This document shows positions 1 through 64,000 of a DNA stretch of 64,000 nucleotides, piece after piece. The position numbers and the translations under genes are program-made. The notes beneath the pieces were generated by a model. The model saw only the letters and a program-made list of their open reading frames with translations. It did no database searches and was not told the origin of the DNA. Every line of letters starts with the position of its first letter. Positions within the stretch are counted from its first letter, which is position 1. Origin of the DNA: Eledone cirrhosa (lineage: Eukaryota); NCBI GenBank assembly GCA_964016885.1, contig OZ024748.1, forward strand, positions 20,460,001 through 20,524,000, in the 5' to 3' direction.

Positions 1-14
1 TGTATATATGTGTA

Positions 15-72
<58 letters not shown>

Positions 73-77
<5 letters not shown>

Positions 78-292
78 AGATCCAGGGCCCCGACGGCTGA
101 GCTCCAGCCATTTTGACAGCTAGATTCGACCTAAGCCACCAGACTGGTGGCTTAGATTGGAACTGGCTGTTGAAATGGCCAGAGCTCAGCCGTCGAGGTT
201 CTGAAGTTTTTCACATTACCCACTCTACTACCCCAAGTATCGAGCACTCTGGTGGGTTATGGTCCACCTGGTATTTTACCACACTCTCTCTA
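73..292 (+). mobile_element. Fold-back element family A (Penelope-like inverted pLTR) in (TA)n
   Basis: Inverted arms about 73-142/145-215 with apex CTAAGCCACCAG-A-CTGGTGGCTTAG, then a unique tail with ACTCTACTA..GAGCACTC; TA runs on both sides. Confidence 0.7.
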
Positions 293-309
293 ATATATAT
301 ATATATGTA

Positions 310-623
310 TATATTCATTTTATTAAAGGTAAATAGTAAGTTTTATTACTCAGGATTTTCGCCAGTTTAACACAGAATAATCAGACAACAACCCTGTGAT
401 AAACCAGTAAAACTCAGAGTAACAAGACTCAATGCTTAGCTTTAATAAAATGAATATATATATATATACACATTGTGTCTGATGACCCTATGATAGAGAG
501 GCAAAACTCCAGAGTAACAAGACTCACTATTTAGCCTTAATAAAATGAATATTATAACTCTACTTCAGTATTGAGTACTCTTTTCTCTCAGCTGTCAACC
601 ACATACACAGACAAGATTTTACA

Positions 624-626
<3 letters not shown>
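310..626 (+). mobile_element. Fold-back element family B with degenerate hammerhead cores
   Basis: Inverted and direct copies of actatttagccttaataaaatgaatat; CTGATGA 479-485 ... AAAACTCCAGAGTA-ACAA; minus-strand CTGATTA..GAAA at 357-384; tail ACTC..GAGT 557-576. Confidence 0.65.
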
Positions 627-663
<37 letters not shown>

Positions 664-706
664 ACAATAAAAAACAGAAAACAGGCGTAGGTAGATATAT
701 ATATAT

Positions 707-890
707 CATCATCATTATCGTTTAACGTCCATCTTCCATGCTAGCATGGGTCTGGACAGGAATTGCCCCAATTGAGGCAAGATTGGTTGTCTTGCTCAGG
801 ACTGTCTGGCGGGTTTTCTATGGCTGGATGCCCTTCCTAACACCAACCACGTTTACAGTGTGGACTGGGAGGTTTTTACCGTGTTACCTA
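707..890 (-). mobile_element. RTE-type 3' UTR fragment
   Basis: Reverse complement of the 58860-59040 3' UTR, ending in (GAT)n. Confidence 0.7.
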
Positions 891-1330
891 CCAGGATTTT
901 GTTGGTATTTCTGTTTACTTTTTACATACATAAACGTATATATATATATGTGTGTGTGTGTGTATGTATATATAAATATATATATATATACATATATATA
1001 TATACACACACACACACCTAAACACATACATACATATACATTTGTACATAACTACAATAGCCATTAAGGTAAAACTGTGTCCATCAGTCAGTATAAATGA
1101 GGTAGGGGAGGGATAGAAATGTAAAAAAATAAGTATTCAGGGTATGTCATTTACCTACTTGAAATCAATAATTTAAACCCTGACACTTTAAAACAATCCT
1201 AACCCTGCTGACCTCCCAACCACCATGCCCTCTGATTATACACTACAATATACAAACCAATTATATTAATACCATTTGTTTATGGACAGTAGTAGTTTTT
1301 AAGTTTATGGTTCTGATTTTTTATATTTAC

Positions 1331-1663
1331 ATCATTTCATTTTTACGTCCACTTTTCCCTGCTTGCAAGGGTGGGACGGGAACCGATTCTGGCTTGATTT
1401 CCACAGCTGGATGCCCTTCCTAACACCAACCTCATTTACAGTGAGTGCTAGGTGCTTTTTTGCCGTGGCACCTCCATGACCACTTTGCAGTGGAATGATA
1501 GGGACCCCAGTCCCTATCATCTCATTTCTACAGCTGAGTAAACTGGAGCAACGTGAAATAAAGTGTCTTGCTCAAAGAAACAACACATCACCCAGTCTGA
1601 GAATTGAACTCACAACCTTTTGATTGCAAGACCAATGCTCTAACCACTAAGCCATGTGCCTCC
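1331..1663 (-). mobile_element. tRNA-derived SINE family 2 with RTE-derived tail
   Basis: Box A/B head (TGGCTTAGTGG..GAGTTCAATTC on minus); tail shared with the RTE fragment at 19495-19550; other copies at 4836, 12972, 40031, 40853, 51167. Confidence 0.85.
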
Positions 1664-1862
1664 ATATATATGTATATATACTTATGCTCATCATCATTGT
1701 TTAATGTCCATCTTCCACACTAGCATGAGTTGGACAGTTTAGTCCCACTTGAGGTGAGATTGGTCGGGAGACTATGTCTCGCAGAAGAGACTATCGCTGG
1801 CATGTTTTCTACGACTGTATGTCCTTCCTAGCACCAACCACATTTAGAGTGTGCTATATATA

Positions 1863-2061
1863 TATATTTAATATAGAAATGGCTTCTACAGGACTAGTAC
1901 AGTTTCATTCGGGAGAAATCATCAGGGCTTTCCTGATGATTTCTGCCGAATGAAACAGTTCTAGTCCTGTAGAAGCCATTTCTATATTAAATATTTATAC
2001 TCTGCTATGTATTGAGTACCTTACTTACCATGGTTACCCCCAATTGAACCCAGGATAAACA
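1863..2061 (+). mobile_element. Fold-back element family C, copy 1
   Basis: Arms about 1864-1926/1932-1994, loop GCTTT, tail with ACTC..GAGT; TA-flanked; homologous to 50955-51168. Confidence 0.8.
1925..1977 (+). ncRNA. Minimal type I hammerhead ribozyme
   Basis: GGCTTTC-CTGATGA(1933-1939)-TTTCTGCCGAAT-GAAA(1952)-CAGttctagtcCTG-TA-GAAGCC; GUA cleavage triplet 1969-1971; stem II is short. Confidence 0.75.
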
Positions 2062-2103
2062 TATATATATATATATTATATATATATATATACATATATA
2101 TAT

Positions 2104-2250
2104 CAGAAAGGGTGTGGTAAAATACCAGGTGGACCATAACTCACCAGAGTACTCGATATTTGGGGTAGTAGAGTGGGTAATATGAAAAGATTCAGGAACC
2201 CGACAGCTGAGCTACAGCCTTTTCGACAGCTGGATCTAGCTGGATCTACT
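2104..2250 (-). mobile_element. Family A element (tail + one arm)
   Basis: Reverse complement of 160-290. Confidence 0.7.
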
Positions 2251-3118
2251 GAGGTGTTGTGTATTACAAATATTCAACAGCAGGACAAATATTCAACAGC
2301 AGGACAAGTTTCCTGATGTCTTCCTGGTGTAGTTTGATGCAACAGACCAGATTTGTGGGCCTAACAAGACATGCAGCTGCATCATGATAAGATTCTGGTC
2401 CAAGTTTTCTTGGCAAAGGAAGGGATTTTTATCTATTGTAAGGCTTCCAAATTTCCAAATATATCATCTCCTGATATTTAACAGTACCCAAAAATGAAGT
2501 TGCAGCTGGTCCAAGTTTTCTTGGCAAAGAAAGGAATATTTATCTTTTGCACAGCTTCAAAAATCACCAAACATATCGTCTTCTGACATTTGGCTTCATT
2601 TTCTTTGCCGACTTATTCCTGAGAGGGTCATGGGGGACAGAGTTCTCAAACACTCCGAGCAGGTCCTGTCAGAAGCAACCCTCTCCAACTAAACTGGCTG
2701 AATCCCTAAGCGTAACCAGCCAAGCTCATAGATGTTATCCAACCATCTTGCTCTGGGTCTTCAAACATTTGGCAGTTCTCAAAAATGAACATGCAACCGA
2801 TCCAAGTTCTCTTGTCAAAGAAAGGCATTTTGTTTTTTTCCCAGGGTTGCTACTCTCTAGACATGGATCCTTCTCACTTCTGGTTGTTCCGAAAAATGAA
2901 GATGGCACTGAAAGACATCACATGGACTGAAAGAGTTGAGTTGAGGGCCATTCTAGAAGAAACCATTCCAGATATGCTTAAAATAGTGAAAGGATTGCTG
3001 AGCTAAGTATGTAGAGACAGAAAGGGCTGAATTTGAAGGGAATTAGCAATTGAACTCCATCAAGTATGGAATTTCCCACCACCCAATCTAAGGTCAGATA
3101 TTTTTTCAACACACCTCA
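2250..3118 (+). pseudogene. Decayed mariner (Tc1/mariner) transposase remnant
   Basis: Fragments read GVVYY..AGQ, QLHHD and YSLDMDPSHFWLFRKMK (cf. YSPDLAPSDFWLF); TIR-like end ttttcaacacacctc. Confidence 0.7.
2595..2764 (-). mobile_element. RTE-like LINE 3' end nested in the mariner remnant
   Basis: Reverse-complement similarity to 62090-62262; flanked by 9-bp direct repeat ACATTTGGC (2586-2594, 2765-2773). Confidence 0.7.
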
Positions 3119-3639
3119 TGCATATGCATATGTATGATGATGATGTATAGATATATATATATATATGTGTGTATATATATATATATATGTATGTATGTAT
3201 GTATATCTAAAAGTCCCTTAAGGCAGAATTCTAGGAGAAGGAAAACTCTGATATAACACCTGCAACCCTGATGGTATCCAATGATGTTGACTTGTTGTTC
3301 TTTTTGGTAAATATCATCTTGGTTAAGAGAGTGGGACTGGCTTTGTGCAGTGCCTTTGCTCACTATAAAAGCTTCACGGCACAGGCATTGCTTTATATCT
3401 GGAGATCTCTCTGCACTTGTCGTCACATGGTACCATGGGCCCAGCACTATATGTCAATAATTGTCACAAGTGTAGTGTTTGTACCAGAGTTTTCAAGTCG
3501 CTGGCTGGACTAAAAAGTCACACTCGTTCAGCGCATCGGTAGGGGTTCTCCTACATGGATATAAAGTAGTGGCCGTACTTGAAAACGAGTTGGCAGCCAC
3601 CATATCCAAAAGTCTAAAGTCTGTCTTTAGCGAGAAGGC

Positions 3640-3890
3640 TCATTTGGCCGGTGCTTATCCCGGTTTCATGGCATGAAGCGACTGAGAGTACAAGACTTCC
3701 CCTGGACAGGACCCCAGTCCATCGCAGGGTTAAACCTTCAGCTATTGCTGGTACTCATTTTCAGCTGAGTATACTGGAGCAACGTGAAATGAAGTGTTTT
3801 GCTCAAGAACATAACACGCAACCCAAGAGTCAAGCCCACAACATTATGATCATAAGTCCAACACCCTTACCACTAGGCCACATACCTCCA
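3640..3890 (-). mobile_element. tRNA-derived SINE (third family)
   Basis: Shares the central ctggagcaacgtgaaatgaagtgttttgctcaag with SINE family 2 but has a different tail. Confidence 0.6.
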
Positions 3891-4032
3891 CATGTATGTA
3901 TATATATATATATTCATTAGTTAAGCAAAACAAGACCACAGATTTCACAAGGAAGACATTATTAAAAGATTGGAAACATATTTTAGTTTGATGTAAGTAA
4001 TGTAGAGAATAATAATAATAATATTAATAATA

Positions 4033-4217
4033 ATTGTTTCTACGTTAGGCACAAGGCCAACAATTACCCAGTGCATTACTGGTACGTTATTTTATCGACC
4101 CTGTAAGGATGAAAGGCAAAGTCAACCTCGGCGGGATTTGAACTCAGATCGCAAAGGGATGTAACTATGCTGGAAAGCATCGCGTCCGACCCTCTACCAA
4201 TACTGCCAATCCACCAA
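4033..4217 (-). mobile_element. tRNA-derived SINE family 1
   Basis: TGGCAGTATCGGTAGAG..GAGTTCAAATCC head and gcctttcatccttacggggtcgataaaataaagtacc core; about 20 copies or fragments in the window. Confidence 0.85.
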
Positions 4218-4411
4218 TAATGTCCGTTTACAATTGTTTCGGAACTCCATATAATATTTCTGGATCAAATGATTATATATCATTATTGATCTGGTTCAAT
4301 TGAAAATAATTAACATAGGCTTCTAACTAATTCACCAATCTCTCCTCTCCTATCTCCATCTCTCTTTTTAAGATTGGTTACTCTTGAACTGCGTGTATAT
4401 ATATATATATT

Positions 4412-4652
4412 TCGTTTTTGAATTTGTTTTGCAATATTTCCTATCTGAAAACGTGTGTTGAAACAGATATTGTTATACTTTGGGAGGGTCATGCTGGCAT
4501 TAAAACTCACACCTGTTGGTTTTCACTTCAATTTATAAATTTCTGGTCTGTTGGTTGGTTCGAAAACCCAGTCACAGAATGTGTGACAAAAGAGATTTGA
4601 CAATATAGAAACAACGATCCAGTTATCGAACCAACCAACCAATCAGAAATTT
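4412..4652 (-). mobile_element. Fold-back element family P (related to 27212-27670)
   Basis: Shares atattgttatacttNgggagggtcat; internal arms aaatttctg..ttggttggttcga / tcgaaccaaccaaccaatcagaaattt. Confidence 0.6.
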
Positions 4653-4729
4653 ACTGGATCTACCTGTCAAACTGGCCGGCGCTCAACCATCGGGGTCCTG
4701 AATCTTTTCACATATATATATATATATAT

Positions 4730-4828
4730 AGGAAAATGTTTGACCCCGACAGCAGAGCTCAAGACGTTTCGACAGCTATTTCTGATGCATTATGGTCCAT
4801 CTGGTTCCTTACCACTCTTCCTTCGTTA
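4730..4828 (+). mobile_element. Internally deleted family A element
   Basis: ccccgacagcagagctcaagacgtttcgac arm joined to the tail; similar copy at 18751-18850. Confidence 0.6.
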
Positions 4829-4835
4829 TATATAT

Positions 4836-5122
4836 ATATCATCATCATCATCATTTTACGTCCGCTTTTCCCTGCTTGCAAGGGTGGGACGGGAATTGAT
4901 TCTGGCTTGATTTCTACAGCTGGATGCCCTTCCTAACACCAACCTCATTTACAGTGAGTGCTGGGTGCTTTTTTGCCGTGGCACCTCCACGACCACTTTG
5001 CAGTGGCATGATAAGGACCCCAGTCCCTATCATCTCATTTCTACAGCTGAGTAAATTGGAGCAATGTGAAATAAAGTGTCTTGCTCAAGGAAACAACACA
5101 TCACCCGGTCTGAGAATTGAAC
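4836..5122 (-). mobile_element. SINE family 2 (5'-truncated)
   Basis: Near identical to 40031-40320. Confidence 0.85.
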
Positions 5123-5197
5123 TATTGTATGTATATATATATATATATATACATACAATATATTAATAAATGGAAACTATATTTATAAAGCCATAAT

Positions 5198-5262
5198 TAT
5201 TTTATTATATATATTTCAAGGGCGACAAAGGTAAATTATGGTGCGCTTCATCAGATAAAATA
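5198..5262 (-). ncRNA. Hammerhead ribozyme, mirror copy on the left arm
   Basis: Reverse complement of 5365-5430 with intact CTGATGA/GAAA and stem I. Confidence 0.8.
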
Positions 5263-5364
5263 CAGATTTGTTTTATAAATAAATATTGACATATGCGGCG
5301 AATTTCAACCGTTGAGGTTGTCTTTTTTCCGGGTATGTCAATATTTATTTATGAAACAAATCTG

Positions 5365-5430
5365 TATTTTATCTGATGAAAGCGCACCATAATTTACCTT
5401 GGTCGCCCTTGAAATATATATAATAAAATA
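5365..5430 (+). ncRNA. Minimal type I hammerhead ribozyme
   Basis: Stem I TATTTTAT/ATAAAATA (8 bp), CTGATGA 5373-5379, stem II aagcgcacca..tggtcgccctt, GAAA 5411-5414, palindromic stem III ATATATAT, AUA cleavage. Confidence 0.85.
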
Positions 5431-5682
5431 ATTATGGTTTTATAAATAGAGTTTCCATTTATTAATATATTGTATATTTACTCCACTACTCTGTTGAGTG
5501 TTTAAGCTTGTTGAATCACAACAAATTAAATATAACCTCTGCATATATATATATATAATATATATATATATATATAATATATATATATAATATATATATA
5601 TAATATATATATATAATACATAATATATATATATAATACATAATATATATATATAATATGTAATATATATATATAATATATA

Positions 5683-5869
5683 ATTGTTTCTACTTTAGGC
5701 ACAAGGCCAGCAATTACCCAGTGCATTACTGGTACTTTATTTTATCGACCCCGTAAGGATGAAAGGCAAAGTCAACCTCGGCGGAATTTGAACTCAGATC
5801 GTAAAGGGACATAACTATGCTGGAAAGCATGGCGTCCGACCCTCTACCGATACTGCCAATCCACCGCCC
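5683..5869 (-). mobile_element. SINE family 1
   Basis: Full-length copy. Confidence 0.85.
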
Positions 5870-6378
5870 TTATATATTATATAATTATATATATAATATA
5901 TATATATATATGTTATATATTATATATATATATTATATATTATATATATATATAATATATATAATATATATATATATATAATATATATATATATAATATA
6001 TATATAATATATATATATATATAATATATATATATATAATATATATATATATAATATATATATATAATATATATAAATAATATATATAATATAAATATAT
6101 ATAATATATATATATATAATATATAATGTATATATATATATATATAATATATATAATATATAATATATATATATTATATATAATATATATATTATATATA
6201 TATATAATATATATAATGTATATATATATATAATATATATAATATATATATATATAATATATATATAATATAATATATATAATATAATATATATAATATA
6301 TAAATATAATATAATATATATAATATATAAATATAATATATATAATATAATATATATAATATAATATATATAATATAT
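5870..6378. repeat. Degenerate (TA)n/(TATAA)n microsatellite
   Basis: Direct inspection; similar tracts at 6652-6850, 8405-8553 and 9781-10131. Confidence 0.95.
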
Positions 6379-6410
6379 ATTATTATGTAATAAACAACAT
6401 AAGGCAATTA

Positions 6411-6470
6411 TTCCATTTACCAGTGGTTTCTTAAAAGCAAAAGGTTTTGCTTTCAATCCTCAGAATGAAA
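6411..6470 (-). ncRNA. Hammerhead ribozyme, mirror copy on the left arm
   Basis: Reverse complement of 6485-6544 with an intact core and one stem II change giving a G-U pair. Confidence 0.85.
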
Positions 6471-6484
6471 AAAATCCTGGTTTG

Positions 6485-6544
6485 TTTCATTCTGAGGATT
6501 AAAAGCAAAACCTTTTGCTTTTAAGAAACCACTGGTAAATGGAA
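6485..6544 (+). ncRNA. Minimal type I hammerhead ribozyme
   Basis: Stem I TTTCATT/AATGGAA, CTGAGGA 6492-6498, perfect stem II TTAAAAGCAAAA-cc-TTTTGCTTTTAA, GAAA 6525-6528, stem III ACCA-c-TGGT, GUA cleavage at 6535-6537. Confidence 0.9.
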
Positions 6545-6850
6545 TAATTGCCTTATGTTGTTTATTACATAATAATAATTAAGCTCTGTTGCTTACATAG
6601 AGCACTCTTTTTCCTGGATTTTTCCGACGGAATTACTTCATTCATTTACACATATATAATATATATATATAATATATATAATATATATATATAATATATA
6701 TATATATAATATATATAATATATATAATATATATATATAATATATATATAATATATAATATATATATATATATATAATATATAATATATATAATATATAA
6801 TATAAATATATAATATATAATATATATAATATATATATATAATATATATA

Positions 6851-7930
6851 GGTTAGAATTAACAACGAATATAGTGAAGAGTTTAGCGTAAAAGTTGGCG
6901 TCCATCAGGGCTCTGTTCTCAGCCCCCTACTATTTATTATTGCCCTTCAGGCTATAACAGAGGAGTTCAAGACCGGCTGCCCATGGGAACTCCTATACGC
7001 AGACGACCTGACACTCAGAGCTGAATCAATGGCTGAGCTAGAGAAGAAATTCTAAACATGGAAGCACGGTAGAAACTCCATTTTATGTCCCAAATGCAAA
7101 GTATGGGTGCATAAAAGATGTAGTGGGATCACAGGTAAGCTAACTAAGAACATAGATTTTACATGTGAGCGGTGCTCTGGTGCAATAAGTAGCAGCAAGT
7201 GCCCACAAAATACTAGCTCTTACAACTGCGCAGAGGGCTCTATAGAAATAGTGGACAGCTTCCGTTACCTGGGTGACAAAATCAGCAGTGGGGGAGGGTG
7301 CTCTGAAAGTACAGTAGCTAGAGTCAGAACGGGATGGAAAAAGTTCAGAGAGCTTATACCACTATTAGCCGCTAAAGGGTTCTCCCTAAAAATGAAAGGC
7401 AGGTTGTATGATGCCTGCATATGAACAGCAATGTTGCATGGCAGTGAGACCTGGGCATTGTGTGCAGAGGATATACGCAGACTAGAGAGAAACGAAGCTT
7501 GCATGCTCTGCTGGATGTGTAATAGTAATATACGTGAACGGCAAAGCATAAACGAACTAAGGAAAAAATTAGAAATAAGAGGGATCAGATGTTGTTTACT
7601 CGAGAGAAGGCTACGTTGGTATGGACACGTGATGCGCATGAAAGTCGATAGCTGTATAACAAAGTGCAGGGCAATAAAGATAGACGGTAGCCACGGAATA
7701 GGCAGACCTAGAAAAACCTGGGACAAGCTGATAAACTCCGACCTCACAGACTTACACCTCTCCAAGACAATGTCACTGGACCGAGACCTTTGGCGGTACT
7801 CAGTAATAGAGAAGACCCGCCTTAGCTAAATACATAGTAAAACCTACTACAGCCAGTAGGCATCTCTAACAAAATACACCCCCGTCCCACCACCCCACCC
7901 CGTCCACACCACCCCCTCCTATGTAACGTT
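6851..7930 (+). pseudogene. RTE LINE fragment (same family as 56362), with stops and an internal deletion
   Basis: Near identical to 57576-58750; YADD present; deletion at about 7068 removes the start of the zinc finger. Confidence 0.9.
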
Positions 7931-8046
7931 ATAATATATATATATATACTATATATATATATATATATAATTGTTTCTACTTTAGGCACAAGGCCAGCAA
8001 TTACCCAGTGCATTACTAGTACTTTATTTTATTGACCTCGTAAGGA

Positions 8047-8082
<36 letters not shown>

Positions 8083-8156
8083 CAAATAACGAAACGAAAT
8101 TAAATTTCGTTTCGTTTGTAACTCACTTTTGTATGACTGACGCTTAAACAATTGTT

Positions 8157-8200
<44 letters not shown>

Positions 8201-8202
8201 TA

Positions 8203-8403
8203 TAACAAAGGAAATGTGGTAAGGAACCAGGTGGACCATAACGCACCAAAGTACTCAATACTTAGGATAGTAGAGTGGGTAATAGGAACGAGTAGGACCC
8301 CGACGGCTGAGCTCAAGCCGTTTCAACGGCTAATTCTGGACTGAGTCCAGAATTAGCCCTCAAAACGGCTTGAGTTCAGCCATCGGGGTCCTACTCGTTC
8401 CTA
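8203..8403 (-). mobile_element. Family A fold-back element
   Basis: Tail 8203-8282, arms 8283-8342/8344-8403, apex CTGGACT-G-AGTCCAG. Confidence 0.85.
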
Positions 8404-8413
8404 TATATATATA

Positions 8414-8445
<32 letters not shown>

Positions 8446-8554
8446 ATATATATAATATAATATATATACATAATATATATATATAATATAATATATATAA
8501 TATAATATATATATATAATATAAATAATATAATATATATATATAATATATATAA

Positions 8555-8739
8555 TTGTTTCTACGTTTGGCACAAGGCCAGCAATTAGCCAGTGCATTAC
8601 TGGTACTTTATTTTATCTACCCCGTACGGATGAAAGGCAAAGTTAACCTCGACGGGATTTGAACTCAGATCGTAAAGGGACGTAACTATGCTGGAAAGCA
8701 TGGCGTCCGACCTTCTACCGATACTGCCAAATCACCGCC
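8555..8739 (-). mobile_element. SINE family 1
   Basis: Full-length copy. Confidence 0.85.
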
Positions 8740-8831
8740 ATATATAATATATATAATATATATATAATATATATATATAATATATATAATATATATAATA
8801 TATGTAATATATATAAATAATATATAATATA

Positions 8832-9781
8832 TAAGCAAACAGCCACAGGAAACAAGTACCACCAATCTCTGGGAGGGCCCTGTAGAAACAGTAGACAGCT
8901 TCTGCTACCTAGGTGACCGAATTAGCAACGGAGGTGGGTGCTCAGAAAGTACAATAACTAGGGTAAGAACGGGATGGAAGAAGTTTAGGGAACTACTACC
9001 ACTGCTAGCTGCAAAAGGCTTCTCCCTCAGAATGAAAGGCAGACTGTATGATGCGTGTATCCGAACAGCGATGTTGCATGGTAGTGAGACCTGGGCGCTG
9101 AAGGTGGAAGACTTACGTAGATTAGAGAGAAACGAAGCCTGCATGCTCCGATGGATGTGTAACAGTAATATACGTGAACGACAAAGCATAAATGAATTGA
9201 GAGAGAGACTGAGCATAAGAGGAATCAAATGCTGCGTGCAGGAGAGGCGGTTACGCTGGTATGGACATGTGATGCGTATGAAGGATGACAGCTGCATAAA
9301 AAGGTGCAGAGCACTAGAAGTTGATGGAAACCGCGGAGTGGGGAGACCCAAGATGACTTGGGATGAGGTGATAAAAGCCGACCTTACCCAACTACACCTC
9401 TCAAAGTCAATGACACACGACCGTGACTTCTGGCGTCACGCAGTAATACAGGGTACCCGACCTCCCATGGGTACATGCTGAAGCATATAAACAATATGCC
9501 CCCCACCACCGCAAGGTGGTCGTGGAGGTGCCACGGCAAAAAAGCACCCAGCCCACACTGTAAAGTGGACGTGTAGGCGCCACGAAAAAGCACCCAGCAC
9601 TCACTGTAAATGAGGTTGGTGTTAGGAAGGGCATCCAGCTGTAGAAATCAAGCCAGATCAGTTCCTGTATGAGCAAGGCATGGTCAGCCGACCAGACACT
9701 GCCCACAACAGGACAACCCGTCTAACCCATGCTAGCGTGGAAGAACGGACGTAAAACGGTGATGATGATGATGATGATGAT
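8832..9781 (+). pseudogene. RTE LINE 3' fragment (second subfamily) with 3' UTR and (GAT)n tail
   Basis: MKGRLYDAC..LHGSETW..RLRWYGHVMR..GRPKMTW. Confidence 0.9.
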
Positions 9782-10194
9782 ATAATATATATAAATTATA
9801 TATATATAATATATATATAATATATATATATAATATATATATATAATATATATATATAATATATATAATATATATATATATATAATATATATATATAATA
9901 TATATATATATAATATATATATATATAATATATATAATATATATATATATAATATATATAATATATATATATATAATATATAATATATATAATATATAAT
10001 ATATATAATATATATATATATAATATATATATATAATATATATAATATATATATATAATATATATATATATATATAATATATATATATAATATATATAAT
10101 ATATATATAATATATATAACATATATATATATGCAAACCTACTTAGGTATACACAGACCAACATACACATGAATTAATCTTTGCAAAGTGTGTT

Positions 10195-10422
10195 AAACAC
10201 ACACAAATACATACACAGACATACACACACACACCATACTCACACACACACAATACACACACACACCATATACACGCACCATACACACACGCACCATACA
10301 CACACACCATACACACACACACCATACACACACACCATACACACACCATACACACACACCATACACACACACCATACACGCACACACACACCCACCATAC
10401 ATGCACACACACGCACACACAC

Positions 10423-10453
<31 letters not shown>

Positions 10454-10490
10454 CATACACACACACCATACACACACCATACACACATAC
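10195..10490. repeat. (CA)n/CCATACA compound microsatellite
   Basis: Direct inspection. Confidence 0.9.
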
Positions 10491-10604
10491 TCAGAAAGTA
10501 GAAAAGTGTTAGAATTACAATGAAATAAATTCATTCATTATAAGCCCAACAACAGACCCCCCCACCCCCATCACCACCACCATCCTTACACATTGTAGCA
10601 ACAG

Positions 10605-11565
10605 GGTGTTGGGGTGGTGGTGGTGGTGGCTGGTAGTAGTGATGGGGAGAAGGGAGGGGTGGTTGTGGTGGTGGTAGGGTGGTGGTGTAGTGATGTTGGT
10701 GGTGGTGTAGTGGTGATGGTGTAGTGGTAGCGGTGTTGGTGTAGTGGTGTTGGTGTAGTGATGTTGGTGGCGGGGTTGCTGTGCTGGTGGTGGTGTGGTG
10801 GTGTTGGTGTAGTGGTGTTGGTGTAGTGATGTTGGTGGCGGGGTTGTGGTGCTGGTGCTGGTGTAGTGGTGTTGGTGTAGTGGTGTTGGTGTAGTGGTGC
10901 TGGTGGTAGGGTGCTGATGATGGTGTAGTGGTGTTGGTGGTGGGGTAGTGATGTTGGTGGTGGGGTAGTGGTGCTGATGGTAGGGTAGTGGTGCTGGTGG
11001 TGGTGTAGTGATGTTGGTGGTGGTGTAGTGGTGTTGGTGGTGGTGTAGTGATGTTGGTGGTGGGGTAGTGGTGCTGGTGGTAGGATAGTGGTGCTGGTGG
11101 TGGGGTAGTGGTGCTGGTGGTGGTGTAATGATGTTGGTGGTGGGGTAGTGATGTTGGTGGTGGGGTAGTGGTGCTGGTGGTGGTGTAGTGATGTTGGTGG
11201 TGGGGTAGTGGTGCTGGGGGTAGGGTAGTGGTGCTGGTGGTGGTGTAGTGCTGCTGGTGTTGGTTTAGTGGTGGTGTGGTGGTGGTGGTGTAGTGATGTT
11301 GGTGTTGGTGGTAGTGATGTTGGTGGTAGGGTAGTGATGTTGGTGGTGGTGTGGTGGTGGTGGGGTGGTGGTGCTGGTGGTGGTGTAGTGATGCTGGTGG
11401 TAGGGTAGTGATGTTGGTGGTGGTGTAGTGATGTTGGTGGTGGTGTAGTGCTGGTGGTGGTGGTGCTGGTGGTGGTGTAGTGATGTTGGTGGTGGTAGAG
11501 TAGTGGTGCTGGTGGTAGTGGCATTGGGGAGAAGGGGAGTGGTGGTGGTGGTGTTGGTGGTAGGG
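10605..11565. repeat. Degenerate (GGT/AGT)n trinucleotide minisatellite
   Basis: Direct inspection. Confidence 0.9.
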
Positions 11566-11726
11566 CAGTGGAGTGAAGGAAAGGGAGCAGGGGAGAGGAG
11601 CAGTATTAGCCTTAGTAGCTTACCTGAGAAATACCTGTTTTTTAACATGACAGGTGATGTAAGCAATCTAACCATAAAAAACATTTGTTTGTGTAAGCTA
11701 CCCTACCCCACCCACACTTCAGCCAG

Positions 11727-11956
11727 GTGTGTGTGTGTGTGTGGGGGGGGCATGTGTATGGTTATATGTGTACATAGCTGTGCATGTGTATATATGTATG
11801 AGAGTGTGTGTGTGTATGTATATGTGAATAACTATGCATGTGTATATATGTATGAGGGTTTGTGTGTATGTATATGTGCATAGCTGTGCATGTGTATGAG
11901 TCTGGGTGTATGCATGTATGTGTATGTGCATAGCTGTGCATGTGCATAGCTGTGCA

Positions 11957-11997
<41 letters not shown>

Positions 11998-12470
11998 GTA
12001 TGTATATATGAGGGTGTGTGTATGCATGTATGTGCACAGCTGCCCATGTGTATATATATATATATGTATATATGAGGGTCTGTGTGTATGCATGTATGTG
12101 CACAGCTGCCCATGTGTATATATATATGTATGAGAGTCGGTGTGTATGTATGTATGTATCTATGTATGCACATTTGTATGTGTTTGTATGTGTGTATACG
12201 TATATGTGACTGTGTTTGCATGTGTGTGTATATGTACGTTTGTTTACACGTGTGTGTGCGCGCGTGTGTGTGTGTGTGCATGTGTATGTATGTGTGTGTG
12301 TGTGCGTATGTATGTGTGTGTATATATGTGTGCGTATGTATGTGTATGTATTTATGTGCATGTATGTACGTATGTGTATGTATGTGTGTGTGTGTGTTTA
12401 TATATGTGTGTGTGTGTGTGTATGCATGTATGTATGTGTGTGTATATATATGTATGTGTGTATGTTTGTA
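11727..12470. repeat. (TG)/(TA) compound repeat
   Basis: Direct inspection. Confidence 0.9.
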
Positions 12471-12912
12471 AGTTTGTTGTTAATGAGTCCGCTACTTAAT
12501 GGAACAGCAATTGGAGTGAAACAATATAGTTTTGTTTTGAACTGAAGTCATCAGAGTGTTAAGACATGTCCTAGATTTATGATCTGTCTCTTTACACTGT
12601 CTGATAGTTACTACTATCACTTTCTTCAATCAGTCATAGGCTTCACATTACACCCCCACCCACCCCCGCCCACCTTACCCCCTCCCCCCATATCTTACTC
12701 CCTCCTCCCTACCAGCTGGCTTTCTAGCTTCCTGCTGCTATTGCCAGGAGTTTTCAATGAATGGTTATTGATCACAGCCTGTGAAACCATGTTTATCTTG
12801 AGCTTAGAGCAGTGGTTTCCAGCCTCTGGTACTGAGGACCGCTGTGGGCATAATGGGTGGGGAGTGTGGGAAGCTTCTGGTGACTATTGGGGAGTGAGTC
12901 TACAAATGAATG

Positions 12913-12971
<59 letters not shown>

Positions 12972-12977
<6 letters not shown>

Positions 12978-13300
12978 TTAGTGGTTCGAGCATTGGCCTT
13001 GCAATCGAAAGGTTGTGAGTTCAATTCTCAGACAGGGTGATGTGTTGTTTCCTTGAGCAAGACGCTTTATTTCACATTGTTCCAGTTTACTCAGCTGTAG
13101 AAATGAGATGATAGGGACTGGTGTCCATATCATTCCACTGCAAAGTGGTCGTGGAGGTGCCACGGCAAAAGAGCACGCAGCACTCACTGTAAATGAGGTT
13201 GGTGTTAGGAAGGGCATCCAGCTGTAGAAATCCAGCCAGAATCAGTTCCCGTCCCACCCTTGCAAGCAGGGAAAAGCGGACGTAAAATGATGATGATGAA
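12972..13300 (+). mobile_element. SINE family 2
   Basis: Near full length, ends in (GAT)n. Confidence 0.85.
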
Positions 13301-13506
13301 ATGATGATGTTTAATCAGGGAAAGAAGTGCAGCATTCATGACCCTTTTCAGAGAATCCAAGATGAATGGGAGGCAGAAAAAAAGGTCTCTTCACATCAGA
13401 GACCTGGTCTGAATACTTGCCAAAAATAGGATTCCACTAAATGTTGCCAAGGGCCAGGTGATAATGTTAAACTAGATGATGGAGCAGGTCTACTAACCAG
13501 GTAGAT

Positions 13507-14150
13507 CAGTGGTTCCCCACCTTTTTTAGCTCACGGCCCATGTTGAACCCAGAATTTTTCTGTAGCCCATGAAATTATTATAGAGTAAAACATTATGTCC
13601 ATTTTACATAGAATATATCCAATAAAGATACAATTTGGTCTATTTGTTTGACACAATTTCACAAGCATCTAAAATATTTCGCATCTCTAATGAAATAACC
13701 ATTTATCATCAATACAGGTTCACAATCTTTTATTCGAAATTCCGAAAACCGAATATTTTTTCCAGGATGTTGTCTGCACACCAAAGCTCGTGTTTGGCAC
13801 CAAACTTGACTCAAAACGACCTACAATCACCCCAGGTCATGCTTGGGTGACAAGAGAGTGCTACCTCCCTAACCGAGTAACTGGTGGGATCGAGGCACAA
13901 ACTCGCGACCTTGTGGACACGAGCCGAGCACTCTACCTCTGAGCCACCCTGGCCCCTGTAATATTATATCTAAAAAAACTTTAAAATCTATGCTAAAAAT
14001 CTTCCATTCCGAAATCCAAAAAATGTCTTGTCCCAAGGTTTTCAGATAAGAGATTGTGACCCCATATTTATATTTACATTTTTTCCTACATATGAGACAA
14101 AAATGATAAATTTTCTGTGGCCCACCTAAACTTTAACATGGGTTGGGTAT
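13507..14150. mobile_element. Nested DNA-transposon remnants (hAT-like CAGTGGTTCCC end; inner TIR element 13712-14065)
   Basis: Inner inverted ends ggttcacaatcttttattcgaaa / tttcagataagagattgtgaccc. Confidence 0.4.
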
Positions 14151-15105
14151 CACAGTGTGGGAGGGTTGTGAGCTTCTGGGGAGTGGATTTACAAAGGTAA
14201 TTATACAGGCTGGACCTCACTAATCTAGCAAACTTGGGACCTGTTGTCTAGTTTTGAGGTGGTAAAGAATCAACAACTGAAATGTGAAATGGAAGCTAAA
14301 TGGATGTTAATATTCAACTTCAAACCCCAACAATGTTACTTGATATTGTTAGCAACAACTAATCTAATATCTAATCTGGCTGAGCTTACACTCGCAAATA
14401 AGAACCTGGGCTGCCCTAGGAGCATTGGATTTGGTGTACTTCATATTTGTTTCAGTTGTTGAATATAATCAGAGGTCGCTGCTTCTCCTGAAGGTCAATA
14501 GTTCTCTTCTAACTCAAGCGGCAGCACCTTTCCATTAACAACAACTAGAGAGAAGGTTTAGAAAAAGATTCCATCTTAGAGCCAGTAGTTCCTGTTTACT
14601 CTCTAAAATATGATCTCTAGTTTAGGCATAAGGTCAATAACTTGTGTCTGTGGCTATAAGTGGGTAAACACTGATGTAGATCCCTCTAGTGGGATTTCAA
14701 TTTGGAATACAAAGAGTCATAAAAAAAAATATTACAGGACATTTTCTTCCGATGCCCCAACAATTCCACCAATGCTGCTCCCTTCCCACCCCATTATGCC
14801 CTCGATTGATGCTTTATTCTATCGATCCAGAAGAGATGAAAAGGTAAAGAGAGACAGCAGCAGAATAAAAACAGAGTTATGGAACAATTACCGCAAGGTA
14901 GTTCATTCCACAGTCTAATGATTTCAAAATATTGAATGAAAGGAAGAAAGAAAGAATGCACAGATCTATAGAAGTGAGATGGAGGGAGGGATGTCAAGAG
15001 TGTAGGGGGTGAGGTAGAGGGGGAGGAGGGAAGAAACTGAGCATGAAAGTTCTATAAAGGGAATATTCATGCATGCAAACACACCGATATATATCTATGC
15101 ATATA

Positions 15106-15136
<31 letters not shown>

Positions 15137-15137
<1 letters not shown>

Positions 15138-18100
15138 CCTAAATACAAAGTAAAAACCTACTACAGTCAGTAGGCATCTCTATCAAAACACACCCCCGTC
15201 CCACCACCTCCACCCCATCCACACCGCTCCTTTCAATGTAAAGTTATGTTGGTCCCACAACATCCAGGCCAAAACAAATGAGATCGTGTAGGTGTCACGA
15301 CAAAAAAACACACAGTCCACGCTGTAAATGTGGCCGTGTAGGCAACACGGTAAAAACCTCCCAGCCCCACACTGTAAATGTGGTTGGTGTTAGGAAGGGC
15401 ATCCAGCTGTAGAAAACCCGCCAGACAGTCCACGCTGTAATGTGGCCGTGTAGGCAACACAGTAAAAACCTCCCAGCCCCACACTGTAAATGTGGTTGGT
15501 GTTAGGAAGGGCATCCAGCTGTAGAAAACCCGCCAGACAGTCCACGCTGTAATGTGGCCGTGTAGGCAACACAGTAAAAACCTCCCAGCCCCACACTGTA
15601 AATGTGGTTGGTGTTAGGAAGGGCATCCAGCTGTAGAAAACCCGCCAGACAGTCCACGCTGTAATGTGGCCGTGTAGGCAACACAGTAAAAACCTCCCAG
15701 CCCCACACTGTAAATGTGGTTGGTGTTAGGAAGGGCATCCAGCTGTAGAAAACCCGCCAGACAGTCCACGCTGTAATGTGGCCGTGTAGGCAACACGGTA
15801 AAAACCTCCCAGTCCCACACTGTAAATGTGGTTGGTGTTAGGAAGGGCATCCAGCTGTAGAAAACCCGCCAGACAGTCCACGCTGTAATGTGGCCGTGTA
15901 GGCAACACAGTAAAAACCTCCCAGCCCCACACTGTAAATGTGGTTGGTGTTAGGAAGGGCATCCAGCTGTAGAAAACCCGCCAGACAGTCCACGCTGTAA
16001 TGTGGCCGTGTAGGCAACACAGTAAAAACCTCCCAGCCCCACACTGTAAATGTGGTTGGTGTTAGGAAGGGCATCCAGCTGTAGAAAACCCGCCAGACAG
16101 TCCACGCTGTAATGTGGCTGTGTAGGCAACACAGTAAAAACCTCCCAGCCCCACACTGTAAATGTGGTTGGTGTTAGGAAGGGCATCCAGCTGTAGAAAA
16201 CCCGCCAGACAGTCCACGCTGTAATGTGGCCGTGTAGGCAACACGGTAAAAACCTCCCAGTCCCACACTGTCAATGTGGTTGGTGTTAGGAAGGGCATCC
16301 AGCTGTAGAAAACCCGCCAGACAGTCCACGCTGTAATGTGGCCGTGTAGGCAACACAGTAAAAACCTCCCAGCCCCACACTGTAAATGTGGTTGGTGTTA
16401 GGAAGGGCATCCAGCTGTAGAAAACCCGCCAGACAGTCCACGCTGTAATGTGGCCGTGTAGGCAACACGGTAAAAACCTCCCAGTCCCACACTGTAAATG
16501 TGGTTGGTGTTAGGAAGGGCATCCAGCTGTAGAAAACCCGCCAGACAGTCCACGCTGTAATGTGGCCGTGTAGGCCACACAGTAAAAACCTCCCAGCCCC
16601 ACACTGTAAATGTGGTTGGTGTTAGGAAGGGCATCCAGCTGTAGAAAACCCGCCAGACAGTCCACGCTGTAATGTGGCCGTGTAGGCAACACAGTAAAAA
16701 CCTCCCAGCCCCACACTGTAAATGTGGTTGGTGTTAGGAAGGGCATTCAGCTGTAGAAAACTCGCCAGACAGTCCACGCTGTAATGTGGCCGTGTAGGCA
16801 ACACAGTAAAAACCTCCCAGCCCCACACTGTAAATGTGGTTGGTGTTAGGAAGGGCATCCAGCTGTAGAAAACCCGCCAGACAGTCCACGCTGTAATGTG
16901 GCCGTGTCGGCAACACAGTAAAAACCTCCCAGCCCCACACTGTAAATGTGGTTGCTGTTAGGAAGGGCATCCAGCTGTAGAAAACCCGCCAGACAGTCCA
17001 CGCTGTAATGTGGCCGTGTAGGCAACACAGTAAAAACCTCCCAGCCCCACACTGTAATTGTGGTTGGTGTTAGGAAGGGCATCCAGCTGTAGAAAACCCG
17101 CCAGACAGTCCACGCTGTAATGTGGCCGTGTAGGCAACACGGTAAAAACCTCCCAGTCCCACACTGTAAATGTGGTTGGTGTTAGGAAGGGCATCCAGCT
17201 GTAGAAAACCCGCCAGACAGTCCACGCTGTAATGTGGCCGTGTAGGCAACACGGTAAAAACCTCCCAGTCCCACACTGTAAATGTGGTTGGTGTTAGGAA
17301 GGGCATCCAGCTGTAGAAAACCCGCCAGACAGTCCACGCTGTAATGTGGCCGTGTAGGCAACACGGTAAAAACCTCCCAGTCCCACACTGTAAATGTGGT
17401 TGGTGTTAGGAAGGGCATCCAGCTGTAGAAAACCCGCCAGACAGTCCACGCTGTAATGTGGCCGTGTAGGCAACACAGTAAAAACCTCCCAGCCCCACAC
17501 TGTAAATGTGGTTGGTGTTAGGAAGGGCATCCAGCTGTAGAAAACCCGCCAGACAGTCCACGCTGTAATGTGGCCGTGTAGGCAACACAGTAAAAACCTC
17601 CCAGCCCCACACTGTAAATGTGGTTGGTGTTAGGAAGGGCATCCAGCTGTAGAAAACCCGCCAGACAGTCCACGCTGTAATGTGGCCGTGTAGGCAACAC
17701 GGTAAAAACCTCCCAGCCCCACACTGTAAATGTGGTTGGTGTTAGGAAGGGCATCCAGCTGTAGAAAACCCGCCAGACAGTCCACGCTGTAATGTGGCCG
17801 TGTAGGCAACACAGTAAAAACCTCCCAGCCCCACACTGTAAATGTGGTTGGTGTTAGGAAGGGCATCCAGCTGTAGAAAACCCGCCAGACAGTCCACGCT
17901 GTAATGTGGCCGTGTAGGCAACACAGTAAAAACCTCCCAGCCCCACACTGTAAATGTGGTTGGTGTTAGGAAGGGCATCCAGCTGTAGAAAACCCGCCAG
18001 ACAGTCCACGCTGTAATGTGGCCGTGTAGGCAACACAGTAAAAACCTCCCAGCCCCACACTGTAAATGTGGTTGGTGTTAGGAAGGGCATCCAGCTGTAG

Positions 18101-18340
18101 AAAACCCGCCAGACAGTCCACTCTGTAATGTGGCCGTGTAGGCAACACAGTAAAAACCTCCCAGCCCCACACTGTAAATGTGGTTGGTGTTAGGAAGGGC
18201 ATCCATCTGTAGAAAACCCGCCAGACAGTCCTATGCGTGCAAGACAACGACTCTTGCTTCAAGTGGGAAAACTCCCATCCAAACCCATGCAAGCATGGAA
18301 CATGGACGTTAAACAATGATGATGATGATGATGATGATGA
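15137..18340 (+). mobile_element. RTE 3' UTR with an internal tandem amplification
   Basis: Flanks match 58675-58820 and 58930-59040. Confidence 0.85.
15310..18231. repeat. 112-bp tandem array, about 26 near-identical units
   Basis: ORF track repeats every 112 bp; unit acagtccacgctgtaatgtggccgtgtaggc...cccgccag. Confidence 0.97.
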
Positions 18341-18511
18341 TATATATATATAGAGAACCTAATATAATTGTGTAAAATCGCCTCCTCTGTTATGTTTGTT
18401 TCATTTATTAACTATATATATATCATCATCGTCATTACGTTTATTGATTGGTAACACATGTTTCACTATTCATCAGCTCAAGGTTCGATCTGGATATATA
18501 TATATATAGTT

Positions 18512-18553
<42 letters not shown>

Positions 18554-18624
18554 GTAATAATAATAAATTTGAAGACTAAAATCCAAGGAGGGCTCGTTAA
18601 GGATAAATATATATCAAATATATT

Positions 18625-18675
18625 AGTTTCAGAAGATCCCGTTAAGGGTGAAAGCAGCGATTCTTTGCTTAAACT
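18625..18675 (+). ncRNA. Degenerate hammerhead ribozyme
   Basis: AGTTT-CAGAAGA-tCCCgttaaGGGt-GAAA-GCA..TGC-TT-AAACT; core has U4A. Confidence 0.55.
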
Positions 18676-18720
18676 TTAATCTGTTATTTTAATAAATATA
18701 TATATATACATATAATAATA

Positions 18721-18750
<30 letters not shown>

Positions 18751-18752
<2 letters not shown>

Positions 18753-18850
18753 ATGAAGGAGGTCTGGTAAGGAACCAGATGGACTGAAATAGTCCTGAAA
18801 TAGCCGTCGAAACGGCTTGAGCTCTGCCGTCAGGGTCAAACATTTTCCTA
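18751..18850 (-). mobile_element. Deleted family A element
   Basis: tagccgtc-GAAACGGCTTGAGCTCTGCCGTC-agggtc. Confidence 0.6.
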
Positions 18851-19199
18851 TATATATATATACATATAAAAAAAACAAAAAAAAACTACTCACAGTCCAC
18901 GCTGTAATATGGCCGTGTAGGTAACACGGTAAAAAGTTCCCAGTTCCACACTGTAAATGTGGTTGGTGTTAGGAAGGGCATCCAGCCATAGAAAGCCTGC
19001 CAGATAGTCCTATATGAGCGAGGCACGGTCACCTGACGAACCTTGCTTCAAGTGGCACAACTCCCGCCTAACCCATGCTATCGTGGAAGATGGACGTTAA
19101 ACGATGGTGATGATGATGATATATATATATATAGTTAATAAATGAACACAACAAAGGAGGAAATTTTACACAGTTACAGTAGGTTCAATATATATATAA

Positions 19200-19551
19200 A
19201 TGTGTAAATGTGCGTGAACGACCCAGCATAAATATGTTGAGAGAGAAACTGTGTCTGAGAGGGATAGAATGTAGTGTACGGGAGAGGAGACTGAGGTGGT
19301 ATGGACATGTGATGCGCATGGAGGATGACCGATGAGTAAAGAAGTGTCAGGAAATGCCAGTTGAAGGAAGACGTGGTAGAGGTAGACCACGAAAAACATG
19401 GGCGGAGGTGGTGAGAACAGACCTCAGATCGCTGAAGCTCACGGTGGAGATGACGAAGGGCCGTGACGAGTGGAGAGATGCTGTACTGAATAAGACCCGT
19501 CCCACCCTTGCAAGCAGGGAAAAGCAGACATAAAATGATGATGATGATGAT
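19200..19551 (+). pseudogene. RTE 3' fragment (third subfamily, partner of SINE family 2)
   Basis: RLRWYGHVMR..GRPRKTW; tail ccgtcccacccttgcaagcagggaaaagc. Confidence 0.85.
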
Positions 19552-19767
19552 ATATAAATTTTTGTAAAATTGTAATATTCTCAACGCGAAGGGTCGCCAT
19601 AAACATCTGGATACTATCATGATGATTATCATCATCGTTTTATGGCCATTTTTCCACGCTGACATGGATTAGATGAGTTGCCCTGTTGTGGGCAATGTCA
19701 GGTCAGTTGACCATGTCTTGCTCATACAGAACTGATTTGGGCTTGTTTTCTACAGCTGGATATATAT

Positions 19768-20151
19768 ATCATCATCATCATCATCATCATTTTACGTCCG
19801 CTTTTCCCTGCTTGCAAGGGTGGGACGGGTCTTATTCAGCACAGCATCTCTCCACTCGTCACGGTCCTTCGTCGTCTCCACCGTGAGCTTCAATGATCTG
19901 AGGTGTGTTCTCACCACCTCCGCCCATGTTTTTCGTGGTCTACCTCTACCACGTCTTCCTTCAACTGGCATTTCCTGGCACTTCTTCACCCATCGGTCAT
20001 CCTCCATGCGCATCACATGTCCATACCACCTCAGTTTCCTCTCCCGTACACTACATTCTATCCCTCTCAGACACAGTTTCTCTCTCAACACATTTATGCT
20101 GGGTCGTTCACGCACATTTACACTGCACATCCAACGGAGCATGCTTGCCTC
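19768..20151 (-). pseudogene. RTE 3' fragment, inverted relative to 19200
   Basis: ORF 19792..20208 EASMLRWMC..LRWYGHVMR. Confidence 0.85.
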
Positions 20152-20544
20152 ATATATATATATATTATTTTTCTCTAAAAACATTTTTTCTGATCCCGCC
20201 CTGCCCATCCCTTCAATCTTTCTAATTTCTCATTCTTTCTTCTGATGAAGGAGCCTCTTCATACTATTTTAAGCATTATACTAATATATTCCTTCCATAT
20301 ACTGTACTGATTGTGTTGTTGTTGTTACTGTTTACCTTTTACATACATATATATGATATACATGCATATACACACACACTTATAGATATAGACACTGATA
20401 AACACACATGTAGGTACACACACACACACATACAAAGACAAACTGATGTAGACATACACACATACAAAGACAAATATATGTAGATATACACGCAAATAGA
20501 AAGTGGTTGTGCTGCGGCCATGATAAAATGTACCTAGTAAAGTG

Positions 20545-21975
20545 ATAGTGCTGGTGCCACTATAAGAAAATACACCCAGTACACCCCGTCATGTGGTATT
20601 TCTGGTGCTATGGTTAAATGTACCCAGTATCTGCCAAGTGGTATTGCTGGTGCCATGGCTAAATGCTACCAGTACACCCTGTCATGTGGTATTGCTGGTG
20701 CCATGGCTAAATGCTACCAGTACACCCTGTCATGTGGTATTGCTGGTGCCATGGCTAAATGCTACCAGTACACCCTGTCATGTGGTATTGCTGGTGCCAT
20801 GGCTAAATGCTACCAGTACACCCTGTCATGTGGTATTGCTGGTGCCATGGCTAAATGCTACCAGTACACCCTGTCATGTGGTATTGCTGGTGCCATGGCT
20901 AAATGCTACCAGTACACCCTGTCATGTGGTATTGCTGGTGCCATGGCTAAATGCTACCAGTACACCCTGTCATGTGGTATTGCTGGTGCCATGGCTAAAT
21001 GCTACCAGTACACCCTGTCATGTGGTATTGCTGGTGCCATGGCTAAATGCTACCAGTACACCCTGTCATGTGGTATTGCTGGTGCCATGGCTAAATGCTA
21101 CCAGTACACCCTGTCATGTGGTATTGCTGGTGCCATGATTATATGTACCCAGTACACTCTGTCATGTGGTATTGCTGGTGCCATGATTATATGTACCCAG
21201 TACACTCTGTCATGTGATATTGTTGGTGCCATGATTATATGTTCTCAGTACACTCTGTCATGTGATATTGTTGGTGCCATGATTATATGTTCTCAGTACA
21301 CTCTGTCATGTGATATTGTTGGTGCCATGATTATATGTTCTCAGTACACTCTGTCATGTGATATTGTTGGTGCCATGATTATATGTTCTCAGTACACTCT
21401 GTCATGTGATATTGTTGGTGCCATGATTATATGTTCTCAGTACACTCTGTCATGTGATATTGTTGGTGCCATGATTATATGTTCTCAGTACACTCTGTCA
21501 TGTGATATTGTTGGTGCCATGATTATATGTTCTCAGTACACTCTGTCATGTGATATTGTTGGTGCCATGATTATATGTTCTCAGTACACTCTGTCATGTG
21601 ATATTGTTGGTGCCATGATTATATGTTCTCAGTACACTCTGTCATGTGATATTGTTGGTGTCATGATTATATGTTCTCAGTACACTCTGTCATTTGATAT
21701 TGTTGGTGCCATGATTATATGTTCTCAGTACACTCTGTCATGTGATATTGTTGGTGTCATGATTATATGTTCTCAGTACACTCTGTCATTTGATATTGTT
21801 GGTGCCATGATTATATGTTCTCAGTACACTCTGTCATTTGATATTGTTGGTGCCATGGTTAAATGCTCCCAGTACACGCTGTCATGTGGTATTGCTGGTG
21901 CCATGGTTAAATGCTCTCAGCACACCCTGTCATGTGGTATTGTTGGTGCCATGGTTAAATGCTCTCAGTACATAG
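20545..21975. repeat. 48-bp minisatellite, about 29 units in two variant blocks
   Basis: Unit gtggtattgctggtgccatggctaaatgctaccagtacaccctgtcat; runs into an RTE/SINE tail at 21980. Confidence 0.95.
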
Positions 21976-22619
21976 CCTGAAGTGGTTGGCATTAGGAAGG
22001 GTGTTCAGCCATAGAAACCAAACTGAAAATGGACCACCCTAACCCTAGTATGAGCAAGATTGTCATATGACCTATCAAGCCTCAAAATGTGACAACATCG
22101 CTAACCTATATAAATATAAAAAAATAGATATAATATGGTGATGGTGGTGATGACACCACATATATATACTGATACATATAGACATCACATACACACATAT
22201 ATGTAGATACATGTACTGACACATGCATGTAGATATACATACTGACACATAAGCATATAGATATCACACATACACCACATGTATGTAGGTATACACACTG
22301 ACACATATGCATATAAATATTACAGACACATACATACACATGCATGTAAATATACACACAGATATACACACACAGATATACACACACAGATAAACACACA
22401 CAGATACATGGACACATGGGTATGTAAATATACACACTGACACATACGCATATAGATATATACACAGATATACACACATATGTAGATATACACATATGCA
22501 CACACACACACACATATATATATAGATAAACATACCGATACATGCATATATATATCACTCAGATATACACAGATATACACACACATATATGTAGATATAC
22601 ACATATTCACACACATATG

Positions 22620-22832
22620 TATATATATATATATACACACACACATGCACACACAATATGTCTGTCTGTGTGTGTATATCACACACATACTTACTCAAGC
22701 AAAGCTTACACATAAATCAATGTATATATATATATATATATATACACACATGCACACACACAATATGTCTGTGTGTGTATATCACACACACACACATACA
22801 TACTCAAGCATAAACTTACACATAAATCAATG

Positions 22833-22866
<34 letters not shown>

Positions 22867-23056
22867 ATATGTCTGTCTGTGTGTGTATATGTACATCACA
22901 CACACACATACATACTCAAGCATAAACTTACACATAAATCAATGTATATATATATATATACACACACACGCACACACACACAATATGTCTGTGTGTGCAT
23001 ATGTACATCACACACACACATACATACTCAAGCATAAACTTACACATAAATCAATG

Positions 23057-23090
<34 letters not shown>

Positions 23091-23507
23091 ATATGTCTGT
23101 GTGTATATGTACATCACACACACACACATACATACATACTCAAGCATAAACTTACACATAAATCAATGTATATATATATATATACACACACACACAATAT
23201 GTCTGTCTGTGTGTGTATATGTACATCACACACACACATACATACTCAAGCATAAACTTACACATAAATCAATGTAAATATATATATACACGCACACACA
23301 CAATATGTCTGTCTGTGTGTGTATATCACACACACACATACATACTCAAGCATATACTTATACAAAAATCAATGTATATATATATATATATATATATACA
23401 CATGCACACACACAATATGTCTGTGTGTGTATATCACACACACACACTTACATACTCAAGCGTAAACTTACACATAAATCAATGTATATATACACACACA
23501 CACACAC

Positions 23508-23555
<48 letters not shown>

Positions 23556-23623
23556 ATATGTCTGTCTGTGTGTGTATATCACACACATACATACTCAAGC
23601 ATATACTTACACATAAATCAATG

Positions 23624-23669
<46 letters not shown>

Positions 23670-23856
23670 ATATGTCTGTCTGTGTGTGTATATCTACATC
23701 ACACACACACATACATACTCAAGCATAAACTTACACATAAATCAATGTATATATATATACACACACACACGCACACACAACGTCTGTCTGTGTGTGTATA
23801 TGTACATCACACACACACATACATACTCAAGCATAAACTTACACATAAATCAATGT
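22620..23856. repeat. About 115-bp microsatellite-containing tandem repeat
   Basis: Recurrent tactcaagcataaacttacacataaatcaatg and caatatgtctgt anchors. Confidence 0.9.
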
Positions 23857-23954
23857 GATCTTGACAGATACAAAGTCTTAGTAAACTACAGGAGCAACAG
23901 CAACAACAACAACAACACAATCATAGGCAAACAATTGAGTACATAGACGAACAT

Positions 23955-26600
23955 CAACACACACACACACAGACACACAGATACATACATACATAGATAC
24001 ACGAACATACACACAGAGGCAGACACACACATATATACACAGCAACATACACACAGGCACTCACAAACACACACACACACAGAGGCAGACACATATATAT
24101 ACACAGCAACATACACACAGGCACTCACAAACACAAACACACACACACAGAGGCAGACACATATATATATACACAGCAACATACACACAGCCACTCACAA
24201 ACACACACACACACAGAGGCAGACACACATATATACAGCAACATACACACAGCCACTCACAAACATAAACACACACAGAGACACACATATATATACACAG
24301 CAACATACACAGAGGCACACACATATATATACACAGCAACATACACACAGGCACTCACAAACACACACACACACAGAGGCAGACACATATATATACACAG
24401 CAACATACACACAGCCACTCACAAACACACACACACAGAGGCAGAGACACACATATATACACACAGCAACATACACACAGCCACTCACAAACACAAACAT
24501 ACACACAGAGGCAGAGACACACATATATACACACAGCAACATACACACAGCCACTCACAAACACACACACACAGAGGCAGAGACACACATATATACACAC
24601 AGCAACATACACACAGACAAACACACACTCACAAACATAGGCACAGCAACATACACACAGCCACTCACAAACACACACACACACAGAGACACACACATAT
24701 ATACACAGCACCATACACACTCAAACACACACAGAGCTACTCAAACACACACAGAGGCAGACACACACACAAACAAACAAACACACACATACATACATAC
24801 AAACACACACACAGACACACACACACACACAGACACACAAACTCATATACGCACCAACATGCATATATACCCACTCACAAACACACACATAAACACACAC
24901 ACACCAACATACACACATACTCACAAATACACACACACAGACAGAACGCGCACATACACACACCAACATACATATGCCCACTCTCACACACAAAGAGAAT
25001 CAAACACACACCCACTCATAAACACACACAAGCATAAAAAAACACACCCACTCATAAACACACACACAGAAAAACACACACCCACTCATAAACACACACA
25101 AACAGAAAAACACACACCCACTCATAAACACACACACAGAAAAACACACACCCACTCATAAACACACACAAACAGAAAAACACACACCCACTCATAAACA
25201 CACACAAACAGAAAAACACACACCCACTCAAACACAAACACAGAAAAACACACACCCACTCATAAACACACACACACAGAAAAACACACACCCACTCATA
25301 AACACACACACAGAAAAACACACACCCACTCATAAACACACACACAGAAAAACACACACCCACTCAAACACAAACACAGAAAAACACACACCCACTCATA
25401 AACACACACACCCACTCACAAACACACACAAACAGAAAAACACACACCCACTCATAAACACACACAAACAGAAAAACACACACCCACTCAAACACAAACA
25501 CAGAAAAACACACACACAGAAAAACACACACCCACTCACAAACACAAACACAGAAAAACACACACCCACTCATAAACACACACACAGAAAAACACACACC
25601 CACTCATAAACACACACAAACAGAAAAACACACACCCACTCAAACACAAACACAGAAAAACACAGACACAGAAAAACACACACCCACTCATAAACACACA
25701 CACAGAAAAACACACACCCACTCATAAACACACACACAGAAAAACACACACCCACTCATAAACACAAACACAGAAAAACACAGACACAGAAAAACACACA
25801 CCCACTCATAAACACACACAAACAGAAAAACACACACCCACTCATAAACACACACACACACATAAACACACACAAACAGAAAAACACACACCCACTCATA
25901 AACACACACAAACAGAAAAACACACACCCACTCATAAACACACACAAACAGAAAAACACACACCCACTCATAAACACACACAAACAGAAAAACACACACC
26001 CACTCATAAACACACACACAGAAAAACACCCACCCACTCAAACACAAACACAGAAAAACACACACCCACTCATAAACACACACACAGAAAAACACAGACA
26101 CAGAAAAACACACACCCACTCATAAACACACACAAACAGAAAAACACACACCCACTCATAAACACACACAAACAGAAAAACACACACCCACTCAAACACA
26201 AACACAGAAAAACACACACCCACTCATAAACACACACACAGAAAAACACAGACAGAAAAACACACACCCACTCATAAACACACACAAACAGAAAAACACA
26301 CACCCACTCACAAACACATATATAGGCAAACACACACACCCACTCACAAACACATATATAGGCAAACACACACACATACAAAACATATAAACAAACACAG
26401 ACAGACAAACAAACACACACACCCACTCAAACATAAACACAGAAAAACACACACCCACTCACAAACACATATATAGGCAAACACACACACATACAAAACA
26501 TATAAACAAACACAGACAGACAAACAAACACACACACAAGCAAACAAACAGACAAAACACATACAAAACACATACAAAACACACACAAAACACTCAAAAA
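23955..26600. repeat. CA-rich minisatellites (about 60-bp and 34-bp units)
   Basis: cagcaacatacacacagccactc units, then cccactcataaacacacacaaacagaaaaa units. Confidence 0.9.
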
Positions 26601-26867
26601 CCTACACACAAACGACCCCACCTACCCACCCACTGCAACACACAAAATAAACATCTACAAGACTGTATCCTCCTCTTCCTCCCCCTCTTTCACCTCTGTT
26701 TCTCTCCCTCCTCTTCCCACAACTTCTAATCCCAATCAACATACATGACATAGTGAATGGAAGATATATAGTGGGTGTGTTCAGGTTGAATAAAGACATC
26801 TTGACAAATGTTACAACTGTTTGTAAAATGTAATGGTACCTGTGGAACACAATACATATACACTCTA

Positions 26868-27193
26868 CGTAAGCATAGATGAGTTAAGAGAGAAACTGTG
26901 TATAAGAGGGATAAGTTGTAGTGTGCGGGAGAGAAGACTGCGTTGGTATGGACATGTGATACGCATGGAGGATGACCGCTGGGTAAAGAAGTGCTAAGAA
27001 ATCCCAATAGATGGAAGAAGCAGTAAAGGAAGACCACGAAAAACATGGGCTGATGTGGTGAGAACTGACCTCAGATCGCTGAAGCTCAGGCGGAGGAGAT
27101 GACGAAGGACCGTGATGAATGGAGAGATGCTGAGCTGAATAGGACCTGTCCAATGCTTGCAAGCAGGGAAAAGAGGACGTAAAATGATGACGA
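26868..27193 (+). pseudogene. RTE 3' fragment
   Basis: Homologous to 19225-19550. Confidence 0.8.
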
Positions 27194-27210
27194 TATATAT
27201 ATATATATAT

Positions 27211-27667
27211 ATATTGTTATACTTGGGGAGGGTCATATTTGTGTAATATTGCCAGAATTAATAACAGAACACACTCACTGTTTGGTTGGTTTTCGCTTCT
27301 CGCTGTCTTTTATATCTGTAATCTAGCTTACATACAACACAACAGGAGGAAAATATAACACCACTGACGATGTTGCAGATGTGCAACGAAAGATTTATGT
27401 AAATTATGTAAACTATATATATGTGTTTGTGTCTATATTGTATCTGTATTATTTTTGACCGTCGGTCAGTCAATGGCAACATTGAGGACCGAGTAAGCTA
27501 GATTACAGATATAAAAGACAGCGAGAAGCGAAAACCAACCAAACAGTGAGTGTGTTCTGTTATTAATTCTGGCAATATTACACAAATATGACCCTCCCCA
27601 AGTATAACAATATTTGTTTCGACACACGATTTCATATAAAAAACCTCGCTAAACTAATTCATCGCCG

Positions 27668-27670
<3 letters not shown>
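27211..27670 (+). mobile_element. Fold-back element family P
   Basis: About 120-bp perfect arms 27211-27331/27493-27613; the spacer holds CTGACGA-t-GTTGCA/TGCAAC-GAAA (27364-27391); TA-flanked. Confidence 0.8.
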
Positions 27671-27721
<51 letters not shown>

Positions 27722-27726
<5 letters not shown>

Positions 27727-27972
27727 GAAACAAGCTTTTGCCATATTTTTTTGACTAAAGAAATTTTAGCCAGGTTGTGAGGTTTAGAACCCTCTAAGAA
27801 ATGGAAAAAGATGAGTATTGATGTACGTCAATACTCATCTTTTTTTCCATTTCTTAGAAGGTTCTAAACCCCACTGTCAGACTAAAATTTCTTTAGTAAA
27901 TAAATAACGGCTAAAGCTTCTATTTCTAATTTCAAACTTGCTCGCTGTTTCAAAACAAACTTATATACCTAT
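27722..27972 (+). mobile_element. Fold-back element family Q (no clear ribozyme core)
   Basis: About 100-bp arms around AGTATTGATGTACGTCAATACT plus a short tail; TA-flanked. Confidence 0.7.
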
Positions 27973-28327
27973 ATATCATTTCATCATCATCATCATTTCA
28001 TTTTACATCCGCTTTTTCCCTGCTTACAAGGGTGGGACGGGAACTGATGCTGGCTTGATTTCTACAGCTGGATGCCCTTCCTAACACCAACCTCATTTAC
28101 AGTGAGTGCTGGGTGCTTTTTTGCCGTGGCACCTCCACAACCACTTTGCATATATATATATATATACGATGTGGTCTACCCTTCATGGTAGAGTCTGCAC
28201 TGTAGATAGAACTCAACGTAATAAGATAGCAAGTAATCCAGTAAATTCATAAAAAGGTTCCGTGTTCCACTGAGTTAATTCTTTAGATACAGAGTCTGAC
28301 TTTGTTATTATTATTTTCATTGTTAGA

Positions 28328-28378
<51 letters not shown>

Positions 28379-28809
28379 TTTAAGGAGACAACAAACAGAG
28401 GTACAAAGTCTTAATAGTTTCACACTTTATATTGGAAAGAGGGAAAGAAAGTTCGAGCTTAAGTCCTTCTTCAGGAGTACAAAATAGAGACAGAAAAGGA
28501 AAATCAGAAATAAAGGAGGTCCAAGTAAAGAAAAAAAAAGTGTGTATGAGAGTGAGTGTGTGTGTGTGTGAATGAGTGTGTGTTTATATGTGTATAAATG
28601 TGTGTATATATGTGTGTATGTATATATACATATCTGTGTGTGTGTGTGTGTGTGTGTGTATAAATGTGTGTGTGAGTGTGGCCATGCACATATAGATGTA
28701 AGTAGAGTGGAACCCTCTGGATTCAGCCAGTTGTAACCACTTCATACATATCTCTGTAAATTTGTAATTGACTGGGCAGAGTATAATATCATACTACACA
28801 CTTATATAT

Positions 28810-29057
28810 GCCGAAACAAATGAGATCATGTAGGTGTCACGACAAAAAAACACACAGTCCACGCTGTAAATGTGGCCGTGTAGGCAACACGGTAAAAACC
28901 TCCCAGCCCCACACTGTAAATGTGGTTGGTGTTAGGAAGGGCATCCAGCTGTAGAAAACCCGCCAGACAGTCCTATGCGAGCAAGACAACCACTCTTGCC
29001 TCAAGTGGGAAAACCCCCGTCCAAACCCATGCAAGCGTGGAACACGGACGCTAAACC

Positions 29058-29088
<31 letters not shown>
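28810..29088 (+). mobile_element. RTE 3' UTR (single unamplified unit)
   Basis: Matches 58775-59040. Confidence 0.85.
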
Positions 29089-29089
<1 letters not shown>

Positions 29090-29090
29090 T

Positions 29091-29410
29091 GTGTGTACTG
29101 AACAATGAAAATAAAACAAAAACTCAGAGAAAAGTTGTTAATTTGTTCATTATTTTATGATAGTTTCAGAGTGTTGATTGATCAGTCTTCCTCAAAAACA
29201 AATGTCTCTGGGGAAGATGGCCAGATTAATTAGATATTTTGAGACCAGAAACAGGTAGCGACTAGTCGATATATTGATCTACTCTGATCAATCAGCCTTT
29301 GAAATGATTGCAAAACAATAAATTAACAACCTATCTTGAACTGTTGTTTTATTTTCATTGTTCAAAACACAGGCATATATATAAATGACTCTGTAACTTG
29401 AGTAGATTCT
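29091..29410 (+). mobile_element. Diverged fold-back element family U
   Basis: Arms tgaacaatgaaaataaaaca / tgttttattttcattgttca; minus-strand TTGAGGA..GAAA; tail ACTCTGTAACTTGAGT. Confidence 0.6.
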
Positions 29411-30147
29411 TCGAGGAAACCTTATACAATGAACACCTACCACAAAAACTATAGGACAAACTGCCTAATTTCGCTAAAACTATCTCTTCAAGGCCACATT
29501 AAATTCTAACAACATTATCGGCGCCACCACAATCAGGTGGAAACCGATATATAATTGCTTGACATGGAAGATTTGACAATCAGCAGATACCATGTCTTAT
29601 TATGGTGTCTGCTGACTGTCAAATCCTCCATATTAAGACATTATGGTGTCTGCTGAATGTCAACTCCTCCATGTTGTCTTAACATGGAAGATTTGACAGT
29701 AACTGTTGTTGTTGGGCTCTAGAGGAGCTATTATTAATTCACTGTATGAAACAGACTTAATCCATCACTTGATCCTTGCCTGGCTTTAACAGAGTTCAAC
29801 CTGCTGCGAGCATTTGAGCCAGGTCTCCAGTGTAAAGATAACCTACAAGACTAGTTGAAGGAAGGACAGAAAATTAAGAAGTCATAGACTCTGCCCTTCC
29901 TCTCCTGACTAAATCTGTCACTCGAGACTGGGAGTGGTTCCTTTGATGGGCTTCCATACAGCTTCTATCCACCAAATTCCACATACATGGCCTTTGGTTG
30001 AAATGAGAAACTGATATAACACTGTTGCCAAAGGTGTCATGTTGTAGGATCAAAATTAAATCCACATATTTGTGAAGCAAACTACTTTCCCATTGACACA
30101 CCCATTCCTGAACATATTAGTTGGCATAAACTACGGATGCCCATCAC

Positions 30148-30216
<69 letters not shown>

Positions 30217-30329
30217 TATCTCTGTATCTATGTTTATGTTCCATAACGGCTCAACAAAACAAGATCAATAAAATAAGGATGAGATTTGAAGAAGAAAAAA
30301 ATAAATACTGGCTTCAATGCAATCGTTTA

Positions 30330-30720
30330 AATCCAGTGCTCCAGCATGGCTGAAACCACTAAAAAATCCTGTGATCCAGCATGGCTGAAACCATTAAAAA
30401 AATCCTGTGACCCAGCATGGCTGAATCCTGTAAAACTATCTATTGACCCAGCATGGCTGGGTAAGGGTAAAAAATTCAGTGACCCAACATGACTGAAACC
30501 AGTAAAAAATCCAGTGACCCAGCATGGCTGAAATCAGTAAAAAATCCAGTGACCCAGCATGGCTGAAATCAGTAAAAAATCCAGTGACCCAGCATGGCTG
30601 AAATCAGTAAAAAATCCAGTGACCCAGCATGGCTGAAATCAGTAAAAAATCCAGTGACCTAGCATGACTGAAACCAGTAAAAAATCCAGTGACCCAGCAT
30701 GGCTGAAACCAGTAAAAAAT
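30330..30720. repeat. 35-bp minisatellite
   Basis: ccagtgacccagcatggctgaaatcagtaaaaaat, about 11 units. Confidence 0.9.
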
Positions 30721-31775
30721 TAAATACTGGCATCAATGCAATCGCTTAAATCCAGTTAAGGCAGTGCCCCAACATGGCCACAATGAAATGACTGAAACCA
30801 GTAAAAAAATAAAGGACTGATATGTGTTACTTCAAGAAAATTAAGAGTCAATTTCTCAACTTACTTGGTTTAACTTGAAGGAGAGAGAGAGGTCAGCTAA
30901 CATCCCTGAGAAGTTGTGGCCATTTGTAATTCACAATATCTAATAATATATATTGCCTCAAGCCAACTACACTTGTGAATCTTTCCTGAGCCCGGCTCTC
31001 TGTGTGTATGTTTGTGAGTGTGTGTATGTTTGTGAGTGTGTGTATGTATGTGTTAGTGTGTGTGTGTAGTGTGTGTGAGTGTGTATATGTGTATTGTGAG
31101 TGTGTATCTGTGTGTTTGTGTCAATGTGTGTGTTGTGTGTGTGTGTGTATGTGTTAGTGTGTGTGTGTTGCATGTGAGTGTGTGTGTGTGTGTTTTGTGT
31201 GTTTTGTGTGTTGCATGTGAGTGTGTATCTGTGTGTGTTAGTGTCAGAGTGTGTCAGTGTGTGTGTGTGCATGTGTGTTGTGTGTATGAGTCACCATGTG
31301 TGTTATGTGTGCCAGTGTGTGTGTGTGCATGTGTGTATGAGTCACCATGTGTGTTATGTGTGCCAGTGTGTGTGTGTGTGTAAGGTAAAACTATATTAAT
31401 ATGTTAAGCAATAGCTGTATATTGATATCTCCCCCTCTCTAATGTCCCCTGTGTGTATGTGCGTGGGTGTCAGTGTATGTATGTGTGTCTGTGTGTGTGT
31501 GTGTGAGTCAGTGTGTGTGTTATACATTCAAAATTAACAGCTGTTACAATTGATACGTGGACATTATTGATTTTTTACCAAGAAACATAAACCCCCACCC
31601 TCACCCCACACACACACAAACACACACATACCCACAAACACAAATATATTCTCACTAACACAAGCACACAATATCCACAAACACACAGTAAACACATACA
31701 CACACTAACACATACACACACTAACACAAACACACACTAACACAAACACACACTAACACATAAAAAAATAAAAAC

Positions 31776-32418
31776 ATCATCATCATCATCATCGTTTAAC
31801 GTCCAATCTTCCACGCTTGCATGGGTTTGGACGGGAATTTTCCCACTTGAGGCAAGATTGGTTGTCTTGCTCGTATAGGACTGTCTGGCGGGTTTTCTAC
31901 GGCTGGATGCCCTTCCTAACACCAACCACGTTTACAGTGTGGACTGGGAGGTTTTTATTGTGTTACCTACACGGCCACATTACAGCGTGGACTGTGTTTT
32001 TTTGTCGTGACACCTACACGACCTCATTTATTTCGGACTCTGGATGTTGTGGTACCAACATAACTTTACATCGAAAGTGGTGGTGTGGATGGGGTGTGTG
32101 TGTGGGGGGTATTTTTGTTAGAGGTGCCTACTGACTGTCGGTTTCGCTTTGTACAAAGCATAAATGAACTAAGGGAGAAATTAGGAATAAGAGGAATCAG
32201 ATGATGTTTACTCGAGAGAAGACTACGTTGGTATGGTCACGTGATGCGCATGAAAGACGACAGCTGTATAAAAAAGTGCAAAAAAATAGATGGTAGCCAC
32301 GGAGTAGGCAGACCCAGAAAAACCTGGGACGACTTGACAATGTCACTTGACAATGTCACTGGACCGAGATCTTTGGCGCTACACAGTAATACAGAAGACC
32401 CGCCTTACCTAAATACAA
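31776..32418 (-). mobile_element. RTE insertion with a 5' inversion
   Basis: 3' UTR on minus (31776-32152) abuts the ORF end on plus (32152-32418). Confidence 0.75.
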
Positions 32419-32967
32419 ACACACATTAAACACATACACTCATTAACTCATACACACAAACAGACAATACCCACAAACACATACACACAATACCCACAAA
32501 CACATACACACAACACCATTAACACATACACAACCCTATTAACACATACACAACCCCATTAACACACTATGCCCACAAACACATACACAATACTATTAAC
32601 GCACACACATCCATCAACACATACACAATACTATTAACGCACACACATCCATTAATACATACACACACCCCTTAACACACACACACATCCATTAACACAT
32701 ACACAACACCCTTAACACATACACACATCCATTAAAACACACCCCTTAACACATACACACATCCATTAACACATCCACAACACCCTTAATACATACACAA
32801 CCCCATTAACAGAGAGATAGTGATATTTACTATTCCAATCCTGAAACCCTTTTTTTACTGACAGGTTATTAATCTGACTCCATATTGTTGGCAACATGAA
32901 GAAAAATCAATGAAACAAAGAAAACAAACAAAAAGCAATAGAAAACAAAAAGAACTTCATTATTTTT

Positions 32968-33667
32968 TCAGTATCGGTAGAGGGTCGGACGCCATGCTTT
33001 GACGCCTAGAGTTACGGCCCTTGCTATTCTGAGTTCAAATCCAGCCGAGGTTAACTTTGCTTTTCATCCTTACGGGGTCGATAAAATAAAGTACCTGTAA
33101 TACACTGGGTATTTGCTGGCCTTGTGCAAAAAGTAGAAACAATTATTTTTTATTATCATTTTCATGTCTGTTCTTCTATGTTGGTATGGGTTGGACAAGA
33201 GTCATTTGAGGCAGTTTCTCTAAGGCTCGATACCCTACCTGACACAAACCTACATTCTATTTCTCACTATAATATATAAAATAATGGTTTCTACTTTGGG
33301 CACAAGACCAGAAATTACCCCAGTGCATTACTGATACTTTATTTCACTTCCATAAGGATGAAAGGCAAAGCTAACCTGGACGGGATTTGAATGCAGAACA
33401 TAAAGAGCCATAAACCATGCTCCAAAGCATGGCGTCCAAGGCTCTACTGATACTGCCAATCCACAGCCCTATTGTAATAATTGTTTCTACCTTTGGCACA
33501 TAGCCAGCAATTATCCCAGTGCATTACTGGTACTTTATTTTATCAACCCAGTAAGAATGAAAAGCAAAGTTAACCTCGGCGGAATTTGAACTCAGATCGT
33601 AAAGGGCCATAACTATGCTGTAAAGCATAGCGTCCGAGGCTCTACCGATACTGCCAATCCACTGCCA
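32968..33667. mobile_element. Cluster of three SINE family 1 copies (+,-,-)
   Basis: 32968-33143 plus; 33285-33468 and 33480-33667 minus. Confidence 0.8.
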
Positions 33668-33677
33668 TATAGTATAT

Positions 33678-35326
33678 ACTAGCATTAAAGCCCGGCGTTG
33701 CTCGGGGTCAGTAAGTTACCAAAGTTAGGTTGCACCACCCATTTTATGGCAGCACTTTTTTGTCTGCCAGGCACTGGGTGAATGAATTGCAGACCTGGAC
33801 TGCCGAAGCAGGAGCTGCGCCAGCAGTGACAATTGTAGTTTCACCTATGGATATTATCTCTGTGCAAAGAAGTGTTGAAATTTATTGTTTCACAGTACTT
33901 GCGCAACAAGCACGTAGACGATGCCAGCCGAACAACAGAGCTGCGATGGAGTTGTTCTGCATGGTTGTCTAATGTGTGTTTTCTAAATTTAAGACAGTAG
34001 GGAGGGGTGTGATATGGGGGAGAGTTAGCTGTTGTTTCTAGCAGGTTTAGTGACCTCATAAAGGATATGTGTTTTCTAAATTTAAGACAGTAGGGATGGG
34101 TGTGATATGGGGGAGAGTTAGCTGTTGTTTCTAGCAGGTTTAGTGACCTCATAGAGGATATGTGTTTTGTAAATTTAAGACAGTAGGGAGTGGTGTGATA
34201 TGGGGGAGAGTTAGCTGCTGTTTCTAGCAGGTTTAGTGACCTCATAGAGGATATGTTTTCTAAATTTAAGACAGTAGGGAGGGGTGTGATATGGGGAAGA
34301 GTTAGCTGCTTTTTCTAGCAGGTTTAGTGACCTCATAGAGGATATGTTTTCTAAATTTAAGACAGTAGGGAGGGGTGTGATATGGGGAAGAGTTAGCTGC
34401 TGTTTCTAGCAGGTATAGTAACCTCATAGAGGATATGTTTTCTAAATTTAAGACAGTAGGGAGGGGTGTGATATGGGGAAGAGTTAGCTGCTGTTTCTAG
34501 CAGGTTTAGTGACCTCATAGAGGATATGTTTTCTAAATTTAAGACAGTAGGGAGTGGTGTGATATGGGGGAGAGTTAGCTGCTGTTTCTAACAGGTTTAG
34601 TGACCTCATAGAGGATATGTTTTCTAAATTTAAGACAGTAGGGAGGGGTGTGATATGGGGGAGAGTTAGCTGCTGCTTCTAGCAGGTTTAGTGACTTCAT
34701 AGAGGATATGTTTTCTAAATTTAAGACAGTAGGGAGGGGTGTGATATGGGGGAAGAGTTAGCTGCTGTATCTAGCAGGTTTAGTGACCTCATAGAGGATA
34801 TGTTTTCTAAATTTAAGACAGTAGGGAGGGGTGTGATATGGGGAAGAGTTAGCTGCTGTTTCTAGCAGGTTTAGTGACCTCATAGAGGATATGTTTTCTA
34901 AATTTAAGACAGTAGGGAGGGGTGTGATATGGGGGAGAGTTAAGTTCTCTTTGTCATTGAAGTAAATAAATGTTTGACCGTTCCACACTCAAAAACAAAC
35001 GTTCTCTCTCTCCCTCTCACTCTCTTCTCTCTTCGGCGTTCCTAAAGGAAGTTTGTAAGCAAGTATGTAGTTTTATCGAATTTGAAGGGGAGTAGAGAGA
35101 GGTAAGCAGATTCTATTAGAGGGGTAAAGCGTCATGTATTTAGTTTTATCGATTATTTCCATAATTGTGGGTGAGTTTGAATGGAATAAATAGTCGTTGA
35201 CCTAAGTTAAACTATTTACAACATTCTCACAGACATTGAGTCGAATCAGTTTGAAATTGTGCAAATGTATAAACATGGAACATGTGCACACACACACGCA
35301 ACAACAACAATCTGCCTTTTATAGAT
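33678..35326 (+). mobile_element. Non-autonomous Helitron/Helentron-like element
   Basis: Starts ACTAGC..CCCGGCGTTGCTCGGG (hairpin); ends in a microsatellite plus CTTTTATAGAT; internal tandem array. Confidence 0.55.
33975..34942. repeat. 91-93-bp tandem array, about 10.5 units
   Basis: gttttctaaatttaagacagtagggaggggtgtgatatggggg...gacctcatagaggatat. Confidence 0.95.
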
Positions 35327-35520
35327 AATGATAATATTAGCTCCCAGGTTCAATCCCACAGCATAGCATCTTGAGCAAGTATCTTTTACTATATCTCCAG
35401 GTTGACCGCTATGCCTTGTGAGTAAAAAAATTGGTAGATAGAAACTGCTTGGAAGCTTGTCAGAGTGTCATGCCAGCCTTGTTACACACTGTGTTATGCT
35501 GAATCTCCCTGAGAATTACA

Positions 35521-35760
35521 TTAACCTTTTAATTTTCAAACCGGCCAAAACCAGCCAGAATTCTCTACCTCTTTCTGTTGAAACTGGCTGTAACTGGTCG
35601 CTCAAACTGATGTTAATGTATTGTTCTCAAATAAATACTTTCAAAATCTCATAGATTCGATATTATGTGAGATAATTATGTGAGGTAAAGCCTTTACCAT
35701 GAAAATATAATAGTATATAGAGTAATGTGTATGAGTAGTATATATAGACTAAAGGGTTAA
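35521..35760 (+). mobile_element. piggyBac-like MITE
   Basis: TTAA-CCTTTTA...TAAAGGG-TTAA; homologous to 39271-39857. Confidence 0.65.
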
Positions 35761-37361
35761 AGATATGTACGTGTGAACTTCTGAGCCACTCTGAACAATG
35801 GAACAATGGAACAATCAACTTATGAAAATTAACATCAAACAACAGGAAAATTTAACATTAGAACTAATGGAGGTCAGATCCATTATATAACTTATATCCT
35901 ATTATATAACTTTTATCTTTGTTGAATTCATGCAGGATGATGATGATGATGATGATTTCTACCAGCCCCAGGGGCTCTGCAAGGTCGTCATCACATATTT
36001 TAAATGATGTTGACATGAAGTCACATGGGGACAGGATGAAAAAAAAGATCCCATAACTCCTTGAAGAGTCACAGAGGCACTGTCATATGGTGTGTCTAGG
36101 GCACTTTAGAACTTGGAGGAGCCCAACCCTCTCCATGTCTGAACACAGCCTTTTTTTTTTATATAGAGGAAGAATCAACCCCAGTACTGGACTGGTACTT
36201 TTTTATTGACCTCGAAAGGATGAAAGGCAAAGTTGACTTCAGCAGGATTTGAACTGAGAGCGTGCAATGAGGTGGGACGAATACCGTAAAGCATTCTATC
36301 CAACATCTTAACAACTCTGCCAATTTGCTGCCACAGGGGGACAGACACACATACACATGCACAAATATCCACATTTTATAATATAACTTTTATCTTTGTT
36401 GAATTGGTTAGCTGTATGACATATTGTTTATGCAGGACATAGATATCATCACTTGTTTTAAATGATGTTGATGTGAAGACATACAGAGACAGAGACACAT
36501 ACAAATGCACAAATATCTACATTTCCTGATATAACTTTAACTTTGTTGAACTAGTTAGCTAGAAACAGAAGAGGGGAGTTAAGTACTCAAGATTGCAGTG
36601 TAACAGAAGTCACAAACAAACTGATCTTTGGAGCAGAAACTCTAACATATGTTCTATGAATTGATAGATAGATAGAAAGATTGCAAACCAAAATACTGGT
36701 ACTGAATTCTTCTTGTTTTGTGAAAGATTCTATATATTTACTCAACCTACTAGAAATAGCAGTGAAATCAATCTCTTTCTGCCATCTCTACCTTTTTGAT
36801 ACCAAATCCCTTGACACCATCACTGGTTCTATGATATAAGGGACAGCTGAAAATTCATAGGCTGACTGAGAAGGATTGATGCTAGAGCAGTGAAATCTTG
36901 TAAGCATTAATTTCAAATCTTATTAATGACTGAGAAAAGAAAATGAATGAGAGGGTCACAACTAGAAAATCTTTCATTATAGGTATGTGGATTGGCAGTG
37001 TCAATAGACCATTGGACAACATACTTTGCAGCATATTGTTATGTCCCTTTAAGTTACGAGTTCAAACCCTGCTGAGGTTAACTTTTCCTTTCATTCTTAC
37101 AGGGTCAATAGAATAAAGTATCAGTAACTGGGGCCAATTTAATCATTGCCTTTCGCCTGCCCCTGAAATTGTTGGCCTTGTGCCTAAATCAGAAATTTTT
37201 AAAGGTATGTCCATACATAATTGAACTGGAGTTTGTTTGCCTTGTGCCTAAATCAGAAACTTTTAAAGGTATGTCCATACATAATTGAACTGGGAGTTGA
37301 ATCCTCACCATTCATCTTCTGACTTCATAGGATTAATGGGAACTGGAGATAAAGATCTTAC

Positions 37362-37537
37362 CTAACTCTCCATGATCTGACAGCACTTTGAATATTAGTG
37401 GCAGCCCTTATAGTCCTCTCAAACTTCCTACGTACTATAAATGTCCTTACAGTCCGTTGTATTGACAAAATAGCTTCATACTGAACAGAGACAGATGCTC
37501 CTTCAAGATGACGTTCAAAAGATTCTTTCAGGAAAAC
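37362..37537 (-). CDS. Exon of an unconventional myosin (VFLKE + two IQ motifs), myosin XV-like
   Basis: Polypyrimidine tract then tttaacag|GTTTTCCTG...AGAGTTAG|gtaaga; 176 nt = VFLKESFERHLEGASVSVQYEAILSIQRTVRTFIVRRKFERTIRAATNIQSAVRSWRV(R); two IQxxxR motifs; continues GATK|VFLKE. Confidence 0.92.
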
Positions 37538-37867
37538 CTGTTAAATGATACAGAAACAAAAAATGTTTTACTTCGATGGATTTCCAAAGAAAACAAAAAA
37601 GAAACACATAACCACTAATAAAAAAATAAATAAATAAAACAACAACAACCCCTCCACCATTGCTATCCACCTTTAATTGGCTACATTTAACTATCTGGTA
37701 AGATGACTGATTTGAGAAATATGTTCCAGGATTACATATGTCGTATTACTAACATTCCTTAAATAACATGTTAAACAATGGTTGGTAATGAATTCAACAC
37801 AACGAAAGCATACAGTAACTATATACAGCATTGTTATACACTCACAAGGTGTGGTTAAGTGTGTGTA

Positions 37868-37920
<53 letters not shown>

Positions 37921-38020
37921 ACATATATATATATGCACATGTGTATGTCTGTGTGTGTATATATATATATATATATGTGTGTGTGTGCATTTATATTTAT
38001 ATATATATATGTGTGTGTGC

Positions 38021-38064
<44 letters not shown>

Positions 38065-39156
38065 ATATATATATATATGTATATATATACCTATTACTGT
38101 GTCTGTATGTTTGTGCACATAACTAACAATTAAGATTTAGCCAGGATCAAAGGTCTGGTATGCAGGAAAAGGAATCTATACTACATTCCCTAGTAAAGTA
38201 ATTCTATATGTATTAACAATAAACTAACAACAGCTATATTAGTCAATGAAGGAACTTCAATAAATGATAGTATCTGGGCCTGCTTAATATTACACCCATC
38301 TTATCTTATCCATTGCCGTTAGGTGAAGACACAGCAAGCTCAACTTCATACCAACAGTCTCTCTTTCCCCATCAAGTTTTGTAGGTCATCCATGTCAATA
38401 ACAGTGTCTCTTGCTATGGTATTCTGGTATCTGAGTATTCTGGTAGAGGTAGAGATCTGCCACAAGAGATCAGGTCTGAAACCATCTCATCTTTTTCATG
38501 GAAGCAGTGACCATCAACCCTTGTATGACATTCAACCAGTCGTGCTCATACTTTTGGAATTTTTCTGTATATCTGATTAAGCATCTAATGTGTCTGCCAA
38601 GGAATATTTTAAGCTTTTCTCACAAGGGTAGTGTAATATCCATTTAAACATCTCTGTTGACCAATGTCTTGTGGATGAAATTTGGTAGGTGGAAACTGTG
38701 CAGAAGTCTGTTGAAATGACAGTTCTGTTTTTGTAGATAGTAAGCTTAATACATTATACAATTCAACACCACACCTGGCATTTGAGACATTTAGCTGAGT
38801 CTACTTTATTGTAAGTATTTAGGCCAGGTTTGAATCTCAGAGTAATTTCCTTTCCTAACTCAGTCCATACTATAAAGTGGTCATATTGGTGCTACAATAA
38901 ATAAACAGGTGGTTGTTTTGGTTACATAATAAAAAGCACCCAGTCCACACTGTAAGAAGGTCATTTTGGTGACATAATAAAAAGTATGCAGTGTACACTG
39001 TAATTGTGGTTGGCATTAGGAAGGGCATCCAGCCATAAAAACTAAGCCAAGCCAGAAACAGTTCTGTATGACCAAGACACGGTTATCTGTTCTGACTTGT
39101 CTCATAAAGTTAGGACAACTCATCTAACTCATGCTAGCATGGAAAATGGACATTTA

Positions 39157-39950
39157 CATTACTCTGAATATACTATTATATTTTCATAGTAAAGGTTTTA
39201 CATCACATAATTATCTCACATAATATTGAATCTTTGAGGTTTTGATATTATTTATTTTGAGAACAATACCTGAACCCTTTAGCATTTAAACCGGCCGTAT
39301 CCAGCCAGAATTCTCTCACCTCTTTCTGTTCAAACCGGCTGTAACCTGTTACACATACTGATGTTAAGTTATTGTTCTTAAAATAGATAATATCAAAATC
39401 TCATAGATTCGATATTATGTGAGATGATTATGTGAAAAAGTTTTTACCATGAAAATACAATAGTATATATAGAGTAATGTAAATGTTATGTTAGATAAAG
39501 CCTTTACCATGAAAATACAATAGTATATATAGAGTAATGTAAATGTTATGTGAGATAAAGCCTTTACCATGAAAATACAATAGTATATATAGAGTAATGT
39601 AAATGTTATGTGAGATAAAGCCTTTACCATGAAAATACAATAGTATATATAGAGTAATGTAAATGTTATGTGAGATAAAGCCTTTACCATGAAAATACAA
39701 TAGTATATATAGAGTAATGTAAATGTTATGTGAGGTAAAGCCTTTACCATGAAAATACAATAGTATATATAGAGTAATGTAAATGTTATGTGAGGTAAAG
39801 CCTTTACCATGAAAATACAATAGTATATATAGAGTAATGTAAAGGGTAAAGGGTTAACATCAGTATGAGCGGCTAGATACAGCAAGTTTGAATAGGAAGA
39901 GGTGAGAGAATTCTGGCCGGATATGGCCAGTTTAAATGCTAAAGGGTTAA
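39157..39950. mobile_element. Nested piggyBac-like MITEs with an internal 60-bp x7 array
   Basis: Plus copy 39271-39857 inside a minus copy; array 39420-39842. Confidence 0.7.
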
Positions 39951-40030
39951 ACAGTGATGATGATGATGATGATGATTTCTACCAGTCCCAGGGGCCCTGC
40001 ATGGTTGTCATAGACACTCTGATGACTAAG

Positions 40031-40368
40031 TCATCATCATCATCATTTTACGTCCGCTTTTCCCTGCTTGCAAGGGTGGGACGGGAACTGATTCTGGCTT
40101 GATTTCTACAGCTGGATGCCCTTCCTAACACCAACCTCATTTACAGTGAGTGCTGGGTGCTTTATTTCCGTGGCACCTCCACGACCACTTTACAGTGGAA
40201 TGATATGGACCCCAGTCCCTATCATCTCATTTCTACAGCTGAGTAAACTGGAGCAATGTGAAATAAAGTGTCTTGCTCAAGGAAACAACACATCACCCGG
40301 TCTGAGAATTGAACTCACAACCTTTCAATTGCAAGGCCAATGCTCTAACCACTAAGCCATGTGCCTCC
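40031..40368 (-). mobile_element. SINE family 2
   Basis: Full length. Confidence 0.88.
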
Positions 40369-40852
40369 AAGTCATATAAAATACAACAGTAAACAAAACA
40401 AAATTAATTGTCAGAATATTACATATGCTGAAAATAGTAACAAGATAGCTCCACCTATATATAGTTGAGGAAATAATTCTGTTAGCTTCATACCTTTTAT
40501 CTAATCAAGCTGAACTGAGACCCTCCCTAAACTCGGACTTAATACATCATCATCATCACCATCATCATACTCATTTTCAACATTAACAGCAACAGAAAAG
40601 CCCACTTTCATTGTATATCATCATCATCCTCATCATACATATCACCCCCTCCACCACCACCACCATCATCATCTCACTCATCATCATCATCATCATTTTC
40701 AACATTGCCAACAGTAAAAGATCACTTTCAATATATATCATTCCTCACACCTTTAATTTTTATTTTTTAAATCTGTTTGAATGAAACCAATAAGGAAATC
40801 TGTGCAGGGTAACTCAACATGCTAAAAATAGCAGCCAAATCAGATAGAGATA

Positions 40853-41249
40853 ATCATCATCATCATCATCATCATTTTACGTCCGCTTTTCTCTGCTTGC
40901 AAGGGTGGGACGGGAACTGATTCTGGCTTGATTTCTACAGCTGGATGCCCTTCCTAACACCAACCTCATTTACAGTGAGGGCTGGGTGATTTTTTTCTCT
41001 GTGGCGCCTCCACGACCACTTTACAGTGTGGGCTGGGTGCTTTTTTGCCATGGTACCTCCACGACCACTTTGCAGTGGAATGATAGGGACCCCAGTCTTT
41101 ATCATCTCATTTCTACAGCTGAGTAAACTGGAGCAATGTGAAATAAAGTGTCTTGCTCAAGGAAACAACACATCACCCGGTCTGAGAATTGAACTCACAA
41201 CCTTTCGATTGCTAGCCCAATGCTCTAACCACTAAGCCATGTGCCTCCA
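40853..41249 (-). mobile_element. SINE family 2 with an internal duplication of about 48 bp
   Basis: cctccacgaccacttt unit occurs twice. Confidence 0.85.
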
Positions 41250-41264
41250 TAATAATATATATAT

Positions 41265-41323
<59 letters not shown>

Positions 41324-41566
41324 AGTGTGAGAGAGAGAAGAGAGTGAGAGAGAGAGAGAGAGGATAGAGTAAAGACAGAAGATAGAACGAGATAGAGAGA
41401 GAGATAGGTAGAGAGTGTGAAAAAGAGACAGAGTGTGAGAGTGTGAGATAGAGACAGATAGAGAGAAATAGGAGAGAGAGAGAGAGAGTGAGATATATAT
41501 ATAGAGAGAGATGGAGAGACAGAGTAGGGGGGAGTAAATGTCTCTCAGAGAGAAAGGTGATTCCTG

Positions 41567-42690
41567 TCGGCTGAAAAGCTGGTTATAAAGGAGTGATGCG
41601 AGAGCTGTGAAATCTTGTATGCATTAATTTCAACTCTTCTTATTAATAACTACATTGTTTCTTTCCAGAAATTATATTGAAAAATAATCCTCATTTGGTC
41701 ATTCCATGAGAGTATCTTGGTTAGCCTATGAAGGAGTGGTACTAGAGCTGTGAAATCTTGTATGCATTAATTTTAACTCTTCTTACTAATTATTGAAAAA
41801 TAAACCTCATTTGGTCATCCATGAGAGTATCTTGGTTAGCCTATGAAGGAGTGGTACTAGAGCTGTGAAATCTTGTATGCATTAATTTTAACTCTTCTTA
41901 CTAATAACTACATTGTTTCTTTCCAGAAATTATATTGAAAAATAAACCTCATTTGGTCATCCATGAGAGTATCTTGGTCAGCCTATGAAGGAGTGGTACT
42001 AGAGATGTGAAATCTTGTATGCATTAATTTTAACTCTTCTTATTAATAACTACATTGTTTCTTTCCAGAAATTATATTGAAAAATAAACCTCACTTGGTC
42101 ATTCCATGAGAGTATCTTGGTTAGCCTATGAAGGAGTGGTACTAGAGCTGTGAAATCTTGTATGCATTAATTTTAACTCTTCTTATTAATAACTATATTG
42201 TTTCTTTCCAGAAATTATATTGAAAAATAAACCTCACTTGGTCATTCCATGAGAGTATCTTGGTTAGCCTATGAAGGAGTGGTACTAGAGCTGTGAAATC
42301 TTGTATGCATTAATTTTAACTCTTCTTATTAATAACTACATTGTTTCTTTCCAGATATTATATTGAAAAATAAACCTCACTTGGTCATTCCATGAGAGTA
42401 TCTTGGTTAGCCTATGAAGGAGTGGTACTAGAGCTGTGAAATCTTGTATGCATTAATTTTAACTCTTCTTATTAATAACTACATTGTTTCTTTCCAGAAA
42501 TTATATTGAAAAATAAACCTCATTTGGTCATCCATGAGAGTATCTTGGTCAGCCTATGAAGGAGTGGTACTAGAGCTGTGAAATCTTGTATGCATTAATT
42601 TTAACTCTTCTTACTAATTATTGAAAAATAAACCTCACTTGGTCATTCCATGAGAGTATCTTGGTCAGCCTATGAACCTTTCATCCAACC
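41567..42690. repeat. About 143-bp tandem array inside a mariner-like MITE
   Basis: About 8 units; ends gtcagcctatgaacctttca; related single copy at 36840-36930. Confidence 0.85.
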
Positions 42691-43379
42691 ATCATATGTA
42701 AATTCCTTACAAATATCACATGAAAAGTGTTCACTGCCAATGTTCAGTTATCTAATGTAAACACACAGCTGATCAAATCATGTTGACACAAACAGATTAC
42801 ATTGTTAACTGTTGCTGTTGCTGTTGTTATTGTCTTTACTGAAGAACAATAACTACTTGATGATGATTGTGATGTAGGTGGTGGTGGTGGTGATGATGGT
42901 GGTAGTGGTGGTGTTGGTGGTAATGGTAATGGTGGTGTTGGTGGTAATGGTGCACTGATTGTTGTGGTGGTGTTGTGGTGGCGATGTAGGTGGTGGTGGT
43001 GGTGATGGTGGTGGTGGTGGTGGTCATGTTGATGGTAGTGGTGGTGTTGGTGGTGTTGGTGGGTTGATAGTGGTGGTGGTGAAGGTGGTGTGGTGTTAGT
43101 GGTGGTGATGTGGTCGCAATGATGTTGATGAAGGAAGAGATGGTGGTGGTGTCTTGTATGTTATTAAATCCTTCCAAAATCTTATTTAATTTCAAAATGA
43201 TTTGAAAATCTTAATCAGTTCGTTTCATTTGTAATATAGCAATGAAATAATTAAACAGTGATCACAACAGCTAGCATCAGGATTGGAAGAGCAGTGTATA
43301 CATGTATTTCACATTTGTTACTTCTCATGAGCGCTCGCTTACTTATGTCCAGATATTGAGGTATAAAAGACACTGATGT

Positions 43380-43835
43380 CAAATAGATTTTGTAAACAAA
43401 CTCTTCTTATTTGCAGCACTGATTTTTGGCAACAAACCTATTGAGTGCAAGTCAAAGATCATCTTCTGTCGAGTTAAGTAACACCATGTCATCTGTAAAT
43501 TTCAGCCAACTGGTTTTACACCTGCCAGTTGTGATACCACTTCCACCCCAGCTGCACATGTCAATTCTGTTCATGAAAATAATGAACAGGAGAGGTGACA
43601 GTACATACCCTTGGTAGATGTCCGACTCCCACATTGAATAGTTTCGATTTAGCCCCATATATCTGAACACAAATACTTGGGCATTTGTATAGAAACATCA
43701 GGGCAGTAAGAAGCTGACCATCAATCCCATATACCACAGCAGGTCCCAAGGAACGTGGTCATATGCCTTTTTAAGGTTGACAAAACAAGAATATTCTTCT
43801 TGGCAATACTCCCACGATTTCTTGAATATCTGCCT
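43380..43835 (-). pseudogene. Decayed non-LTR RT fragment
   Basis: QGYVLSPLLFIIFM..LKFTDD. Confidence 0.75.
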
Positions 43836-44097
43836 TAACTTCACATCTCAATAAAAGATTGAATTAACCAGAGCTCAAAGTATTGAAATTCCCCCTCCTC
43901 CTCCCATTTCTTCTATACATCTGTTACCAGTGCCATCATGAAGTTTCTCCTCCAGTTCACCCTATTGCTGTCTGAATTTCCCCTGCCTCCAACTCAGTAT
44001 CATCTTCAATAACATCCTTCAGTATTGTGGTTGGTCTCCCAACTCATCTGCATGCATCAGGTTTCCAGAAAAAGAGAATTCCTACTTAGAGAGATAA

Positions 44098-44285
44098 CTG
44101 TTTCTACTTTAGGCACAAGGCCAGCAATTACCCAGAGTGCATTATTGGTACTTTATTTTATCGACCCCGTAAGGATGAAAGGCAAAGTCAACCTCGGCGG
44201 GATTTGAACTCAGATCGTAAAGGGACGTAACTATGCTGGAAAGCATGGCGTCCGACCCTCTACCGATACTGCCAATCCACCGCCC
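44098..44285 (-). mobile_element. SINE family 1
   Basis: Full length; further copies at 46592-46779, 47973-48132 and 51608-51793. Confidence 0.85.
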
Positions 44286-46019
44286 TTTTAAATGAAAATA
44301 AATAGAAATAATAATTGCTGCAATTATAGCTTGTCACCACCGCTGCCCCTGCCTCCCCCTACCACAATTATCACACTACCAACAACAACAACAAAGCTAC
44401 AACACCACCACCACAACCATAACTGCCACACCACCATTATAGCTGTCATTGCAACCACCATACAGTGTATCTAGGGCATTTTAAATCTAGTGGAGCCAAT
44501 CCACTCTCCAGAGAAGGAAAGAGAGTGATAGAGAGAAAGTGAGAAAGAAATATTAAGGAAGAATTGACGCTAATATGGGACTGGTACTGTCTTTTACCAT
44601 ACCAACTTTAAAAGGATGAAAGGTATATGAAACATCAAGTCTGTTACTTGATACAGTGTGTCTAGGTGTCATTGTAACTACTTTTGCTGCATTAGCTATT
44701 AAAATATTTCCTCATATAGGAAAACAATAAACAATTAAATGAAAACAAAAGGGAAATAATCCCAGAAGAGAGTGAGTAGCTCCTGTACAGACTTCTCAAA
44801 CAGCTAGAAGTAAGTCAAATCTCTCTGTGATACAAGCCAATAAGGCATACTTTACATGGTTACTACACTAAAAATAGCAGCCAAATCTCCCTAAAAAGAT
44901 GTAATGATTACAACTGTGTACATAGTATAGTAACCATGTAAAATTTGTATTAAGATTTCCTGTTATAATGGTCTTCCAGGCATGACCATCCGGTCTTCTA
45001 TATCTAAGACTACATTGTCTAATATATCTTACAATTTTTTTAAAGACTGTATGGTGTGACTATAGGGAGATTTGGTTGTTATTTCTAGCAGGTCTATAAA
45101 AGCTACATGGACTAAACAACTACAACAATAACAACAACAGAAAGAAAATCATCTGCTGTTTGTTACATAGTACATTACACAGTTTGACATGGTATGGAGG
45201 TGTATTTCTTGGTTCTAAATCAATCAGAAATATAGTAGATTTGCTGTTCTGACGACCTGTTCCTTAATATTTCATTAGCTTCTCCCTAGATCTACTCTCA
45301 CAGGAAAATTTCAAGAAATATTTCCCATTTTTCAGGGGGTTTAAGATAGAAACTTTCTTGTGTGTGTGTGGCTAGATATGCAAGTTTTCAAAAATAAAAT
45401 GAAAAAGCAGCTATTTTGTCATCAAAGGAATTCAAAATAATAAGTGCTTCTACTTTAGGCACAAGGCCAGCAATTTTGGGAGTGGGGAATGTCAATTAAA
45501 TCGACCTCAGTACATTACTTTATTTTAACAACCCTATAAAGATGAAAGGCAAATCTAACCCCAACCAGATAAAAAGCATTGTCTCCTCTGTATACCTTGT
45601 TTATATGCATATTTATGGTGATAAAATGACTGATGGCAGTGTATGGCTTCTAATCATTCTTAAAACGAAATTTTTTTACGTGCCGTTTATTACGTAATCA
45701 TCAAGTTAATGGAAATACAATCACAAACATCTCTAGTCAGTCTTTATTTTTTTCCTTTATCTAACCATACCAGATATTTAACTCCTAACCGTCACTCATG
45801 ACTTAGCAGAAAATATTTAAAAACTGGTTTGTAAATTCAATTATTTATACTTTTGTAAAAATTTGAAGTACATAGTCTGTAATACATTAATTTTATGATG
45901 ATGATGATGATGAAATAACTTATAAAAACAAACAGCAAAATAGTAAAGATTTCTTCAATGTTACTGTCACCTCTCCCTTGTACCTTGCCAAAAAATGTTG
46001 GTCAGAGATTCATAATCAC

Positions 46020-46143
46020 CTTAGTAGCTCCAATTTGGTATTTAGTATGATCATCTGGATGTTGGGTCAGCAAGATTTTAAGGGAAATATCTGAGGGCAA
46101 GTCTGAGGTCTTGATTTTTTTTTTCTTCAGCAGGCACTTGTAT
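46020..46143 (-). CDS. Exon of an unconventional myosin (end of motor/converter), myosin XV-like
   Basis: Minus strand ...tatatatttag|ATACAAG...GCTACTAAG|gtgatt; 124 nt (1+41 codons) = (R)YKCLLKKKKIKTSDLPSDISLKILLTQHPDDHTKYQIGATK, matching the myosin RY..LL...YQxGxTK motif; joins in phase 0 to the next exon. Confidence 0.9.
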
Positions 46144-47003
46144 CTAAATATATATTAAAAAAAAAGATATTTTATAGTCAAAGTTTGGGTGTTACAGATG
46201 TAATGATATGGTTACATGGATCATTCCACAGATGTACAGATGTCAGTATATGAAGACATAATTAAACAAATGTAATGGTAATGGCTAATAAGATCAGATG
46301 CTTCTCCAGATGTTAGTGTGTGGACACATCTATCACTTAGTGGTACAGATGTTAGTGTGTTGACACATCTATTACACAGTGCTACAGATGTACAGATGTT
46401 AATGTGTTGACACATATATCACACAGTGCTACAGATGTACAGATGTTAGTGTGTTGACACATCTATTATATAGTGCTACAGATGTTAGTGTGTTGACACA
46501 TGGATTGGCTACATTATTGACCTTGCAAGAATAAAAGGTAAAGTTGACCTCAGCAAAATTTAAACTTAGAGTGAAGTAAGACATAACAAATAATTGTTTC
46601 TACTTTTAGCACAAGGCCAGCAAATACCCAGTACATTACTGGTACTTTATTTTATCGATCCCTTAAGGATGAAAGGCAAAGTTAACCTCGGCGGGATTTG
46701 AACTCAGAGTGTAAAGGGACGTAATTATGCTAGAAAGCATGGTGTCCAACCCTCTACCGATACTGCCAATTCACCGCCCTAAGACATAACAAATAATATG
46801 CCCTTTTTAATCTGACACTTTCATGACAGTCAATTTGCCATCACATATGTGTGAAAATGTGTGTGTATGTGTGTATTGAAGTTATTTCTGTATGCATACA
46901 CTATAGAGATAACCAAAAACTGTATAAACATGTATATATATTTACACATTTTTAGTATATAGACATGTAAATATGCTAAATATACATATCTCCTTGTAAA
47001 TTG

Positions 47004-47060
<57 letters not shown>

Positions 47061-47162
47061 AAAACACATTTTTTAAATGAAAAAAACAAGATGTTCTACA
47101 CAAGTGAAAGTATAAGGAAAAGAAATCGAAAATGTATCCAGTTGCATTTTTTTATTTCTTTT

Positions 47163-47207
<45 letters not shown>

Positions 47208-47211
<4 letters not shown>

Positions 47212-47578
47212 ATGAAGCATTGTGTAATGAGGTATAAACGTTTGAATTTGTAAAGCCAAACAATGCAGGTATGGACATAGAATAAAAATGCAAATGCAAA
47301 AGATATTGTTGACAATTAGTCTTTTACCTTAGATTTATTTAAATGTCCTTAATTGTCAAGATAATAGCTTGCCAAGTCATGCTGTCAGCATGACTTGGTA
47401 AGCTATTTAGAACACTGGTTTAACCGCTTTACTTCCCGCCGAAGAAGAGATATTATCTTGAAAATTAAGGACATTTAAATAAATCTAAGGTAAAAGACTA
47501 ATTGTCAACAATATCGTTTGCATTTGCATTTTTATTCTATGTCCATACCTGCATTGTTTGGCTTTACAAATTCAAACG

Positions 47579-47585
<7 letters not shown>
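47208..47585. mobile_element. Fold-back element family W with a nested second hairpin
   Basis: About 130-bp arms 47235-47365/47452-47582; inner hairpin ATAGCTTGCCAAGTCATGCTG-T-CAGCATGACTTGGTAAGCTAT; degenerate core CCGAAGA..GAAAATTA. Confidence 0.75.
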
Positions 47586-47631
<46 letters not shown>

Positions 47632-47632
<1 letters not shown>

Positions 47633-47732
47633 GGGGTCCTGACACTTTCATATTACTCACTCTACTACTCCATGTATCGATTTCTCTGGTGAGTAATGAT
47701 CTAAACAGGTTTTACTGCATGCATTTTGATTT
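47632..47732 (+). mobile_element. Family A tail-only fragment
   Basis: ggggtcctgacactttcatattactcactctactac.. resembles 195-285. Confidence 0.6.
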
Positions 47733-48804
47733 ATATATATACACATGTTGTGTGTGTGTGTATGCACACTCCTTTTTCTTAGCTCCCACCTAAAAAACAC
47801 CTGTAGTTTTTGACTAGCAATAAATATTTCACCTTCCTCTCATAAAGGATTCTCATACAAAACAGAATTTAGACAATAACTTTACTTCATGTAAAAATAA
47901 ATCTATTTGATATTACAAACATTTGTTTTGTCTTCTCAAAATCTGATTTGTAAAACTGCTAACAATCAAATAATTGTTTCTACTTTTGGCACAAGGCCAG
48001 CAATTAACCAGTACATTACTGGTACTTTATTTAATGACCCCGTAAGGATGAAAGGCAAAGTTAACGTCGGCGGGATTTGAACTCAGATCGTAAAGAGACG
48101 TAACTCTTTGCGTCAAAGCATGGCGTCCGATGACCATTAATAACAAGGAGTGAATGGTTAGTTTGTGAATAGGGTGTGTACAGCTCATCATAAAATGATG
48201 AAATATCATTTTAGATTTGGACCAAGATATAAATAGAAAATGATCAAAAACTATCAGGGTTAGGTTCAAGAGATTTTTGATCTTCTGATTGTGTTTAAAT
48301 ATAGGTTAGGACAATTGACAGATTAAGTTACTGTAAAGTGGTTGTGTAGGCAACATGGCAAAAAGCACCCAGCACACACTGTAAATGTGGTTGGCATTAG
48401 GAAGGGCATCCAGCCATAGAAACCAAACCAAATCAGTTCTGTGTGAGCGAATTCACGGTCCTACGATCTGATCCCTCACAAAGGGACAGCTCATCCTACC
48501 CATGCTAACGTGGAAGATGGACGTTAAACGATGATGATGATATATGTTAAAAAAGAAAATTCTGAGGATAATAGAAATATAGAAATATAAAATGGCAGAA
48601 ACAAAAAAAAAATAAAATAAAATAAAAACAACGTAATTTAATCAAATTTTGTGTTTTGCAATGTATAGCTTCAATACATTTGGCTGTTATTTCTAGCAGG
48701 TCTATAAAGACTATTTCAAGGGTGGGGCCTCTATATAAAATTAGACTGGACAATTGATCAACTTTCTTGAAGCTACCAACAAAGAGTTTGTATTATTATT
48801 TGGA

Positions 48805-49370
48805 CACCATGCTTTGCAGCATACTCGTATAGTTATGGTTTTTTATGTTCCGAGTTCAAATCCCGCTTAGGTTAGCATTGCTTTTCATCTTTAGAGGGTC
48901 AATAAAATAAAGTACCAGTAATGTACTGATGTTGATTTAATCGACTTTCCCCTGTTCCCAAATTGTTAGCCTTGAGCCTATAGTATAAATCATTATTATC
49001 GGTAGAGGGTCGGACGCCATGCTTTCCAGCATAGTTATGTCCCTTTGCGATCTGAGTTCAAATCCCGCCGAGGTTGACTTTGCCTTTCATCCTTATGGGG
49101 TCGATAAAATAAGGTACCAGTAATGAACTGGGTAATTGCTGGCCTTGTGCCTAAAGTAGAAACAATTATTATTTGAACAATATGCTTTGCACATATAGTT
49201 ACGCCTCTTTACATTATGAGTTCAAATCCTGCCGAGGTTAGCTTTGCCTTTCATCCTTACAGGGTCAATAAAATAAAGTACCAATAATGCACTAGGGTCG
49301 ATTTAATCGACTAGCCCCTCCACCCACCAAATGTGTTGGCTTTGTGTCTAAATCAGAAACCATTATTATT
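48805..49370 (+). mobile_element. Three tandem SINE family 1 copies
   Basis: Repeated gagttcaaatcc..gcctttcatcc cores. Confidence 0.8.
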
Positions 49371-50954
49371 ATTATTTTGTTTTTTGTTTTAATTGAGAAA
49401 ACATTTTCAGTTAGCCTATGTAAAAATCTTGAAAATATTCTTGAAAATATTTTGTATAAAAGTAACACTGAGAAGTGGACAGAGTGGGTCTTAAAACCAA
49501 CCCAGACACCTAGGTGACACTGACTAACAGACTGCTAAGGGCAAAAGGCAGGTTTTCACACTTGGAGGGCAGTAACTTCAAATAAGGACTGATGTGGACC
49601 ATAACAACCAATCTAACCCATAGTAGCATCAAAAGTGAACATAAAACGATGATGATGATGATAAGGAGGAGGGGGATACATACATAATTACATAATATAT
49701 AAAGATATAATTATAAACAAAGTTTACTAGCCAAGTCAAAGATAAAATAAAGACTATAGGCAATATATGATTCAAAGTTTGTCAAACCAAAAATTATAAT
49801 ACAAATGATGCAACAAGTGTATTGAGACTAAAAGTTAACCTTACAAGGTCCCATGATAATCTTACTCTCCCCCACATAACAATTCCAGTTATATCTTTCT
49901 TGGTATTTGCTTATCTCTACTTTCTTCCACATTGTTTAAAAACTTATATGTTAAGAAAGCAAGGAACATAGTCCTCAGAATTTATAATAAATAAATTCCC
50001 GAAATGTCAATAAAAATAAAAGTGCCAGTCAAGTAGTGGGGATGATTCTTCCTCTGTATCTTTCTTGCTCCTCTCTCTCTCTCTTTCTCTGACACACACA
50101 CCCACACTCTCTCTCTGAAAGAAATCAGCTGTGTTTAGACCTAGAGAGGGATGGGCTTTGCAAGGTTTAAAATGCCCAACTCATTACAGCAACCCTAGGA
50201 CTTTTTTTACAACCTTGCCACCAGGAAAGTGGCCGGTCAAAAATGTACTCAAAATTAAAAGAAAGAGAAACATAAATTCTAAAAAATATTAAATCAAGGT
50301 TAAAAAACGGTTTTGTTTTTAGTTTCCACAGTTAGTAAGTGACCCCAAAATCTGATACCAAAACCCGATTAACCTTGAAACTGTTTGGAATTTACTACAA
50401 ATAATAAAAAGAAAACAATAGAAAACAAAAGAAAAAAAGATGAAGTAAGAATGTGAAAATGTATTGTTCATTTTTGATGTGTGTTTTGTTTAGAAATATC
50501 AAAACAACTGTCACAAAAGACACCTTTGTTTAAAAAATAAGCTGTCATAAGGTGGGAAGATAAACAAAATAGTCATTGTTCCACCTGTTCATCTCCACAT
50601 TAATATATACACACACATATATAATATACATATATATATACATATATATATATACATATATAGATACACACACATACATATACATATATGGACATATGGT
50701 GCATAAAATTTGATTATAATGTAATGTATGATCATATATTAACCCACTATTTCTTTTTCGTATGCTGTAATCTATGTATATGTATTGTATATATCTATTG
50801 TATATATGTGTGTGTATATATATATATATAGCCAATCCTATTTTCCATACCTATAGACATATATATATATATGTGTGTGTAAAAAATAAATAGAAATAAT
50901 AACACAATCAGTACAGTATATGGAAGGAATATATTAGGTTAACGCTTATATATG

Positions 50955-51168
50955 TATAACAAATTTGATATGGAAATGGCTTCTACAGGACTAGAACTGT
51001 TTCATTTGAAAGAAATCATCAGGAAAGCCCTGATGATTTCCTTCAAATGAAAAAATTCTAGTCCAGTAGAAGCCATTTTCACATATTAGATTTGTTGTTT
51101 ACACTCTCCTAATGTATTGAGTACCTTACTTACTGTGGTAACCCTCAATTGAACCCATGACTCGGATA
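50955..51168 (+). mobile_element. Fold-back element family C, copy 2
   Basis: Homologous to 1863-2061; loop AAAGC; hammerhead core complete on the minus strand 50978-51030. Confidence 0.8.
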
Positions 51169-51509
51169 TCATCATCATCATTTCATTTTACGTCCGCTTT
51201 TCCCTGTTTGCAAGGGTGGGACGGGAACTGATTCTGGCTTGATTTCTACAGCTGGATGCCCTTCCTAACACCAACCTCATTTACAGTGAGTGCTGGGTGC
51301 TTTTTTGCCGTGGCACCTCCACGACCACTTTGCAGTGGAATGATAGGGACCCCAGTCCTTATCATCTCATTTCTACAGCTGAGTAAACTGGAGCAATGTG
51401 AAATAAAGTGTCTTGCTCAAGGAAACAACACATCACCCGGTCTGAGAATTGAACTCACAACCTTTTGATTGCAAGGCCAATGTTCTAACCACTAAGCCAT
51501 GTGCCTCCA
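51167..51509 (-). mobile_element. SINE family 2
   Basis: Full length. Confidence 0.88.
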
Positions 51510-51956
51510 TATATATATATATATATATCCCACACTGTAAATGTGGTTATTGTTAGGAACGGCATCCAGCTGTAAAATACTCAGCCATCCATATATATAT
51601 ATATATAATTGTTTCTACTTTTGGCACAAGGCCATCAATTACCCAGTGCATTACTGGTACTTTATTTTATCGACCCCGTAAAGATGAAAGGCAAAGTTAA
51701 CCTCGGCGGGATTTGAACTCAGACCGCAAAGCGACGTAACTATGCTGGAAAGCATGGCGTTCGACCCTCTACTGATACTGCCAATCCACTGCCCTAATAT
51801 ATATATACATATATATACATATATATATAATGAAAGATTGAAGAATAACATGGTCGGCTGTTCAAAAAGGGTTTTATTTCTAGTATTAACAATTGTTTCA
51901 TTGATTAGGTGAGTCTATCTGGATTACCTATAACTTGTTATCCCATATATATATAT

Positions 51957-52197
51957 AACAAAGGAAATGTGGTAAGGAACCAGGTGGACCATAACGCACC
52001 AAAGTACTCAATACTTAGGGTAGTAGAGTGGGTAATAGGAACAAGTAAGACCCCGACGGTGATTATCACTTTGACCATATATGGAATTACCCCTTGATAA
52101 GCTCGGCTATTTAAATACCAGAATAAATTTTCATTCAGTCCAGAATTAGCCGTCAAAACGGATTGAGCTCAGCCGTCGGGGTCTTACTTGTTCCTAT
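51957..52197. mobile_element. Family A element retaining a degenerate full hammerhead (52089-52182, +)
   Basis: ACCCC-TTGATAA-..cggcta/tagccg..-AAAACGGATTGAGCTCAGCCGT-C-GGGGT. Confidence 0.7.
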
Positions 52198-52199
52198 AT

Positions 52200-52702
52200 A
52201 TCATCATCATCATCATCAACGTTTAACGTCCGTGTTCCACGCTTGCATGGGTTTGGACGGGGGTAGTCCCACTTGAGGCAAGAGTGATTGTCTTGCTCGC
52301 ATAGGACTGTCTGGCAGGTTTTCTACAGTTGGATGCCCTTCCTAACACCAACCACATTTACAGTGTGGGTCTGGGAGGTTTTTACCGTGTTGCCTACACG
52401 GCCACATTACAGCGTGGACTGTGTGTTTTTTTGTCGTGACACCTACACGATCTCATTTGTTTCGGCCTCGATGGCGCGGCACCAACATAACTTTACATAG
52501 AACGGGGTGGTGTGGATCGGGTGGGGGTGGTGGTGGTGGGACGGGGTGTATTTTGTTAGAGATGCCTACTGGCTGGAGTAGGTTTTACTATATATTTAGG
52601 TAAGGCGGGTCTTCTCTGTTACTGAGTACCGCCAAAGGTCTCGGTCCAGTGACATTGTCTTGGAGAGGTGTAAGTGTGTGATGTCGGAGTTTATCAGCTC
52701 GT
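52200..52702 (-). mobile_element. RTE 3' end
   Basis: Reverse complement of 58572-59040. Confidence 0.9.
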
Positions 52703-53537
52703 ATATATATATATATATATATAAATATATATAAATATATATCATCATCACCGTTTTAAGTCCATTCTTCCTGTTGTCTTGTTGTGGGCAATGCCAGGTC
52801 AGGTGACCATGTCTTGCTCATACAGAACTGATTTTGGCTTGATTTCTACAGCTGGATGCCCTTCCTAACACCAACCTCATTTACAGTGAGTACTGGGTGC
52901 CTTTTTTACGGCAGTGTCTACAGGACCACTTTACAGGGGGAGACTGCTGCACATTTGAACAATCAGCACTAGGTTTCTAAATAGCTTTTCTAAATATCTT
53001 AAAAATTAAACCAGTCTTCTGTAAGGTTTTCTGGTCACTTGGTTGTCTGTATTTGTTATATTGATTATATTATATATCAAGCCTGAATACACAGTTGCTC
53101 CACAACTTGTTATTATGTAATATAATACAATACAGCTTTATAACCTTGTAACATTGTTATTTTGTGTTATGTTGTGCTATGTTCTCACTAGTCATGTAGT
53201 TATTGACATTAATGCTATTGCACAAATGTTCAAACGTCAGGTTTTCGCTATTACATGACAGTATGGGTAAGTTAGGGGTGTGTGGTGTGAGTATCTGTAT
53301 GTCTGTGGTGTGGTGTGTGTGTGTGTGTGTGTGTGTGTGTGGTGTGTATCTGTATGGGTGATGTGTGTATGTCTGATGTGGCGTGTGTATGTGTGATACG
53401 CGTATATGAGGTGTGTTTATGTGATATATATATGCATGTATATGTATGATGTGTGATTTATACATATGTGATGTGTGTAAATACCTGTTTGTTCAGCTTG
53501 CTCTAGTTATAACCAATGGTTAGAGTGTTATCATTGC

Positions 53538-55565
53538 ATGTATAGTCATGTATATATATAACAGTGTATATAGTCATGTATATATAATAGTGTGTATAGT
53601 CATGTATATATAATAGTGTATATAGTCATGTATATATAATAGCATGTATAGCCATGTATATATAATAGCATATATAGTCATGTATATATATTAGTGTATA
53701 TAGTCATGTATATATAATAGCATATATAGTCATGTATATATAATAGTGTGTATAGCCATGTATATATAATAGCATGTATAGCCATGTATATATAATAGTA
53801 TATATTGTCATGTTAATGTAATAGTGTGTATACCCATGTATATATAATAGCATGTATAGCCATGTATATATAATAGTGTATATAGTCATGTATATATAAT
53901 AGTGTATATAGTCATGTATATATAATAGTGTATATAGTCATGTATATATAATAACATGTATAGCCATGTATATATAATAGCATATATAGTCATGTAATGA
54001 CTTGGGCTTTGGTGTTATATATACACCAAAGCCCAAGTCATTACACCTGATGGGATGACAGAGTTCTTTGAGATACTGGCTGGAGTGCTCCAGGGAGATA
54101 CATTGGCTCCCTACCTTTTTGTCATCATAGTGGACTATTGTATGCGCCTTGCACTGGAGAAACACCAGGACTCTGGCTTTACTGTAGCACCGGCTCAGAG
54201 CAGGAGAGTTGGGGCGAAAAAGGTATCGGATGCTGAATTTGCCGACGACAAAGTTTTGGTGACAAATACAGTGAAGGAGGCGGAGGATTTGATGCGGGAG
54301 GTTGAGACTGTGTCGATGAGTGTGGGGCTGAGAATGAATGAGACTAAAACAAAATATCTGGTAGAGAATGTTGAGAAGCCAGAGGGGATCACTAATGTAG
54401 GCGGGAAGCCGCTGGAATTGGTTGAGGACTTCCTGTATTTGGGAGCAAAGATTGGGAATACGGAAGATGATGTGGTTGAGAGGAAGAGCAAGGCCTGGGC
54501 GGCGTGTCACAGCTTGAGATCGGTGTGGAAGTCGGACCTTCGTAGAGACCTGAAAATCCGCCTCTTCATTGCTGTAGTGGAGTCTGTGCTGCTGTATGGG
54601 TCTGAGACTTGGACACTGACCAAGAGACTCACTCAGATGGTGGATGGGTGCTACACGAGAATGCTGAGGATGGCTCTGAACATTAATCAGTATACACTGA
54701 GGATGAAAAACTCAGAGCTGCATGGGAGCATCCCAAAAGTCAGCTCAAAAGTGACACAGAGGAGACTGAGGTTGGCTGGACATGCTCACCGACATCCAGA
54801 GTTGACATTGCACTCAGTGCACCTTTGGGAGCCCCTACATGGACACACTAGAAGAGGAAGACCAAGGTTAACATATGTTGATGCCCTAAGGACAGACACT
54901 GGTCTGTTGGAGATGCAGGATATGGCAGCGATAATGAGGGACAGAGACCGCTGGAGAGAACTCGTCCATGGATCTCGGGAATTTTACCCGCCTTAGCTAT
55001 AGTCATGTATATATATTAGTGTATATAGTCATGTATATATAATAGCATATATAGTCATGTATATATAATAGTGTGTATAGTCATGTATATATAATAGCAT
55101 GTATAGCCATGTATATATAATAGTGTGTATAGTCATGTATATATAATAGTGTATATAGTCATGTATATATAATAGTGTGTAGAGCCATGTATATATATTA
55201 GCATGTATAGCCATGTATATATAATAGTATATATAGTCATGTTAATATAATAGTGTGTATAGCCATGTATATATAATAGCATGTATAGCCATGTATATAT
55301 AATAGTGTGTATAGTCATGTATATATAATAGCATGTATAGCCATGTATATATAATAGTGTGTATAGTCATGTATATATAATAGTGTATATAGTCATGTAT
55401 ATATAATAGTGTGTATAGTCATGTATATATAATAGCATGTATAGCCATGTATATATAATAGCATGTATAGCCATGTATATATAATAGCATGTATAGCCAT
55501 GTATATATAATAGCATGTATAGCCATGTATATATAATAGCATGTATAGCCATGTATATATAATAG
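53538..55565. repeat. 26-bp minisatellite interrupted by a LINE fragment
   Basis: tagtcatgtatatataatagtgtata units on both sides of 53991-54996. Confidence 0.92.
54021..54996 (+). mobile_element. 5'-truncated RTE-like LINE of a distinct family, open reading frame
   Basis: GVLQGDTLAPYLF, FADD, FLYLG, LLYGSETW, RLRLAGH, GRPR. Confidence 0.9.
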
Positions 55566-55634
55566 TGGTGTTTTTTACAATTAGATGCCCTTCTTAATGC
55601 CAACCACTTTACAGCGTGGGCTGGGTGTTTTGTG

Positions 55635-55684
<50 letters not shown>

Positions 55685-55685
<1 letters not shown>

Positions 55686-55709
55686 CTATAGTTGGCTATA
55701 TTGGTATTT

Positions 55710-55775
<66 letters not shown>

Positions 55776-55799
55776 AAATACCAATATAGCCAACTATAG

Positions 55800-55856
<57 letters not shown>

Positions 55857-55950
55857 CAAATGAAATACCAATATACCCAACTATAGTATATATATATATA
55901 TATATATCAAATGAAATACCAATGTAGCCGACTATAGTATATATATATAT

Positions 55951-56008
<58 letters not shown>

Positions 56009-56037
56009 TATAGTTGGGTATATTGGTATTTCATTTG

Positions 56038-56088
<51 letters not shown>

Positions 56089-56121
56089 CTATCAAATGAA
56101 ATACCAATGTAGCCGACTATA

Positions 56122-56169
<48 letters not shown>

Positions 56170-56210
56170 TATAGTCGGCTACAAATGAAATACCAATGTA
56201 ACCGACTATA

Positions 56211-56248
<38 letters not shown>

Positions 56249-56320
56249 AATGAAATACCAATATAGCCAACTATAGTATATATATATATATCAAATGAAA
56301 TACTAATATAGCCAACTATA

Positions 56321-56328
<8 letters not shown>
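55685..56328. repeat. 33-bp unit dispersed in (TA)n in both orientations
   Basis: TCAAATGAAATACCAATATAGCCAACTATAGTA, about 10 copies. Confidence 0.9.
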
Positions 56329-56361
<33 letters not shown>

Positions 56362-56363
<2 letters not shown>

Positions 56364-58689
56364 CGACCTCATAGTCAGGACGAGACGCACCCGACAGCAG
56401 AAGAGGACTATCCTCAGGAGGAAAATATGGAAACTAAAGGACCCCACAGCCAGAAATAAATTTCAAAGCATATTACTTGATGCTTTCGACAGTAAGGAAG
56501 AGCATCTAGAATCGGACAATATAGAGGGACAGTGGAAATTTCTGAAAGCAAACCTGCTGTTGGCGACAGACGAAGTCTGTGGCTGGAGCAGGCCTGTAGG
56601 CAGGAGGAGAGTAACATGGTGGTGGAACAGTAAGGTGGAGGGGTCAATTAAGGCCAAAAAGCAGGCTTGGAAAGTATGGCGGGATGGGGGAAGTAGAGTA
56701 GACTATCAAGTGGCCAGGAGGGAAGCTAGGAGAGAAGTGTACTTAGCAAGAAGGGAAGCTGAGGAAAGAAAGTTCAAGCATGTTCTACAACGCGATGACC
56801 AAAAACGTGAGGTGTTCAGGATTGCCAGGCAATGCGTCAAGGAAAACCGTGATATTGTCGGGGAGAAGTGTGTACTTAACGATGATGGCATACTTGCCAT
56901 CCCCGACACTGATAAGAAGGTAGCTTGGAAGTGTCACTATGAAAGGCTACTAAATGAGGAGAATAAATGGGAGAAAGACAGTCTCCCCCATATCGACCCG
57001 ATAGAGGGACCAGCAGTGTTAGTCGAGGGGAGTATAATAAGTAAGGCAATCAAGGATATGAAGACTGGTAAGGCGGCTGGGCCTTCAGAAATAGTTGCTG
57101 AGATGCTGAAGGCATCTGGCACGGTGGGACACACCATGGTCACCCGCATAGTTAACCAAGTCGTACAGAATGGGGTTGTTCCGAAGGACTGGCATAGCAG
57201 CATCATCGTTAACTGTTATAAGGGTAAAGGAGACGCCCTAGATAGGAGTAACTATAGAGGCATTAAATTAATCGACCAGGTCATGAAGGTCACGGAAAAA
57301 GTAATAGCGCAACTAATCAGAGAGAGAATTGATCTAGATGAAATGCAGTTCGGGTTTGTGTCAGGCAAAAGCACCACAGACGCTCTTTTCATAGTACGAC
57401 AACTACAGGAGAAGTACCTAGCTAAAGGTAAACCCCTCTACTTAGCTTTTGTCGACCTGGAGAAAGCCTTCGACAGAGTCCCCCGCTCCATTATCTGGTG
57501 GGCTCTTAGAAAACTAGGCGTTGACGAATGGCTTGTGAGGGCTATACAAGCCATGTATAAAGAAACAGTCAGCAAGGTTAGAATTAACAACGAATATAGT
57601 GAAGAGTTTAGCGTAAAAGTTGGCGTCCATCAGGGCTCTGTTCTCAGCCCCCTACTATTTATTATTGCCCTTCAGGCTATAACAGAGGAGTTCAAGACAG
57701 GCTGCCCATGGGAACTCCTATACGCAGACGACCTGACACTCATAGCGGAATCAATGGCCGAGCTAGAGAAGAAATTCCAAACATGGAAGCACGGCCTAGA
57801 GTCAAAAGGACTTAAAATTAACCTGGCTAAGACCAAAGTTCTAGTTTGTAGGAAAGAAAACAAGGCGGCGGTCCCTTCTGGGAAATGGTCGTGCTCGGTA
57901 TGTAGGAAAGGCGTAGGTAGAAACTCCATCTTATGTCCTAAATGCAAAGTATGGGTGCATAAAAGATGTAGTGGGATCACAGGTAAGCTAACTAAGAACA
58001 TAGACTTTACATGTGGCCGGTGTTCTGGTGCAATAAGTAGCAGCAAGTGCCCACAAAATACTAGCTCTTTCAATTGCGCAGAGGGTTTTATAGAAATAGT
58101 GGACAGCTTCCGTTACCTGGGCGATAAAATCAGCAGTGGGGGAGGGTGCTCTGAAAGTACTGTAGCTAGAGTCAGAACTGGTTGGAAAAAGTTCAGAGAG
58201 CTTATACCACTATTAGCTGCTAAAGGGTTCTCCCTAAAAATGAAAGGCAGGTTGTACGATGCCTGCATACGAACAGCAATGTTGCATGGTAGTGAGACCT
58301 GGGCATTGTGTGCAGAGGATATACGCAGACTAGAGAGGAACGAAGCTTGCATGCTCCGCTGGATGTGTAACAGTAATATACGTGAACGGCAAAGCATAAA
58401 CGAACTAAGGAAAAAATTAGAGATAAGAGGGATCAGATGTTGTTTACTCGAGAGAAGGCTGCGTTGGTATGGACACGTGATGCGCATGAAAGTCGATAGC
58501 TGTATTACAAAGTGCAGGGCAATAAAGATAGACGGTAGCCACGGAATAGGCAGACCTAGAAAAACATGGGATGAGCTGATAAACTCCGACCTCACACACT
58601 TACACCTCTCCAAGACAATGTCACTGGACCGTGACCTTTGGCGGTACTCAGTAACAGAGAAGACCCGCCTTGCCAGTAGGCATCTCTAA
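56362..58689 (+). CDS. RTE-clade LINE ORF (RT + PHD-like finger), 5'-truncated after the APE domain
   Basis: Frame is open from 56362; KGKGD..NYRGI, QFGF, FVDLEKAFD, QGSVLSP, YADD, FRYLG, RLRWYGH; 3' UTR and (GAT)n tail to 59043. Confidence 0.95.
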
Positions 58690-59339
58690 CAAAATACACC
58701 CCTCCCGCCGCCACCCCCACCCCATCCACACCACCCCGTTCTATGTAAAGTTATGTTGGTGCCGCGCCATCGAGGCCGAAACAAATGAGATCGTGTAGGT
58801 GTCACGACAAAAAAACACACAGTCCACGCTGTAATGTGGCCGTGTAGGCAACACGGTAAAAACCTCCCAGACCCACACTGTAAATGTGGTTGGTGTTAGG
58901 AAGGGCATCCAACTGTAGAAAACCTGCCAGACAGTCCTATGCGAGCAAGACAATCACTCTTGCCTCAAGTGGGACTACCCCCGTCCAAACCCATGCAAGC
59001 GTGGAACACGGACGTTAAACGTTGATGATGATGATGATGATGATATATATATCAAATGAAATACCAATATAGTCAACTATAGTGTATATAAGGAATGAGG
59101 CTGTACATAAGCAGGATATAAATCTTTTTCGCCTGTCTTGGAGGTCAGTGGCCCTGCTCCAGCTGTGACTTGGTCTGTGTAGACCCATTCAACCCTTGCT
59201 AGGAAAGAAAATGGATGTTAAAACAATGATGGAGATGATGATGGTGATGATAACGAAGATCATAAATTAATAGTTCTTAAAACTCAAAAGTGTCTCTTGT
59301 GACACTAAACTCCGCCAGTTGCAGACTGCACATTAACAT

Positions 59340-59822
59340 GTGATATCTCTCTCCACAAATTTCGATCACCAGCAGCACAGAGTTCAAAGAGCAAAGATCA
59401 AGTCCAGTCCATGAATTGACATTATCAAGCCATCATTTTGGCTGCCGGCCTCTGCTTTTCTTACCAGCCAACCTTCCTTCCAGGCATAACCTACTCACAC
59501 CACAAGTTGATCTTTTTATCTGACCGTATAGCTTGAGTGCTCTTGACTTGACAATTGCTGTAATTGGTCTAAGTTTGGTAATGTTGAGCAGCTCACTGAT
59601 ACAGATATGGTCGCTGAGCCACTTGCCAGTCATAAGTCTCATGATGTGGTTCTGGAATGTAGAGAGCTTCTGAAGTGACCTTGTCGTCCAATTAACACAG
59701 TCAAGACCATGTAACACAACTGGTAGGATGGAAGTATCAAAGATTTTAGCCTTCAAATGGTAGGAAACTTGTTTTGATGTTAGTACTTCCTTTTTCTTGT
59801 TGAAAGTAATTTGCCTTAAATT
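59340..59822 (-). pseudogene. Non-LTR RT C-terminal fragment
   Basis: LKAKIFDTSILPVVLHG..LKLYGQI..GKKSRGRQ. Confidence 0.75.
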
Positions 59823-60009
59823 ATTTGATGATGATGATGATGATGATGACTGTAAAGGTATAATTATTTCTACTTTTGGCACAAGGCCAGCAATTATATC
59901 AGTACATTACCGGTACTTTATTTTATCGACCCCGTAAGGATAAAAGGCAAAGTTAACCTCGGCGGGATTTGAACTCTAATGGTGAAGAATTACTAGATGC
60001 CAATGATGA

Positions 60010-60059
<50 letters not shown>

Positions 60060-60334
60060 ATGGTAGTAGTAGCAGTACTACCATGTTTTAGTAGTAATAG
60101 TAGCAGCAGAGCAGCAGCAGTAGTAGTAATGGTAGTAGTAGCAGTACTACCATGTTTTAGTAGTAGTAGTAACAGAGTAGTAGTAGTAGTAGTAGCCAAG
60201 CAATAAACATGTCTAACATCTTTCTTACACTGGTATTAGCCACTTCCTGTCCTTACCTATAATAGTTTATGTCAGGTGTGAGGTAACCAGAGTGACCCCC
60301 CCCCCCCCATCACTCATCTCCTTAACACACACAC

Positions 60335-60371
<37 letters not shown>

Positions 60372-60527
60372 GAAAGGTGGGGGCGAGGGTTAATTACACC
60401 CTTCACTATATAACTGAATAGTTCAGCAGTCTATATACACTGCCCCAATAAACATAGCCAAAAGCTTTTACTACACTAGTAATATCTCTGATAAACTACC
60501 CATGGTGGGATACAACGCTGTCTATGT

Positions 60528-61325
60528 TTGGCTTGGCAGTATCGGTAGAGGATCGGACGCCGTGCTTTGATGCATAGAGTTACGGCCCTTGCCATTCTGA
60601 GTTCAAATCGCGCCGAGGTTAACTTTATTTCATCGACCCCGTAAGGATGAAAGGCAAAGATGCACTGGGATAATTGCTGGCCTTGTGCCAAAAGTAGAAA
60701 CAAGTATTACACTAGGGCAAGGGCAGTGGATTGGCAGTATCGGTAGAGAGTCAGATGCCATGCTTTGGAGCCTAGAGTTTATGGTTCTTTATGTTTCTGA
60801 GTTCAAATCCTGTTGAAGTTAGCTTAGCCTTTCATCGTTACGGGATCGATAAAATAAAATACTAGTCATACACTGGGGTCGATTTAACCGACTTTCCCCT
60901 ACCCTCCAAAATTGCTGGCCTTTTGCCTAAATCAGAAAACATTATTCAGTATCGGTAGAGGGTCGGACATGCTTGCCAGCATAGTTATGTCCCTTTACGA
61001 TCTGAGTTCAAATCCTGCCGAGGTTAACTTTGCCTTTCATCCTTACGGGGTCGATAAAATAAAGTACCAGTAATGTACTGGGTAATTGCTGGCCTTGTGC
61101 ATAAATCAGAAAACATTATTATAATAGGGCAGTAGATTGGCAGAATCAATGAAGCATCAGACAAAATGCTTTGCAACATTTAGTTATGACTTTTTAAGTT
61201 CTGAGTTCAAATCCTGTAGAGATCAAATTTGCCTTTCATAATACCACGGTCGATAAAATAGGGTCCCGGTTATATATTGAGAATCAATAAAATGGACTTT
61301 CCCTCAAATTGCAGGCCTTGTGCCA
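60528..61325 (+). mobile_element. Four tandem SINE family 1 copies
   Basis: Repeated heads and cores. Confidence 0.8.
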
Positions 61326-61889
61326 ATGTTAAACATGGTTCTGAAACAAAACGACCCATTTTAAAGAGTTCTTTTAAATCTTCCATCATAATTTTATATT
61401 AGAACTATATGTTAAGTTATTATCTCATCAGACTGAAGAGCGCAAGCTGTCAAAGTATTGGACACTCTACTATAGGTTTATGGTTGAGCTGGTGGCAGTG
61501 GAGACTTCCAATGTTCTTGACCCTCAGACTACATCCCTACACAATTCTAATAAGGTGTAGTTAGCTACCTGCAAGTGCAGCTCTTCTGAGTTGAAGTGGT
61601 TGTTCTAACACGACTCCCTTGTGATCCTCTGGAGTAATGTCTTCTCCATTAAGCTACTGGGACTATGAAGCAGACTAACCTTTAAATGAGAGTGAAGCTG
61701 ATTGTCAACTAGTGTGTATTAGGAAATATCATTAGTTGATGTAAATAATTTAGTTTTTAGAGATTGTCACAAAATATTCCGTCCCTGTTTAAAGTATTAT
61801 CTTAGTAAGAAAATAATAGTTATAGTAAATCCCTCAAAATTCTTCATTAATTAATTGAAATCTTGGAAAATAACTGAAAGAATACAATC

Positions 61890-62265
61890 ACAAATACAAG
61901 CGGCCAAAATGTGGTTCCTCTGAATGTTCTTTGGAGTAATGTTACTTGATAGAGTGCATAGCTCAGAGATCAGAAAGTCACTCCTCTGAATTGAGAGATC
62001 ACAGCTCTGATACTATGGGCATGTGGTTAGAATATCTCAGGAAAGAATCACTGGACAGATTTTATGGCCAAAATCAATTGGCAGGAGACCCGAGGGTAGA
62101 CCCCGAGCAAGATGGTTGGATAACATCCATGAGCTTGGCTGGTCTCACTTGGGGATCAAGCTGGATCAGTTGAAAACAGTTGCTTGTGACAGGACCCACT
62201 GGAAAGAATGTTTGGGGACTCTTCCACCACAGCCCTCTTAAGAATAAGTTGGCAAAGAAGAAGAG
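61890..62265 (+). pseudogene. RTE-like LINE 3' fragment
   Basis: GRRPEGRPRARWLD..DRTHW. Confidence 0.75.
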
Positions 62266-62577
62266 TGTATTTCATTAGAAATTTGATGATGAAAAGTTTA
62301 AACCAGGAGACAGATTGTCTTCAGTGATGTCCAATATGTTGGGAGAATTAAGATTAAATCAAATTTTCTGTCTACTTCTCAATAGTTTTTGGAGAACATG
62401 ATATGGGTCATGATTATTGACACGCCATCTCTGACTCAGCAAAAGTAAAAGAAAACTAATCGTCTGTTAAAATATAAGTGATTGTGTTTGTATGGATGTG
62501 TGTATATGTGAGTGGCTATATGGGTTTGTGTATATGTGTATCTTTATTTGTGTATATGTGTCTATATATGTGTGTAT

Positions 62578-62773
62578 ATAACGAAGGAAATGTGGTAAGG
62601 AACCAGGTGGACCATAACGCACCAAAGTACTCAATACTTGAGGTAGTAGAGTGGGTAATAGGAACCAGTAAGACCCCGACAGCTGAGCTCAAGCCGTTTC
62701 GACGGCTAATTCTGGACACAATTAGCCGTTGAAACGGCTTGAGCTCAGCTGTCGGGGTCTTACTGGTTCCTAT
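62578..62773 (-). mobile_element. Family A fold-back element
   Basis: Tail plus near-perfect arms 62658-62711/62720-62773 containing GAAACGGCTTGAGCTCAGCTGTC. Confidence 0.85.
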
Positions 62774-63655
62774 GTGTGTATATATATGTGTGTGTGTATA
62801 TAAGGGTGTATATATATATGTGTGTGTGTATATAAGGGTGTGTGTATATGTGTGTGTATATATGTGTGTATAAGGGTGTGTGTATACGTGTGTGGGTATA
62901 TATGTGTGTGTGTGTGTGTATGTTTATGTGTGTATATGTGTGTCTATATATGTGCGTGTATATATATGTGTGTGTGGGGGGGGGGGTGCATGTGTGTATG
63001 TGTGTATGTGTTTGTATTTATATGTATGTGTGCGTGTTGTGAATATGTGCATTTGTATGTGTGTGTGTTGTATGTTTGTATGTGTATATATGACTGTTGT
63101 GTGTTGTATGTTTGTATGTGTATATATGACTGTTGTGTGTGTGTGTATGTGTATATATCAGTGTGTGTGTTTGTATGTATATATATCTGTGTGTGTGTGT
63201 TTATATGTGTATATATCAGTGTGTGTGTGTTTGTATGTGTATATATCAGTGTGTGTGTTGTACGTGTATATATGACTTGAGTGCATGTTTGTATGTGTAT
63301 ATATCAGTGTGTGTGTTGTACGTGTATATATGACTTGTGTGCATGTTTGTATGTGTATATATCAGTGTGTGTGTTGTACGTGTATATATGACTTGAGTGC
63401 ATGTTTGTATGTGTATATATCAGTGTGTTGTGTGTGTGTTTGTATGTGTATATATGACTGTTGTGTGTGTGTTTGTATGTGTATATATCAGTGTGGTGTG
63501 TGTGTGTGTTTGTATGTGTATATATCAGTGTCTGTGTGTTTGTATGTATGTATATATATGAGTGCGTGTGGTGTGTGGGTGTGTTTGTATGTATATATAT
63601 ATATAACTGTTGTGTGTGTGTTTGTATGTATATACATGAGTGTGTATGATGTGTG
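62773..63655. repeat. (TG)/(TA) compound repeats
   Basis: Direct inspection. Confidence 0.9.
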
Positions 63656-64000
63656 TTTAACTTCATTCTGGGTCAGTGATCACCACTGCCTCACATTTAT
63701 TCATGTTATTTATTTTATTTATTTATTCATTTTATACCTCCACTGTTCAAGAGTAACTTGACATTGGTTGCAGGTTTTAAACAGACAATTACTTCTTTCA
63801 TTGCTATCATCATCATCATCATCATCATCATCATTGTCATCATCATCGTTGTTGTCAATGTCTATTTTCTATACTGGCAAGTGTGAAATAGGTTGTGGTC
63901 TTGCTCATACAGATTTGTTTGTGGTTTGCTTTCTACAGCTAGCTGCCCTTCCTAATGTTAATCACTACCACCTTACCTCTGCTTTACACCTTTAGCATTT

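What the first reader, a model, noticed from the sequence alone, without database searches (positions are those of the whole stretch)
1916..51040. Flip/flop hairpin loops in two copies of family C
Both copies have the tail on the right and fold back at the identical position. Copy 1 reads AAATCATCAGG-GCTTT-CCTGATGATTT (loop 1927-1931); copy 2 reads AAATCATCAGG-AAAGC-CCTGATGATTT (loop 51024-51028), the exact reverse complement. The loop supplies hammerhead stem I, so its orientation decides which strand has the complete ribozyme. This recalls flip/flop isomers of hairpin-ended replicons and suggests either that the whole palindrome is the mobile unit or that arm recombination inverts the loop.
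Basis: partly seen in the sequence, partly recalled or inferred. Interest (0 to 1): 0.75.

Follow-up and report, generated by a model that had tools for sequence, protein, structure and literature searches.

The report
Penelope stubs with 1:1 flipped loops
The two mirror-image loops are real and the family carries both forms at 1:1 across the genome, but these are short head-to-head stubs of a Penelope-like jumping gene whose loop likely points either way because two DNA copies of one RNA are joined tip to tip at insertion, not because a hairpin replicon flips.

Summary
Both window copies are head-to-head stubs (short inverted arm, loop, hammerhead arm, ~65-70 nt tail, TA-rich flanks) of a Hydra-type Penelope-like retroelement with >12,000 tails and intact 713-aa copies in this genome. 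Both loop orientations are equally common: 57:59 in 116 oriented hairpins, 80:82 genome-wide among mutation-free young copies, with no trend by age. The apex is a hot spot, not fixed: loops vary widely, but the arms stop at a sharp wall 30 nt below the parent's TATA box, the predicted RNA start, where hammerhead stem I begins. 120 of 123 hairpins have a tail on exactly one arm, and zero-loop joints are common. Most likely two target-primed cDNAs from one RNA run off its 5' end and are joined head to head, so either arm can supply the loop. A mobile palindrome and later arm recombination are not supported; a fold-back hairpin nicked on either strand is not excluded. The anatomy is published for Penelope elements; the 1:1 tally was not found in three searches. 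This scan reached the same reading on other DNA of this genome.

The parts
1864..1926 (-). Copy 1 short inverted arm (no tail), ends in a TA run
1927..1931 (+). Copy 1 loop GCTTT, continuous with the tail arm ('sense' isomer); G1926 corresponds to TATA+30 of the parent subfamily, the predicted RNA start
1926..1977 (+). Type I hammerhead motif with intact stem I: core CTGATGA 1933-1939, GAAAC 1952-1956, predicted cut after GTA 1969-1971, stem I 3' strand 1972-1977
   Evidence: motif and pairing; no Rfam match; activity untested
1932..1994 (+). Copy 1 long arm, part shared with the inverted arm
1995..2060 (+). Copy 1 tail (in intact elements this is 5' leader between the hammerhead and the ORF), followed by (TA)n
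50959..51023 (-). Copy 2 short inverted arm (no tail); left end approximate
51024..51028 (+). Copy 2 loop AAAGC, continuous with the short arm ('antisense' isomer)
50978..51029 (-). Copy 2 hammerhead motif with intact stem I, on the minus strand of the tailless arm; one stem II pair broken (C.A)
51029..51163 (+). Copy 2 long arm plus tail; its hammerhead lacks stem I and has GAAAA for GAAAC; right end approximate

Best explanation
Both copies are head-to-head stubs of a Hydra-type Penelope-like retroelement, and the family shows both loop orientations at 1:1, likely because each insertion joins two separately primed cDNAs tip to tip. Shown: anatomy, parent element, 1:1 ratio, one tail per insertion, a wall at TATA+30. 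Inferred steps: (1) RNA starts 30 nt below the TATA box, at the first base of hammerhead stem I. (2) The endonuclease nicks both strands of a (TA)n target; one 3' end primes reverse transcription at the far leader site (about +130, giving the tail), the other at the near site (+49 to +62, no tail), each on 1-4 nt of TA homology. (3) Both probably use the same RNA, so the two starts differ and the arms share variants. (4) Both cDNAs run off the RNA 5' end and so end in the same few bases. (5) The two ends anneal or are end-joined through short or interrupted palindromes (GG..CC, GAATC, AGCT) and each is extended on the other; whichever arm keeps the unpaired tip, or whichever strand of the mismatched bubble is kept, sets the loop direction, independent of which arm has the tail. 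The loop is thus a scar of the joint; the stubs have no promoter and are likely dead on arrival.
For: 1:1 ratio: 57 sense, 59 antisense, 4 ties in 120 one-tailed hairpins (p=0.93); 12:14 in 30 further sites; 80 vs 82 exact 87-nt matches genome-wide (p=0.94). No age trend: arm mismatches 0, 1-2, >=3 give 20:16, 12:18, 19:17; copies with tails identical to intact elements give 3 sense:8 antisense. One tail: 120 of 123, none with two; 40 of 40 tail-anchored young hairpins have a short arm ending at +46..+61. Wall: furthest upstream reach lies at -7..-4 in 18 of 40 and at -17..-8 in 0 (p=2e-10 against an even spread); TATA+30 is -6 or -7 and begins stem I in 35 of 38 promoter-bearing copies of three subfamilies. 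Arms share the loop II variant in 50 of 54 young copies, with no TAAA/TAAT discordant pair. Joints a fold-back cannot easily prime: 40 of the first 50 of 129 AANNTT sites are the zero-loop AAGCTT, 193 sites have the 1-nt-loop AATC-T-GATT, 11 of 32 loop-unselected hairpins have fewer than 3 unpaired bases. L047 joins the tail arm (-132) to an inverted piece (-583..-326) that the tail arm lacks. Short-arm ends have the same two modes in both isomers (pooled p=0.16). Published biochemistry of a Penelope protein: both strands nicked and extended, two internal start sites define the tail, predicted dimer (PMC11167929).
Against: The RNA start is predicted from the TATA box only. TATA+30 coincides with the start of stem I, so the two cannot be told apart here. 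Shared arm variants would also follow from a single cDNA, from later arm conversion or from one active source locus. Hairpins that turn upstream of the promoter are 6 sense, 0 antisense, 1 tie, and the tail-anchored set near the start is 10 sense:18 antisense: small, but not symmetric. In one of three comparisons short-arm ends differed by isomer (p=0.034). One site scored tails on both arms and 3 of 30 on neither; 3 of 123 had none. In PMC11167929 start-site use did not differ between strands, which alone would predict two-tail and no-tail products; the coupling seen here needs an extra step that is my inference. The predicted pairing of two window-type cDNA ends is weak (-2.8 kcal/mol). Zero-loop joints could be made later by palindrome-perfecting repair.
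Confidence: 0.62

Rival explanations
1. One cDNA, primed at the tail, folds back at the RNA 5' end and is copied into a full DNA hairpin; the element's endonuclease then nicks either strand at the TA-rich site just past the hammerhead and the hairpin is unrolled. This is the closest thing to true flip/flop terminal resolution.
For: Explains one tail (120 of 123), identical arms, the wall and 1:1 if nicking is unbiased. PMC8557442 ascribes the either-end tail to endonuclease resolution of an intermediate; PMC3846280 invokes self-priming for palindromes at inverted junctions; cDNA snap-back after full-length synthesis is seen for R2 (PMC11371274).
Against: Zero- and one-base loops are common and strained for self-priming. 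Tailless ends also occur on direct, non-inverted copies, so the near site is a primary start. Short-arm ends are alike in both isomers, though nicks on opposite strands would be expected to differ. L047 has an inverted piece absent from the tail arm.
Confidence: 0.22
2. Insertions are born in one orientation and the loop is inverted later by template switching or recombination between the arms.
For: Loop inversion by template switching is documented in hairpins (PMC8794818); arms are ~60 bp and near perfect.
Against: Mutation-free young copies are already 80:82; no rise with arm or tail divergence; that paper calls such inversions rare; it does not explain loop variety, insertions at the joint or the wall.
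Confidence: 0.08
3. The whole palindrome is a mobile or replicating unit with flip and flop isomers, like a hairpin-ended replicon.
For: Both isomers are common at 1:1 and some joints recur hundreds of times (201, 447 and 193 sites).
Against: No promoter or protein in the stub; loop, isomer, variant and arm end are freely combined; apex varies; inspected flank sharing is due to other repeats; each part lies in the leader of an intact retroelement.
Confidence: 0.04

Closest known systems
Endonuclease-bearing Penelope-like element insertions with an inverted 5'-truncated copy and a one-sided tail (PMC8557442, PMC3846280; passages and sections read)
   Same: Head-to-head inverted copy, tail on one end only, hammerhead in the repeat, AT-rich targets, palindrome at the joint.
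   Different: Stubs of ~200 bp; tail ~65-70 nt rather than 30-40; joint piled at the predicted RNA start; loop direction counted and found 1:1, which I did not see in the passages read.
Hydra clade of Penelope-like elements, e.g. Hydra-1_Obim (PMC8557442 section 11; one supplement row seen)
   Same: Single short ORF, C-terminal GIY-YIG-like region, DKT, CxCX5C linker, hammerhead, (TA)n targets.
   Different: RWR for RWK. No sequence comparison with Hydra-1_Obim: only the metadata file of the supplement was held.
Poseidon element of Anolis in vitro (PMC11167929, parts 1-2 of 4 read)
   Same: Two internal start sites that bound the tail; AT-rich target; both strands extended.
   Different: Other clade; starts lie in the ORF there and in the leader here; that work did not describe the head-to-head joint in the parts read.
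L1 twin priming (recalled; search listing only)
   Same: Two target ends prime on one RNA and the cDNA 3' ends are joined; L047 has that form.
   Different: In L1 the two pieces do not overlap; here both copy the same ~60 nt.
Flip/flop ends of parvoviruses (recalled; search listing only)
   Same: Two reverse-complement loop forms in equal amounts.
   Different: No fixed terminal sequence, no replication protein or origin, integrated at both ends, loop differs from copy to copy.

Membership tests
EN+ Penelope-like elements | Single ORF with RT and GIY-YIG endonuclease linked to the repeat | tested here: met
   The same hammerhead and tail lie directly 5' of 713-aa ORFs with YRDDG and VY..YIG motifs read by eye; Pfam GIY-YIG only E=0.025, under its cut-off, and no Pfam RT hit. 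The ORFs belong to the young subfamily; none was sought for the window's older subfamily.
EN+ Penelope-like elements | Inverted 5'-truncated copy and tail at one end | tested here: met
   120 of 123 hairpins.
EN+ Penelope-like elements | Hammerhead motif in the terminal repeat | tested here: met
   CUGAUGA, GAAAC, GUA with stems I-III; stem I differs between subfamilies and stays paired: AGAUUC/GAAUCU, AGCUUC/GAAGCU, GGCUUUC/GAAGCC. No Rfam model matches.
EN+ Penelope-like elements | Ribozyme cleavage and retrotransposition activity | not testable with these tools
   Needs bench work.
Hydra clade | DKG changed to DKT; CxCX5C linker; short single ORF; (TA)n targets | tested here: met
   SSDKT, CNCLNKEAC, 713 aa; TA flanks; definition.
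Hydra clade | RWK motif | tested here: inconclusive
   RWR at that place.
Hydra clade | Placement in the RT tree; absence of CCHH | not tested
   No reference proteins were held.
Hairpin-ended replicon with flip/flop isomers | Both isomers in equal amounts | tested here: met
   80:82; 57:59.
Hairpin-ended replicon with flip/flop isomers | One fixed terminal loop and apex | tested here: not met
   23 loop/orientation classes in 32 hairpins; reach from -304 to +29.
Hairpin-ended replicon with flip/flop isomers | Unit copied as a whole | tested here: not met
   Features freely combined; no shared-flank lineage among the pairs read.
Non-LTR retrozymes | Tandem head-to-tail hammerhead repeats | tested here: not met
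   Copies are dispersed and head to head; definition from bioRxiv 10.64898/2026.07.22.740005, part 1.

The most novel reading that the evidence does not exclude
Penelope-like elements solve second-strand priming by mutual priming: one uncleaved, capped RNA is copied twice from two fixed starts, and the two identical cDNA tips pair through the interrupted palindrome at the start of hammerhead stem I and prime each other, leaving a mismatch bubble whose resolution gives exactly 1:1 flip and flop. The 201:47 excess of the 5-base over the 4-base loop would then record one extra cap-templated C.
Probability: 0.3. Interest if true: 0.62.

Novelty: new member of a known kind. Interest (0 to 1): 0.36.

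Why it matters
How Penelope-like elements make their inverted ends and second strand is described as unresolved in the papers read. Thousands of young stubs with a sharp wall, one tail each and a 1:1 loop ratio give numerical constraints that any model must meet, and intact 713-aa copies offer a substrate for an in vitro test. It is not a new replicon, and the stubs themselves are likely neutral.

Tried and rejected
Rfam: no hammerhead match at gathering score in the window or up to E=10 in three promoter-bearing loci. Free folding of single arms did not give the hammerhead; it was checked by hand-set pairs. RNA runs: no RNA holder listed, which is no evidence on expression; no reads were laid. 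First junction parser used a reference that carried its own inversion and was redone; one script failed. In one search, 31 of 98 tail sites were left out as not of the young subfamily, and a few older copies passed the filter. Flank sharing: 29 pairs listed, 7 read, all other TA-targeting repeats. Two sites in both genome-wide lists were fetched: one has a full tail plus a short arm reaching about +75, one is a rearranged duplicate; neither has two full tails. Hammerhead cleavage as cause of the apex: rejected for this joint, since the predicted cut is ~40 nt downstream; a few joints near +35..+40 can be explained by stem I microhomology. The alignment misaligned stem I across subfamilies and was not used for pair counts.
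Full report
Observation. Both strings and both loop coordinates are as stated. Each copy is a hairpin of about 60 bp, far beyond chance (z -20.7 and -14.9), followed on the right by a tail and TA-rich or ATC-rich sequence. They are the only two copies in the window, 81% identical, with different tail variants, so they are separate insertions. Hammerhead stem I forms only on the strand reading GCTTT: plus in copy 1, minus in copy 2. Rfam has no matching model, so the ribozyme call rests on the core motif, hand-checked stems and paired changes between subfamilies.

The family. The 3.0-Gb genome holds 12,082 exact matches to a 30-base tail motif and 3,246 sites of the apex form with loops of 3-12 bases. 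In intact elements the same hammerhead and tail lie between a CCAAT/TATA promoter and a 713-aa ORF. [quoted passage not shown] This fits the Hydra clade as described in PMC8557442 (section 11); no tree was built. The window's copies belong to an older subfamily with the same layout. An inverted truncated copy and a tail at one end are standard for these elements.

Loop direction was scored against the tail. Exact window loop: 14 sense, 13 antisense, 3 with weak tails, in the first 30 of 201 sites. Young subfamily: 13:16 with 1 tailless, and 12:18, in the first 30 of 447 and of 193 sites. All distinct hairpins held at that point, which include those sets and the window copies: 123, of which 120 have one tail, 0 two, 3 none; 57 sense, 59 antisense, 4 ties. 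A further 30 of 47 sites: 12:14, 3 none, 1 both. Whole-genome exact counts of an 87-base young sequence differing only in the loop: 80 antisense, 82 sense. So both forms are common. The apex is not fixed: 32 loop-unselected hairpins fall in 23 classes, and 7 of 40 tail-anchored young hairpins turn 18-304 bases upstream.

Why a hot spot. Among those 40, the furthest upstream reach is -7..-4 in 18 and -17..-8 in none. In 35 of 38 promoter-bearing copies the base 30 below the TATA box is the first base of stem I: AGATTC, AGCTTC or GGCTTTC. A start at TATA+30 follows from general knowledge of polymerase II promoters and is not measured. In the window's subfamily that base is the G just before GCTTT, so the two copies share an apex because both cDNAs likely ran off the same RNA end. 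Some direct, non-inverted copies also begin there.

Mechanism. Three facts constrain it: one tail per insertion, arms that share variants (50 of 54) and a 1:1 loop ratio already present in mutation-free copies with no age trend. A simple fold-back of the tail-primed cDNA would give only the sense form. Two cDNAs primed from the two target strands at two leader sites and joined at their 3' tips give all three, and fit published biochemistry in which both strands are nicked and extended and two internal starts bound the tail (PMC11167929). Joints with zero or one unpaired base, joints with inserted bases and L047, whose inverted piece is absent from the tail arm, favour joining of two molecules. 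I put this at 0.62. A full hairpin nicked on either strand explains the three facts as well and stays at 0.22. Later inversion by template switching is known (PMC8794818) but should grow with age. A mobile palindrome is contradicted by the free mixing of loop, isomer, variant and arm end and by the lack of a promoter.

Results against my reading. Upstream-apex hairpins were 6 sense, 0 antisense, 1 tie, and near-start ones 10:18. One of three tests found short-arm ends differing by isomer (p=0.034; pooled 0.16). The modelled pairing of two tips is weak. The RNA start is unmeasured. The in vitro paper saw no strand preference of start sites, so the coupling to one tail is unexplained by it.

Literature seen. 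PMC3846280: passages and Discussion. PMC8557442: passages, section 11, rows of one supplement. PMC11167929: parts 1-2 of 4. PMC4209133: part 1 of 4. bioRxiv 10.64898/2026.07.22.740005: part 1 of 5. PMC11371274 and PMC8794818: passages. Parvovirus and L1 papers: listings only; those mechanisms, promoter spacing and cap-templated C addition are recalled. Searches for a published tally or twin-priming account of Penelope joints listed none by title or abstract start; the library lacks most subscription journals. Earlier notes of this scan on other DNA of this genome reached the same reading; I had formed it before looking, and they are not independent support.

Verdict. Real observation, known kind of insertion, wrong analogy. 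The value lies in the counts, which narrow an open question on Penelope replication. Interest 0.36.

Noticed in passing
L016, L030, L096, L098, L100, L104, L084: Hairpins that turn upstream of the RNA start have the tail arm longer in 6 of 7 (1 tie), unlike the 1:1 near the start; may show which cDNA is made first.
   Followed up: no
genome: The 5-base loop (201 sites) outnumbers the 4-base loop (47 sites) although the latter has more template homology; would fit one extra cap-templated C.
   Followed up: partly
L047:559-1054: L1-style non-overlapping inversion in this Penelope family.
   Followed up: partly
L026, L078, L034, L037, L081: Several tail arms begin at +34..+40, near the predicted hammerhead cut; stem I microhomology or cleaved RNA could both explain it.
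   Followed up: no
window 5148-5480, 6378-6577, 27211-27613: Other inverted-arm insertions in TA runs with CTGANGA motifs (5254 minus, 6463/6492, 27364); probably stubs of other Penelope families.
   Followed up: no
window 19202-20123, 47233-47584, 8200-8420: Further inverted-repeat insertions without an evident hammerhead core; 47233-47584 has a second small palindrome in its spacer.
   Followed up: no
window 1593-1656 (minus) and about 51170-51510: A tRNA-like SINE lies beside both copies (Rfam tRNA 32.8 bits for the first).
   Followed up: no
L247-L249, L253 and others: Many near-identical intact 713-aa ORFs suggest a recently active element.
   Followed up: partly

What the first reader, a model, noticed from the sequence alone, without database searches (positions are those of the whole stretch)
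6379..6652. Cleanest dual-strand hammerhead hairpin (family H)
Both arms keep CTGAGGA, a long stem II, GAAA, ACCA-c-TGGT and GUA. The 1-nt stem III loop cannot close intramolecularly, which implies cleavage as a dimer, as known for minimal PLE hammerheads. A transcript of either strand contains one ribozyme plus its near-perfect antisense, a built-in off switch dependent on folding order.
Basis: partly seen in the sequence, partly recalled or inferred. Interest (0 to 1): 0.7.

Follow-up and report, generated by a model that had tools for sequence, protein, structure and literature searches.

The report
Folded-back stump of Penelope retrotransposon
This hairpin is a short mirror-image stump of a common jumping gene (a Hydra-type Penelope retrotransposon whose end occurs over 1,600 times in this genome); each arm carries a predicted self-cutting RNA that the other arm would block, likely as a by-product of how the element inserts rather than as a built-in switch.

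Summary
In detail: two head-to-head type I hammerhead motifs in 97-nt arms, predicted cut 3' of 6537. They are two 5'-truncated copies of the 3' end (pseudo-LTR) of a young Hydra-clade Penelope-like element (intact 710-aa RT + GIY-YIG frames elsewhere; 1,667 exact copies of the core), set in (TA)n. The inverted truncated copy, the one-sided tail and the palindromic stem III with a 1-nt loop are all published for this clade. The 'switch' is not supported. On either strand the antisense arm is made first and wins by about 74 kcal/mol, so there is no on state. Arm spacing varies from 56 to 8,616 nt between insertions. Dimer cleavage is likely but not forced: a 3-bp stem III with a triloop is possible. 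One regularity is of interest: 41 of 41 simple pairs have one arm ending at each of two fixed sites, each 5-6 nt before a GCUC/GAGC stem, which suggests reverse transcription from both sides of the DNA break. One sister-family pair breaks the rule. This scan reported the same pattern before on other DNA of this genome. Cleavage and transcription are untested.

The parts
5871..6377 (.). (TA)n-type microsatellite, left target flank
   Evidence: TRF 5871-6380; sequence
6378..6487 (-). Left arm: 5'-truncated pLTR copy ending at the first fixed end (E1), no tail; reaches 24 nt upstream of its hammerhead core
   Evidence: upstream family sequence
6411..6470 (-). Predicted type I hammerhead of the left arm; C3 at 6463, predicted cut 3' of 6418
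   Evidence: descriptor scan, folding; cleavage untested
6485..6487 (.). 3-nt TTT/AAA overlap shared by both arms: the inversion junction (microhomology)
   Evidence: read directly by comparing the window with the family's upstream sequence
6485..6642 (+). Right arm: 5'-truncated pLTR copy ending at the second fixed end (E2)
   Evidence: 155 identical positions of 158, 3 mismatches, 2 small gaps against the pLTR of an intact unit, L057
6485..6544 (+). Predicted type I hammerhead of the right arm: stem I 6485-6491/6538-6544, core 6492-6498, stem II 6499-6524, GAAA 6525-6528, palindromic stem III 6528-6536, predicted cut 3' of 6537
   Evidence: stem II covariation in sister families; cleavage untested
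6578..6642 (+). One-sided 65-nt tail; in intact tandem units it runs on into the 5' UTR of the next ORF
   Evidence: read-through junctions in 11 of 16 intact-ORF stretches; 92 + 43 exact junction matches
6583..6603 (+). Predicted GCUC/GAGC stem-loop 5 nt past the E1 position; a second such stem lies 6 nt past E2 in intact units (absent here). Candidate RT start signal
   Evidence: function inferred; lead from earlier scan notes
6643..6651 (+). Short filler not in the element, between E2 and the target repeat
   Evidence: sequence against the intact unit; similar CA/TA fillers at other E2 ends
6652..6850 (.). (TA)n-type microsatellite, right target flank
   Evidence: TRF

Best explanation
The hairpin is a doubly truncated insertion of a Hydra-clade Penelope-like retrotransposon: two head-to-head copies of its hammerhead-bearing 3' end in a (TA)n tract, likely made when the element's enzyme copied RNA from both sides of the cut DNA. 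Shown: identity with the pLTR of a 4.1-4.4 kb unit that encodes a 710-aa RT + GIY-YIG protein; two fixed 3' ends, one per arm; a microhomology junction; microsatellite flanks. Inferred: the enzyme (probably a dimer) cuts both strands of (TA)n; one DNA end primes at E1 and the other at E2, each 5-6 nt upstream of a GCUC/GAGC stem, on RNA not cut by the hammerhead; both cDNAs stop early and are joined through TTT/AAA. The hammerhead's fold matters in the parent element's tandem transcript (likely as a slow, dimer- or protein-assisted ribozyme). In this stump a read-through RNA would be a dead 97-bp duplex. Odds: identity about 0.95, by-product rather than selected switch about 0.9, two-sided priming about 0.6.
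For: Same pLTR next to intact ORFs: hammerhead downstream of the ORF in 14 of 16 stretches, hammerhead + tail + 5' UTR upstream in 11 of 16 (stretches chosen for long open frames). Hydra motifs RWK, DKT, CxCX5C, CxxC, CxH and no cysteines inside GIY-YIG. Hydra hammerheads in PMC8557442 File S2 have the same 4-bp palindrome with 1-nt loop, and Penelope-13_HM has an inverted truncated copy with a hammerhead on each strand. 24 of 73 loci are head-to-head pairs within 10 kb against 1 tail-to-tail, 2 direct and 0.46 neighbours expected by chance. 41 of 41 simple pairs are E1/E2; 14 of 14 among loci picked without regard to the tail (p = 6e-5 under 50:50). 104 of 110 E1/E2 ends abut a TA or CA repeat. 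The E1 arm reaches further 5' in 12 of 41 pairs, the window among them, so neither arm can be a DNA copy of the other there. The purified anole PLE protein cuts and extends both strands, starts at two RNA sites that bound the tail, and does not need hammerhead cleavage (PMC11167929).
Against: One sister-family pair ends E1/E1 (L126; 1 of 3 head-to-head pairs visible there). 19 of 41 pairs have arms of similar length, several with perfect central palindromes, which fits self-priming as proposed in PMC3846280. The tail (65 nt) and unit (4.1-4.4 kb) are longer than published (30-40 bp; under 3 kb). Pfam gave no significant family for four ORF pieces; no tree was built. In PMC11167929 the RT start site did not differ between strands. 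Covariation rests on few events among related sequences. No cleavage or RNA data.
Confidence: 0.85

Rival explanations
1. Same element, other mechanism: one cDNA folds back on itself (self-priming), and the endonuclease trims one arm at the AT-rich E1 site, leaving a tail on the other.
For: Palindromic junctions and 19 of 41 near-symmetric pairs; arms share private variants (27 of 41 pairs show no difference from core to E1; L086). Self-priming is proposed in PMC3846280 and endonuclease resolution of the tail in PMC8557442.
Against: In 12 of 41 pairs, including the window, the tail-less arm reaches further 5' than the tailed arm, which a copy of the tailed arm cannot do. E1 stays at the homologous place in sister families with a different sequence there. 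Both ends sit the same distance before a like RNA stem.
Confidence: 0.25
2. One reading: a selected dual-strand ribozyme device whose antisense arm is an off switch controlled by folding order.
For: Both hammerheads are intact, and the fold-back does suppress the hammerhead fold (probability about 1e-52).
Against: The antisense arm precedes the ribozyme on both strands, so no on state is predicted. Spacing and junction differ at every locus. Intact cores are expected from youth alone (111 of 126 cores identical). No host gene was evident among the longer ORFs of the window (not searched against families).
Confidence: 0.04
3. An independent non-coding element (retrozyme, MITE or miRNA hairpin) rather than a stump of the coding element.
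For: Short fold-backs are common (10 of 24 pairs within 180 nt); Rfam miRNA models score weakly; short tandem arrays of pLTR parts exist (L096, L098).
Against: No two short copies share a junction, apart from a truncation hot spot; sequence runs on into the coding unit in longer copies; one hammerhead per strand, so no circular monomer; miRNA scores are far below cut-off.
Confidence: 0.03
4. Assembly artefact (fold-back read chimera).
For: No Logan contig spans the whole stretch (expected for a repeat, and a filter leaves records out).
Against: The arms are asymmetric in a family-wide pattern (E1/E2), differ by a substitution, and the layout recurs on many contigs.
Confidence: 0.01

Closest known systems
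Hydra clade of C-terminal EN+ Penelope-like elements, nearest listed family Hydra-1_Obim (Craig et al. 2021, PMC8557442)
   Same: Single RT + GIY-YIG ORF with RWK, DKT, CxCX5C and no CCHH; (TA)n targets; sense-strand 3' hammerhead with 4-bp palindromic stem III and 1-nt loop (Hydra-1_oBim also reads acca-N-tggt); inverted 5'-truncated copy with a hammerhead on each strand (Penelope-13_HM); one-sided tail.
   Different: A distinct family: its 12-nt core probe was not in the supplement. Unit 4.1-4.4 kb with a long microsatellite-rich 3' UTR; stem II of 11 bp closed by U-A; tail 65 nt; clear pLTR tandems and many intact copies.
PLE minimal hammerheads (Cervera and de la Pena 2014, PMC4209133)
   Same: Type I, long helix II, palindromic helix III, predicted dimer action; the paper notes pairs about 100-700 bp apart on opposite strands.
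   Different: Helix III here is longer (3-4 bp), so monomer cleavage is not excluded; activity untested here.
Poseidon PLE of the green anole (Frangieh et al. 2024, PMC11167929)
   Same: Two internal RT start sites bounding the tail, AT-rich target, template uncut at the hammerhead, predicted protein dimer.
   Different: Other clade; hammerhead overlaps the ORF start there and lies 272 nt upstream of the next ATG here; a strict one-end-each pairing was not in the parts I read.
Animal non-LTR retrozymes (PMC7229834; bioRxiv 10.64898/2026.07.22.740005)
   Same: Type I hammerhead related to PLE pLTRs.
   Different: Not a tandem array of same-strand hammerhead monomers; a direct truncation of a coding element.

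Membership tests
Hydra-clade PLE | Single ORF, RT with C-terminal GIY-YIG endonuclease | tested here: met
   710-aa ORF with YRDD and VVYEA...YVGMT; 1,339 homologues, one with PF01541 on record, which I recall as GIY-YIG. Pfam itself gave no significant hit. The window holds only the pLTR.
Hydra-clade PLE | RWK motif and DKG changed to DKT | tested here: met
   RMRWKA and LSDKTKN (definition)
Hydra-clade PLE | CxCX5C linker, no CCHH, CxxC and CxH around the conserved E and N | tested here: met
   CSCRKPDEC; no Cys inside the GIY-YIG core; CSLC and CPH
Hydra-clade PLE | Canonical sense-strand hammerhead near the 3' end | tested here: met
   14 of 16 intact-ORF stretches; same stem III form as File S2
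Hydra-clade PLE | Insertion into (TA)n | tested here: met
   window flanks; 104 of 110 ends at TA or CA repeats
Hydra-clade PLE | Generally short (under 3 kb); a tendency, not a diagnostic motif | tested here: not met
   hammerhead-to-hammerhead units of 4,143-4,440 nt in 9 tandems
Hydra-clade PLE | Placement inside the clade in an RT tree | not tested
   Only a by-eye comparison with the printed part of Hydra-1_Obim: shared blocks along the RT; no alignment or tree with published members
PLE complex insertion | Inverted 5'-truncated copy, head-to-head, tail on one end only | tested here: met
   window; 41 of 41 simple pairs; published description
Type I hammerhead ribozyme | Core CUGANGA, GAAA, UH with three stems | tested here: met
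Type I hammerhead ribozyme | G10.1-C11.1 pair and loop 1-loop 2 tertiary contact of fast hammerheads | tested here: not met
   U-A at 10.1-11.1, a pair broken in 8 of 18 aligned relatives; the 11-bp stem II leaves no evident loop contact (inference)
Type I hammerhead ribozyme | Self-cleavage | not testable with these tools
   needs transcription assays
Non-LTR retrozyme | Tandem same-strand monomers each with a hammerhead, non-coding family | tested here: not met
   one hammerhead per strand; sequence belongs to a coding unit

The most novel reading that the evidence does not exclude
Hydra-clade elements insert by obligatory two-sided priming: an asymmetric RT-endonuclease dimer uses twin GCUC/GAGC RNA stems as start signals, one for each DNA end. 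Every insertion then gets exactly one tailed and one tail-less arm, and fold-back hairpins are a built-in product. This young family, with many intact 710-aa frames, would be a ready system to test it.
Probability: 0.5. Interest if true: 0.6.

Novelty: new member of a known kind. Interest (0 to 1): 0.27.

Why it matters
As a locus it is ordinary transposon debris. The family matters modestly. How Penelope-like elements make their inverted, one-tailed insertions is still open (PMC8557442 says so), and this family is young, abundant and has intact frames. The one-end-each rule and the twin stems give a direct in vitro test. If transcribed, such hairpins would supply long double-stranded RNA against their own family (inference).

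Tried and rejected
Rfam: no hammerhead model matched; miRNA hits are generic hairpin scores. Pfam: no significant family for four ORF pieces. Sequencing runs: no RNA holder listed, which says nothing about expression; contigs of four runs of unknown kind show the family in very many pieces, but none spans the stretch, so they neither confirm nor refute this junction. My first idea, that 6487-6640 is a 150-nt tandem retrozyme monomer, fell: the sequence after the tail is the 5' UTR of the coding unit. The automated overlap measure was unreliable for palindromic centres; I used only its printed sequences. One search counted duplicates and was replaced. Alignment A1 had one row reversed and was replaced by A2. 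No tree with published Hydra proteins was built, so clade placement rests on motifs. Scan look-ups near this place and by sequence found nothing.

Full report
Observation. The window has a 97-nt inverted repeat (6378-6474 with 6481-6577, 98% complementary) between two (TA)n tracts. Each arm holds a type I hammerhead motif pointing outward: cores at +6492 and -6463, predicted cuts 3' of 6537 and 6418. The right arm runs on for a 65-nt tail that the left arm lacks. Rfam's hammerhead models do not detect the motif.

What it belongs to. The 35-nt core has 1,667 exact matches in the 3.0-Gb genome and the reversed control none; a looser core pattern has 8,931 against 1. Longer copies lead upstream through a microsatellite-rich 3' UTR into an ORF. 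A protein search found many long open frames. I fetched 16 such stretches: all 16 hold a 710-aa ORF (by selection), 14 show this hammerhead 1.7-2.1 kb downstream, and 11 show hammerhead + tail running into the 5' UTR, with the ATG 272 nt after the core. Nine tandems give a unit of 4,143-4,440 nt. The window's right arm matches such a pLTR at 155 of 158 positions.

Clade. The ORF has the motifs listed for the Hydra clade in PMC8557442 section 11: RWK, DKT, CxCX5C, no CCHH, CxxC and CxH. By eye it shares blocks along the RT with the printed part of Hydra-1_Obim; no tree was built and Pfam gave no significant family. File S2 of that paper lists Hydra hammerheads, most with a 4-bp palindromic stem III and a 1-nt loop, and File S1 notes an inverted 5'-truncated copy on Penelope-13_HM, which has a hammerhead on each strand. 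The paper describes inverted truncated copies and one-sided tails as usual for PLEs; PMC3846280 calls head-to-head the most frequent layout; PMC4209133 reports minimal hammerheads 100-700 bp apart on opposite strands. The host looks like a cephalopod; that is inference from the protein's likeness and the repeat landscape.

The ribozyme. In 18 aligned relatives, 5 of 10 stem II pairs and 2 of 7 stem I pairs change on both sides, above shuffled and slid controls. The core and stem III were fixed by the search pattern for most rows, and the changes are few events among kin, so this is moderate support for a kept fold. Two single-arm molecules fold best as a double hammerhead (-38.8 against 2 x -15.4 kcal/mol). 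A monomer with a 3-bp stem III and ACU loop lies 0.5 kcal/mol above the minimum, with stem III pairing near 0.1. Dimer action is likely, not forced; a review lists a viroid strand with a 3-bp stem III as active alone and some eukaryotic ones with up to 3 bp as inactive (PMC6466107). The U-A pair at 10.1-11.1 and the long stem II suggest slow cleavage (inference); PLE hammerheads are weak in vitro and the anole one needs protein.

The switch. In the full fold-back the hammerhead fold costs 74-76 kcal/mol on either strand. The cores point outward, so any read-through transcript makes the antisense arm first; folds of + strand prefixes ending at 6500, 6515, 6530 and 6545 are already zipped. No on state is predicted. 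Among the first 100 listed matches (73 loci), 24 are head-to-head pairs, 1 tail-to-tail, 2 direct and 46 single; spacing runs from 56 to 8,616 nt, the window's being 83. This is an insertion by-product, not a fixed device.

How it likely arose. Of 126 distinct cores in my loci, 52 end at E1 (about 86-93 nt from C3), 58 at E2 (about 153-161), 14 read through and 2 lie at a locus edge (distances). Of 46 head-to-head neighbours, 41 are simple pairs and all 41 are E1/E2; 3 involve tandems and 2 an edge. Many loci were chosen with a tailed query, but 14 of the 24 listed pairs were fetched by spacing alone and all 14 are E1/E2 (p = 6e-5). Against the rule: one sister-family pair is E1/E1 (L126). A rough split gave the E1 arm longer in 12, the E2 arm in 10 and similar lengths in 19 of 41. 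In the window the tail-less arm reaches 24 nt upstream of its core and the tailed arm 7, overlapping by TTT/AAA at 6485-6487, so neither can be a plain DNA copy of the other. Both arms cross the cleavage site intact, so the template was uncut or re-joined. Earlier scan notes suggested twin hairpins past the ends; I checked this family: a GCUC/GAGC stem begins 5-6 nt after E1 and after E2, with three of four pairs at 0.94 or more in 7 of 9 and 8 of 9 junctions folded. With the in vitro results of PMC11167929 (both strands cut and extended, two start sites bounding the tail, predicted dimer), the best model is priming from both sides of the break, one start site each. Self-priming with endonuclease trimming remains a rival, above all for the symmetric pairs.

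Novelty. Layout, hammerhead form and clade are published; the family is a new member. I did not find the strict one-end-each rule or the twin stems in print (searches), but the one-sided tail is described, and this scan has reported the same pattern for other families in this genome. Papers seen: PMC4209133 and PMC11167929, parts 1-2 of 4 each, supplements not read; PMC8557442, passages, section 11, supplement part 2 of 59 and two searches in it; PMC3846280, PMC6466107 and PMC7229834, passages; bioRxiv 10.64898/2026.07.22.740005, part 1 of 5, supplements closed. The unread supplement of PMC11167929 (Fig. S2, insertion ends) may bear on the pairing rule.

Verdict. Real, well explained, ordinary as a locus: interest 0.27. 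The two-sided priming reading is about even odds and would deserve about 0.6.

Noticed in passing
window about 5150-5542: A second, unrelated fold-back of the same build: arms about 142 nt with CTGATGA cores at -5254 and +5373, an AT-palindrome stem III, and a one-sided tail of about 65 nt before (TA)n. Its hammerhead fold was not the predicted minimum.
   Followed up: partly
L031-L044, e.g. L031:7315-7400: A decayed second hammerhead (broken stem I base and stem II) sits about 1.1-2.3 kb upstream of the terminal one in 12 of 14 long loci of the window's tail variant; none was found in the 16 intact-ORF stretches. Probably a captured older pLTR that marks a subfamily.
   Followed up: partly
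L096 (G000:C2:169702700-169703500): Tandem array of five to six 183-nt units made of tail + 5' UTR without the hammerhead; L097 has a similar 216-nt unit and L098 a 423-nt unit with hammerhead and ORF start. Possible seeds of satellite or retrozyme-like repeats.
   Followed up: partly
L004, L010, L021, L026, L029, L086, L087, L090: Inversion junctions cluster at a T-rich tract 45-55 nt upstream of the core, often with scrambled A/T filler: a likely RT stall site.
   Followed up: partly
L035:1400-1480: The ORF carries an internal deletion filled by about 50 nt of the abundant short repeat also seen at window 5815-5870, suggesting a template switch.
   Followed up: no
L095 (G000:C1:3570786-3571117): Two copies with the same private junction lie tail to tail around one (TA)n tract, both with tails: probably a later inverted duplication.
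   Followed up: no
window 6851-7830, 8828-9478, 54001-54993, 56299-58686: Fragments of LINE reverse-transcriptase frames, RTE-like by recalled motifs; the last is a 796-aa open stretch.
   Followed up: no
window 15312-18231: 26 copies of a 112-nt unit at 98% identity, derived from a dispersed short repeat also at 9560-9660.
   Followed up: no
window 1593-1656 (-): Weak tRNA match (32.8 bits), possibly a SINE head.
   Followed up: no
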